Source: Ruditapes philippinarum (lineage: Eukaryota). Taken from it: a DNA stretch of 64,000 bases. Made by a program: the position numbers and the translations under genes. How positions within the stretch are numbered: the stretch's first letter is position 1; the number at the start of each line of letters is the position of its first letter. The stretch spans positions 186,001 to 250,000 of the forward strand of contig NW_026857770.1 of the NCBI RefSeq assembly GCF_026571515.1. Reading direction: 5' to 3'. Positions 1 to 64,000 of the stretch are shown here, piece after piece. The notes under the pieces are model-generated. The model saw nothing but the letters and a program-made list of their open reading frames with translations, had not been told where the DNA came from and searched no databases.

Positions 1-1675
1 TTCAAACACATATTCATTTTTTACAATTGACATATAGAACTGTTCAATACATGGAATGCACTAAAAAGGACGAGAACCAAAAGCTTATGCTTATATTGGT
101 CTTATCCTATTCAACAAATAAACCAACGCAGGCAATTGCACATATACCGTTCGTTGTATTGTTGTTCGTAATTAAATTTGAATTAATAGCATTTATCATA
201 CTATTCGGTAAGCATATATGCTAAAGTCAAACACAAGTGCAGTACCGATACAGATTGCAATGTTTTTGAAATAACATAACTTTAGATTAAAGAATTGCTT
301 CATTCAATTGTGATTAAGAAAATGTTTATGAAGAAGAAAATAGTTTATTTCGGTAGGTAAAGTGTATTTCGGTAGGTAATGTGTATTTCGATAGCTAATA
401 CGTATTTAGTTTCTCATACAAAAAAAAAAAAAAAATCGTTATTACTTATGCAAAGCAATACAAATAAAAGCGATAAGAAAAAAAGTTAAACATGATAAAC
501 ATTCTTTGAAAGTTTAAAGAAATTTGTTTGGATTGACGTTACGGTATCTTAATGTTTATAACAAATAAATGCAATCAAACTACACCTCAGTATAAAAATA
601 TATAGTTATCAAAAGAGTTTTTTTAAAACATCAGGTAATTAAATCAAAAGTAATTTTAAAACTGAAAATATATACGTCTTTTACAACAAGGCGAGTGTCA
701 TAATTCACAATTTAAAAAACATATTTTACATAATAAAACTGCATTGTATACATGTATAAGATTATAGATATACGAGTAACTGTAAAGAATCATTCATAAA
801 GCAACAAATTCTATATTTTCCCATACACACAACAACAATATTATTTATTTAACGAGAGTTGTGTCCATAGCATACTTCTCTTTTTAGGTTTATATTTCAT
901 GTGGGGTCAAGTGTTTAAGTAATAAATGATAAAAAAAAATATATTAACTAATACACTTCACAAACACGTGACTGAGGAAGCTCTAGTTATTGATAAGAAA
1001 AGGATTTCTCATCAAGGGTCACAGTCACCATACCTGGTGACCTTTCATCTTATAAACCTAAAAATCATTTTGGTCCATATACTGGTCATGTTCATTGTCC
1101 TAATTAATTCACAAATCCACAGCTTATTCCTTATGTAATTATTGACCGGCAAATTATTTAACAATAAGTGACACTGTGACCTTGACCTGTGACGGAATGA
1201 ACTCAGAACTATAGGAATCATGTACTGAATTAATTATATCTAGTACAAAAAGCATTCTTTTATAACAATATCACTTAAGCAACTCTTTCACATTTGCTGT
1301 ATGAATTGTTATTACCTAATTTTGAGCAAATTTGGATTTATTTTACTTTTATACGCTGGCAAGTATGTTTTTCCTTAATGCCAATTTATCAATAGTACTT
1401 ATATTATAATACTTTGGAAGTTATAACGTCATAGTACTCAGTTTTTTTTGTTGTTGTTTTTTTTTTTGGGGGGGGGGAGGGGCGAGTGGGGCATAAGCAT
1501 TTGTAGACGTCATGTTTTGTCGGTTGACAGTTATAGATAAAATAGTCTTGAACTGTTATTTTTTTGGTATGGCTACTAGATCCGTTCATAATGCAGTTTG
1601 TAATTTAATTGCCAAATGCCAAATCAAATCTATTCTCTAACCATAAATATCAGAAAATAATTGTTAAAATAAGGA

Positions 1676-1836
1676 NNNNNNNNNNNNNNNNNNNNNNNNN
1701 NNNNNNNNNNNNNNNNNNNNNNNNNNNNNNNNNNNNNNNNNNNNNNNNNNNNNNNNNNNNNNNNNNNNNNNNNNNNNNNNNNNNNNNNNNNNNNNNNNNN
1801 NNNNNNNNNNNNNNNNNNNNNNNNNNNNNNNNNNNN
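1676..1836. other. Assembly gap
   Basis: Run of N. Confidence 1.
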
Positions 1837-2363
1837 GGGTTTTAAGTCAAATTGACTGTTCGAATATAAAGATTTTTTTTATTTCATTAACCAAAAGCAT
1901 ATTAAATACAATCAATTACATTTACATACATCATTTTGTTACTAAATATAAATACATGTCTGCTTCAATTAAATCCACATTCAATAACCGCACGTCACTT
2001 ATTCCAAAGAAAAAGAAAACATTAATAATAAAAAAATAACATTTTTCCACTTGAAAGAATAAGAAAAAAGGTAGATACAACAGAAATTAACAAAGAAAAA
2101 ACTCTTAACAAACCTGAAACAAAGTAACAAAATACAATTAAGACAGACACTCACGTACTTGCACTCAAAAAATTAAATAGAGACAAGTGAACAAGTTTCG
2201 TTTCATTTTGTAAATTTTATGGTTTAATTACATATTTTCTTTGTTGCTATCATCAGTTTTTATTTGTTAGAGTATCAGATAGTTTATTCCGTTTTTGTTT
2301 GTATGAGTCAACTTTGTCATTTGACAATGCAATTTCTTCTTTAATCTGTATCACCTTAATAGC

Positions 2364-3134
2364 AACAAGAAGTCGAGATGGCCCTACATCGCTCACCTGA
2401 CCCATCGAACTCATCCAAGCAATTACTTATACAGCATCCTAACAAAGTTTGATGACAATTGAGTCAAAAATGTGACCTCTAGAGTGTTAACAAGGTTTTT
2501 CAATATTTGGGCAGTGTGGTCTAGTTTTTGACTCCAGGTGACCATTATTCGAATTTGACTAGAAATCATCAAAACAAACTTTCAGACTAATTTCCAGGAT
2601 ATTTGGATCAAAAAACAGAAGCCACTAGAGTGTCAACAATATTTTTTCTGTTTTTAAGCTCCTGTGACCTAATTCTTCAATTGAGATGACCCATGTTCGA
2701 ACTCATCTAGACAGGCATTCTGACCATGTTTGATGTCAATTGAGTCAAAAATGTGACCACTAGAGTGTTAACAAGGTTTTTCCATATTTGAGCGGTGTGA
2801 CCTAGTTTTTGACCCCAGGTGACCCATATTCGAACTTGACCTAGAAATCATCAAAACAAACTTTCAATCATATTTCCAGGATATTTGGATAGATACAGTA
2901 GCCACTAGAGTACTAACAAGATTTTCAATTTTTAGCTCCTGTGGCATTGTTGTTCATCTGAGATGACCCATGTTCAAAGTTCCCCAAGAAATTACCTGAA
3001 CAAGCATCCTTACAAAGTTTGATGATAATTGATGCAAACAGTGACCACTGGAGTGTTAACGAACAAATGTGGACAGACGACGGACATTCAACGATACTAA
3101 AAGCTCACCCTGAGCTAGCTCAGGTGAGCTAAAA
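2364..3134 (+). mobile_element. Helentron-associated (HINE-like) element with internal tandem array
   Basis: 5' aacaag...gctcacctga subterminal motif. About 285-bp higher-order repeats (gtttgatgacaattgagtcaaaaatgtgacc near 2447 and 2728, related at 3017). GACA/GACG tract, then 3' hairpin agctcaccctgagctagctcaggtgagct. Confidence 0.75.
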
Positions 3135-3764
3135 GGTTTTTAAAATATCAAATTTGGATTACTCTTTTTGGTATTTCATTTTTTAATGTAATATTTCATT
3201 TCAATAATGATATTTTTACTTCATCACTCTTTAAAGTGTTTGTAACCCCTTCAAAAATATATTGACTCTATGAAAAACTGATATTTATTGACTCTATTAA
3301 GGTTATATATGTCTAATTCTAGCTTTAATGGTGGAAGAAGATCGCGTTTGCCCCTTCGTGCATTTTCAGGCACGAGCAAGCAATTTGGTAGAACGTAAGC
3401 TAGCTTGATATCTAACCCAAAGAAACATTTAAAATTCCCAGCAATCAAAAACAGGGATGAGATGAAAGATGTCCGATGTCAAAGAATCACTCGGTCACAA
3501 TAGCCCCCAATTGGAATATATAAAAGGCATGATTAAAGTAATGAAAACAAAAGCCATATTATTCTATATAATATATGATACATGTCGGGTTTGCATCAAT
3601 TAATGATCATTTATTCATCATTTTTAAACAGCATTTGTGGTTTAAAATGTCTCATACTTTTAACTCTGTTTGCTAGAAGTGCAAATTGTGTGTCTTAAAA
3701 GTTCCCTGTTTTCTTATCTATTTATTTTTTAATTGAAAATCTCTTATGTGCACTGTCGACACTT

Positions 3765-6700
3765 CTAATTGTTAGTTTTGCTCCATGAATATATTGGAAA
3801 GAATATGCCAAACCACGGTTTCCATTTACAAGCATTAATGCTATCTTGATCTCCAACCAGAATATCTCTTAGTGTCTCCATGTTGTTTTGACTTACCTTG
3901 ATTGAAAATAAAAGTAAGCAACTTACGTTATAATACATAGATACATATTTACGTTTTAACACATAGATACACGTCTATAATAACGAGCGTATCAAAGACT
4001 TAAAGAATGTGGTATTTTAAAATAATGTATATGTAGACAGTTAGGTTTGACATAAAACGAATATCTGTCAAATAGTTATATATACAATTTTGAAAATGGA
4101 AATTAGTGAACTAAAACTACTGCCGATTGTCATTTGTACCACACTAATGTGCAAAGATAACAATGGATCGTCTGTTAAGGTGACAAAAAAACTTTGGGGG
4201 CATAAAGAACATAGAAGTGTAAACAAATCATTTGGCTCTATCTACAAAAAATATATAACTGAGCATTTGAAAATTCATGTACTAGTTTCAGAGATATCAT
4301 GACATTTTCTAGCTGAAAAGAGATGTGAGCCTTTAGTAGTTGAATGAGGGAGTTAGTGAGTGAGTGTGCGAGCGTCTGAAGTAATTAACATTTCTAATCT
4401 TATTGATTCTTATATTTTCTGACTTTTAATAATATTTAAAAATCACTGGCACATCTTTTTCCTGTCACTTAAAGATTTATGCTCTTTCTTGAGTAATAAT
4501 ATTTTTAATCACAGAAATCAATTTTTTTCAAAATCTATGAAATTTTAACAGAATATGTCCCTTGTAAATGAAAGGAAAGGAAATAAATATGTATGGAAAT
4601 CAACATTCCCTATTGCAGGTCAAGTAAGGTTGGTCTCATCTTTAAAAAAAACTGCAAGATTTTAATTGACACTATATATGGATATTGTGACCACCTATAG
4701 TGTTTAGAATCTTACACATATCTACTTTGTGTGAAATCAAAACATGTTTATTCTACAAAGAGTCCTCTGTAGCAATTATCAATGTTTACTAATATCAAAT
4801 TTGAGCATAGTGATATCTTTAAAAAATCATTTCTATTGAAAGATTGAAATTTTACAAGTACAAAAGAATTCGTTTTTTAAAATTTATGGACAAGGCCAAA
4901 ACATTCGCCCATGCTTATTATAATCAAAATTAAATGCCCTATGGAAATAAAAGAAAATAATACCATATCTCCAGCAGACCCTAACTCCCTGTCCTGCTGT
5001 TGATATGTTATTTGATTGTTTGTTTTATCCTACAAGAGAAAAAAGCAATTTCAAGAAGACAGATATAGGACCATTCATGTTATAATATACATACAATTCT
5101 AAACAAAAGCATCAGTTACTTTAAATTGTGCACTATTCGAAAGAAGTAAAACGTTACTTTGCCAGTCACAATAAGACTTAACTTCAAAATCAAACGTTCT
5201 TGCTACTACTTCTGTATGCTGAAATGTCAGTTTTGGAACCTCTACAGCATACAATTTAACCTTTGCAATCATGTTCAAAACAGAAATATTATATTTGAAA
5301 GTTAAAACATAATTATTTAAATAACCCAGTTACCTTTACAACCTCGTAGGCGCTATTGAACAATGCTATGAGAAATTTGAAAATTAAAATAGTAAAACAA
5401 AGACACGTAGGCGTAAATAACCACTCTTAGAAACAAAATGAACAGTTTTGTCCCCAGCATATTCGTCTTGAAGTATGGCAAACGTCGCAAATATCTCATC
5501 TCCTTGACTCATAGAGAATAATGTTTCTGCAGCAGTGGACATTTTCCTAAACTGAAATAAAAATAAAATACTATTTATTGAAACATGCATAGTATTTTGA
5601 ATAGAGACATTGACTCATTTAGCAGACATTCTTTCAGGTTACATCGTCATGCCGTGAGATATTTTTAACATTCTGACTTACATTAAAAACATCCTTTATG
5701 TAGAAATAACGAATGACTTATGCATTTCATCTCAATGGTTTCTTCTTTCAAATCATAGATTCGAATACCATCAGCTTTAAATACTAAATACTGCTTTAAT
5801 GTCAACCACTAATAATATAAATGTTTTGTTTTTCTTATTTAAACAGAGATACGTAGATAAATGCTAAGCCTTATAAAAACGTGCTTAAGTAATTCGTTGT
5901 GTTATTTTCCAGTAATGAGATTGTTAACTTTTGCGACTCTTTCCGATGATGACGTAGGGATATCCCTCAAATATATATGCGGCACTCATGCACCTCTGAA
6001 CATTTCCAACAATATATCAAACTCTCTTAGTAAACCAATATTTGGTTATAAATCGCTCAATATTATATTCTAAACGATTGCCCTTATACTTCCAATACAA
6101 ATTACTTTTCAATAATTCATATAAGTAAAACCGGAGGAGATATTGTAACATTAATCAATTCCGAGGTTAGTGCAATATTAAATGACTTTAAAAAAAATGT
6201 TTTCTCCTTCATCTCCCCAATAAAAGCCCACCTACCCTACCCTACCAAAAGGAACACTACAATAAATTTAAACGGAGGGATAAATCTACGTCGTTTTCTG
6301 ATTTGAGGTCGCGCCTCCTTGACGAGTATCTGCTCTTTCAATACTAGGTTTTTTTAACAGTTACACTTAAACAATGACTGACAGTCTAATTGAAAAGTTT
6401 CTTCAAGAAATGAGGTTAACTAGTTATCCGGTGCTAGAGGGCGTAGCAGATGATGAATCATCATCTATCATCAAAAATCTAATCTTGTAGTATTTTTTTT
6501 TCACTGTTCTACAGGGATTTTTTCCAAAATTCATATGAACTTGCATTTCTGTTCATATAACATTTATCAGCATTTAAATCAAAATTCAGAAAATAATGAT
6601 TTAAATAATTCCTTCAATATGTTGTTTTCTTAGATCAGACCATTACACAGTCTATCAATACTTCAAAAATGAAAGAAATATGATTATTTACCTTAATATG

Positions 6701-9700
6701 GTAAGGTCCTAGGACAATATAAGAACATGACCAGAATCCGACAAACATTAGTACTACGCAAGTAAGAAAAAAAACTATATCAACTGCTGCCTTTCGGATG
6801 GTTTTGACTAAGAGCTGAAAAATGAAATACATAAAATTGCACTTTTTAATACATCTAAGGACTTGCATATTTTATTACATCTAAGGACTTGCAAAATGTT
6901 CTGTACATATCAAACGGATTTTTTTTCTGTTGTTTTTTTTTTTCTTGTGTATGTGTGCGTGCTGCGTGTGTGCGTGTGTGTTGTTGTTATACAAATCTAT
7001 ATATATTTAGTCCATATACTTAAAGTATCAGTTTATATCATGCAACTGGGTTCATTCTGAACTTTCAAAATTGGAAAACAATTCTTACATTATTTTACAT
7101 TTTAACACTTTTTTCATTGAACAAACCAATCATCATAATAAAAATATTATTTATCCAAAAATTTAAATAGATTTTACAAATAAAACAAAGGAGAAAATAA
7201 TAGTGCGCAGTACTATTGATTTGTTAAAAAGGCATTGTACAGAATATTTTGCTAGCGATAAAGGCTTTTTAAGCGTGAAACCGTTTATTTTAGTCAAAAA
7301 TCTAAATATCTAACAATGAACACAGAGAAAAATAAAATATATGCAGAATGGTTAAATGGAAAAATGACTATTAAAACCTATATGGAAGGCCCTTGTGTCC
7401 CCGAGAAATTTTAAATCTAAAATTTTGAGAACACTTCACCATTCATGACATCATAAACTCCTAATTAGGCTTCTTCATTTCCTACGTAGGAGTTGTAAAG
7501 TCCTAAGTAAGAGTTAAAAACTCCTAATTAGACTTTTTATCTCCTACGTAGGAGTTATCCTTTTTTTAAATCATTATAAATTGGCACCAGGACGCTTTCG
7601 TAGTTTTATATTTTGACTTCTCTTGCAAATGTATTTTTTTCTGAGAAGTTGTAGTTGTAAATAATCCACCTTATTTTCCTGATGTAAGTCCTTGTTATTC
7701 CTTTTATTGTCAATACTGAATTGAACGATTTCTTTAAGAAACACGAGTCCAAAAGGCCTTTTTGTGACTTTTTTAAATAGAGTCTCAAACAGATACCAAA
7801 ATAAAGCTTTACTGGAATTTGCTTTTTAATCGTGTAAAACGGCTGCAAAAGAATTTTATTGTACAAATTGATATAATTGGAATGTCTGTAACAAAGGTAA
7901 GAAGCACTTATAGCTTACGGTAAATTTATTATGTATCCTGATGAAGCGCGCGTATGAAAACCAAGTTAAAAGACATCCAAGGCCCAGTACAACAAGATTG
8001 ACGTCCCAGTTCTTCAATAATACCTCTTCGCCAGATAACTCTCCCTTCAACTGCAAAAATCATGCTTAATTATATACGTGGTATTTAAGAAGCGCAGGAT
8101 AAAAACGTCATACATTAGCAGCTTAGAGAAGAGATACAGTCATATCGAGATAAATATATAGATGCGTTGTCATAAATAATCTAATAAAGCAATATACATT
8201 TGTACTCACATATTTGCAATTCGATAACAATTCAGCCAAGATTTCAAAACAAAATTTAAAACTAAAAGTTTAAAATCTTGTGTAAAAACTGTCCTACCAT
8301 TTTCCTTATCCACCAGATGCCATGCAATGTAAGACAATCTCCTGTGACACAGATTACATTCCACCATTGAACATTTGAGAAACATTCGGAAACAGAGTAT
8401 CTTTTTGACGAGATGTAGAAATAACCAATATTTAGCAAAATAAGAAATATATATTAAGTAAATAAGTTGCCACTACATATACGTGCATTTCAACCTATTT
8501 GTTGTTTTGTGTAGATCATTTGATGTATAAACATGTATGCTACTGTATAATCTATTAAACAAAACTAAGCCCTTGTAAGATCCTGTGGTAGGTATGCATT
8601 TAGTAATATCAATATATAAAAGCAACTTGAAGACAAATTAGCTAGGTAACTAAATATCTTCACATTTTTTAAGTAAGAATGTTATCCGGACTTTACCATT
8701 GAAAACTTTTATTTTGTACCCACAAAAAGTAATTTATCTTATTAAATAGGGTACTTACATAAAGAGACATTTTCATTTCAGGCGAATTTGAAAATTGTAT
8801 GAAACAGACTTAATACAACTCAAATATAAAAAACAAAGTACAATGTATGCTTGACATATATCACTGACTATGATAATCCCGGCTAAAAACAGTATGGTAT
8901 CTCCAATAACGGTCGTAATTGCAAACCCTTCAACTATACTGCACTCATATTCTTCCACCTCTTGTTCACACTGCTTATGATCTGTAATAAAATATGTATT
9001 TGATCACAGTAGTATGGTCCTCATTGCAATTGATTTGTTTGCTTTTGTTTCATCAAGCTCTGAAAGTGATTTGATTCGCGTATTGCAAATCATTTGCTTA
9101 TCCTTATCTATAATCGTTTCACACTGATCGTAAAAACCCAGATCTTTTTCATGTTTAATGGTCACCTTTGCAAATCATTTGATACTTTTTAGTCTAAATT
9201 GTTTCAGTCGAAAACGTCTTTGGTGTACTAAATTAATAGTGTCCTTTCTATGTGTTGTTTGCCTCTGTCAAAATTAGTATAGCCATACATACCACATTCA
9301 GTACAACAGAAAACATATTCCACAATTAACTAACCATTGGTAGAAAAGTCACACGTGACAGGATACGTGAGAGTTGTTAATTTGATGACTACCTGTCCGT
9401 TATTGTTGAGGTTGTTAAACGAAACCTAAAATTAAGGTAATATTTTACTTTAGTGAAACCTTTATAACAGAATCTCTTTTTAAGGTTTTTTTGTTTGTTT
9501 TATAAAAGCAAAAGTATGCCCTTTTATTTAATTCAAGTGAATTGTTAGTGTCTTTTTCAGTTTGAGTAAAGATATAGAAAATTATTTTAAAGAACTAAAC
9601 TTAAGTCTAAACATTTATGCGTAAATGATTTAATTTCAATTTCTTACGTAACTCCACTGGGGTTTGCACTTAAAACGAAAACATGCAAAGTATCATTAAA

Positions 9701-12700
9701 AAAAAAGATTATAAAAATTATGACCCAAATATTTTTCGCTGCATTTTTTTCTGTAATCATATTTAATTTATTAAAACATGCAAATTTTAAATATATTGTG
9801 TCGTACAGTTTTCAGTTTTCCTGAGTTTCTTTATGTTACTATATCGTAAGATTATAAAGTAATCAAAAACTTATAAAAGTTTAATCTTTTATGTCGTATT
9901 ATTCTGATCCAATAAGGCACAATAAATTGAAATAATCAAAGGCAAAAATCTGACGATTGGGATACCGTTTTTATGATTGCCATTTGCAATAATTTACAAT
10001 CAAACATTTAACATGTTATAAATGGAATATTATATAATAGAAATTGTCAATATAATCAGAACAAATGTTGGTAGATGTAAAGTTGAATCGCTGTTGTTTA
10101 GCCGTTACGTAAATGGAAAGCTTCCTAATGTAAACGAATCCAAAGTCACTGTCATCAACAGAGGTGAGCGACATGTGATTTAAAATTGAGAATCAATCAG
10201 GACAGATCAAGATGCATTCCAAAATAAACTTACGGTTCCATTAATACGGAGGCATCTAGTATTTTGGCTGTCCCAATCAACTCTTATTGAATGTAGTGCA
10301 AAGTTGACATCCAGCTTTAGCATCCTAAACAATAAAAAGATTGTCATTGATTATCATAAAATCATGTTTGAAAAATGTGTTTATTCAGGTTGAACTGAAG
10401 GGAAGGTTAAGTTTGGTTGAACAATTCTCGGATCCTCTGCCTGAAAATTACCATTATTTTTATATGAAATGGTGCACAGCATGGACAATGACTATTCTCA
10501 GCCATTCGAAGGAACAAAATGTTGATTGACTCTTTTTTATCAAGAAAGAACGATTAAATTTTATAGCCTGTTTAAGTGTGTTTTTTTTTCGAATTTCAAG
10601 CAATTTTATTGGCTGGTGTAAAGAATGGGCAGTGTCTATTGCTCAGCCATTCAAATGTAGTTTCTTTTGACTGACTCTTTTTATCGAAAAATGCATTACT
10701 GACATAGCTTTTTTAAGAATGTAATAAAATTCCGAACAATGTCATTGGATTTCTGGTGACTATGAACGCTAAAGTGCATTTAGTTACTAGCTGAAATTCA
10801 TTGATAGTGTCTAGGATGTTTGAGAAAAAGCAGAAAAGAGAATAAGATAAAAATTAAGTGAACCTATGAAGAACAGTTGAGAGATTCATTCTGTCCAAAT
10901 CTTTGGTAAGATCGTATTCGTATTCTGTAATGTTCTCTGTGTTTGTAAACTTAGTTAATCCAAGGCTTGGCTCAAAATTGTACCATCCTGGAAAACAATG
11001 CATATATACATCTTTCATTTAAGCAAGATCTAAATCTATAAAAACGAACTAAGTATTTCAGCGTTAAATATGATCACCCACATCACCGCAAGTTTAACTA
11101 TTATCATCATCTTCTATTTTTTACTCATGGTTAGCTATATAAACCTGTACAAAAGATTTCAGCTGACTTAATTTAGACTTGCAGCCACCGTTTATCCCTG
11201 CGTTATCGTAAGAGGCGACTCAATGAGTTTGAAACACTGAAGTTTATGCATGTCTTAGCCCCAGCATTTTCTTATGTTCTAGATAAAATATGATTGCTTA
11301 CCTCTAACGTTAACTTTTGAGACAGTTCCATTTTGATTTTTTATAAAATCGTAGTAACCAATTTTGATAGTGACTTGATCATCAGGTATTTTTATAAAAT
11401 GACCATTTGCCTCGGCTTCAATATTGTAAATCTGTAAAATAAAAATCGTAAATTCGTTTAAAATAAGTTTGTTATACATTATTCGAAATAAATTCTCGTA
11501 TGAAAACAAAAGTCAATTATGATACACGTTTAACAAACAAGTATTACAAAACAATATGTAAAAAAAGTGTTATAATTGACATGATTAACATAAAAGAAAT
11601 ACATAACATTTTAATTCTGCGAGGATTTTATGAATCTACATTGTAGTCTAACATTGCAAAAATTCCATTTTATAGCTAAATTCAAAACGACTAGATGTAT
11701 TTAAGTTCCAATAAGTAAATTTTCCTACCCCGTTATGTAGTTTTTCTATACTAGATTATAAAAATAAATATAACTTATAATAAATTGATGACTTATGTTT
11801 GGAAAGAGGTGTTGTTTCGAATGCCCACTGAAGCCATAAAAAAATCTTGTATCCTTATTTTTTGTGTACAATACAGTTTCCGAAAAGGTTACTCACTGAC
11901 CATAAAGATGATTTATCCTTTATTTCTTTGACGTTTCTTTACAATTAGTACAGTTAAAGTGATTTAGTATTTAGTATGGCAATCAAAATACCACTCTTTT
12001 TAAGATTTTCATACCTTTTTTGACAAATTATTTTACATTTAGCTCTACTACCTTTAACTGATAAGATTTACACATGCTAAAACAGTATAACACACATGTT
12101 TGCCTATTCTAATGAAGAAAAAACGTTATTCCTAAGGCTTAAAGTGCCTTTTTAATTACTACTGAATTTAAAACAACTTTCCTGAGAAACAGTATAATCT
12201 ATTCTACTCTTAAGATCGTCAGTGGTATATGAAGCAAATTGTCCATGAGCTGGTGGGTATGGCAAAGTCTCGAAACCTGGCGAACATAAGACATAACTCA
12301 AGTAGTTTATATTGATTAAGCAATTAATATTCTGACGTTTAACAGAAGTTTAAATATCAATATATGACATTTAAAGAATAACAGGAACAGGGTGTTTGAG
12401 CAAATATCATCAGATATTACAACATTTTTTTTAAGATAAGCATTTCTTTAATATTATAAATAAATGATAAATTATTACTTACTTGCGCTCCAGTCTTTAA
12501 GCAATGTATGCTGAAGAGTTATGTATCCGTCTGTCACAGTGAAGGCGAGTATTTCTCGGCAGTGACCAATCTTGAATGTCTAGTGCAAATTAAAAATTAT
12601 AAATAACTTTATGAAAATATAACAAGAAATTAACATATATGGAACATTTTAAAATATTGATTAATGGTTGGGAGTTTATTAATAACATAAATTATAGTTT

Positions 12701-15700
12701 TCCAATCAAATCGTTACATTGAGATAGTTGTTTCTCACCGCTGTGGGTTCTAATCCAGCCAAGGACTTTGTATTTTAGCATGTAAGACATCTATAAATCT
12801 AGCTTATGGAACGTTGTGGTTCTACTCCGGTGCCCGTCGTGCTGGTTTAAGGTACCGAGGGGCACCTGGGGTCTTCCTCCACCTGTAAAGCTAGAAAATC
12901 AGCACATAACCTTTACAGTTTTGGTGATTTTATCACACCAAAAATAATACAAAACAAAAACGTCTACGCTGAATGTCGATACAATCTCGAAATAAAGAGG
13001 GACAAAACAGAGATCTGTGATGCATTATAATCTTACATTTGTCCAAAATTTCATGTACTGGATTTGTATAAGGAGCAAATCACTTTTGCTTTATATCGAT
13101 TATCTAAAGCTGTTACAGTATAACTTCTGACAGAGAGGCATTATGAGGAGAAACAAGTCACAATACATTTGAGCCGCGTCACGACAAAACTTACATAGTG
13201 CGTTTGCGACCAGCATGAATCCAGACCAGCCTGCGCATCCGCGCCGTCTGATCAGGATCCATGCTGTTCGCTTACCAACTCTATTACAAGTAGAGAAACT
13301 GATAGCGAACAGTATGGATCCTGATCAGACTGCGTGGATGCGCAGGCTGGTCTGGATCCATGCTGGTCGCAAACGCACAGTGTTGGTTTTGTCGTGACGC
13401 GGCTCATTTTACCTATCAAGAGCAGCACCTTTCAGCAACAACTAACATATTTGTCTCCCAAAAGATGTTGCTCTGCAGAGGATGTACTTCAATTCAAACA
13501 CGTTTCAAAAAACGTCATTAAAATCGTCATATAAGTGTTCATTGGTCATCTAAATAATTGGCAATAATTAACAACAAATAAAAATGTCTTAATAGTCTTT
13601 TTTCGTACAGAAATGAGGATAATTGGCATAAGAAAAAAATAACACTAATTTTTGTTACGTGTTTTTCACTGCACCTGGCCCCGAGGTTAGAAAGATTTTA
13701 GATCAGTCTCAAAGCTCATACCTGCCTCAACTTTGAGATCAAACTCGTGTTAGTTGAGGTTATAAAAGTTTCGAGTTTGCATTCAATCTGAATTTGAAAT
13801 CGGAGTCTCAGGTAAAAAAAAAAACCTTTCTAGGGTCTTGCCTAATACCCTCGAGTTTACAACAAACATGACTCTCCGTCATCCAGACGGTTTTTTTAAA
13901 TTCAATTCTTTTTAGACCATATATACCGAACTTTTTAACATCTAATCCTCTAGAAGATTAAGTAGATCGTAGATAAACAAACCCGACACGATCTCGTGAA
14001 TCTCACCTTCATTGCAGTGAGGTATGTCTCGGAGCACTGATCTGGTAAAGCCCCAGTCACATTAGAGCTTACGACCAGTGAAGACCAGTTCACGATCTCC
14101 AGTGACCTCTGGTCGCGGACAATCTTTAAAACGTCTTACGACGGTCATCGGTGATCTTTGACAGTCGCAGGTTATCTTATTAGGGTCCCACGACCAATTT
14201 CAGTCGTAGAGAGGTTTTTGAGCTTGCACAAAAACCTCCTTGCGATCAAACAGGTCGCTAGTGATCTTATAAGGTCTTAAGGCTGTCGCACGATGGTCGT
14301 TCGGAAGTGCGACAATCTTACGATAGTCTTTACAAATTGCCACTAGTCACTGATAATCTTAAGAAGTTTTTAGTAATCGTGTGATGGTCGTAAGACAAGT
14401 TGTAGGTGATCGCATGTTATGTCACGGGTAGTCGTAAGTAATCCCAGGCAATCTTGAGACCATCGTACGTTTACTTATGACCTGTCGTGCGATTGTCAAT
14501 GATGACTTGTCTTACGATACTCGCAAAAGTAAATTTATCTGTGCAAAAAGGGTTTTGGTCGCAGACAATCGCTGATGATCGTCAGTTTTACAAGTCGCCG
14601 GTGGTCGCAAGTAATCTTAAGCTCTAGTGTGACTGGGGTTTAAATTGTTAAATAACCTCGGGGTCAGAAGTATCAGAAACAAAAATTAACTTACAAGCAA
14701 TGTAAGGAAAACAAGTTTAGTTGTATGGATACCGAACCATATTAGATGAAAAAAGCTTAATTTGCATTTGTCATCATGCAATTTTATTGGTGAATACACA
14801 CACAGCCGAAAGACGAATGCCAATTTGTAATTGAATGGATCTGAAATTATAAAACTAGATATGTTTTATGATTCATTACAAGGCATGCGCTGCATACATA
14901 CATGGCATATTATAATATTATAATTCATGGATGTTATGATATAAACGCGGCACGCGCTGCCTACAGGAAATTCAAAAAAAGCTCAGTTTTAAAATTTAAA
15001 TTAGAAATATACCTTTACATAATGAAATACTAGAAATGCTTCAATAAAATTTTAATTAGGGTGTACATTTACCACGCCTCTTGACACCGGTTCTAGTAGG
15101 TCAGTCTTTAGTCTTTAACAGTTTTACACTTACAGTATCTAAATAATTACAAGTTAAGGTCTCATTACAGCTGCATACCTCGAGATGAATTAAATAACAA
15201 ACGTTCGACAGATATACTTTAGATTTTCAGAAATGTACTGTAAAGACTTTAAAAATTAAACTAATAAATTACATGTAATGTGTGATAAATGACAGATTAT
15301 GCATTATTCATCACCAAATTTCTATTGTGGCACTTACGCAGTAAAGATTATTTCTGCACATGTTGACCTCTTTTTTGGTAATTAACATGACCTGCGTTGT
15401 AAGTGCTGTTCGCTTTAAAATATTTTACTTTCAAAATTATTTTCAAAATTTATTCCTGACAATTAATCTGAATCTGGAGGCATGTTGCTTAAAGAAATAT
15501 AATCATATTGCATACTCATTTCTTTCCATTTGTCAAGTACATACACATGTATTAACATATATACCTGGTTCTGTCGATGGACCATTCTGCAAATAAAGTT
15601 TCTTTGTTTCTGTATTTTATGTCAGCTGTACGAGCAATGTAAATAATCATTTGAATTATTTTTATCAAATTGACACTAAAAAGACAAAATAAACAAATGC

Positions 15701-16991
15701 TTTGACGTTACACAGATCTGAACTGTACTGAGTACTGAGTTCCGTTGTTTACTAATGTCCAAAAGCTAAATGTCGACAAAGGTTTTAAAACTGTTAAACT
15801 TCTAAATCAACCAGAAACAGACATTGACATGCACTTATTCGAAATATCTTACAGATATTGTTCCATTTGCTGATAAAGTTGATTGACTGCCAGAACTCTC
15901 TGTCAAAGGCTGATGTCCAAAATCTGAAATTTTAAAACACTTCAACTAAATATTTTACTTTTTTAAAATAGGAAAATTCAAAAAGAGTGTCTGTATCATT
16001 TAAAACGTCAATTTATTTACGAAGGTCAGAAAAGTTAATATTAAATTTAGATTTATATTCTAAAATGAGATTTTATACTAAGTTTATAAATATCCGAAAT
16101 TAAGAAATTAAATTATTTAGCATTGGTGCCAGGTAAAATATATATTATGGAATCGTGAATGACTACGTGATGTGATTGCTATGAAAAGAAATCATGTGAA
16201 ACACATTTTAAAGATATGTGCTTTACTTACCCGTTGGAGTTGATGGATTTGCCTATAATACATGTGTTAAAAGGCATATTTTGAAACTTTATAATCAGAA
16301 TGGTAAAATTTATTAAAAGATAGATTTTATTCTTATAATCACACTACCCTTTTCTTTAAAAATATTCTTAATGTTTTTTTTTTTACAAGTTATGGTCAAT
16401 ATAGTTAAACGTAAATAAGATCTCAAAAAAAAAACAATCACACATCATTTAGCACTACCACCATAGTAAATCTTTTTCTAGACTTTGTCATAATCTATTT
16501 TGTTTGATTTAGATGATGTCAATCAAAGAAAGATTAACCTGTTTATTCTCAATTTAAATAGCCAATACAAATATTGTATACAAATGTACGATTCCAATAT
16601 TCGATACAAATATAAGATTTAAATACATGTCTACGATTCAACAGTTTATTAAATATTCTCAAATTTGATGTCAAATACAAATATTATATGCAAATATACT
16701 AAACATATATATTTTATACAAAAATATATATAACAAGTTCCGATACAAATATTCATTACTAATATATTTTACCAATTCAAGCTGTAAATATTCGCCAAAA
16801 TATGAATTGTATCAGTTAGAAATGCTCTATGATAACATTAAATGTTAGTATGCTTTTACCTCAGGATCAGTTGAGGTTCCAAAAGTTTCCATTTCATTAG
16901 ATTCAGTAACATGTGTCATCTCCTCTGTACGGCCTGCACTTGATAATGATTGACCAACTGAATGACTGCTTGACTCGTCGATATCCGCCAT
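3765..16991 (-). CDS. Divergent mucolipin (TRPML)-like cation channel, 18 coding exons; possibly disrupted (pseudogene or consensus errors)
   Basis: Phase-consistent exons: 16860-16991, 16231-16252, 15853-15923, 15565-15586, 14695-14840, 12483-12579, 12182-12276, 11302-11431, 10864-10987, 10234-10324, 9335-9425, 8759-8981, 8298-8400, 7919-8050, 6692-6814, 5334-5551, 4964-5029, 3765-3896. The translation follows TRPML order: pre-S1/S1 (VYSPIKL..TKLVFLTLL), luminal YPPAHGQFASYT, S3 (NVQWWNVICVTGDCLT), S4 (LGLGCLLTWFSYARFI), S5 (FVGFWSCSYIVLGPYHIKF), pore (AETLFSMSQGDEIFATF), S6 (LIALFNSAYEVVK). Lesions: TGA at 8773-8775, two +1 shifts in exon 5334-5551, GA donor at 12180-12181. Confidence 0.85.
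12730..12930 (+). mobile_element. Decayed tRNA-derived SINE
   Basis: B-box-like gggttctaatcc followed by ctagcttatggaacg...ggttctactc...ggggcacctggggtcttcctccacc. A related inverted copy lies at 21355-21520. Confidence 0.6.
13170..13406. mobile_element. Palindromic MITE in mucolipin intron
   Basis: About 100-bp inverted arms: tgagccgcgtcacgacaaaac...gttttgtcgtgacgcggctca. Confidence 0.85.
13675..14667. mobile_element. TIR element (outer) hosting a nested MITE
   Basis: Inverted termini ctggccccgaggtta and taacctcggggtcag. Confidence 0.6.
14049..14640. mobile_element. PIF/Harbinger-like MITE nested in 13675-14667
   Basis: TIRs agccccagtcacattagagctta and taagctctagtgtgactggggtt. TAA at both flanks (14046-14048 and 14641-14643). 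Confidence 0.75.
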
Positions 16992-17739
16992 CCCTGTATT
17001 CGAGTGTTAATATCCTAAATCTGAAAATTTATTCAAATGAATCGATGTGTGTGGATTGTTGAATTGGAGGTGCGAATAAACTTTTGAGTTGTACGCTATG
17101 CTTTGTCGATACGCAAGTCTGTCATTCATCACTTACTATCATCAAATAACCGACTCAATCATACAGTGCCTTTAAAATTTTCATTTTGACCATGTTGGAC
17201 TGAAGTCTTTGGAAGTTACGATTGAAAAATATTGCAAATATACACTGTTAATTCCACCAAAAAGGTTATTAAAAATAGTGTTCGAGAAACGGCAGTTTTA
17301 TTTATGTGTTTTATGGAGTATCCCATAGCAATTAAGCCGCAATACACAGTGACTGTAAAATTATTGTTTAAGATTATTGAATTAAAGTACTTCAGACATT
17401 TAATAATTCTGTTCTTATAAATATACACAATATGCTTATAGAGGATTCTGATATAAAAAAAACTATGTTTCAGCGAACACACATGACTTGTAAAATAAAA
17501 ATCAAGGAATATCTTATGTTTGGTTTCAACAAAATTATATAGTAAATATTATAGGGTTATTACATATTGTTACATGCAATACTGAATTATTCTGACAGTT
17601 AAACCGTTGTCAAGCGCATAAGCCTAGCCTACTATATGTTTTCAGTTATGTACCAGTGCTATAGTGTTTATCTCGCTTGGATAAAAAACAAGGGAAACTT
17701 CTCTTACCATTGTTATTTATATTGTTCGATCAATAATGT

Positions 17740-17930
17740 AAGTAATATTATTCATTTATCGAAACTTACTAATAAGGACATCAATTTGAAGTATGTGTAT
17801 TTGTTTCTACATGTATTTGCAAATGATATTGCTTTATTTACAACCAACCCGAATTATCTCCAAAACCAGTTTGATAACCTTTATGATTATTCTAGGAAAT
17901 GAGGATTACAACTAAGTGTTAATAGAATTT
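17740..17930 (+). mobile_element. Old LINE RT remnant
   Basis: LFLHVFANDIALFTTNPNYLQNQFDNLYDYSRK*GLQLSVN resembles the YADD region of non-LTR reverse transcriptases. Confidence 0.5.
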
Positions 17931-20108
17931 AAATTTGGCAATAATTATTTTTCTATGCAATACTGTTGCCAATGTTACAGTTTTAAGACAGCGCTTGTTA
18001 TGTGTTCTTAGCATTATTCTGTAGTTAATATATTTATTTCAGTGTTTATACATGTAGTTTAGTATATAAAATAAGACTTCCACTATAATACAGTCTTTAT
18101 TAACATATTATATACCATTTATACATACATGTATATCTGAAAAGGACACAAGATAAGTAATAGAAAGAGCATCGAAACAAGAGGTTATCTTATTTGTACG
18201 AAGGGGGCATAGCCCCCGAGTATTAATCAGGTTTGCGAGTGTTTTGATGTTCATTCTCTTTTGTATCATAGTCAAACATAAAAGCACTTCCATGTTGTCA
18301 CAATATGAAACCCCGGGAAAAGTTACCAATGAAAGAGCATCTGAATATGATGTCTCTATCGCTATCCCTTTCTCAGCCGTCACAATAAGTAAACCCAAAA
18401 AAGAGCCAATCAATATGATAAATGCTTAAAATTAAACCAAACCAAAGGCATGCACTTATCTTTTGTCATTGCTCTGTATAATTAAGAAGTACCTTAAAAC
18501 ACAGTTGTCTTTGTTTTACTCCATAGCTTGAAGTCTAAGGGATTTATGATTGTTAAGAAAGTTGAAAAATACTCCTAAAACATGGTAAACAAGATCTACA
18601 TGGAAAGTCGACGTTCGATAAGCGCAAACCCACACGACCTAGCATCTAGTACCAGCGGCCAGGTGCCCAGGAGGACCCCAAACAAACAAAAATGAATAAT
18701 ATATAGAGAGAATTGTTTAATTTGCCAAGTTTCAATAACAATGAGATAAAATGTGTGTTAGATAATTAGGACATTTTAGGAGCCATTTATAGAACATTAA
18801 AACGTTGGTACCATTTATTGTTTGACAATATGAAAAGTTGAACAATCATGAAATAACCAATATGTAAAAGACTTGGATAATATATTCGAAAAATCAGACT
18901 TAGTAATTCTACTAAATACAATTCAAAATTGTATTTATGTATGAAAATTATTTACATGCTGTTAAATATGATTCACATAGAAAAGAACTGTCTGATTTAA
19001 AACCAGGCTCTCATTCTATTGAAGATATGCTGGCTCCGATAAAAAAAGAATACGCTCGTATGTTAACTTTGTTCTTATTTTGTTGAATCCGAATATCACT
19101 TTTTTGTTATTCTGCCCCAACTATAGACAATCTTTAGCAAAATTAATTATCGCCTTGCATGTTTGAATAAAATTTGTAAAAACATATTACTAGTCGTAAT
19201 ACTCGCTCAAATTCTTGTTTTTTTTTTTTATTAAAAATGTTAGCATTGTTATTTATTCACTCTTACTAACATTTTTAATTAGTAATGTCAAACAATAACA
19301 ATACCTCTTAAATACACGTTATGTACTATGCTTATTATTTTACATGCGTATTTTGATCTTAGTGAAATTAAATTTCAAGCCCCTTCGTCTTATATGCATA
19401 AATCCGCAATAGGGTTTTTCGCGAAATCAAGCTCACACGAATAATATGATAATATACGTACGATAAATGCATGTACATATAACTATATAGATAAAGCGTG
19501 CTGAAGATTTCCCCCCTTGACACTTATAATCCTTTAATTCACTTATTAATAGATAAAATTTAGATAAAAGTGTCTGCAGATAAAATCTTTCTGAAAATTC
19601 GCTTTATCTCAAAATCAAAATATGTATATTATCAACAACGCATTTTGGTTACGCATTCAGTCAGCTTTTCGGCACATATAAACGTTAACAAGAGAAAAAA
19701 AAATGTCTATCTTCTTAAACATATTATGATAATTAAATGAACGGTTTATGATATTGTAAAACTACAGAAAAAATTTTAGACTTTTCAACCCAAGGAGTTT
19801 GCCCAACGGTCTTGTTTTCAATTTCAAGTCGTAAGTGGGTTTCAGTCAGAATTTGGGGATGCATAAATAAGTCAGAATGAGCCAGGTCATGTGACAAAAT
19901 ACAAGATTACTCTTACTTTAGTCAATAAAGAGAAATGATATACACAATAGATTAATGGACAATTTAACTTAGCTATAATACAAAATAAAATATAAATAAA
20001 CGCTTGCATTAATCTGCAGAAAACGATATATTACGGTGTAAGTAGAAAAATATCAGACTTGTTAAAAAAATATCGGAGGTAAAGATTCCAGCCGAGGTTC
20101 TAAGTATA

Positions 20109-20222
20109 GGTTACAGTTCATATTGGGTGTTGTTCGTAAATAAGAAAGCTAAAAAGAAGCGGAGCGTGCAAGGCGACTGTAGCTTTCTTATTTACGAAGA
20201 ACATCCAATATGCACTCTAACC
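20109..20222. repeat. Short hairpin / MITE remnant
   Basis: Inverted arms catattgggtgttgttcgtaaataagaaagcta and tagctttcttatttacgaagaacatccaatatg. Confidence 0.65.
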
Positions 20223-21137
20223 GGCTTAGTGCTCCGCCCACTTGCGTTTTATAATATAAAACGTCCAGTTTATATGAAATATGTTCTATGAAGATTTGAA
20301 ACCTGAAAATTTGAAAAATCCTCGTCGGTGATTTGCTTAAAAAAATTGGCGAGCTCTAAAGACTGATAATTGTACCTCTTTTTTAAGCTCTCCAATTCAT
20401 TTTGATAAACATTATATATTAATCGTCCTCGTGTTTATGTGTATTTATGATAATATATTTGAGTTTAAATTTAAGTCTGTTCGTGATTTTGTCTTTAGAG
20501 TAAACGCTGTATTTCAAGATACAAAAAAGCTTGCTTTAAAGACAGAAAGGTAAAGTAATTTTTTAAAGCAATATTTCAAGTGTAAAAATAATCATTACAT
20601 TGAATGTAATAGAATTTGATTATTTTATTAAAACAGTGCGAATTGCATTGGCATAGTTTTCACTGATCTATGTTATTTGTACACGTGTTTCAAACAATGC
20701 AAGATAAATCTAAACGGACCTTCCTGTTCTGAAAATACTATAACAAAATATTCTTACAAATTTAGATTTGGAAATATAAAATTAATACTTACAGAATGCC
20801 TTACGCCACTAGTGATATAACCTACTGTTTGAAATAATAATCCTTAATATTTACTTGGTATATCTCAAAAGATTTCGGTATACTAGCCATTTATCTTCAT
20901 TGATAATATCATGTCGTGTAACTTAACAAAAATGATGAAGATTACGTTATGATGTTATTTGGAATAGATTATATTTTTGTAAATAGGGAAGCGTCACATG
21001 AAATACTAATAAGAAAATCATTTTTCCTATTTAAAGGCCCAGTTAGGCCCAAAAAATGTTTTGTGTTTTGATTTTGCAATAGCTAAAAAGGTCTCATTTC
21101 CATTTCAGTGACCAATCAAAGTTTCTTAATTTTCTTA

Positions 21138-21270
21138 ATCAGTTTCTCTACTTGAAATAGAGTTGGTAAACGAACAGCATGGATTCTGATCAGACTGTGC
21201 GGATGCGCAGGCTGGTCTGGATCCATGCTTGTCGCAAACCCTTATGTTGGCTTTGTCATGACACGGCTCA
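21138..21270. mobile_element. Half copy of the same palindromic MITE family
   Basis: Matches the loop and one arm of 13170-13406 (gatcagactg...gcgcaggctggtctggatccatgc...cggctca). Confidence 0.8.
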
Positions 21271-21354
21271 TATGATCCATACTTATTCAGTGATTCAGAA
21301 AAGACATCGGTGAACATTTTACAGTTAGCACATTACATTTTATGGTAATGAAAG

Positions 21355-21520
21355 TTCTCAGTGCGTTTTTCATGCACGAACCGGTAACTGAGTAGAACCA
21401 TCAATTTTCCGTAGGCTAGCTGGATAACATCCTCACATGAAAGAATCTAAAGTCTCTGGCGGGATTCGAACCGACATCGGTGATGGGAAAGTGGTTTGAA
21501 ATCAACGAACTTTACCGCTA
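21355..21520 (-). mobile_element. tRNA-derived SINE (same family as 12730-12930)
   Basis: The reverse complement reads ggttcgaatcccgccagagactttagattctttcatgtgagg...ccagctagcctacgg...ggttctactcag. Confidence 0.65.
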
Positions 21521-22156
21521 TTGAAATATTTCCAAAAATAACCCACACGTGATAGGTTTTTCTCTTGTTTATTTTATTCACTAATCTTTAATCTATTTTA
21601 CGCTATTTTTTAAACTTTTTTGTATTTTAATTGTTCTTTTATATTGTAAAGCAAATTGGCAACGTATAATTATTCATAAAGTTGAACAATGTCAAGATTA
21701 AATCACCATTTAGAGCATGTCATATAATATTGGAAAAATATAAAGGAGTGACTATCAAGTTTCAAAATTTAAAGTTTAAGTGTGTACTGCTGGTAAGGAC
21801 GGGGCCATTTTTAATTACTTATCCTAAAAAGAATAATACTTTAGAAGGACATTAAAGGCAAATTTAAATTTCATAAAAACTGTGGGGAAATGTTGAATAC
21901 TTCTAAGATATAGCCAAATATATTGGATTTTCGGATATGAGTAAAGAAGGTGAGAGTGTATAGATTTTTTATAATTTTTGATATCCTAATACAGTAAACC
22001 TTCATTTTAACATAAGAAAATAGTTTTGTCGTATTAAATTTCATTTGATTCAATTGGTCGTAAATAAAATAGGAAGGCATTGAACTTTTCGTGCTATTAA
22101 GAACGATTGTAGTAGGTATCCTGAACCAGGACTCGCACGAATTGTTTGAGGGGGTG

Positions 22157-22292
22157 GTTGTTTTGTTGTTTTTGTTGTTGTTGTTGTTGGTGGTGGTTTT
22201 GTCTTTTTTATTTGTTGTTTTTGTTGATGTTTTTGTTTGTTTGTTTGTTTGTTTGTTTGTTTGTTTGTTTGTTTGTTTGTTTGTTTGTTTTT
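22157..22292. repeat. (TTG)n/(TTTG)n microsatellite
   Basis: Seen directly in the sequence. Confidence 0.9.
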
Positions 22293-22475
22293 TCTTCCAA
22301 CCGTATATTAAAAGTTTTTTAAAAATTGAATTGTTAACATACATTTGTCATTGAACTATCTGTCAACGTTCTGTTATTACAATGTTGCGTTTAAACGCTT
22401 TATTTTTTTTTGTTTTTTTTCCCCAAACAAAATTGTATATCTTTGATTTAATCATTGTATTCTTTGCAATTCAAG

Positions 22476-25178
22476 GTGACAAAAGGAAGTCTGCACTTGA
22501 ACGACTGAAAGTGTTAGCAGGGTTGTTTGTGGTACTCAGCATTATTATAATGATTTGTGCGGGATTAGGCACCACTTACCGTGACAAGGATGCTTTTGGA
22601 CCGCCGTATTATATTGGTGGATTTATTGTCGGACCATTGGTTAGTCTCGCTATTTATTTATCTGTCTGTCCGTCCGTCCGTCCGTCTGCCTGTCTATCTA
22701 TGTGAGCTTCATTCTGTCCATGATCCTAGTATAAAAAGAAAGAAATCACATAAACTTACTGGTTAATGTGGTTATCTTACTAGTTTATGTGAAAAAGTGT
22801 CACATAGATATATAAAAAAAATAGTTCATTAATCCCAAATGTTGGCATGTCCGTTTGTCCGTCTGTCTATCTTTAAAGATCCTGTAAGACACATTGTTTA
22901 TGGTTTTATATCATAAATATGATGCTCAGATTAAGTTTTAAGTTTAAATCAGCTTTTGATCAAAGCTACATTTTAGTCAGATTTCTAGGTATTTCTAACT
23001 CACATCTCTTTGAAAGTGTATGTGTTTTGACTGATTCAGTTTCTTGATTTTCTCCAACAGGCCTTTCTTGCAGCATTGTTGTTGGTGATTTCCTTAATGG
23101 GATCAATGGGTAAATCTGTTGAGGATGACCAATGGACAGAATTAGCTCCCAGGGTAAGTATGTGCCTGGATGATCACGCCAGTTTTATTGTTTTTCTTTT
23201 TTATCCTGTCCTTATTTTTGGGGGATATGGGTGATTTCAAATTGAATAAGACTTCTTTCAATCGTTAAGTACATATTTTTTGAAAAATTGAAAATAAAGT
23301 ATATTAACATGCATTTGTCGCTATATCATTTATCAGTGTTATTACTAATGTTATTAATTATTATTAATGTATGTCGAGTTGAGACTAACGGAATATAGAG
23401 CTTTTCACATTACGATATCTCCTTAGAAACGGAAGTATTATTTCGCGCATCCTTCGTAGGGCAGTAAAGCAAGAACGAAGGAAATTTTTTATTGGTATTC
23501 AACAATTCCATAAACAATTTGATCTCATCCAAATTAAAAGACCAATATGAACAAAGAATAGAAGCTAATATCCGATGATAAAGTGAATATATGTAATTAA
23601 TCTAATTTTTACTGCATTTATGCATGTATAACAGTAATTTGGCATGACTTAATTTTGTAAGCTTTGGCATGTAAGTCTGCAGTATGTGAATAAAGTATAC
23701 ATAAAAAAGACTATGTCATTCAAAGCTTGAAACATTGAATATCTGTTGAGAGTGTACACAGGTAATTTGAGCGAACAAAATAAATAAATTATCAACAATA
23801 AATAATGAAACCTACGAAGATCCAATTTTACGTGCTTAGATGAATTTATATTTTAACACTGTTCGTATTATGTACAAACAAGGCATTTAAATTACCTTCT
23901 TAAAAGAAAGAAACTATGTTAATGTGTGATCTTTGAATCTAAATTAGCATTTTGTTTGTTGATTCGGGCTTGTTTTTCTGCTAGTTTGCAAAATCATTCA
24001 ACTAGGGCGTTTTAGTACCGTGACAAAGTGAATATTGTTAATTTAAATTATGATAGTAATAATTATTGATATATACAAGTTCAAAGGCACTAAAAGATCA
24101 TATTAATCGTAATTTAAATGACTTTTGCTTATCAATTTCAAAAGCTAGCTTACAGAAGGACAGTGTTTCTACTCTGGTAACCTTTCCTTGTGTGATTTAA
24201 TGGACAAAGTTAACTGAGGTCTTCTTCCACCAATATACTGGGTATCTTTAAAGTCGGCATATGGCATTTACAGTTTTTGCAAAAAGTACATTTATTATTT
24301 ACAATCACAATTTGTATAATTTGAATGTATATCATGTATATGTGTATTGGCTGGTGGCCATATATCGCAAATAAAAGTATAAAATTTAACACAAATGATG
24401 TATACCAAAATGTTATGCTGTACATGTAACACACACTTAACCTTACTTTCACAAACATTGGTCTATCAATTTAGGTATGTTGGTATTATCTTCTTAGATA
24501 TACAAAAGAATCACTCATATTTGATTAACCTATCATTCGGATAACGTAAACGATTTGAATACATCTATATTATTTTATTGTTTCTATTTTTAGCTATCTT
24601 GTCAATATGCACTATCGACGCTCCTTATTCCTGGGTGTTTCATTGGGTGTATTTTTACTGGTATCTGGGGTTTAAATTCCGATGAGGATGAGGAAAATAG
24701 CCAAACGAACAAAAATATTGCTATTATCATACTGACAGCAATTATTTGTGTTTTTGTGGTAACCATCATTTCGATGGGCACGATTCGATCGTATGGTAAA
24801 TACTTCGGTGTAATCATAGACAAAAGAGGCAGACAGACAGTTTTTGTGTCAAACAATACATCTGATAATGGAGCTGGCGTTGGTAGAGCCAATCAAAGTT
24901 CTAGTGGTGTGGTAGTTCATAACAATATGAACATCTTCTCGACCGATACAAACCAGCAACATGTCAGTCAACTTGAAAGGGAGAACAGACTTTTGCAACA
25001 ACAACTTGCTTTACAGCAACAAATGATGTCACAACAAAGGCAACAGCAACAACAGTTTACAGGGGGCATGTATCCACCCCCGCCGCCGTCTTATTCCGAC
25101 ACGGATCCGGCATACCCACCAACTGCGTCATTTCCTGGCCCAAGTGCACCCCCACCCCCATACTCTAAGGGCGTATAA
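22476..25178 (+). CDS. Four-TM membrane protein (MS4A/CD20-like topology) with Gln-rich coiled-coil and PPxY/PSAP C-terminal tail; start exon not located
   Basis: AG/GT-bounded in-frame exons 22476-22639, 23061-23153 and 24594-25178. Four hydrophobic segments: VLAGLFVVLSIIIMICAGLG; IGGFIVGPLAFLAALLLVISLM; ALSTLLIPGCFIGCIFTGIWGL; IAIIILTAIICVFVVTIISM. Tail reads QLERENRLLQQQLALQQQ...PPPPPSY...PSAPPPPY. Confidence 0.8.
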
Positions 25179-26434
25179 ATAACAGTTTATTTAAGACTTA
25201 AGATTCCATGAAAAAACTTTAAAATGTTTTATGTAAGTAAATGTGATAAAAATTGTTCTGTGATATCAATCAGGGTTGAGTTATATGTTTGAAAACGCTT
25301 TTTTAATTCAGCCCTACATGCTTTTTGTATTTATTATCATTATTTTGTTCTAATAAAAAGAAGGATATAAATTGGTAAAGTTAATTAATAACAACCGTAA
25401 GAAGTACGGTTCCTGGTCAGAAAATTAGAGAGTATACAATATTGCCTCAGCGAAAAATAAACTTTGGATCTATGACGCTTTATGTTAATGAGAATATTCA
25501 TTAAACAAACAGATCTTTTGACCGGGCGTCTTAAATTTAACTATTGATACACCTTGACAGACATTACTGCCTTTTGTTTTGATATTTTGATACCGTTATC
25601 TTCTTACATAAAACATAATCATAGGATGATTTCTGTAAAAATAAATTCGTTTACAGCCGACTAAAGGGAGGGTATTTGCATCCTGTTTCATTTCGCTGTA
25701 ATGGGCGATTTCTCATGGTTTCTACCTTTGAATGGAGAAGTTTAAGGCAATAAAACAAAATCTAGTATCTTTAAAGCACATTTATTGCAGTACATAAGTC
25801 ATATTACATTCGTCATACATCATCATTTTCATTCTATCATAATATACATATACACACAGACTTCTTTTAAATAGGCAGAAGAAATAGACCGCTGAAATTT
25901 CAATATATTAGTTAAGCCATTTGTAACAAAAAACAAACTACAAATATACATAAACATAATGAACAAGAAAATAATAAAAAACAAGGTTTGATAAAAATAC
26001 TACAAGTAACAAAACAAACAAACTAGTACAGGTTCAATGTTACGACTATATGTGTATTTTGTAATTATACTTAATTATTAGGATTTTAATTGTTTTCTTT
26101 CCTACTTAAGCAGATAAATATCACCTATTAGGTTTATCAAACTACAAATATAATGGTTTGACCTTGCAAATAGATTTCAAAACGTACATGAGCATTTATT
26201 CGAGAGCAACTGAAAAGCAAATTAATTAAGGATGAGTTAACAATTTATTTAAGAAAACTACTACAGTATGTGAAAGCTTACATATCTTTTTTTTTCATCA
26301 AAAATGAAGAAAATAATAAAATGACAAGGCTAAGTTTAGAAGAAATTATTACACAGGTTATGTAAATACTTTGTTATAATATTACTGCTTTTCTCCTGAT
26401 GGAACATCTGAAGTAACTTTACAACCATTTTATT

Positions 26435-29400
26435 TTAATATGACATTACTTTAAGTTCAATATCAGATTTTCCAATGAGATCATCTCTTAAAGTAAGATT
26501 TCCAGATATGCCTAAAAGTCCAGATGATACACGGTTTGAATGTGTGAAATAATGTATGTCATTGTTTTGCTCTGCTTGGGGATGATATAGTCTGCTTTTC
26601 AGAGCATCAGCTATCCATTTCTTTGCAAAACTTAATTTCTTTGATAGCTGTTTTCTCTTCATGCATACAGCAATAGTAAATAATATGATTGCAATAATAA
26701 ATAGCCATTTGACAATAAAGCCTGCAGATCCAGAATGTTTTTGTGATGATTCATTATTGGGAACGTCACCAGTAGTAACATCATTGCCCAGCAGAGATTG
26801 GTGAAAAACTGCAAGAAAGAAAAAAGAAAACAAAAATTGTCAAAATTCTTTCAAGGAAGATATCTTTTTAATCTCCTGCAAACGTTTGAATGTTTTATTT
26901 GGTTTTTCAACGCACCAACACAATATTAAGGTCATATTGCGTCGGAACAGGAAAAATCATAATGGCGAACACCTAATGTTAAAAACTTAAAGCAACACCA
27001 GGGTAATCTTAAAGCAAACCACCTCCCCTGCTGGATCTAAGTGATGCATTGACTCTGGCCATAACACCTTGTTAATGTGTTCAAACATTATTGTAGCTAT
27101 TTGGGTGTCACATGCCGCTTTTAACGTAATGGTACATAGGTGTGACATTTTAAGTTACAATAACATCGTCGTATGAATTTGACAATGGCTTCATTTTTCA
27201 AAACTCTATATTACATTCCTTTTTTATCTTTTAAATGAGAAGTCTTGCTTAAGTCGGTGCTAGGAACGAGGAAAGTAGATTGCATTTAACACTGCCATCC
27301 ATGAACAAGCTAAATCAAACCGATCTTACAATAATTTCATTTTTGCGGTTTTGATTTTACGGTTTTGATTTTACGGCTTCCAATATAACTACTTGATTGA
27401 AAATGAGCTGAAATTTATATTTGATTATCTTTTAAATGAATAAATGAGTGTGTTTTTTTCTATTTATCAATTCATTTAACGATAACTGTATTTTATATGC
27501 ACGACATTCAACCTTTACTGTTTCAGTTAGATTTACAATAAATCTGTGAAATTGGTTGGTGCGGATACTTAAAGTAAATAAGAAAAGATAAGTAAAATAA
27601 ACTCACATGGGCATGCATTGACGCAATACTCTGTTTGTCTCTTGTAGGTACTTGTACATATGTACGTGCATGCATTACATCTGTTCCTATCACTTGACCA
27701 GTACATGTCAGTATCACAGACAAATAGGGAATCTAATTATGAAACCATGTAAAGTATTAGATATTAGGTTTCCAATATATTTATCTGTTATCTTTGACAG
27801 AAAAGTTTTTAAAAATGCAAATAAAAAAACAAAAAAACCACACAAGTGAAAAATGTCACCAAAACCTTTAACCTTACAATATGCAGGAGCATTATTTGAA
27901 TAACATTGAATTAAAGATTTTAAAAAACGAAAAAATGTTAAGAAAATGTCATCAAAACTTAAACCTTTGTATTATTTACATGAGCTTTATTTGAAAATCA
28001 ATGATATAGGTTATATTGACTGCTCTTGTTCAACAAAGAGAATCATTTAATCTTAATAATTTTTACTTTCATTATGAATCCAATATAATAGTCACCTTGA
28101 CAAGACCTGGCCAGTATAACATTCTTTGTTTTCTCTATTTCGTCTTCGCTTCTACTATCCCATACAACAAAATGTTGTGCATTGCTTGCAAGTTTTACCC
28201 ATGATTCTGCTATACTTGTATTTACTTCTGCAAAGATCACAAACGTTTTCATTTTCCTGAGCTCTTCAAAACCATTTTCTTTATCGTGTATTGCAGTTTT
28301 GCTATCGACTAGCAGATACACAATTTGTGCGTCAATTGAATTACTTCTATGGTAGTTTGAGATTGTCATTCGTATTTTGTCTGTATAAGAGGATGCATGA
28401 TTTGAAGTGTTTCCAGACACATGTACAATTTTGTCTCTCCAATTAGTATTGCCGTTTCGTTTCCTAAAAGGCAGTGTTATATCATCTTTAGCGCCAATTG
28501 TTACAATAGATACACATGTGTTTTCAGGGAATTCACTTATTAACATTATCAACAATCTCATCTGTTGAAAAAATGAAGTATCTTCTCCACTACCCATGAA
28601 CCACATGATATGAGCGCTATACGGGTTACATATTAACTCCTCATCGTCCTCCTCAGTACCTGACAGACAAAAACGTTAATGTTTATTGTTTAGAATAAAT
28701 TTTATATATAATTTAGCTTTTGGAATCCAATTCGATAATGAGTTGTACGAAATTTGTGTTAAAAGATGTGTCATGAGCAATAACTCTTCCATGCTTTTAA
28801 AAATATGTAGGACGTGACTTTCGAAAATCTTTGATATCTTAACCAAGGTTCACATAGTTCATTTCTGTTAGTTTTCATATTGAATTCTTCCCTTTCAATT
28901 TCTGAGATCTGTTTTTAGATAAATGAAAAACCAAGTGTGCTATATATAGGTTTAATAGCGCATTCTTTAATATAAAAACAGTGGGTATTGATTCTTTTTG
29001 TATGTTTGACATAGCGCCGAGGAATTCGGCTATCGTATTTAACTATTGTCAAGGCGTGTTTTATTTCATTTTATACGTGTAAATGAAATATTGAGAAATA
29101 CAGATGAAACTAAATGCGTTTTTTATTTTCAACATTTTCTCGAGATTTATTTTTCACTGCAGTGAAACATATTTTCCGTCTTTTCACTCGTGTCTTGCCG
29201 AACAACTTTCTTCTAAATTCAGTCAATGCACAAAATTTAGAGAGGGGGGGGGGGGTTCTTTCGAATTGTAAAGTAAAAAAAGAGAATAATGTATATTATA
29301 AACAGAAAATTCAAGTTTTTTTTCTAAAAATACAGGATTTATCTTCATTTTGTGGTACGAAAATTAGAATATTTCACTCGTGGCTACCACCACTCATGAT

Positions 29401-29587
29401 TTTTTTTCATTTTTCATACAACTCAATGAAACTAAATCCTGTTTTTTATAGATCAAACTTGAATATCCTCTTTGTATTATTTGTCTTTTAAATCGACAAG
29501 TGGAATAAATATACCTGAACTTGTATTCACATGTCCTAATGTAATTAAAGTCACAACTGCTGTATGAACAAACACAGTGAATTTCAT
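26435..29587 (-). CDS. Type I receptor copy A: signal peptide + vWA-like + TACI/Grindelwald-type TNFR CRD + TM + cytoplasmic tail (378 aa)
   Basis: Exons 29515-29587 (MKFTVFVHTAVVTLITLGHVNTSS), 28096-28659 (564 nt, CNPYSAHIMWFMGSGED...ILARSCQ), 27607-27732 (CDTDMYWSSDRNRCNACTYICTSTYKRQTEYCVNACP) and 26435-26808 (TM WLFIIAIILFTIAVC then KRK). All introns are GT-AG, phase 1, and the frame is open. Confidence 0.85.
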
Positions 29588-30966
29588 TTTATCTAATAAC
29601 TTATATATCTATATCGAAATAATATTTATCCGTACTGGCATACGAGTAGTTCCCATACAAAATCGATATTGAAAATTATTTATTACGTAACAATATTGAT
29701 TTCATTTAACGTGTATGCAAAACACCTGAATGAAAGAATGGTATATAATGGCGTGCCTTCATTTTTTTTATTTGACCTTGAAAAGGGTATGATACAACAT
29801 TGAAACATGTTTATCTTAAAGATCATAAGGGACAATGATTAAATGGTAAACTTCCTCCCTTATTTCAGGCATTTTTGCCGACTTTGAAGATTTGTTTCAA
29901 CCTTTTCAAGAAATTGTGCCTAAGTGAAATTTACTTTCTGTTACAAAAAAAAATAATCATTGACTATTTTAGAGCTAAAGGTTTATAAAAAAAATTGCTA
30001 GTGTCTTGGTCGGATCGGAAATCAATTTCCTCCATTTGATCAAAATTATACAGAAGTCTTTTCTGAACAAAATTAGATTATGGTTCTATAGTTTACGGTT
30101 TTGTAGAAGGCACCAATCCAAAAACGGGAGCTGATACAAAGGGTGGTGAAAAGAGGAAAGAGACATGAAATAAGGAAAATGATAAGAGCTAAAAGGAATT
30201 AAATGGACAAGGTTTTGGTATAAGGAAAAGACGGGGACGCGCAATAGGACATAAGGGGAAATAAAAAGAAAATACTATCTGCTAACGGCAATTTAACAAG
30301 ATGACATAAAATAAACGTTAAGACATACAAAACATGTAACAATAAACAAGACATGCATGTGAAACAAGAGGAGGAACACAGGGGTAACAGGAACTGTCAG
30401 TGATAATAACACTAGTTGGAAGATTTAACCGGTTTAATGCGCACCAAACATCACTCTTTGTCATTATAGGCCTTTGTTTGAAAAGTAGCTAAAACAGATA
30501 CAAAATAAACACAGAATATATTCTTTAAATGGTGAAGAACATATTCCTCCACGGACTTACAATTATCCAAAAGTTAATACTAATTTTAAAGTTTGAACTT
30601 TGAAAAGATTACCATTTTTTCCAAATTGTTTTAAAGAAAATTATTCTAAAAACTAAAAAAGAACATAGAGATTTAATACACATTTCCCTTGACGGCAATT
30701 CAAAGGTTGGGTTCAGCTGTCTTATATCTTTCTGTCTCTTCGGGGTCGTTGATTTCAGCACTTAAGTGTTGAAGTTTTAAGTATTGCTCAAGTCGGTGCT
30801 ATCATTTAACTAGGTCTACAACAAGTTCGTTTCAGATTATTTTGCCTCTTTTAGAGCGTATAACGAGACCTAAAGATTTCAATCTAAACAAATAAAATGA
30901 CTTATGCAAATCCTACTTTAGTCATATAACGTATGTCGAGAGAGTAAACAAAGATCAGTGTTAAAC

Positions 30967-31044
30967 AATAGATAAATACAGAATCCCTAAAGAAAGCCCA
31001 ACACGGCAAAATTGAAAATGTTGCAGGCTCGGTTTGATTGAGCC
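30967..31044 (+). mobile_element. 78-bp hairpin-ended mini element identical to 62101-62178
   Basis: Exact repeat ending in the stem-loop ggctcggtttgattgagcc. A diverged third copy lies at about 63859-63924. Absent at the paralogous site near 43205. Confidence 0.7.
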
Positions 31045-31854
31045 AAAACATCAAATTATCAAATTTAGATTACAAATGGTGAACAGTTGCGCTATGTAAT
31101 TTCAAGTAACAAATATCGGCCTTTAGGCATATAAAAAGTTAAAAAACTATTACAGTTTTGGCTATTTATCTCTTTGCAATCCTTACCTGGCTAGCCTACG
31201 AATATGGGTCTTGCACCTGACATATGATGAGATCCTGTAGTAATTTCGATTTTTTTACCGGCATTTGATCTTGAAAATCGCTGTGTGAAAGACCTGGACC
31301 TTATACTTATCGGCTTATGCGGATGAACATTTAAGAACGTTAAATTTTTTCACTTGCAAACTATTTACAAGACCTGCACTATTTGATAATTCTTTTCCTC
31401 GTCCGCTTATCTTATTTTATGCAAAATTAACCACATAATAGAAGTTTAAAGAAATAAAACTTATAACATCAAGTTGCATACAAAACATTACGTCTCTGAT
31501 GTCTACTGAACAGACAGATATACAATGCGATTTACAATATTTCTTAAATCTGTAATAAACTTCCCGATTTCTTTAATATAATAAAACTATGTGTACTGTC
31601 ATCTTTGTGTGTGAATGGAAAACCAAAGTGTGCTATATATAGAGATTTTGGGATTCCAGTCTAGGGTGCATTTATACATATACTATCTCTTATAAAAAAG
31701 CTGAAATTATTAGTTACCTGACTTGGTTTCTAAAGAGGTTTGATAAAACGAGCATCAAGCTTATAGTTGCAATCAATGCTTTAAAGGGCGCCAAGATATT
31801 CGAATTTTTGTATTTATACTCTGTGTTTTCTTGCTTCATTTTTCAATAAAATAC

Positions 31855-31916
31855 CTGAACTTGTATTCACATGTCCAAATGTAATTAAGATCACAACTGT
31901 TGTATTAATCAAACAG
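31855..31916 (-). pseudogene. Orphan, ATG-less copy of the receptor signal-peptide exon
   Basis: Encodes LINTTVVILITFGHVNTSS followed by a CAG|GTAT donor, homologous to 29515-29587. Flanked by relics of intron 1 (e.g. aagtgtgctatatatag near 31625). Confidence 0.7.
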
Positions 31917-32365
31917 CTGATTGATATATATATTTATATATATGTTATTTTATAACTTATATAGAAAATTAGAAAATATATATGCCCGTCGCAAGGAATA
32001 ACCTAGGTAAATATAGGAAATTCTTATTTTCTGTTTTATATACCCGCTTGTTAAAGTATCTATAATTAATTAGTATGTAAAGGTTTTTATAACTGTGTAT
32101 TTGTACACAGAAGAGTGGCATTACATATTGTTGATAAATGACACTGACTTTGGCAGAACATATGAAGAAGCTGATAACGAAAATTATTGACAATAATAGA
32201 TTGTTTCTTAAAGTAAGAATTTACAGTAAGTTTATTATAAAACGTTTAAAGTGTTCCTTACAGGATAATTCAATATAGTTGTGGTGATTTTTCTAACACT
32301 TTTTAGTAAATTTCTGAACCCAAAAAGGTTTATTTTTCCCAATTGTCTTATTAGTAAAACCTAGG

Positions 32366-34850
32366 AAGAATCAAATTTGAGGAATTATGTTGGCAAGCAT
32401 AACACTATCAAAGCACGTTCAATGAAAAATTATAATAAGGATGATTTCCAGCAATCTTTACTTGCAGTTGACTGGTCTCCTGTATTATTATGTGACTGTG
32501 TATCTGAAGCTTGGAATCTTTTTATTAAATAAATCTATTTTTCTAAATGTTGTTGATAACATTGCTCCTGTTAGGGAAATGCGTATTAAACAACGTATTG
32601 AAACATGGATTAGTCCAGAAATTTTACAATGTTTAAATGATAGAGATAAAGCTTTTCATTTGTATAGAAAGAATAAAACTGATGAAAATTTTGAGAATTT
32701 CAAAACATATAGAAATAGAGCTAATGAACTTATTTTTATGGCGAAAAAGAACCATTTTAATAATTCATGTGACAATCATAAAAATGATTCAAATACCTTA
32801 TGGAAATCCCTGAAGGAGCTTGGTCTACCTTCTAAAAAGGACAATACATCTTGTAAGATTAATATTGGATTAAAAATAGGTGATGAAATTTGTTTTGATA
32901 AACAAAAGGTTGCTAAAGAATTTAACAATTTCTACTGTAATGTTGCATCTTCTTTTTATTTATCAAAAAGAATTATATTTAATAATTTTTTCTTTTTCAT
33001 TGATGTCTGAAAAAAGTGTAATTAAGTATTTGAATAAACTAGGTTCAAACAAATCCACTGGTCTGGTGGTATTCCTTCTTGTTTTGTTAGAGTTAGCGCA
33101 TCTATTATAGCCTTTCCTTAAACCGTATTATAAATTTGTCATTGATACAAGGCACAGTACCTGATAATTTGAAGGCAGCAATAGTTGTTCCTCTTCAAAA
33201 AGAATGACAAAACTGAAGTTGGCAACTACAGGCTGTATCCATATTAAGCATTGTTTCAATTTTTTTAAAAGGGTTGCTTATGATCAGATTTCTTCCTATC
33301 TTAAAGAAATGGACATATTATATAAATTTCAATCATGATTTAGAGGTGTTTTTCCACAGACACTTGTCTTACACATCTATCTGATTACATTAAGTTGCAT
33401 ATGGATAAAGGTAATCTTGTATGGATATTCAAAAAGCATTTGACACAGTGGACCACTCAATCCTTTTAATGAAATTAGAAGTCATTTGTCTTAGTACTGA
33501 TGTTTTACAATGGTTTAGGTCATTTCGGTCTGATAGGCAACTTGTTGATGTATCTGGTACTTTTTCCTCACATGAAAGGGTTACCTGTGGTGTTCCCCAA
33601 GGGTCTATCTTGGGACCATTATTGTTTTTAATTTATGTAAATGATATGCAGGCTGTTGTTAAAAATAAACTTCTTCTTTATGCTGATGATTCTGCTATTC
33701 TTGTTACAGGTAAAAATAGGTCATCTATTGAAAAAGAACTGACAGATGAACTAAATTCTGTCAGTCAATGGTTAATTGACAATAAACTTTCCCTTCACTT
33801 AGGCAAAACAGAGACAATCTTATTTGGCTCTAAACATAGGTTAAAAACAGGTTCATCTCTTCATGTCAGTTGTAAAGGGACTGATATACAGTCAACTTCT
33901 AATGTCAAATATCTAGGTGCAACACTTGATCAGTCTCTCTCCGGTGAAGCAATGGCAAGTTCTATTATTAAAAAGGCCAATGCAAGGTTAAAGTTTCTGT
34001 ATAGAAAACGTGATTATCTCACTTTTCACACTAAAAAACTTCTGGTTATGGCCCTCATCCAATGTCATTTTGATTATGCATGTTGTTTCTGGTTTCCTGG
34101 GGTTACTAAATACTGGAAAGATAAACTCCAAGTCACAAAAAATAAATTGATAAGATTTGTTCTAAATCTTGGTTATATGTCACATATTGATAATGAACAC
34201 TTTAAAATTTTAAATTGGCTACCTGTCCAGAAAAGAGTTGATCAAATCATTCTATGTAATGTTTTTAAAATAAAACATGGACTTGCCCCTGAATATATGG
34301 GAGAAAACTTTATTCCATTAGATTCTGTTCATACATACAGGACCAGGTCAAGTGAAAGCGGTTGTTATATGCTACCTAAGGTCAAAGGTTTCGGATCAAA
34401 GTCTTTTGCTTATAATGGATGTGTATTGTGGAATAAACTACCCTCTTCTATTAGGATGGAATCAAAATTATACAATTTTAAATTATCTGTTAAAAAACAT
34501 TTACTTAATGGGTAATTATCTCTTTTAAGGGTGTCTATCCTCTAGTCTTAATATTTATTATTTTTATTAATTTATTTTAATTTGAAAATTTTATGTATAC
34601 TTTTGTCTTTCTTTAATTTAAAACTTTGATAAGTCATTTTCATGCCTCTCTTTGTCAAAACCATCAGTATCTAAGGACCACAATGGAAATAAGAGATTTA
34701 GTTCTCTTTTTTGTGTTATCCTTGGTATGATGTTTTTGATATGGTGCATTTCTTTACATTGATATTTGTTTTTTATTGTTTTATCATGTATTGGATATGT
34801 TTTTACCATGTTATTTACTGAATACTGAAATAAATCTATCTATCTATCTA
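32366..34850 (+). mobile_element. 5'-truncated, frameshifted non-LTR retrotransposon (CR1/L2-like)
   Basis: RT ORF 33421-34515 with KAFDTVDH, GVPQGSILGPLLF and LYADDS. Upstream broken ORF pieces at 32441-33110. 3' UTR ends in aataaa plus a (tcta)n tail. Confidence 0.9.
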
Positions 34851-35996
34851 AGATGAATTCATATTTCTAGACTACTCGTATTGTGTACAAACAATTTAAA
34901 TCGCCTTAAATAGAAAGAAAGTATGTTATGTGATGTCTTTTAGACTTGATTTGATAAAAAAATGCATTTTTAATCCTTTAAATGTATACACATGTCTATG
35001 TAATATACCTTAATATATCAGTCTAATTTAAGAATTGTCATATCTTTAATGAGGTGTTCCCAAATTTGTTTATAAATTAAAAAATGGGTTTGTGGGGTTT
35101 CAGTTTTAAAAAATCATCCCGAGGAAAAATTTGTTTTTCCCCAGGGGGTGCTTTATTACCCCGAAAAAATTTGGGGGAAAATCTAATTTGGGAAAATAAA
35201 TTTTAACTGTATAAAAATAAAAAGAGGGAAACCAATTAAAAAACTGTCGTACCTTTCCAAACTGTAGGCTAAATGGGACTTTTAGAACTTTTTTTTTTTT
35301 ATTTAAAAGTTTTTGATATCTTCCAGTAATTTAAACTAAATTAAACTGGGGTTTTTTTTTAAGGGAAAAAAAACAAATAAACCCATTCATTAAAAATTTT
35401 GGGTTCTTTAAATCTTTCCTTTGTATCCCAGAAAAATTTTTTCGATTGGTTTTTGACCCAAAAGCTTCTTTTTCAAATTTAAAAGACTTTTTCCCCAAAA
35501 AGGGCGTCTAGCAAACTCTGTCTGCAACGTTTCACTGATTAAATATGTTAAAAAATCCTTTGTTGTATGCTTTTATCGTCTGTATGTTCCAGTTTGACAC
35601 AAAATTATTCACATTACAATAACTTGAAAACGGATGTTTACTTTTTGACTATTCAAGAAAAAGATATTTTATACGCGAAAAGAACTCTAGGGTGCAAAGA
35701 ACTTAATTTTATGAGAGTTACTTTGGTGATGCCCTTGGCCCTAGGTGTTGCAACTTTAGTACCCTCTCTTGTCTGAAGCAATGCACAAAGGGACCTGAGG
35801 TCTTCTTCCACCATTATAATTTATCTAAATCAAGTCTTCATATAATATTTGCAGTTTTTGAAAAAAAGTGTATTCATTATTAAACACAAACGATGTACAT
35901 ACCAAACTGTAATGATGTGCATGTAAATTAAAAACATTCAGTAAGGATTTTATGGATTTCAAAAGATTTTTGAGATAACAATATTTTTCTCCAATG

Positions 35997-36149
35997 TTGA
36001 TGTCACAACAAAGGCAACAGCAACAACAATTTACAGGGGGATGTATCCGCCCCCGCCGCCGTCTTATTCCGACACGGATCCGGCATACCCACCAACTGCT
36101 TCATTTCCTGACCCAAGTGCACCCTCACCCCCATACTCCAAGGCCGTAT
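35997..36149 (+). pseudogene. Truncated, frameshifted duplicate of the 3' end of the 4-TM gene last exon
   Basis: Near-identical to about 25024-25178 (SQQRQQQQQFTGG...). Lacks the upstream part of the exon and has a 1-nt deletion (gggggcatg to gggggatg). Confidence 0.8.
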
Positions 36150-37374
36150 AAATTACTGTTTATTCAGGACTTGATACCATAAAAAAAACTTTAAAATGCT
36201 TTATCGTGTTATGTAAGTAAATGTGATAAAAATTGTTCTGTGATATCAATCAGGGTTGAGTTATGTGTTTGAAAACGCTTTTTTTTTAAATTCAGCCCTA
36301 CATGTTTTTGTATTTATTATCATTATTTTGTTCTAAAAAAAGGAGAGTATTGTGCAAATTAATAAACTTTGGATTTGTGACGCTTTTTTTAAAAATATTC
36401 TTGGGAAAAAAAAAATTTTTTTTTGATTTGGGGGGCCCTTTAAAAATTAAAATTTTAAAAAACAAACCTTTATCCGATTTTTACGGCCTGTTTTTTTTTG
36501 ATTTTTGGAAAACCGGGGGGTTAAACTTCTTAATAAAACATTTAAACATAGGATTATTTTGGAAAAATAATTCTTTCACCAAGGAAATATAGGGGGGGAT
36601 TTCCTCCGTTTTTCTTTGCTTTTTTGGAGGTTTTTCATGGTTTTTTACTTTGAATGGAAAATTTTAGGGGGAATTTAAAAAAAATTAAAAAATCTTTTAA
36701 AAGCCCATTTTTGGAAGGTAATTAGTCATTTTTTAATTTTTCCAAAAACATCATTTTTTTATTTTTTACAAACATTTATACATGTAATTAAAAACTTTTT
36801 TTTTAAATAGGCGAAGAAATAGACCGACTGAAATTTTTAATTATTTTAAGCCCTTTTTTAAAAGAAAAACAGAAATATACATAAATATAATGAATAATAA
36901 AATAATAATTATAGAAAAAAACTTGATCAAAATACAAGAAGTGACAAAAATAACACACTGGTACAGGCTTAATATGACCACTCTATGTGTCTGTATTTTG
37001 TAATTATATTCAATTATAAGGATTTTAATTGCTTTCTTTACTACTTAAGCAGATAAATATCACCAAGTAGGTTTATCAAACTACAAATTTAATGGTTTGA
37101 CCTTGCAAATAGAATTCAAAATGTACATGAAATAAGCATTTATTCGAGAGCAACTGAAAAGAAGGATAAGTTTACAAATTCTTTAAGAAAACTACTACGG
37201 TTTGCATGAAATCTACATATAAAATCATTCTTTTTCATCAAAAATGAAGAAAATAATAAAATTACTAAGCTTAATTTAGGACAAAATATTACACAGGTTA
37301 TGTAAATACTTTGTTATGATATTCCAGCTTTTCTCTTGATGGAACATCTGATGTAACGTTACAACCATTTTATT

Positions 37375-40300
37375 TTAATATGACATTACTTTAAGTTCAA
37401 TATCAGATTTTCCACTGAGATCATCTCTTGAAGTTAGATTTCCAGATATGCCTAAAGGTCCAGATGATACACCGTATGAATGTGTGTTATAATGTATGTC
37501 ATTGTTTTGCTCTGCTTGAGGATGATATAGTCTGCTTTTCAGAGAATCAGCTTTCCATTTCTTTGCAGAACTTAATTTCTTTGATATCTGTTTTCTTTTC
37601 ATGCATACAGCAATAGTAAATACTATGATTGCAATAATAAATAGCCATTTGAAAATAAAGCCTACATATCCAGAATGTTTTTGTGATGATTCATAATTGG
37701 GAAAGTCACCAGATTCATTATTCAGACCGTCACCAGTAGTAACATCATTGCCCAGTAGAGATTGGTGAAAAACTGCAAGAAAGAAAAAAGAAAACTAAAC
37801 ATTGTCAAAATGCTATCAAGGAACATATCATTTTAATCTCCTGCAAATGTTTGAATGTTTTGTTTGGTTTTACAGCGCACCAACACAATTAAGGTCATAT
37901 TGCGCCGGAACAGGAAAGATCATTATGGCTAACACCAAATGTTAACAACTTAAAGCAACACCAGGGTCATTTTAAAGCAAACCACCTCACCTGCTGGAGC
38001 TAAGAGATGCATTGACTGTGGCCCTAACACCCTGTTAATGTGTAGCCATGCCGCTTTCCGCGTAATGTACGTAGGTGTGACACTTTTAAGTTACAATAAC
38101 ATCGTCGTATGAATAAGACAATGGCTTTTTTAATACACTATATTAGATTCCTTTTTTATCTTTTAAATATTTTGTCTTGCTTAAGTCGGTGCTTGGAACG
38201 TGGAAAGTATAATGCATTTAACACTGCCATCCATGAACAGGCTAAATCAAACCGACCTTTCAGTAATTTCAATTTTGCGATTTTATTTTACGGTTTTGAA
38301 TTTACGGCTTTGATTGAAAATGAGCAGAAATTTATATTTGATTATCTTTTAAATGAATATTTTTTTTCTATTTATCAATTTATTTAACGATAACTGTATT
38401 TTATATGCATGTCATTCAACCTTTACTGTCTCAGTTAGATTTACAATAAATCTGTGAAATTGGTTTATTGCAGATACTAAAAGTAAATAAAAAAACGTAA
38501 AATAAACTCACATGGGCATGCATTGACGCAATACTCTGTTTGTCTCTTGTACGTACTTGTACATATGTACGTGCATGAATTACATCTGTTCCTATCACTT
38601 GACCAGTAATTGTCAGTATCACAGACAAACAGGGAATCTAATAATGAAACCATGTAAAGTATTAGATATTAGGTGTCTAATATATTTATCTGTTATCTTT
38701 GACAGAAAAGTTTTAAAAATGCAAATAAAAAAACAAAAACCACACAAGTGAAAAATGTCACCAAACCTTTAACCTTACAATATGCAGGAGCATTATTTGA
38801 ATAACATTGAATTAAAGATTTTAAAAAACGAAAAATGTTAAGAAAATGTCATCAAAACTTAAACCTTTGTATTATTTACATGAGCTTTATTTGAAAATCA
38901 ATGATATAGGTTATATTGACTGCTCTTGTTCAACAAAGAGAATCATTTAATCTTAATAATTTTTACTTTCATTATGAATCCAATATAATAATCACCTTGA
39001 CAGGACCTGGCCAGTATAATATTCTTTGTTTTCTCTATTTCGTCTTCGCTTCTACTATCCCATACGACAAAATGCTGTGTATTGATTGCAAGTTTTACCC
39101 ATGTTTCTGCTATACTTGTATTTACTTCTGCAAATATCACAAACGTTTTCATTTTGCTGAGCTCTTCAAAACCATTTTCTTCATCGTGTATTTCAGATTT
39201 GCTATCGACTTGGAGATACACAATTTGTGCGTCAGTTGATTTACTTCTATGGAAGTTTGAGATTGTCATTCGTACTTTTTCTGTATACGAGGTTGCATGA
39301 ATCGAAGTGTTTCCTGACAATTGTAAAATTTTGTCACTCCAATTAGTGTTTCCGCCTTGTTTCCTAAAAGACAGTGTTATATCATCTTTAGCGCCGATTG
39401 TTATCATAGATACACTTGTGTTTTCAGGGAATTCACTTATTAACATTACCAACAACCTCATCTGTTGAAAAAATGAATTATCTTCTCCACTACCCATGTA
39501 CCACATGAAAAGAGCGCTATAAGGGTTACATGTTGATTCCTCGTCGTCTACCTCAGTACCTGAAAGCCAAAAACGGTTATTGGTTATTGTTTAAAATAAA
39601 TTTCATATATAATTTAGATAATTCGATAATGAGTTGTATGAAATTTGTGTTAAAAGATGTATCATTAGCAATAACTCTCTCAGTCTTTTAAAAAAATGTA
39701 GGACGTGAAATCTTTGATATCTTAACCAAGGTTTACAGAGTTCATTTCAGACTTTTTTCTAATCATTCTGTCTATTTTAGAGAGATTAACGAGCTTTAAA
39801 GTTTTCAGTTTGAACTTATATATTGACTAAAGAACATCCTTATTTAATCATTTCAATTTCTGAAATCTATTGTTAGATAAATGAAAAACCCAGTGTGCTA
39901 TATATAGATATCGGAATTCCAGTTTAATAGCGCATTCGTGTATGCTTTAAATAGCGCCGAGCCATTCGACTATCGTATTTAACTGTTGTCAAGGCGTGTT
40001 TTATTTCATTTTATACGTATAAATGAAATATTGAGAAATACAGATGAAATTAAATGCGTAGTTCATTTTCAACATTTTCACGAGATTTTGTTCACTGAAA
40101 CATATTTTCCGTCTTTTCACTGGTGTCTTGCAGAACAACTTTTTTCTAATTCAGTCAATGCACAAAATTTAGGGAGGGATGGGGTCTTTCAAATTGTAAA
40201 GTATAAAAAGAGAAAAATGTATATTATAAACAGATAATTCAAGTTATTTTTCTATAAATACATGATTTATCTTCATTTTGTGTAATAAAATTGTCATATT

Positions 40301-40497
40301 TCACTTGATTTTTTTTCATTTATCATACAACTCAATGAAATTAAATCCTGTTATTATAGATTAAACTTGAATATCCTCCATGTATTATTTATCTTTTAAA
40401 TCGACTAGTTGAATAAATATATACCTGATATTGTATTCGCATGTCCTAATGTAATTGAAATCACAATTGTTGTATGAACCAATACAGTGAACTTCAT
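37375..40497 (-). CDS. Type I receptor copy B: signal peptide + vWA-like + TNFR-type CRD + TM + tail (386 aa)
   Basis: Exons 40425-40497, 38996-39559, 38512-38637 and 37375-37772. Same phases as copy A; first three exons the same length; the last exon has 24 extra nt in the stalk. Confidence 0.85.
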
Positions 40498-40919
40498 TTT
40501 ATCTAATAACTTTCATATTAATATCGAAATAATATTTATCCGTACTGGCATGCGAATAGTTCCCGTACAAAATCGTAGCTATATTGAAAAATTTATATTA
40601 CGTAACAAAAAATTCGGCTCGTCACACCAATTGTGGAAATCCCAATATATTCTAATTATAGAAGGGTATCGGAACTACCCATTTTTTATGAAAAGAAGTA
40701 GTTCCCGTACATTTAGTATCACCCATCATTATTATACAATAATGCATTATCGCATGGTTTGGAACTTTTTCTTTAATTGTTCTTACTATCTCATTATACT
40801 CAGTACACTTTTAAACTGTATTGGTACACTTTTAAACTGTATTGATATATAGCAGTACAGTTTTTCATTGATTCATATAGGCCAAAATCTCAACTGCTAT
40901 ATAGCAGTTGAGTTCTTTT

Positions 40920-40955
<36 letters not shown>

Positions 40956-41421
40956 CGTTTTTTTTTTCTCGTTTTTTATCAGTATAGTTTTTTCACTGAG
41001 GTTCCAATTGTAGCAGCGGTTACGAACATTCAGTAGCAAACTAAACAAAAAAGAAGCATAAGTAAAAAAGAAAATTAATGAAATGAATTATTCTTATATA
41101 ATTATGCAACTGCTGAAATCAAAAGGTACATCCGCGACATGATTTTTTTCCACTGAAGAAACCCTTAAATCTTGAATCCGAATAACTATCAGTTAACTAT
41201 CAGTCTCTATCATTGGACGTTGTTTTAAGATTGCAATATTATTTATAGTTGTAAAGGTAGCTTACGACATTAGCTGGTATCTTGGAGTGAGAAGGTAAAA
41301 AAGTGAAAGAGCACAAGAGATAGATAAATGCACGTTTTTGTTTGTTTGTTTGTTTTTTTTTTGTTTTTTTTTCTGATTTCTTTTATAAAAAAATGAAAAT
41401 GCAAAAAAAACAGTTACAGTA

Positions 41422-41596
41422 CAGTAAATGAAACTCGTAAGTTACAGGGGTATAACACTGGCTGGGGCGACATCTCGGGATGTTTCTGAAAAAAGAAATT
41501 GTCTCGGCCGAACGGTCTCGACAATTTTTAGCAAAAACACCCCTTGATGTCGCCCCAGCCAGTGTTATATCCTCGTAACTAACTCGTTTCATATAC
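41422..41596. mobile_element. Palindromic MITE-like element
   Basis: Inverted arms tataacactggctggggcgacatc and gatgtcgccccagccagtgttata. Absent from duplication unit 1. Confidence 0.7.
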
Positions 41597-44402
41597 TACA
41601 ACTATTACATATCATTCGTATCTTTTCAATGATAATCTTTGAAGAAACCATTTTTCATGAGGTACATAGGTATGCCATTTAGGAATAAAGTATGGACTAC
41701 AACGTCACATGAAATTAATGTTAGCTTATAGACTTCTGCTCTCGGTTTTATTTAACGTATGCAAAACACTTGAAAGAATCGTATATCATCACACTGTTTA
41801 TTGTAGTATTTTTTAAATTTATTAGAATACATTTGAAATTGAAATTTTATGTTCAATCAAAGTTCTGTATAGTACAAACGGTCATCTAGTTCGCCTCCAA
41901 CCTTGAATTGTACATAAACATTTGATCTTGAAAAGTTTATGATACAGCATCTTAAATATTTAAAGCGTAAATGGTAAACTTCCTCTCTTTACTTTTTACT
42001 TTTTGTATTTGTGCCGAATTTGAAGATTTGTAACAACCCTTCTTCGAGAGCCAACATCAAACACAAAGTGTGCCTCAGAGAAATATACATTATCTTACAA
42101 AAATAAAGACAAACATTAAATATTTTAGTACTATAGGTTTATACATGTTTTTTATTGTCTTTGTTTGATCGGAAATCAAATTCCTCCATTTTATCAAAAT
42201 TATATAGAAGTCTTTTCTGAACAAAATTAAATTATGGTTCTAAACTTTACGATTTTGCTTAAGGCACCAAACCAAAAACGGACACAAAGCGCGGTGAAGA
42301 GAGGAAATGGACCTGAAATAAGGACAATGATAAAAACTAAAAGGAATTAAATGGACAAGGTTTTGGTGTAAGGAAAAGACGGGGCACAAAATTGGACATA
42401 AGGGGAACTAAAAGGGAAATACTTACTGCTAACGGTAATTTGACAAGATGTGACATTATAAAACGTTTTGACATACATACAAAACAGGTAACAATAAACA
42501 AGACATACACGTGAAACAAGAAAAGATACACAGAGGGTACCGCCTAGGAACTGTCAGTAGTTATAATACTGCTGGGAAGTTTTAAAGCGCAAAAATCATC
42601 ACTCTTAGTCATTATAGGCATTCGTTTGAAAAGTAGTTTAAAAAGATACAAAATAAATACAGAATATATTCTTTAAATGTTAAGAACATATTCCTCTATT
42701 GACTTACAATTCTCCAAAAGTTAATATTAATTTCAAATAAAAAATATTTTTAACTTTCAAAATATTACCATTTTTTCCAATTTTCAAAAAGAACAATTTT
42801 AAAAAACTAAAGAAGAACATGAAGATTTAATACACGTTTCCCTGGGCGGCGATTCGGAGGTTTTCAAACTAGGTGCAGCCGTTTTATATTTTTCTGGTTA
42901 TTCGGGGTCGTTGATGTTGCAAATTGTATCGCTCAAGTCGGTGCTAGGTTTGAAATCCTTAATATTATTTAACAAGGTTTACATCAAGTTCATTTTCAGA
43001 TTGTTTTCGAATTATTTAGCCTCTTTTAGAGTGTTAAAGATTTCAGTTTGAACTTTTAAAATGACTTATGCAAATCCTACTTTAATCATATAAAATTCCT
43101 TTCGTACAATTGCATATGAATTCAAGGTAAAAAAGGCCCATGGCCCAAAATATTAAAGGAATGTATGTTCTGTTTCATCCCAGAGAGTTAACGAAGATTA
43201 GTGTTGAAAATAGCATCTAGTTCGGATTACAAAATGGTGAACATTTGCGCTATGTAATTTCAAAGTAATATTAAAAATAATCGACCTTAAGCATATAAAA
43301 AATAATACATTTTTGGTTTTGAATCTCTTTGCAATCCTGGCCGAGCTAGCCTACGAATATGGGTCTTGCACCTGACTTACGGTGAGATCCTGAAGTATGT
43401 CAAACTCATTCTTATTGCCGTTTGGTCTTGAATATCGCTGTGTGAAAGACCTGGACCTTATACCCATCGGCTCATCCAGGTGTACATTTAATAATTAAAA
43501 TAAGATCCGTATAAAATTCTAGACTTGCAAACTATTTACCAGGTCTGCACTATTGGATCATTCTTTTGATCGTCTGCTTATCTTATTTAACCATAATGGA
43601 AGTTTAAACAAATGAAACTTATAACGTCACGTTGCATACAAAACGCAATGTCTCTTATGTCTATGAACAGACAGACAGGCAATGCGATTAACTATATTAT
43701 TTAAATCTTTAATAAACCTCCCCATTTCTTTAATATTAAATGAATCTATTTGTATTGTTATCTTTGTGTGTAGTGTGCTATATATAGATGTTGGGATTTC
43801 AGTCTTTATATGGATAATAAACATTTACTTTCTCTTTAAATTAATGGTAACATTCTGTGACATAGTTCCCTAAAGAGGTTTAATTAAAGGAGCATGAAGC
43901 TTATCCATTGTAATTAATGCGTAAAGGAATTGATTCTTTATTTGTGCTTTAAAAAGCGCCACGATATTTGACTTTTTGTATTTGTACTATTGTTGTGCAG
44001 CCGAAAAACCAAGAAATTCTTTAACGAAAAACTTATGAATAAATATGCATGCTTTTAACTTTTAAAATTATCTAAAAAGACTATATGTTCAAAAATGTGT
44101 GAAATTTCAAATATGTTTAAGTTACAAATAGTTAATGTTTTTATTACAGATGTCTAATAAATAATTATGTAACCGGAAGATTAAATGTGGCTTTTCCTCT
44201 TTGTCCAATCAAATGTGCTAAAAGTTTTATTATACTCAGGTGATAATGTCGATTTAGCTGTCTGTATTTATTAACTTGTTAAACCTATGACTGATAAAAT
44301 ATCCATGTGGTGATTGTTGTAAAGTAAAATTATGAATCCCATGTTGCTATGCTACCTTATTTTGTATTTAAACTGATAGGTCATTTTGTATTTTAAGAAG
44401 TT

Positions 44403-44622
44403 TTTGTTTGTTTGTTTGTTTGTTTGATTTTACGCCTTTCCCAACAGTATTTCAGTCATATAGGCGGGTAGTTTCCTAGCCATCGTTCCTGGAGAGATAC
44501 ACCAGTACTAGACTACCTTCCTCCGCGCTAAACTACCAAAGCATCTCCCGGGGATCGAACCCACGCCAGAGAGGTAACTGGATTAGAAGTCGTCGACTCT
44601 AACCTCTCGACCACGGAGGCGG
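44403..44622 (-). mobile_element. tRNA-derived SINE with TSD
   Basis: The minus strand has A-box/B-box-like motifs (gtggtcgagagg; gggttcgatccc) and an (AAAC)n tail. 12-bp TSD ttttaagaagtt at 44391-44402 and 44623-44634. Confidence 0.8.
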
Positions 44623-44984
44623 TTTTAAGAAGTTAAAATTCAATAGGTCAGTTTAAAACTTATCCATTTTTAGAAATATTGTAAGGATAAAATATTAATT
44701 TGGACAGTTAGACTTTGGATTTCCAAGTGATATAGTTGTGGCTTTCCACAAGATAAAACTGTAACTATTTTTAATATCTATTTGTTAACATCAGGATTAC
44801 CTGCGCATATTTTATACATTATCTGTGGTAATCCGCTAAGAAAAAAAACTGTCGTATTCCGCTAAGAAAGAAGCATTAAATTACAAAACAGAACATTGTA
44901 TTTTGATTCAATGCAACTTCATTCAGCGTATAATACTATATTTGTGTTTTGTTGTGTATTTTTAATCCACTAGTGAAATAAAAT

Positions 44985-45017
44985 ACCTGAACTTGTTATC
45001 ATGTGTCCAAATGTAAC
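44985..45017 (-). pseudogene. Second, more decayed orphan signal-peptide exon relic
   Basis: aatacctgaacttgttatcatgtgtccaaatgtaa matches the 3' half of the leader exon and its donor. It is the paralogous position to 31855 in the duplicated block. Confidence 0.55.
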
Positions 45018-46381
45018 TTATTTAGAAAATCGAAAAAAATATATTTGTTCGTAGTGATAACATAAGTGAACTTGAGATTATTTATTTTCTTCATTTAATA
45101 CCAGCTTTTGAAATTATCTATAATTAGTTAAAGGGTTTTACAATTGTGTATTTTTAAACATGAGCGGCATCCATATGCATGGGTGATAAATCCAATTTAT
45201 AAACATTTATTGGCGACGCCGGTGAGCGGCGTCGTCTCTTATGGAATGCTTTTTATTTTGGCCTATGGAAGGAGCTGTTATTATTAGCAGTTAATTTCAT
45301 GTTGTGTTAATTAGATTTATTTTGATTCGTAAACATCAAGTAAACAAATATGTTGTTATATTTGTATTTAATAACTTTATATAAAAGGCACGTGCATTGT
45401 GATATTATTTTCACGAAATTGCAGGCTTAGTTTAACAGCTTGGCCCTAAGTTTTATTGACAATACTAAAACCCGGATTTCGAATATCGTTGTGGTCTACA
45501 TTGATGCCGTATCCATTCGTTCATTCATTTATATATTTTCAAAATTTTCCTACAAGAAGAAAGTTCGACTGCAAATGAGTATAAGGATAGGTAATGGACT
45601 GTTGTAAACGATTATGCTATTGATTTTATCCATTTTACGTTTATCTGTTGCACATAATGGTTGTTTTTACAAAGTGTACCAGTATCCGGATGATGACAGC
45701 TTTCCGATTTTCTGCAATTACTGCTGTCACATGGCCATCTATTTTTTTTATGAATACTTTACCATTAATTTGCATGGCATAATAAAACTTTGCCTGCAAC
45801 ATTTCTTAATTATTTGATGTTTAGGGTGTTTTTTTTTGGGTTTCAGGTTTTTTTCTATTTTAAGGGGAAGTAACTCATGTTTACTAAATTATTTGTTATT
45901 TTCTGTCTATCTTAGTTATTACTTACTATTTTTGTTTTATAAAATTACCAGTTGTAAGGTCATCAAAAGCATAGATGCCCTGATGAGTGAATATTGATAT
46001 ATATTTTTTTTACTGGCGTTATATACCCTAGACCAGATTTTTCTAGTTTGTTCAGTTAGTACATACCTAGGTATTCTGCTAGAGGAATCTTCCAATCAAT
46101 ATGTGAAATTATTATTTTCTATGTGTTTGTATATAAATTGTTAATAAAATAACCTTTGGTGAAAATGAAAGGTAGAATATTTAAGCTATACATATAGGTG
46201 CTCATTTTAAACACTTGATATATATATGCAGTTAGACTAAAGGAAGGTTAAAAGAAAGACAGTATTTGTTACTGTAAGAGATAGGCATTTAATGTTTAGA
46301 CACTCACACAATTTAATCTTTATTATATGATATAGACTATTGGGATTTTTTTTTTACTTTTATACTATACAATATCATGTA

Positions 46382-46792
46382 CATTATAGTTTTCTTTCTA
46401 CAAGATTATGAATTCCATCCAAACACCAATGTTAATAGGATGTTATATTTATTTTTAATGGAACCTGAGAATTATTAATGTAATGTGCATACAAGTGTAT
46501 CATAGTATATGGATATAATGTGTATTTCTGTATTTAAAGACTTACAGTTATGATGGATGAGACTTGCATTTAAATTTATAAATGATAATACATGTATTGA
46601 TCAGTCTACAGGTTATAGATGTTTATACCCAGTGTTAGCTGGCTAATAATAGTATCTATAATAGAGTTTATATATTATAGTTTTCTTTCTACTAGATTTT
46701 GAATTCCATCCATTAGTACCAATGTTAATGTTAATGTTAGGATTTCATATTTATTTAATAGAAACTGGGAATTATTAATGCTATGTGCATAC
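46382..46792. repeat. Imperfect direct repeat (about 110 bp, about 293-bp spacing)
   Basis: attatagttttctttctac...gaattccatcc...gaattattaatg...atgtgcataca occurs at about 46383 and about 46674. Confidence 0.65.
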
Positions 46793-47099
46793 AAAGCTCA
46801 ATCGCTACAGCCGCGGTACATTATTCTGTTGGTCACAGGTTTGAGTTCTGGTCAAGCTGAAAGTTTTTCTCATCCTTTGACTGCAAATAAACATGAGTTT
46901 AATTCACTATGCTCTGTAAACATCAGAAATTCAAGGACATGAATCAATATAGTGGGGAAATAGGTTTAGGTTTAGGACTGTTTAATTTTTAAAGACAAAA
47001 TGTGTAGCCGGCCGGATAGCTCAGTTGGTCTTCTGAAAGTCATGGGTTCGAGTCATGGTCAGGCAGTTTAAGTCAGGGTTTAGAAGTGGTTTTTCAACT

Positions 47100-48195
47100 G
47101 ACACATGTTTGATTCATTTAATAGATTGCATTTAATTTGAAATGGACAAAGGCAGTATTGCATGATACTTTTAGATCTACAAAAAGCATTTGATACAGTT
47201 GATACATCATCATCTTCAGTAATCGCCTCACTCTTCATAGAGCATAATCGCGATGAAACTAAAACTATGTACATGCGCAGCAATTGGTTTCCTCTTTACA
47301 GTTAAAAATTGTCTATTTACATCTTTTTAAAATCTGGTAAAAACTGGCAATGTGTCTAGTTGGTGGTTGTGTGTTTTGTCAGCGCCGACTTGAACCCCTC
47401 CAAGGTTGGTTTCTCAACAACTTGTATGGGTAGGTGATTCCAGAGGATGATGGTGGCCGGAAAGAAGCTACACACTATACTTTTTCTTCTTCTTCATGGA
47501 ACTTCAAGCATCTGCCATATGTAATGACATTCTTACATGGTTCAAGTCTTATCTCTGATAGCAGCTGGTTAATGTGGCTGGTACTCCTACTACTGCTCTG
47601 AGTACCTTTGGTGTCCCCCTGATGTTCATTTTGGGTCCTCTTTTATATCTAATATAATTATGTAAATGACATGTCTGCAACCCTAAGCAATAAGCTTTTA
47701 TTATATGCACATGCACAAATATCAGACCTGGGAAGAAAAAATATGACCAGATTGATAAAAAAAAAACCTGTGATCATCTTAAAAGTGTCACAAACAAAAA
47801 AAAATTGTAAATAATGACCCCCTTTAAAAATATACTTTAAGTTAATAGTATATTTTTAAAGGGGGTTATTATTTACATTTTGTTTTTGTTTTTCTTTGGT
47901 TTTAAGATGAAAACAGTTTTTTTATCAATCTGGTCATATTTTTTCTTCCCAGGTCCGATACTAGTGCCTGTGATTATATGATGATGACTCAGGTATCCTT
48001 GTATCTGGTAAAGTAAATCTTAAGATTGGTTTATTGACTATAAATTGTCTTTGCATCTTGGCAAGACAGAGTCTATTCTTTTTGGTTTAAGTTTCAACTT
48101 AAACTGGGCCTAGCCTCCAGGTCACATGACATGGTACTGCTATAAAGTACACATCTTTTGTTAAGTATTTAGGTGCAAACCTGGATCAAATTCTT
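47100..48195 (+). mobile_element. Decayed CR1/L2-like RT fragment, related to the 32366-34850 element and interrupted by insertions
   Basis: Nucleotide similarity to 33350-33930: caaaaagcatttgatacagttgat; ggtgtcccc; aaattgtctttgcatcttggcaagacagag; aagtatttaggtgcaaacctggatca. Confidence 0.75.
47708..47972. mobile_element. Fold-back MITE with 8-bp TSD (hAT-like)
   Basis: The whole element is an imperfect palindrome (cacatgcacaaatatcagacctgggaagaaaaaa...ttttttcttcccaggtccgatactagtgcctgtg). TSD attatatg at 47700-47707 and 47973-47980. Confidence 0.8.
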
Positions 48196-50845
48196 TTGGC
48201 GTCGCCCTTTGATGCTTTGCATCAATGCTTTTCTTGTAATTACAATGTAGTTAATTTGTAAGGTTGTTATGGTGACATTTGCAGAAAATATGATGATTCT
48301 GGTAAAATAAATTATTGACAATACTAAACATATTTCTTAAAGTGAGACTTTACTTTAAACTTATAATAAGATGTTAAAAGTGTTCCTAAGAGGATAATTC
48401 AATAAACTTGTGGTCATTTTTTTCTTTTTCATTTTTCTTGCCGATTTTGAAGATTTGTAACAACATTTTACCGCGAGCCATCTTCAAAAACAAAATGTGC
48501 CTCAGAAAAGCAAATTTTTATTAGAAACAAAATATATATCAGACCTTATCGTTTATAAAGAAAAGGTTTTGAATGGATCGATTAAAATGAGATGATGGTT
48601 CTAACGTATACAGTTCTGCAAAGGGCACCAAAAAGGCGCCGAACCAAAAACGGGAGAGGATACAAATTTTTTGATATCCATTACTATCTCTGTTGCTACA
48701 AAATTTGTATTGAAACGTAAGGCTATGATATAATCTTATTAGATATTTACCCCTGCTTCGTAGTTCCTTTTTATAGAAAATGTGTAAAAGACATTTCGGG
48801 GGCGGGTCAATATGTAATGCAAGTAGTATAAATTTAGCTTTTTATTTTTGTGTTTTTGGTACCACAAATGTTCGTCACCCAAGCGGTTGATAAGTGTCAA
48901 GAAAGTTATGCAAGTTATTTTTCAAAACCTGTATAAATATGGTCATAATTCTGTCACAAATATTATAGAAATGTCGTAGTAAAGAAAATGAAACACCGTC
49001 AATAAAAATCGTCCTTCGACTGGTATATAAAAGGCATACTTAGGAAGGCCTACGTTTAAACATTTAATAATAAATAAAACATCTAAAACCTTGTATTTCT
49101 GAGGAGATTATAAATAGAGAATATAAAAATATTTACTCTTTCGTTAAATTTATTGACAATATTACATAACATATTTTAAATGCATGAGGTATGTAACAGT
49201 TATTTGCATACAGATCTTAACTAAGTACAGTTCTTAATAAATATCAACAACAACAATAATAATAATAATAATTATAATAATAATTATAAATTATCTACAA
49301 TCAGGTCACATAAATGCAACAATGTGATCTAAAATAACAACATTTTTTTCTAATTGTGGGCGTTTTGATTTTATTTTCAAACGATATCCAATTAAACAGA
49401 ATGACTATAGCTAAAATAATAGTACTGTAATATAACAGCTTTCGTATCCGTCAATTTAACAAGATACAATGTGTTTAATTAGCAGTAAACTTTTTTTGTA
49501 GATAAATAACTATCAATTGTTTATTATTTCAATAAGCTATTATATTATTCATTGATATATAGCTTTTTTTTACTTTTACAAGTAACTCTACTATTTTGTA
49601 TTTACCTGTCATTTAAAATATTCAATCGCCTGTATGTCAGTAAAGAAACATAATGTATAAAGATGTCTACTAAGTAATCATTGGTAGACAGCGAATTATA
49701 ACTTTAATAGGCGACGAATTGCTATTAAGCCTAGGTTTACTCGCTTATCTGATGGAAAGTGTTACTAAATAATGTCAACTGCTTATCTAGCGTAATAACC
49801 TTAGTGAATGCCAACTGCAAAACTAAAACGACACTGGAGTAAGATACGCCTTATTTAATGTATGCTAACAGAATCTGTCCGCAGTAAAATTCATGTGTAC
49901 TAATCCTCTAACCCTAACCCATAGCACTTAGCCTGATCTATGTAACACCAACCCTAACCCTTAATTGTAACTTAAGAACTAATAGTAGTGATATTTAGAG
50001 AAACATAAACTGATAAATACTAAAGAAATAAGTATTGTGAATAGCTGCGGACATATTCTAAAGTCTAGTTTACAATTTTGTTCATTCAGCGAACATTATA
50101 ATGTTAAATATTAACTCATTGCAGACAACTAAAGACATTTTGTATCCTAAATAATGCATTTTTATTTTAACAGAAGTTCGGTTTGACAACACATTTTACA
50201 ATTTTTGCAGACAAACAGCACATTTAAACGAATTTACTATCTAAATGTTATGAAAAATAAACATAGATGTGACTTACCCTACAGGAATTAACCGCTATTC
50301 ACTTTATGACGTCATTTTACCTCCAACTCCGAAAAGTACTGACCATGGCACGCCACGGTCGAAGCTTTAATTTATTAAAATATGTTAGGGGAACGGTGGC
50401 CTTGTGGTTAATCGTTTCACGACCCTGTTTCTTTATATGAAATATGATTAACAAGATCAACAAGGAAAGGCGGCATTCGCTGAGCGCAACCCCAACACGA
50501 CCCAGCAACAAGAACCAGTAGCAAGAAGCCAAGACGTACCCAAAACAAAAACGGGACAGGGCACAAGGCAGAGCACGGACAGGAACCAGCACTGGTTGGT
50601 TCCAGGAAGCGGACTCAAAAGTGATTAATTTAAGTTGCAAAAACTTGTTTCGAAATAGGGCTTATATAAATATGTTTAAACCAATATATGTTTATCAGAA
50701 TTCCCATCACTACATTACATTAATCACAATTTCAAGGTCAGTGTTGATGTAATACAGTCAGTTCCGGTTAAATGACACTGTGTGAGTTACGTTGTAACTC
50801 ATGCTGGCGTCTATGATAGGATTCAGTAGATGACATTTTATATTT

Positions 50846-53345
50846 TCAATTGTTTTGCTGTTCATTGAGCTCACTGACCTCGTCTTCTGTGAATTTTCTT
50901 CTTTCTTTAAAACTCCATACATAGTGTTTGAAGCTCCATAACTTTTCCTTTTTCTTGTATACGAGGGCAACTGTGGCTAATACTAGTATACATACAATGC
51001 CAACCAGGGTAATAATTAGCCAAGAGTTATTGTCGGATGCTTCCCTAGCATGTTCTTGTAATGGCTCACTTGTGTAATCCTTGTCCTTGTTAATATTATT
51101 TGCAAGCTTATATTTGTGAAAAACTGCAAAACAGAGAAAAATATATACAAAACATATAATTGCAATTATCTAAAAAGCCTTAATATTTTTCTGTAAAAAT
51201 AAATAAAATCATACGATTTCCTTTGATATAATAAAGCAATTCTCAAACATCCACTTAAATCATGACATGATTACCTGGAGTGGTCCTTTTGAAACATTTA
51301 AGTCAGCAAAGTTACATGAAAATTGCAGACTCGGTTTGAATGGGTCTGTACATGATAAATAATGAAAAAGTGCTATATCCCTCAAGCGCCCTACCACTGG
51401 CTTGAGTGGAACTCAATTTTCAACACTTAAATGTGCTGGAATCAATGATCCGAAGGACCGGAAAAATAAAACAAAGCTGAAGTGAAGTACTTTTACAGCT
51501 GCCACAAGGGACTTGACACCTGCTGTTGTAGAAATATCTGAAAACTAAACAATTTTACTGTTGTTGTTTTTATGTTTGCTTTGTTTTGTTCGGTCAATTG
51601 ATGAATCAAATAACTTGACAGGTAAATATAAAAAATGAAATGTAAGTAGACATACATGGACACGCATAAAAGCAATACTCCGGTTGTACCTTGCAGGTAC
51701 TGGAACATATATATGTGCATGCATTACATCCTTTCCTGTCACTTGACCAGTACATGTCAGTGTCGCAGACAAATTTTGAATCTATAAAAGAAACCATGTA
51801 CAATGTGTTGTGTGTCAATATTTATCAATCTCTTTAGAAAAGAAAGTGAGAAGGTTGCTAAGTGTTTCAAGCAAATTATAAACAGCAATAAAAATTAAGA
51901 AACAACTTTTCTACTCATTTCCCAAATTAAAGTACTTTTATAATACTAATAATAATGTTCACCTTGACAGGACCTGGCCAGAATTATTTCCTTCGTTTTA
52001 TTGACATCTCCTGTTATACTGTCCAATGCGATAAAATAATTTTCATTGCTAGCAAATTTTAACCACGTGTGTGATCTATTTTCCGTTTGAATTTCACATA
52101 ACACAACAAACGTTTTCTTTTTCCGAAGCTCTTTAATACCATTGTTTCCTACATCGCGTATTACAGTTTTGCCATTAACTAGAAGATAAACAAGTTCTGC
52201 TTCACTAGAATTAGTCTTATGGTATAGTATTGCCTTTTGTATTTCTGTGTAAGGTAATGTATGATTCGATGCCGTTCCCGGCACATGATGTAAAATTTTG
52301 TCTCTCCAATTCGTAATTCTATCTTGTTTTCTAAACTGTAGTCTTATATCATCTTTAGCGCCAATTGTGACGATTGATACACTTGTGTTTTCAGGAAAGT
52401 CACTTATTAACACTACCAACAATCTTCTCTGTTGAAAAAAGGAATTATCTTCTCCGCTACCAGTGTACCATATGATAAGAGCGCTATACGGGTTACATGA
52501 TAATTTCTCATCGGCATCCTTAGTGCCTAAAAGAAAATTGCAAAATGTTTCTTTATTAATAAGCTAAACTAAACTAACTTGCAATAGATTCGAAATCTCA
52601 CATTATATTAAAAGATTATGAAAATCACCCCAATCTTTCTGTCTGTCAATTCTTGAAATCGCTAGTATTAATTTAGAATAATAATTTTGTTTACAAAATC
52701 AAAATTTAAGTGACTTGCCTTTATAAAACTTTGTGATATAGTTCTGAAGAATCGTGTTTGCAAGAAAACTGTTGTTAGGCGTATAAGTGGCACAAATTCA
52801 GAACTTAAATGTGTATTGGTCATACATAATAGTATTTCTGTTCACAGATAAACGTCAAATTTCGATTTGCTGAGTTACGGTAAACTTTAAGAATATTGTT
52901 ACCCCCTAATGATAACTAGACATACAGATTTACTAAATTCTTAAATAAACTGTATAACTTTTTAACTAGATCTGGGAATCTATGTTTAGTTAATGGAAAA
53001 CTAAGATTGTGCTATAAATAAAGATGTTGGGATCCTTAAAAATTGCACTTTTTTAAGAGAAAGTTTATATCCATATAAAACAGTAGTAGATTCTATTATA
53101 AGTTAGTTAGCAGTTCTTTTAAACGATTTATATGTAATAAGCATCAAAATAAATAAATGATAATTAACACTTTAAAAATGTTATAGAGATCTTGAGCTTT
53201 AGTTAGCGCCACGACATACGACTTTTTAAAAAGTTTCTTTTTGTTGAAAATTAACTAGTGGAAATAATGTACCTGAACTTATATTCATATTTCCTAAAGA
53301 AATTAAAATCACAACTGTTGTACCAATCAATACAGTAAACTCCAT
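50846..53345 (-). CDS. Type I receptor copy C (older paralog): signal peptide + vWA-like + TNFR-type CRD + TM + different short tail (346 aa)
   Basis: Exons 53273-53345 (MEFTVLIGTTVVILISLGNMNISS), 51963-52526 (564 nt), 51656-51781 (CDTDMYWSSDRKGCNACTYICSSTCKVQPEYCFYACP) and 50846-51123 (TM WLIITLVGIVCILVLATVALVY then KKKEK; TGA at 50846-50848). Confidence 0.8.
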
Positions 53346-54431
53346 TTTATCTAATAATATAGAAACTCCAAAAATATTGATTCGTAGCGGTTTAGGGATT
53401 TCATATACTAGTACCCAATTTCTATGTAGGATCTATTTTTAGTTATTACGCAAATGTTTTTTGAACTAATGTAATATAGGGTTGATAACGTGTTGACATT
53501 TGTGAACAATGTTTTGTTGATAAAGAAAATTTGTATCACTAATAAACAGTTTACTTACAAAGATACTTTATGTACTTTAAACGTATACATGTAATTAACC
53601 GTTTAAAGTTATGCAAATTAACCCACCCTCTTATTTATCAGTTTTATTAAATGCATGCGGTATGTAACATTTATTGCTTCAACAACTTTTCTATGAACCT
53701 TAATAAAAAAAAGCCATAATATCCCCTAAGTTTGCTACTTTTAGCTGCATGCCTTTTCCATATGATAAAATCAAGAATTGAAGTATGCTCACATGTATTT
53801 AAAGTTTTGTAAATCAGATATAAACAGCTTCCGGAATAAGTTTGCAAATCCGGGATTTTCGCAAACTCAGCTACCCTTTCTCAAGTAATTAGAGAATAAA
53901 TGAAAAGTTCAGTTAACAATGGGTATAGAGTTAAACAAAAACTGGTCTTTAAATTTCACATACCCCTAACAATGAGTGCTGGGGAGACAATCAAAGTTCA
54001 GTCCGCCATGAGGTTTTATCATTCTCCCACTGGAAGTTTGCTATCCCATATGGGGTTTTACCCCCATTCTATAAAAATGGGAGATAAAAATAATGGGAGA
54101 TTTAGAAAAATATAAGAATTAAATTTTATGCAAGAAAGCTATTATTGTAGTCTTCAAATACTTTATATAAAAACATAAAAAGTAATGTTTAAAAATTCGT
54201 TGCGGGACAAATCCAACAATGGCTGAAATCTCCCATCCTGATTATTGGGGAAAAGTCCCATGTTGATACATGGGAGAAAATCCCATTTCTAATAATGGGA
54301 GATAATTCCCATTCCTTGCAAATGGGAGAGTGTTCTATTTATTAGGTGTGGCGCTTATAACCTATAATATAAGATATACGAATAAAATCAAATCCAAAAA
54401 ACAAATAAAATGGCTGGGAATATGCAACAAA

Positions 54432-54950
54432 ATAATAATAATAATAATAATAATAGATAAATAAATAAATAATAATAATAATAATAATAATAATAATTAA
54501 AAAAATAATAATTCGTATTATCATAATAAAAAAAATTATCAAAGTAATATAATATTATTTTTTAAANNNNNNNNNNNNNNNNNNNNNNNNNNNNNNNNNN
54601 NNNNNNNNNNNNNNNNNNNNNNNNNNNNNNNNNNNNNNNNNNNNNNNNNNNNNNNNNNNNNNNNNNNNNNNNNNNNNNNNNNNNNNNNNNNNNNNNNNNN
54701 NNNNNNNNNNTGATAATAGTAAGAAGCAGAAGAAATAATAATAATTAATAAAAATAATAATAATAATAGTAATAATAATAAAAATAATAATAATGATAAA
54801 AATAATAATAATAAAAAAATAAAAATCATCATAATAACAATAATAATATTAATAAAAAAATAATGATAATAATATTAATGATTAATAATAATATTGATGA
54901 TAATAATATTAATAATAATGATAATAATAATAAGAAGAAGAAATAATAAT

Positions 54951-54982
<32 letters not shown>

Positions 54983-55050
54983 CTAATAATACTAATAATA
55001 CAAATAATAATAATACAAATAATAATAATAATATAAATGAAAATAATAAT
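54432..55050. repeat. Degenerate (TAA)n microsatellite spanning an assembly gap
   Basis: Seen directly; contains the N run at 54567-54710. Confidence 0.9.
54567..54710. other. Assembly gap
   Basis: Run of N. Confidence 1.
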
Positions 55051-56182
55051 TATAACAAAACAGGCATTGGCATTTTATCTTGGAATATGACAGGAATGAA
55101 TGCAGGAAAGTATCATATGTAACGATATAATCACCAAAATACATTTAAATTAAAAACAATCCAAAATGCTTGGATGTACTCTTCGCCGGTATCCTGTCTG
55201 TATTTTTCTGTCTCATCCAGTCTATTTTTGACATTCAAATAATTCCACATGCTAAATGGCAAGTCTCTCCTGGTTTTGAAGTATATAACTTATTTGATTT
55301 CATTAAATATAAATACCGCGGTAAGGTTTTTTTTTTCGACAAACAAACAATATGTTGATCACTTCGTTTAGTTGTAATAATAACCTTATAGAAAACAAAT
55401 TTTTAATATTATTCATATAATGGATAAAACCAAGCAGTTCCAATAAAGGAAATTGTTTCATTTTTCTATTGTTATCTTTGTCGGATGAAAAAATAGTACT
55501 GAATTTTTTTTCAAAACAAACAAACAAAAATAAACATTATTTATAAGATTAAACGGTAATATATTCAAATGGTAATCTAACCGGTGTCATACAGATTTTT
55601 AAGATGTAGCGATTAAGTAATAAGGGATGAAAACAAGTGTGCCGTAAGGCGTGCGTAGCATAAAGCCATACAAGTAGTTATTTTGTATCAAATATAAACA
55701 TGCAGTCATTGAAAATTGACATAACGCCGCCTGTCAATCAAGCTGCCAGGGGCCACGTAGATAAGCCAATCAGCGATCGTCATCAGTTTCACGCGAAGAT
55801 GCCTGCGAAGTCCACCATTTACCTAAGACAAGCTTCCTGTCCATTTAATTTTATGTTAATTTAGAGCTATTTAATTAGTACATTAATAAAGTTACCAAAT
55901 AAACTGGCATATTGACGGACCGAGTAAGTTTGTTTATTACACAAAAAGTCAATAAATTTCTACATATGGAAATCAATATATAAAAGCTACGCATTATAAA
56001 AAATCAGTGTTTTTATTCATACCGATTTTACCTGTGCATTTTGGCTGGGACATACGATTACTGGGACATACGATAAGTTATCGTATATCCCAGTTATCGT
56101 ATATCCAGATTTTGGCATCAATATTAAACGGTATCATATATGCTTTACAGTAAATCAAACTGTGAAAAGAGACATAATAAAC

Positions 56183-59100
56183 AATTCAATTCAATTCAAA
56201 TATCTTTATTCACCCAGGTATTAATAAAATACATAAGGGGTTTACAAAATAATATTTTACAATATATATGTTCCGGTTGTAAAGTCCTGAAAAGATAATG
56301 CAGTATCAATAGTCATTTAGTCATTATTAAACATAATTATAAAAAATAATATACATTTTTTAAATTAATGTTTTAAAGAAAGAAATGTAAATCAAACTGT
56401 GAAAGAGACATAAAAAACAAATCAGACAGTTACTGTTTCGTAACCGCTCAGTTAGCGATTTACACACAACATAACATATCATAATCTTTATTTCTCTCAA
56501 TTCATGTATACATGCAAATATGAGGAATTTACAATAAATTATATAATCATACGAGGCACACAAAAGGTGACAAACAAAACATGCTTATCAGTAATTACAA
56601 AATAAGAACTAATGTAATATAAATAACATAAGTATTTTCAGTGAATAGTTAAGTTCTTATCTTTTCAATAATACATTTAACAAATTTACACAATTTGAGA
56701 AATTCAGATTTGTTTTTAGTACACATAAGATTTTCTAATTTAAAAATGTTTGGCCGTTGATAATATACTTTTTTTCAAAAATCGTTTTCTTTCTACGTTA
56801 AATTGACAACATTCAAGTAAATAATGAAATTCGTCACCAATTTTATTTTGACAATTAGGACAAAATCTTTGGTTAATTGGAGTACTGGACCAATTACCAG
56901 TTTCTATTGGAAATCGATGATTTCTTGTTCGAAATTTAATAAAATGGTACAGTAATGAACTATCTAAATTAACCAAGTACGATTCAAATCCAAATGTTCT
57001 TTTAATTACTCTATAAAACATACTGTTACTCGAATTTTCAATTTAAGAATACCACTCATTTAAAAAAAGATCTTTTAACTTTTGTTTAACAGAAAGTTTG
57101 AGCCACTCAGATTTTGTAAATGTGTTGTCGAGCCACACTTGTGACAGACCACATTTGATTAAAATAGTTTTGACATTAAAAAACCATGGGAATTTCTTTT
57201 TAAGCAAATTATCACTTAAACCATCTGTTGAGTGTAGTAAGCTATTATAGACAAGAATTGACAATTTATTATTAACGTTAACACCGTCGTTTTTGCATAC
57301 TAATTTTGACCAGAATGATATTATCCTTTCTTCGATGTCAATAGCTAGAGGCACACAACCGGTTTCTCCATAAACAAAATAATTTGCTGTTGACTTTTTA
57401 ATTTAAGAATAATTTTTAAAAACCTTAGTTGTACTCGCTCAATAATGTCGAGATTACCAAATCCCCAAATTTCTACACCGTACAGTAAAATCGGCTTAAT
57501 TGTTTTGTTAAATAATTCAATTTGTAAATCTATTGGAAGATTGAGACGATTAGATTGTTTTACTAAACTATACATGGCTCTTGTAGCTTGGCTTGCGATA
57601 TGTTTTTTACATTTTAGAAAAGAACCTGTTTTACTAAAATAAATTCCAAGATATTTGTACTCATTTACTGCCTCGATAGGTTCGTTTTTGAAAGTAAAAT
57701 TATACATTTGTTGTCTACCTTTAGAAAATCAAAGCACTGAATGTACTGATGGGGAGGCTATGACAGAATGTTTCAGACTTATAGTTTCTTTTCTTTTTGC
57801 TTAAAATGTGCTGTTATTTCAATTATTACCAAAATAAGAAGATATGCACATTGTGTCATTTATCCTTACTGGTTGTGTTCAACCATTCATATATATGGTT
57901 AATATGGCTGACTATTCATTTTGTTAATATTCCAGAACATTTCATTGAGGTCTACATTCGGACTGCTAATCCTGCAAATTTTGAAAAACCTAAACTGTCA
58001 ATAATAAATGACATACCAGAAAGTATGACGACTGTTCATTATAAGATAACACTAACATTTTACAACTGACTGTTCCTTATCAAAATATTCTAGGACTGTT
58101 CATCATAAATACTTTATGTCATTTTAATATCATTGAATGATAATAACAACTGCAAGTTATGCAACATTTTTATTTCACATAAACATTATACATATTTACA
58201 TGTCATGTACCATAATTGAGATCAATCAGATACTGTCTTGTGATGAGTATTAATATCCATGCTATACGGACAGAAAGATGTCTTCTTCCGAAGCAAATCT
58301 GGAATAAAATCACGTTTCAGAAAATTATTCCCATTTCATTACTCGTCGCTGACTTTGACGGCTTCGGATATTTATTAAAACTAAATATTTCTTGAAAAAA
58401 TACATATCTGCAAAGCTTATTCAAAATTGAATCAACCTAAGTGAAAATTGATCAGGAAGTTATATCTTCTTTTTTTACCGCCAACACTCAACCAGCTTAT
58501 GGTAGTTAATAGATAGATTCTACATGTATTTTTTAAACCTCACTAGCTTGAAATATAACTGCGGAAAATCTATTGTTAACAGGATGTGCGGTTATTACGT
58601 AGGGTTTTCCCTGTCGACCATTTCCCGCAAATAGATGAGAACATCGAAGCGTCAGTGCTATGAATGGTGTTATAATTTATAAATAGCGTGTTTTTGAAGT
58701 TTTTTGTTGAAACTTCTCCAAATCCCTCCAGAGGCGTGCACGTCGCGGAGAAGGCACACGGCAGGTCAAGGTCAAGTCATCTCAAGTACCAGAAGTGATT
58801 GGTTGACCTGTCGTGACTTACTCTGGAGGTTTGGCGCTAATGAATGCCGTTTTTGTTGTCGTCAGTCAGGAAGTTGATGCCTTGCCAGTATTGTCGTCTC
58901 CTTTACCACCAAACGAACGAAGAATGGGCTACCAGGAAGATTCGGCTTGAAAAAGACTTCCCCGATGCTATAATCTCGGACATATGGTTATCCGGCCCCG
59001 AGTATAAATAAACTTAAAACACACACACTTTTGTTGAAAACAAAACAAAAAAACAACAACAACACATTTTCTGTAGTATTTTTTCAAGTGTTGTAAAATG

Positions 59101-62100
59101 AATACGAAATTCCTCTTATGCCGCCGATTATTTTTAGAACACAAACATATAAGTTTTTTTATTTGATTTATTCAAATAAACATTAATCACTTCAGCGCCC
59201 GCAAATATCGTTTTCAAATTAAAGTTTCGTAAGATATGTTGATGAATTTCCCGATGCTAAACTGTAAGTCATTCGTATATATATGCGTTTTTTGTTGTTT
59301 TTTGTTGTTGTTTTTTAAGCCTCTTATTCTTTAATATTTTTTATGTATCTCATAATCTGTATTGAAAATTTGAATTTTATTACACATGGACTATCAAATT
59401 ATGATGCGTTGCCCTAGAATTGAATAAACTTTCTAATTACACAATAAGGATCATTCATTTGATTGAAGACTGATCTTTGCGTCTTTCTCTGAAATAATTA
59501 TTTCCTTGTTAAAACATATTTGACCACATATTTCTGTCATTTAACTGTTCACTTTACAGCTATATGATATAGCGGTTTATGAGCGTTTTCCGCGTACAGC
59601 CTCCTAGGGTGTACTAATAAGTTAGTTTTCCTTACTTATCACGCAAGCACGATCCATGTCTCTGATGTAAGCGACAATTTACCATTATTTGTCTTTAAAA
59701 AATATTAAAGACTATTAATGGTTTATATCAACAAAAGAACATGCATGATATTGAGACTACAGTGTTGCAACGTTCTAGTTAATGACCCGTCATAAACAGT
59801 TGGTCGCTGCGTAGTAATTGGAAAATTGTTTTCAAAAATAATAAAGAATATTTGCCACCTAATTAAAGCATTTACTTATAAATTTTCGTTTATGCTTTTT
59901 GTTAAAAAATTATTGATAAAGTTATTATGTAGAAGGGTTTTCATACCAGAACTATTTATTACAGACGTACGTATGCCTAAACCTGATTACTGCGGCAGTA
60001 TGACGTCACGGAGTAGTAATTTTGAAAAAATAACAAACAAAAATCAAGAATTTTTCAGAGAATTATTATCTGATATGAAATAAAAGAATGAAAATATTTT
60101 CATATTGTAAATGTCTGTGATGAGTGATGAGTCAGCTTAGAAAAAATCAAGGTACTATTTTTTGACCTGATTACCGCGGCAGTAAGATTTGACGGACGGT
60201 ATTAACATTGGGTCGGCATAGCCTCCCCAAAAACTACGATTTTTGTCTTTGACGTATTAACCTTAAGTTTCCAAGTATCACAGTATTGTTCATATATATT
60301 TAATGCTTTTTGTAAACCATCTACTGTTTCTGATATTATTACCGTGTCGTCAGCATAGAGTAATATAAATAATTTTAAAAGACAGAAAAGCTCATTTGTA
60401 TTACTTCCATTTACCAATGTTATTCCATGTACATTACTGTTATTTAAAAATACGATTCTAGATCGTTTAAAAATAGTGAAAATAGCAATGGCGATAAATT
60501 TTCTCCTTGTCGTACACCTATATTACAAGGAAAAAAAATAGAAAAACAAGAATTTACCTTAACAAATGACTTAATGTTACTGTACAAATTTTTAATGACC
60601 TGAAAACATTTTCCATTAATATTTGAGTTTATCAGTTTTTCCCATAAACCATTTCTCCAAACTGTGTCAAATGCTTGTTTAAGATCAATAAAGGAGCAAA
60701 AAAGCTTTTTCCATTGTTATTAAGATAATGAATAATGTGTTGCAAAACAAATAAATGATCTGAAGTAGAAAATCCTTTCCTAAAACCTGCCTGTACATTG
60801 TTAATTATTTCATTAGATTCAACATAATCAGTTATTCTTTTATTTAAAATACATGTAAAAACTTTACCTAAACAACTTAACAAAGTTATAGGCCTATAAT
60901 TTCCAGGGTCAGATTTGTCCCCTTTGTTTTTATATATTGGGTTTGAATATACCAATAGTCCATGATTCAGGAATTATACCGGTATTTAATATTAGGTTAA
61001 AAAGTTTAACATATATTGTTTTCATTAATGGAAATGTTGCTTTAAGGTGTTCATTTACTACATTGTCATATCCACTGGCTTTATTATTTTTAAGGGTTTT
61101 GATTGCATACTCAATTTCATTGTCTGTGATTGGAACATTAATCTGTTCGTTACTTTCATTTACTTCATTAGAATTTGGTCTATCTATAATTTCATCACTT
61201 TCATCATTTTTAAAATTTACACTTTTAAAAAAATTATAAAGGTCAGTTAGGTCAGCCTCGCAATTTTGTTTTGTTTTTTTTTTGTTTAAAATTTTCCAAT
61301 AGTTTCTTGGGTCTTTACCTTTAAGATTTCGTAATTTACTTATACTTTCTTTTTTCTCATTTTTATAAAATTGTTTTAACGTGCCTTTATATATTTTTGC
61401 GTTTTGTTTCAAGTTTTCCTTTGTAGTTTCGTTTTTTCTTAATTTATAAAGATGCTTTGCAGTGTGAAAATTTTTTCTAGTCTTTTTGCATTTAGGTCCA
61501 AACCAAGGTTTGGAATTATTAGTTATTTTTTTGTTATTAATATCTTTTATTTTTGTATGTCCAAAAATTTCACGGGACGTATTTGAAAATAATGACGATA
61601 TGGTTTCAGTTATTATGTCAGCATTTTTTTGAGTGAAATTATTATTGACTTCAAAGTTATCTAATGCTTCATTAATGTTTTGTATTTCATTAACATCTAT
61701 CTTATTTAAAAACTAATTTGTTTTAGTGCTATCCCAAAGTTTTATGGTAGGTTTCTCCATTTGTACACTACATTTCCTCAATTTAAAGCTTAATTTAAGT
61801 ACCACAGGGTTATGTACGTTTGACATTAAGGGACAAAAGTCTAACACATTAAGAGACACAATTGGCTTAAAACAGTTTGAATTACAGATAAAATAATCAA
61901 CAGTTCTTGTGCCTTTACACGTTGTTTTCCCCGGAATATCCATATTTGTTCTACCGTTTAAAATGTATAGACAATTAAGTTTTAAAAAATCGAGTAATTG
62001 GGATCCATAGTTGTTAGACGTTTTGTCACTATTTATACGGGTCCGTTTAACATTAACTGCCGAGTCGAACATACTCATCTCAATATTATATTCTGAACAA

Positions 62101-62755
62101 AATAGATAAATACAGAATCCCTAAAGAAAGCCCAACACGGCAAAATTGAAAATGTTGCAGGCTCGGTTTGATTGAGCCTGTTCATGGACAGTACTGGAAT
62201 GTGCAAGTTACCGTCCACGCCCCCTAGCACCGGCTTAAGCAGAATTCAACATTTAAACATGAAATAGTAATTTTTTAAATTTAGAAACATCCGCAGATGT
62301 GTTCATTCGGCGGTTATCATGGAACCTTCAATGTGACACTTCAGTGCCATTCCATGAAAAGCGGCGTATGGTCCCCAAGTAATAAAAAGCGTGTGCCCTA
62401 AACGAGAAAACAAAGTTCTTCTAAATTTTGACTTTCAAAAAAATCTGTGTCAAGTATAATTTAATCATCTAAAGATTTAGTTCTGCTATTGAAATCTCCA
62501 AATAGACGAAATGAGTCATATTTATCAATAAAATTACTATAATCGTTCTGTATCTTTAAAACGGGGTCCTCAACTGAATACTCTGAATATTCGGGTGGTA
62601 TATAAATAACACCACACAATAGATCATTATCTGTTTTACATATTGATTTTGACACAGTAAACCATAACACCAATTTACAATCTGTTTCTATGATCTTAAC
62701 GTATTTTGAAATATCTTTTCTGACAAATAATGCTAAACCAATTGACAATTGCAAG
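56183..62755 (-). mobile_element. Degenerate RTE-X-like LINE (APE + RT + C-terminal CCHC), split by insertions
   Basis: APE pieces (GVIYIPP, FGDFNSRT, VDYF, SNVHNPV) at 61713-62754. RT pieces (NYRPITLLSCLGK, QAGFRKGFSTSDH, LYADDT) at 60202-61412. C-terminal KYLG, PILLYGVEIWG and ETGNW..C..C..DEFHYLLEC at 56740-57707. (TTGAA)n tail near 56183-56198. Confidence 0.85.
57751..60228. mobile_element. Non-autonomous TIR DNA transposon (about 2.5 kb) inserted into the RTE-X-like LINE
   Basis: Terminal inverted repeats ggggaggctatg (57751) and catagcctcccc (ending 60228). The LINE frame KTKIVVF|SKGRQQMYN resumes across it, apart from about 20 extra nt at the left junction. Confidence 0.7.
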
Positions 62756-64000
62756 GTTATTCACACCTTCGATGTCCGGTATTGTCAGAGTAATTATCTA
62801 TATAATTGATAGTATGTATGTAGGAATATATAATGAATCTGCCAGTGTTATGTTTTTGCTTGACAATTATACATATATGTTTGACATTAAACTGTACTTT
62901 TATAATTATATTGGACAATACTGTCCATAGTACAATCATATTGCCATATTTATCAGGTTTAGATGTCATCTAAATTAAGATAGTGTAGAGTGATATTTTC
63001 GTTACAAAAACAGTTAAAAAAAACTATAATGCTATGTATCATAATCCTTTTTACCTTTAAAACGTTCTTAATCTATTACCATATTACCATTCCTCCCATT
63101 TCGAAAAACATATCTGTTGAATGTACATTTCCTCTCAGTCAAGCGATGCATATAGGTATATAAGATCTTCATTGAAAAATGAAATGGCATTAGAGTAAGT
63201 AAAATGTTTACTGTGAAGAAAGTGATGTTTTAGGAGAGACATAGAGAGGAATGATCGACTTATAAGTTTATGTCTAGTTTTGTTATCTTTTGTCAAAGTA
63301 AAAATTAAATCCGTAAATAATCGAAAAATAAATTATGACAATCTAAGCTTAATTAAAAAATTGACATTGACAGTCCAGGTCATATTTGATATACTTTACA
63401 TGCCATTTTTGTTATAAGCTTCAAATCAATAAATAAAATAAAAAAGATATGGCCAATTGTTGCGAAATTCATGAAATGTCAAATTAAGGTCTATGGTAAG
63501 TTCAATAAAATCTTCTATGTCTTGTCCAAAAGATTGTTGTGCTCGGGTATGTAGACAATCCATATGACACTTTAATATGCATAGTACAATATAGCAAGTA
63601 AAATTTAAATTACAATAATATGACCTTCAAGGTTTAGGTCATTTACGAGTCATATTGGGTTTGGTCATTTTAAGACATTATCCTTAAGGTTGATATGCTT
63701 AAATATGAAGACTTGCTTTTCATAAAAAAGCAAGCAAAATGATAACCAATTATAGCAAAAAAAAATAAGAATTATTCAATAAAATTGACATTTATGGTAA
63801 ATTTCATTCATGAGTGAAGGTCATGATCAAAAGTTTTTTTGTAGAGTAGGGAAAATAAGAATTCCTTAAGAAAGCCCGACACAGCAAAATTGAAACATGT
63901 TACAGGCTCGGTTTAATTGAGCCTGTTCATGGACGGTAGGTCTTGTCTTCGATATTGTTTCCAATGTAGAAGACAAACCATTCATAAGGCCAATTATAAA

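What the first reader, a model, noticed from the sequence alone, without database searches (positions are those of the whole stretch)
26435..53345. Tandem family of vWA + single TACI/Grindelwald-type TNF-receptor CRD membrane receptors
Seen: three intact 4-exon genes, visible only as fragments in the ORF track. Each encodes a signal peptide, a 188-codon phase 1-1 exon with vWA-like alpha/beta pattern, a 42-codon phase 1-1 Cys exon (C-x4-YW-x6-C-x2-C-x3-C-x10-C-x3-CP), a TM helix and a short basic tail. Known: this Cys/YW spacing resembles the short CRDs of TACI/BCMA and the single CRD of Drosophila Grindelwald, which are TNF receptors without death domains. Inference: exon shuffling put a vWA sensor module in front of a TNFR-type CRD. 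I do not know of this architecture being described. It may be an expanding immune, adhesion or recognition receptor family.
Basis: partly seen in the sequence, partly recalled or inferred. Interest (0 to 1): 0.88.

Follow-up and report, generated by a model that had tools for sequence, protein, structure and literature searches.

The report
Clam vWA-plus-small-cysteine-domain membrane receptor cluster
Three neighbouring, intact and transcribed clam genes encode single-pass membrane proteins with a von Willebrand A head and a small six-cysteine module that resembles the TACI/BCMA type of TNF-receptor domain; the family is uncharacterised, seen so far only in venerid clams, and its function is untested.

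Summary
Three minus-strand, 4-exon genes lie exactly where stated. All introns are GT..AG and phase 1. The exons are: signal peptide, 564 nt, 126 nt, then TM helix plus tail.

Contigs of one public run carry the e1-e2 and e3-e4 joints of gene 1. dN/dS is below 1 in the two domain exons.

The 188-codon exon is a vWA fold. The AF2 model has pLDDT 81. Foldseek hits are almost all vWA domains, and VIA Z is 16-17 to integrin I domains, ANTXR2, VWF A2 and collagen VI. Its MIDAS metal site is degenerate.

The TNFR-type reading of the 6-Cys exon is only partly supported.
- For: the Cys spacing fits. A protein language model places two divergent paralogues nearest TACI-CRD2 and BCMA clusters. TACI is the only PDB sequence the family profile touches, at a non-significant E of 5.
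- Against: the Pfam TNFR_c6, TACI-CRD2 and BCMA models do not hit it. The AF2 model of the exon is poor (pLDDT 55) and finds no fold.

The family has at least 18-22 loci in this genome. Named relatives are 'uncharacterized' proteins of Mercenaria and Ruditapes. Tails carry no known signalling domain.

Most likely these are lineage-specific adhesion or recognition receptors. TNF binding is untested, though the genome holds at least 91 TNF-domain exons.

This stretch was also noted in another first-stage reading (s1-804415).

The parts
29515..29587 (-). gene c1 exon 1: ATG plus signal-peptide-like hydrophobic segment (24 codons + 1 base)
   Evidence: X1 contig runs from exon 2 across the intron into 29512-29649, so the 5'UTR is at least 62 nt.
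28096..28659 (-). gene c1 exon 2: 564 nt, phase 1-1, vWA-fold domain with degenerate MIDAS and conserved Cys near both ends
   Evidence: AF2 pLDDT 81.4, pTM 0.82. Foldseek hits are vWA domains, E 6e-8 to 4e-6. VIA Z 16-17. X1 contig covers 28096-28656.
27607..27732 (-). gene c1 exon 3: 126 nt, phase 1-1, six-Cys module C-x4-YW-x6-C-x2-C-x3-C-x10-C-x3-CP
   Evidence: Atlas nearest clusters are TACI-CRD2 and BCMA. Only PDB profile hit is TACI, E 5.1. Joint 26808|27607 seen in X1.
26435..26808 (-). gene c1 exon 4: juxtamembrane linker, TM helix, K/R-rich stop-transfer stretch, about 65-aa tail, stop codon
   Evidence: X1 contigs cover 26334-26808.
40425..40497 (-). gene c2 exon 1 (signal peptide)
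38996..39559 (-). gene c2 exon 2 (vWA), 82% aa identity to c1
38512..38637 (-). gene c2 exon 3 (six-Cys module), 95% aa identity to c1. The adjoining intron 2 is 98.9% identical to that of c1, a likely gene-conversion tract.
37375..37772 (-). gene c2 exon 4 (8-codon insertion in the linker, TM helix, tail, stop)
53273..53345 (-). gene c3 exon 1 (signal peptide)
51963..52526 (-). gene c3 exon 2 (vWA), 57-59% aa identity to c1
51656..51781 (-). gene c3 exon 3 (six-Cys module with one extra Cys), 78% aa identity to c1
50846..51123 (-). gene c3 exon 4 (linker, TM helix, KKKEK, about 37-aa tail unrelated to c1/c2, stop TGA)
31855..31915 (-). relic of an exon 1: 90% identical to c1 exon 1 bases 14-73, splice donor kept, ATG lost
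25024..31787 (.). duplication unit holding c1. It pairs with 35998-43927 (holding c2) at 75-90% identity.
35998..43927 (.). duplication unit holding c2

Best explanation
The region is part of a tandem cluster of a lineage-restricted family of type I membrane glycoproteins. The family has so far been seen only in venerid clams.

Each protein is built as: signal peptide; one vWA-fold domain with a degenerate metal (MIDAS) site and a conserved Cys near each end; one small six-cysteine module just outside the membrane; one TM helix; and a short, fast-changing cytoplasmic tail with no recognised signalling domain.

Shown: the gene structure, splicing at two of the three junctions, purifying selection, the vWA fold, family size and taxonomic range.

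Inferred:
- The vWA head is the ligand-binding part. It would bind a protein or matrix ligand without a canonical metal bridge, as the MIDAS-less VWF A domains do (my recollection).
- The two terminal Cys clamp the domain, as in VWF A1/A3 (my recollection) and PTMP1.
- The six-Cys module is a TNFR-like hairpin plus helix-loop-helix unit of the TACI/BCMA/Fn14/Grindelwald kind. It would act mainly as a rigid stalk or a second contact site.
- Signalling, if any, needs a partner protein.
- The likely role is cell-surface adhesion or recognition, possibly immune.
For: - Gene models: three copies, all phase 1 with GT..AG introns.
- Splicing: spliced contigs in run X1 at e1-e2 and e3-e4, with a contig end at the e2 3' boundary. 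12 of 15 variants listed for e2 positions on contig record 5 in run X1 match the 97.5%-identical copy on contig C12003, so the transcript comes from an allele or near-twin.
- Selection: dN/dS 0.45-0.51 (vWA), 0.15-0.34 (Cys exon), 0.3-1.2 (tail).
- vWA fold: AF2 pLDDT 81.4, strand/helix order b-a-b-b-a-a-b-a-b-a-b-a. Foldseek top 50 are nearly all vWA domains. VIA Z 15.6-16.8, rmsd about 2.9 A over about 170 of 187 residues. Pfam VWA hits 3 of 21 family members on their own, best E 4.2e-5. The family profile's best PDB hit is the two vWA domains of mussel PTMP1, E 0.016, with the C-terminal Cys aligned.
- MIDAS: DxSxS is replaced by (F/Y)(M/T)GSGED in the window copies. The strand-D Asp is Asn in most members.
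- Cys module: W and six Cys are invariant across seven paralogues of this genome, and five Cys are invariant and one nearly so across relatives from other clams. The spacing C-x3-C-x(7-10)-C-x3-C of the last four Cys equals the C2 helix-loop-helix consensus given for Grindelwald, C-x3-C-x11-C-x3-C (PMC8024323). Atlas nearest clusters are TACI-CRD2 and BCMA for two paralogues. TACI is the only PDB sequence hit.
- Family: at least 18 vWA exons and 22 Cys exons in the genome; at 13 of the 22 a vWA exon was found in the fetched flank, and at 5 more one lies within about 4 kb by coordinates. Only 21 hits (one of them spurious) among 1.84 billion representative proteins; the named ones are from Mercenaria mercenaria and Ruditapes philippinarum.
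- Tails: no Pfam domain, no TRAF-type motif in any tail.
Against: - No ligand, tissue or induction data exist. Raw RNA reads of X21 cover introns and exons alike at depth 2-7 with no joints, and X24 shows no coverage of the gene, so expression looks low or restricted.
- The e2-e3 junction of the window genes is supported only by a contig end and by homologous proteins, not by a bridging read.
- The TNFR-like reading of the Cys module fails every significance-bearing test. Pfam TNFR_c6, TACI-CRD2 and BCMA give nothing. The AF2 model is poor (pLDDT 55) and finds no fold. Atlas scores under 0.9 are leads only.
- The disulfide clamp and metal-independent binding are inferred, not modelled at atomic level.
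Confidence: 0.6

Rival explanations
1. They are true, non-canonical TNF receptors or co-receptors. The single TACI/BCMA-like CRD would dock in the groove of one or more of the clam's many TNF-family trimers. The vWA head would add a second specificity or cluster the receptor.
For: - Cys spacing and aromatic pair as in single-CRD TNFRs.
- Atlas nearest clusters are TACI-CRD2 and BCMA, and TACI is the only PDB profile hit.
- The genome holds at least 91 TNF-domain (PF00229) exons over the Pfam cut-off. Only 26 TNFR_c6 matches on about 14 contigs were found, so receptors may be missing from the canonical count.
- The Cys exon is the most constrained part of the protein (dN/dS 0.15-0.34).
Against: - No significant sequence or structural match to any TNFR domain.
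- The hairpin tip lacks the Asp-x-Leu-type motif that TACI, BCMA and Fn14 use (PMC8024323; alignment).
- Tails have no death domain and no TRAF-type motif.
- Part of the c1-c2 conservation of the Cys exon is gene conversion, since the neighbouring intron is 98.9% identical.
- No binding test was run.
Confidence: 0.12
2. The six-Cys module has no evolutionary or structural link to TNFR domains. It would be a lineage-specific disulfide-rich stalk whose spacing is convergent. The proteins would then be plain vWA adhesion or matrix receptors, analogous to ANTXR1/2 (vWA, small stalk domain, TM helix).
For: - All profile and fold searches for TNFR failed.
- The language-model search can be driven by Cys spacing alone, and its scores are below the 0.9 mark.
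- ANTXR1/2 vWA domains are among the best structural matches of the head.
Against: - Two paralogues only 31% identical give the same three top clusters.
- The one PDB sequence reached by the family profile, out of 177,635, is TACI.
- The spacing fits both the one-disulfide hairpin and the C2 consensus.
- The low-confidence AF2 model shows a hairpin then a C-terminal helix.
Confidence: 0.25
3. The copies are decaying duplicates or a mis-assembled or mis-modelled artefact, with no working product.
For: - There is an exon-1 relic between c1 and c2.
- One near-copy on C12003 has a stop in exon 2.
- Tails evolve almost neutrally.
Against: - All 12 exons are open, with intact splice sites.
- dN/dS is below 1 in both domain exons.
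- Spliced transcripts exist.
- Full-length relatives are found in two other clam species.
Confidence: 0.03

Closest known systems
Anthrax toxin receptors ANTXR1 (TEM8) and ANTXR2 (CMG2)
   Same: Type I single-pass proteins with an N-terminal vWA head, a small membrane-proximal domain, a TM helix and a cytoplasmic tail. Their vWA domains are among the best structural matches (Foldseek E about 3e-7; VIA Z 15.7-16.7).
   Different: ANTXR has an intact MIDAS, an Ig-like stalk and a long conserved tail (my recollection of the literature). Here the MIDAS is degenerate, the stalk is a 6-Cys module and the tails are short and variable. Sequence identity is only 7-13%.
VWF A1/A3 domains and mussel byssal PTMP1 vWA domains
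   Same: Same fold. PTMP1 is the best PDB hit of the family profile, and its C-terminal Cys aligns with the family's. VWF A1/A3 lack a working MIDAS and carry a disulfide joining the N and C ends (my recollection), which is the arrangement proposed here.
   Different: Those are secreted multidomain matrix or plasma proteins with no TM helix and no TNFR-like module.
Single-CRD TNF receptors: TACI CRD2, BCMA, Fn14, Drosophila Grindelwald
   Same: One roughly 40-residue CRD next to the membrane in a type I protein. Shared features are the hairpin with an aromatic pair, the C-x2-C link and the last four Cys spaced C-x3-C-x(n)-C-x3-C (C2 consensus in PMC8024323). Nearest language-model clusters and the only PDB profile hit also point here.
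   Different: - No significant HMM or fold match.
- No Asp-x-Leu tip motif.
- No TRAF motif or death domain in the tail.
- A 187-residue vWA domain sits N-terminal to the CRD, which I do not know from any TNFR.
- Grindelwald has 8 Cys (X2 + C2 modules); this module has 6.
Matrilins and integrin beta subunits (vWA-type domain followed by Cys-rich repeats)
   Same: A vWA-type domain followed by small disulfide-rich modules.
   Different: Their modules are EGF-type (my recollection), with a C-x-C signature that is absent here. Matrilins are secreted, and integrin beta has four I-EGF repeats and a conserved tail.

Membership tests
von Willebrand factor type A (vWA) domain superfamily | Rossmann-like alpha/beta fold with the vWA order of strands and helices | tested here: met
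   AF2 pLDDT 81.4. Foldseek top hits are almost all vWA domains. VIA Z 15.6-16.8 over about 170 of 187 residues.
von Willebrand factor type A (vWA) domain superfamily | Sequence-profile match to Pfam VWA (PF00092) | tested here: inconclusive
   The window copies give no hit at E <= 10. 3 of 21 family members hit PF00092, best E 4.2e-5. The family profile hits the PTMP1 vWA domains at E 0.016.
von Willebrand factor type A (vWA) domain superfamily | MIDAS metal site (DxSxS, Thr, Asp); defines the metal-dependent subset, not the fold | tested here: not met
   The DxSxS position reads (F/Y)(M/T)GSGED in c1-c3. The Thr site is not conserved. The strand-D Asp is Asn in most members.
TNF receptor superfamily (CRD of TACI/BCMA/Fn14/Grindelwald kind) | Profile match to TNFR_c6, TACI-CRD2 or BCMA-Tall_bind | tested here: not met
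   No hit at E <= 10 on any copy or paralogue. Genome-wide scans with PF00020, PF09305 and PF09257 do not land on the family's exons. The family profile against PDB hits only TACI, at E 5.1, which is not significant.
TNF receptor superfamily (CRD of TACI/BCMA/Fn14/Grindelwald kind) | Cys spacing of a one-disulfide hairpin module followed by a two-disulfide C2-type module | tested here: met
   C-x(10-12)-C-x2-C-x3-C-x(7-10)-C-x3-C across the family. C2 consensus is C-x3-C-x11-C-x3-C in PMC8024323. The aligned part of TACI 1xu1_R shows C-x2-C-x3-C-x6-C-x3-C.
TNF receptor superfamily (CRD of TACI/BCMA/Fn14/Grindelwald kind) | Three-dimensional CRD fold (hairpin plus helix-loop-helix) with the expected disulfide pairing | tested here: inconclusive
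   The AF2 model of the exon has pLDDT 55, showing a hairpin then a helix. Foldseek and VIA-wide give no meaningful match.
TNF receptor superfamily (CRD of TACI/BCMA/Fn14/Grindelwald kind) | Binds a trimeric TNF-family ligand | not tested
   At least 91 candidate TNF-domain exons in the genome. No pair could be singled out, so no co-fold was sent.
TNF receptor superfamily (CRD of TACI/BCMA/Fn14/Grindelwald kind) | Tail with a death domain or TRAF-binding motif | tested here: not met
   No Pfam domain in exon 4 of any copy. No [PSAT]x[QE]E or PxExx[aromatic/acidic] motif in any cytoplasmic tail; the only match, in c3, lies outside the membrane.
ANTXR-like vWA receptors | vWA, Ig-like stalk, TM helix and conserved ANTXR tail | tested here: not met
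   The vWA fold is shared, but the stalk is a 41-residue 6-Cys module and no ANTXR Pfam domain is found. This is an analogue, not a member.

The most novel reading that the evidence does not exclude
The family is a new class of invertebrate TNF-ligand receptors or co-receptors. A single TACI/BCMA-like CRD would be fused by exon shuffling to a MIDAS-less vWA head, and the family would have expanded alongside the clam's very large TNF ligand repertoire (at least 91 TNF-domain exons). It would supply part of the 'missing' receptors of bivalve TNF signalling.
Probability: 0.12. Interest if true: 0.8.

Novelty: new variant of a known kind. Interest (0 to 1): 0.5.

Why it matters
Bivalves have hugely expanded immune and TNF-ligand gene sets, but few matched receptors are known. 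This is an expressed, selectively maintained and tandemly expanding receptor family. It joins a vWA head to a possible TNFR-type module, a combination that I do not know from the literature and that carries no Pfam annotation in any relative.

Even if the Cys module is only a stalk, the family is a clean example of module shuffling on phase 1-1 exons followed by lineage-specific expansion. It also adds a new kind of MIDAS-less vWA cell-surface receptor. If the module does bind TNF ligands, it would open a testable route into invertebrate TNF signalling.

Tried and rejected
- **Pfam on every exon of the three copies at E <= 10.** Only noise: Fer4 hits from the CxxCxxxC pattern in an extracellular module, and TM_ErbB1 from the TM helix plus basic stretch.
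- **phmmer of exons 2 and 3 against PDB sequences.** Nothing.
- **AF2 of the Cys exon alone with 15 rows.** pLDDT 55. Foldseek pdb gave E of 9 or worse, and VIA-wide gave Z of 2.2 or less to unrelated folds. These are uninformative, not evidence against a TNFR fold.
- **Genome-wide scans with Pfam TACI-CRD2 and BCMA.** Best hits lie elsewhere, contain stops and are below cut-off. None lies at a family locus.
- **P0015 (3537 aa, 12 matched stretches).** It is a bacterial SpaA-repeat surface protein. Rejected as spurious.
- **P0021's GYF domain.** Probably a fused gene model. Not followed up.
- **The search for homologous proteins with the family alignment.** Returned only 5 proteins, all already in the family.
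- **Paper searches.** Searches for the relatives' LOC names and for vWA+TNFR in bivalves found nothing specific.
- **Complex prediction was not used.** With at least 91 TNF-domain exons and no reason to prefer one, the prior for any single pair is well under 1%. A pass would more likely be a false positive.
- **Spliced proteins were not built.** All searches and folds were done exon by exon by reference, or with natural full-length database relatives.
- **N runs.** The two N runs (1676-1836, 54567-54710) were left as they are.

Full report
**1. What is in the sequence**

The window is AT-rich eukaryotic DNA (GC about 0.30). Reading the minus strand of 26300-29700 and translating candidate exons gives a complete gene, c1.

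| Exon | Coordinates | Content |
|---|---|---|
| e1 | 29587..29515 | ATG, 24 codons + 1 base, hydrophobic core |
| e2 | 28659..28096 | 564 nt |
| e3 | 27732..27607 | 126 nt |
| e4 | 26808..26435 | 2 bases + 123 codons + TAA |

blastn and tblastn of these exons against the window find two more full sets.
- c2: 40497..40425, 39559..38996, 38637..38512, 37772..37375.
- c3: 53345..53273, 52526..51963, 51781..51656, 51123..50846. The last exon was read by eye.

All nine introns start GT and end AG, and all junctions are phase 1. Exons 2 and 3 are therefore symmetric 1-1 exons of 188 and 42 codons in every copy. No exon contains a stop.

Summing the separate exons, the products would be about 378, 386 and 346 residues. 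I did not build or search joined sequences.

Other features:
- Exon 1 has a signal-like hydrophobic stretch.
- Exon 4 has one strongly hydrophobic 19-23 residue segment (Kyte-Doolittle 2.7-3.1) followed by KRKQ or KKKEK.
- Several N-x-S/T sites lie in exons 2 and 4 before the helix, as expected for an ectodomain.

The finding's coordinates (26435-53345) are exactly the stop of c1 and the ATG of c3.

**2. Is it real?**

*Duplication.* c1 and c2 sit in an approximately 7-8 kb duplicated unit (25024-31787 against 35998-43927, 75-90% identity). The two units are separated by a LINE reverse-transcriptase fragment (33421-34515, Pfam RVT_1). c3 is older: only its exons still align.

*Selection.*

| Exon | dN/dS |
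|---|---|
| e2 | 0.45-0.51 |
| e3 | 0.15-0.34 |
| e4 | 0.3-1.2 |

Both domain exons are under purifying selection, while the tail is nearly free. Intron 2 of c1 and c2 is 98.9% identical, against about 91% for introns 1 and 3. The near-identity of their Cys exons, noted in earlier finding s1-804415, is therefore at least partly a gene-conversion tract and not selection alone.

*Transcripts.* Runs of the same species label were found.
- Contigs of run X1 carry the joint 26808|27607 (skips 798, ends CT..AC) with 64 letters on the exon 3 side.
- They also carry the joint 28656|29512 (cut +3, which gives 28659|29515) with 138 letters running 62 nt upstream of the ATG.
- The same 700-nt contig begins at 28096, the predicted 3' end of exon 2, after 4 letters that do not lie on the intron.
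- Spliced joints show that this 'RNA?' run is RNA, or at least processed.
- 12 of the 15 variants listed for e2 positions on contig record 5 in run X1 are those of a 97.5%-identical copy on contig C12003. The transcript therefore comes from an allele or near-twin of c1.
- Raw reads of X21 cover introns and exons evenly at depth 2-7 with no joints, and X24 shows no coverage of the gene. Expression is low or restricted in those samples.

The e2-e3 joint is supported indirectly. Natural relatives read ...SC(Q/K/R)DS(R/K)L.CDT..YW... across it, which is what the predicted join gives.

**3. The large exon is a vWA domain**

- Pfam finds nothing on the window copies.
- phmmer against 1.84 billion representatives finds only 21 proteins.
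- With these as alignment A1, AF2 gives pLDDT 81.4 and pTM 0.82, with the order b-a-b-b-a-a-b-a-b-a-b-a.
- Foldseek against PDB returns almost only vWA domains: VWF A1, ANTXR1/2, PTMP1, collagen VI, ITIH1, integrin aL, and the vWA-like part of the Entamoeba lectin. E is 6e-8 to 4e-6 and TMq is 0.6-0.69.
- VIA-align gives Z 15.6-16.8 at rmsd about 2.9 A over about 170 of 187 residues, to integrin I domains, CMG2, VWF A2, collagen VI, PTMP1 and TRAP.
- At sequence level, 3 of 21 members hit Pfam VWA on their own (best E 4.2e-5). The family profile's best PDB hit is PTMP1's two vWA domains (E 0.016), with the family's C-terminal Cys aligned to a PTMP1 Cys.

The MIDAS is not kept:
- The DxSxS position is (F/Y)(M/T)GSGED in c1-c3.
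- The Thr position varies.
- The strand-D Asp is Asn in most members.

A Cys about 10 residues into the domain and another at its last-but-one residue are conserved. The two ends of a vWA fold lie side by side, so a clamp disulfide as in VWF A1/A3 (my recollection) is likely but not shown.

**4. The small exon**

Across the window copies, seven paralogues of this genome and the clam relatives, the pattern is C-x4-(Y/F)W-x(4-6)-C-x2-C-x3-C-x(7-10)-C-x3-C(P/S). W and six Cys are invariant across the seven paralogues of this genome; across the wider set with other clams, five Cys are invariant and one is nearly so.

*For a TNFR-type CRD:*
- The last four Cys have the spacing of the C2 helix-loop-helix module described for Grindelwald (C-x3-C-x11-C-x3-C). 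That module is also said to occur in Fn14 and in TNFR1 CRD4. Grindelwald's overall topology is said to resemble BCMA, Fn14 and TACI CRD2 (PMC8024323).
- The aligned piece of TACI 1xu1_R shows C-x2-C-x3-C-x6-C-x3-C.
- In the ESM Atlas, the c1 exon is nearest to TACI-CRD2 (0.86, 172 shared features), then two BCMA clusters. A paralogue only 31% identical (L018) gives the same three (0.87, 0.83, 0.80).
- The family CRD profile reaches exactly one of 177,635 PDB sequences, TACI, but at E 5.1.
- The poor AF2 model still shows a hairpin followed by a C-terminal helix.

*Against, or inconclusive:*
- No Pfam TNFR_c6, TACI-CRD2 or BCMA hit at E <= 10 on any copy.
- Genome-wide scans with those three models do not land on family exons.
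- The AF2 model (pLDDT 55) finds no fold.
- Atlas scores below 0.9 are leads only.
- The hairpin tip has no Asp-x-Leu-type motif, and it is the most variable stretch of the module.

I put the TNFR-like fold at roughly 55-60%. Membership of the TACI/BCMA families proper is not shown.

**5. Family and range**

- In the window's own 1.4-Gb assembly there are at least 18 exon-2-like and 22 exon-3-like matches.
- At 13 of the 22 Cys-exon loci a vWA exon was found in the fetched 1.5-kb flank, and at 5 more one lies within about 4 kb by coordinates; the remaining four were not resolved.
- No Cys exon was shown to stand alone, so no donor gene is visible.
- A fourth, partial copy lies on the same contig about 16 kb beyond the window (contig C6257, 265933-266256).
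- Contig C12003 carries four copies, one with a stop. It may be the other haplotype.
- Named relatives are all 'uncharacterized protein LOC...' of Mercenaria mercenaria (several loci) and Ruditapes philippinarum, with no precomputed Pfam domain.
- The rest come from unnamed metagenome or Logan contigs. Two of these (P0017, P0020) are on contigs too short to hold introns, so they are probably transcripts.

**6. How it most likely works**

*Shown:* an expressed, constrained, tandemly expanding family of type I membrane proteins with a vWA head and a six-Cys membrane-proximal module.

*Inferred:*
- The head binds a protein or matrix ligand without a canonical metal bridge.
- The Cys module is a rigid TNFR-like stalk or a second contact site.
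- The short, variable, domain-less tails mean that any signal needs a partner. No death domain and no TRAF motif is present in any tail.

The closest working analogue is ANTXR1/2 (vWA, stalk, TM helix). The closest analogue for the stalk is the single-CRD TNFR group.

**7. The TNF question**

The genome has at least 91 TNF-domain exons above Pfam's cut-off. It has only 26 TNFR_c6 matches on about 14 contigs. That imbalance makes unrecognised receptors plausible, but it is context, not evidence.

I did not send a co-fold. With no reason to prefer one ligand, a pass would more likely be a false positive.

**8. Verdict**

- The vWA reading is confirmed.
- The TNFR-type reading is a reasonable but unproven lead.
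- 'Immune receptor' is speculation.

This is a new domain combination built from known kinds of module, in an uncharacterised and lineage-restricted family. Interest is moderate (0.5), and it would be high if TNF binding were shown.

Noticed in passing
window 30967-31044 (bin 30884-31074): A 78-nt core in the c1-c2 spacer has very high depth in all four runs (thousands in X1, X2 and X21). Both strands are covered. Loose ends lie on both sides, and there are 'goes back 75-78' and 'opposite strands' joints. It looks like the conserved core of an abundant, transcribed short repeat present in tandem or inverted arrays elsewhere. There is no Rfam match.
   Followed up: partly
window 28974-29355 (intron 1 of c1): A repeat inside intron 1 has contig depth of 500-2100 in X1 and X2 and raised depth in raw RNA reads. 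It is also present in c2's intron 1. There is only a weak, sub-threshold mir-4803-like Rfam hit at 29331-29443 (E 0.087, 25 bits against a gathering score of 90), probably chance.
   Followed up: partly
window 31855-31915: A relic of an exon 1 of the family (90% identical to c1 exon 1 bases 14-73). The splice donor is kept and the ATG is lost. It lies upstream of c1 at the edge of the duplication unit. A weaker 30-nt trace lies at 44987-45016.
   Followed up: partly
window 24756-25178 (+) and 35994-36182 (+): A Gln/Pro-rich open frame just downstream of c1, on the other strand. It is partly duplicated with the c1/c2 unit (25024-25361 against 35998-36344, 90% identity). It has no Pfam match and may be the end of a neighbouring gene.
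   Followed up: partly
window 32441-34515 (+) and 56740-62754 (-): LINE-type retroelement fragments. RVT_1 is found at 33421-34515. A run of broken open frames at 56.7-62.8 kb looked to me, by eye, like reverse-transcriptase and endonuclease fragments; the one frame tested there (60930-61412) has no Pfam match. The first fragment separates the c1 and c2 duplication units.
   Followed up: partly
G000 whole genome: There are at least 91 TNF-homology-domain exons over Pfam's cut-off, many in tandem arrays (for example on contigs C3465, C6470, C7629 and C7423). Only 26 TNFR_c6 matches were found. This is a very large TNF ligand expansion; some matches may be haplotype duplicates.
   Followed up: no
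G000 C12003:12142-44843 (loci L002, L003, L006, L007): A second four-copy cluster of the family. One copy is 97.5% identical in nucleotides to c1 exon 2 and matches the X1 transcript variants. Another has a TAA in exon 2. It is either the alternative haplotype, with copy-number and structural differences, or a recent segmental duplicate.
   Followed up: partly
P0021 (Ruditapes philippinarum XP_060552783.1): This 674-aa database relative carries two GYF-domain repeats after the TM helix (Pfam GYF, E 3e-34). It is most likely a gene-model fusion with a neighbouring gene, not a real tail.
   Followed up: no
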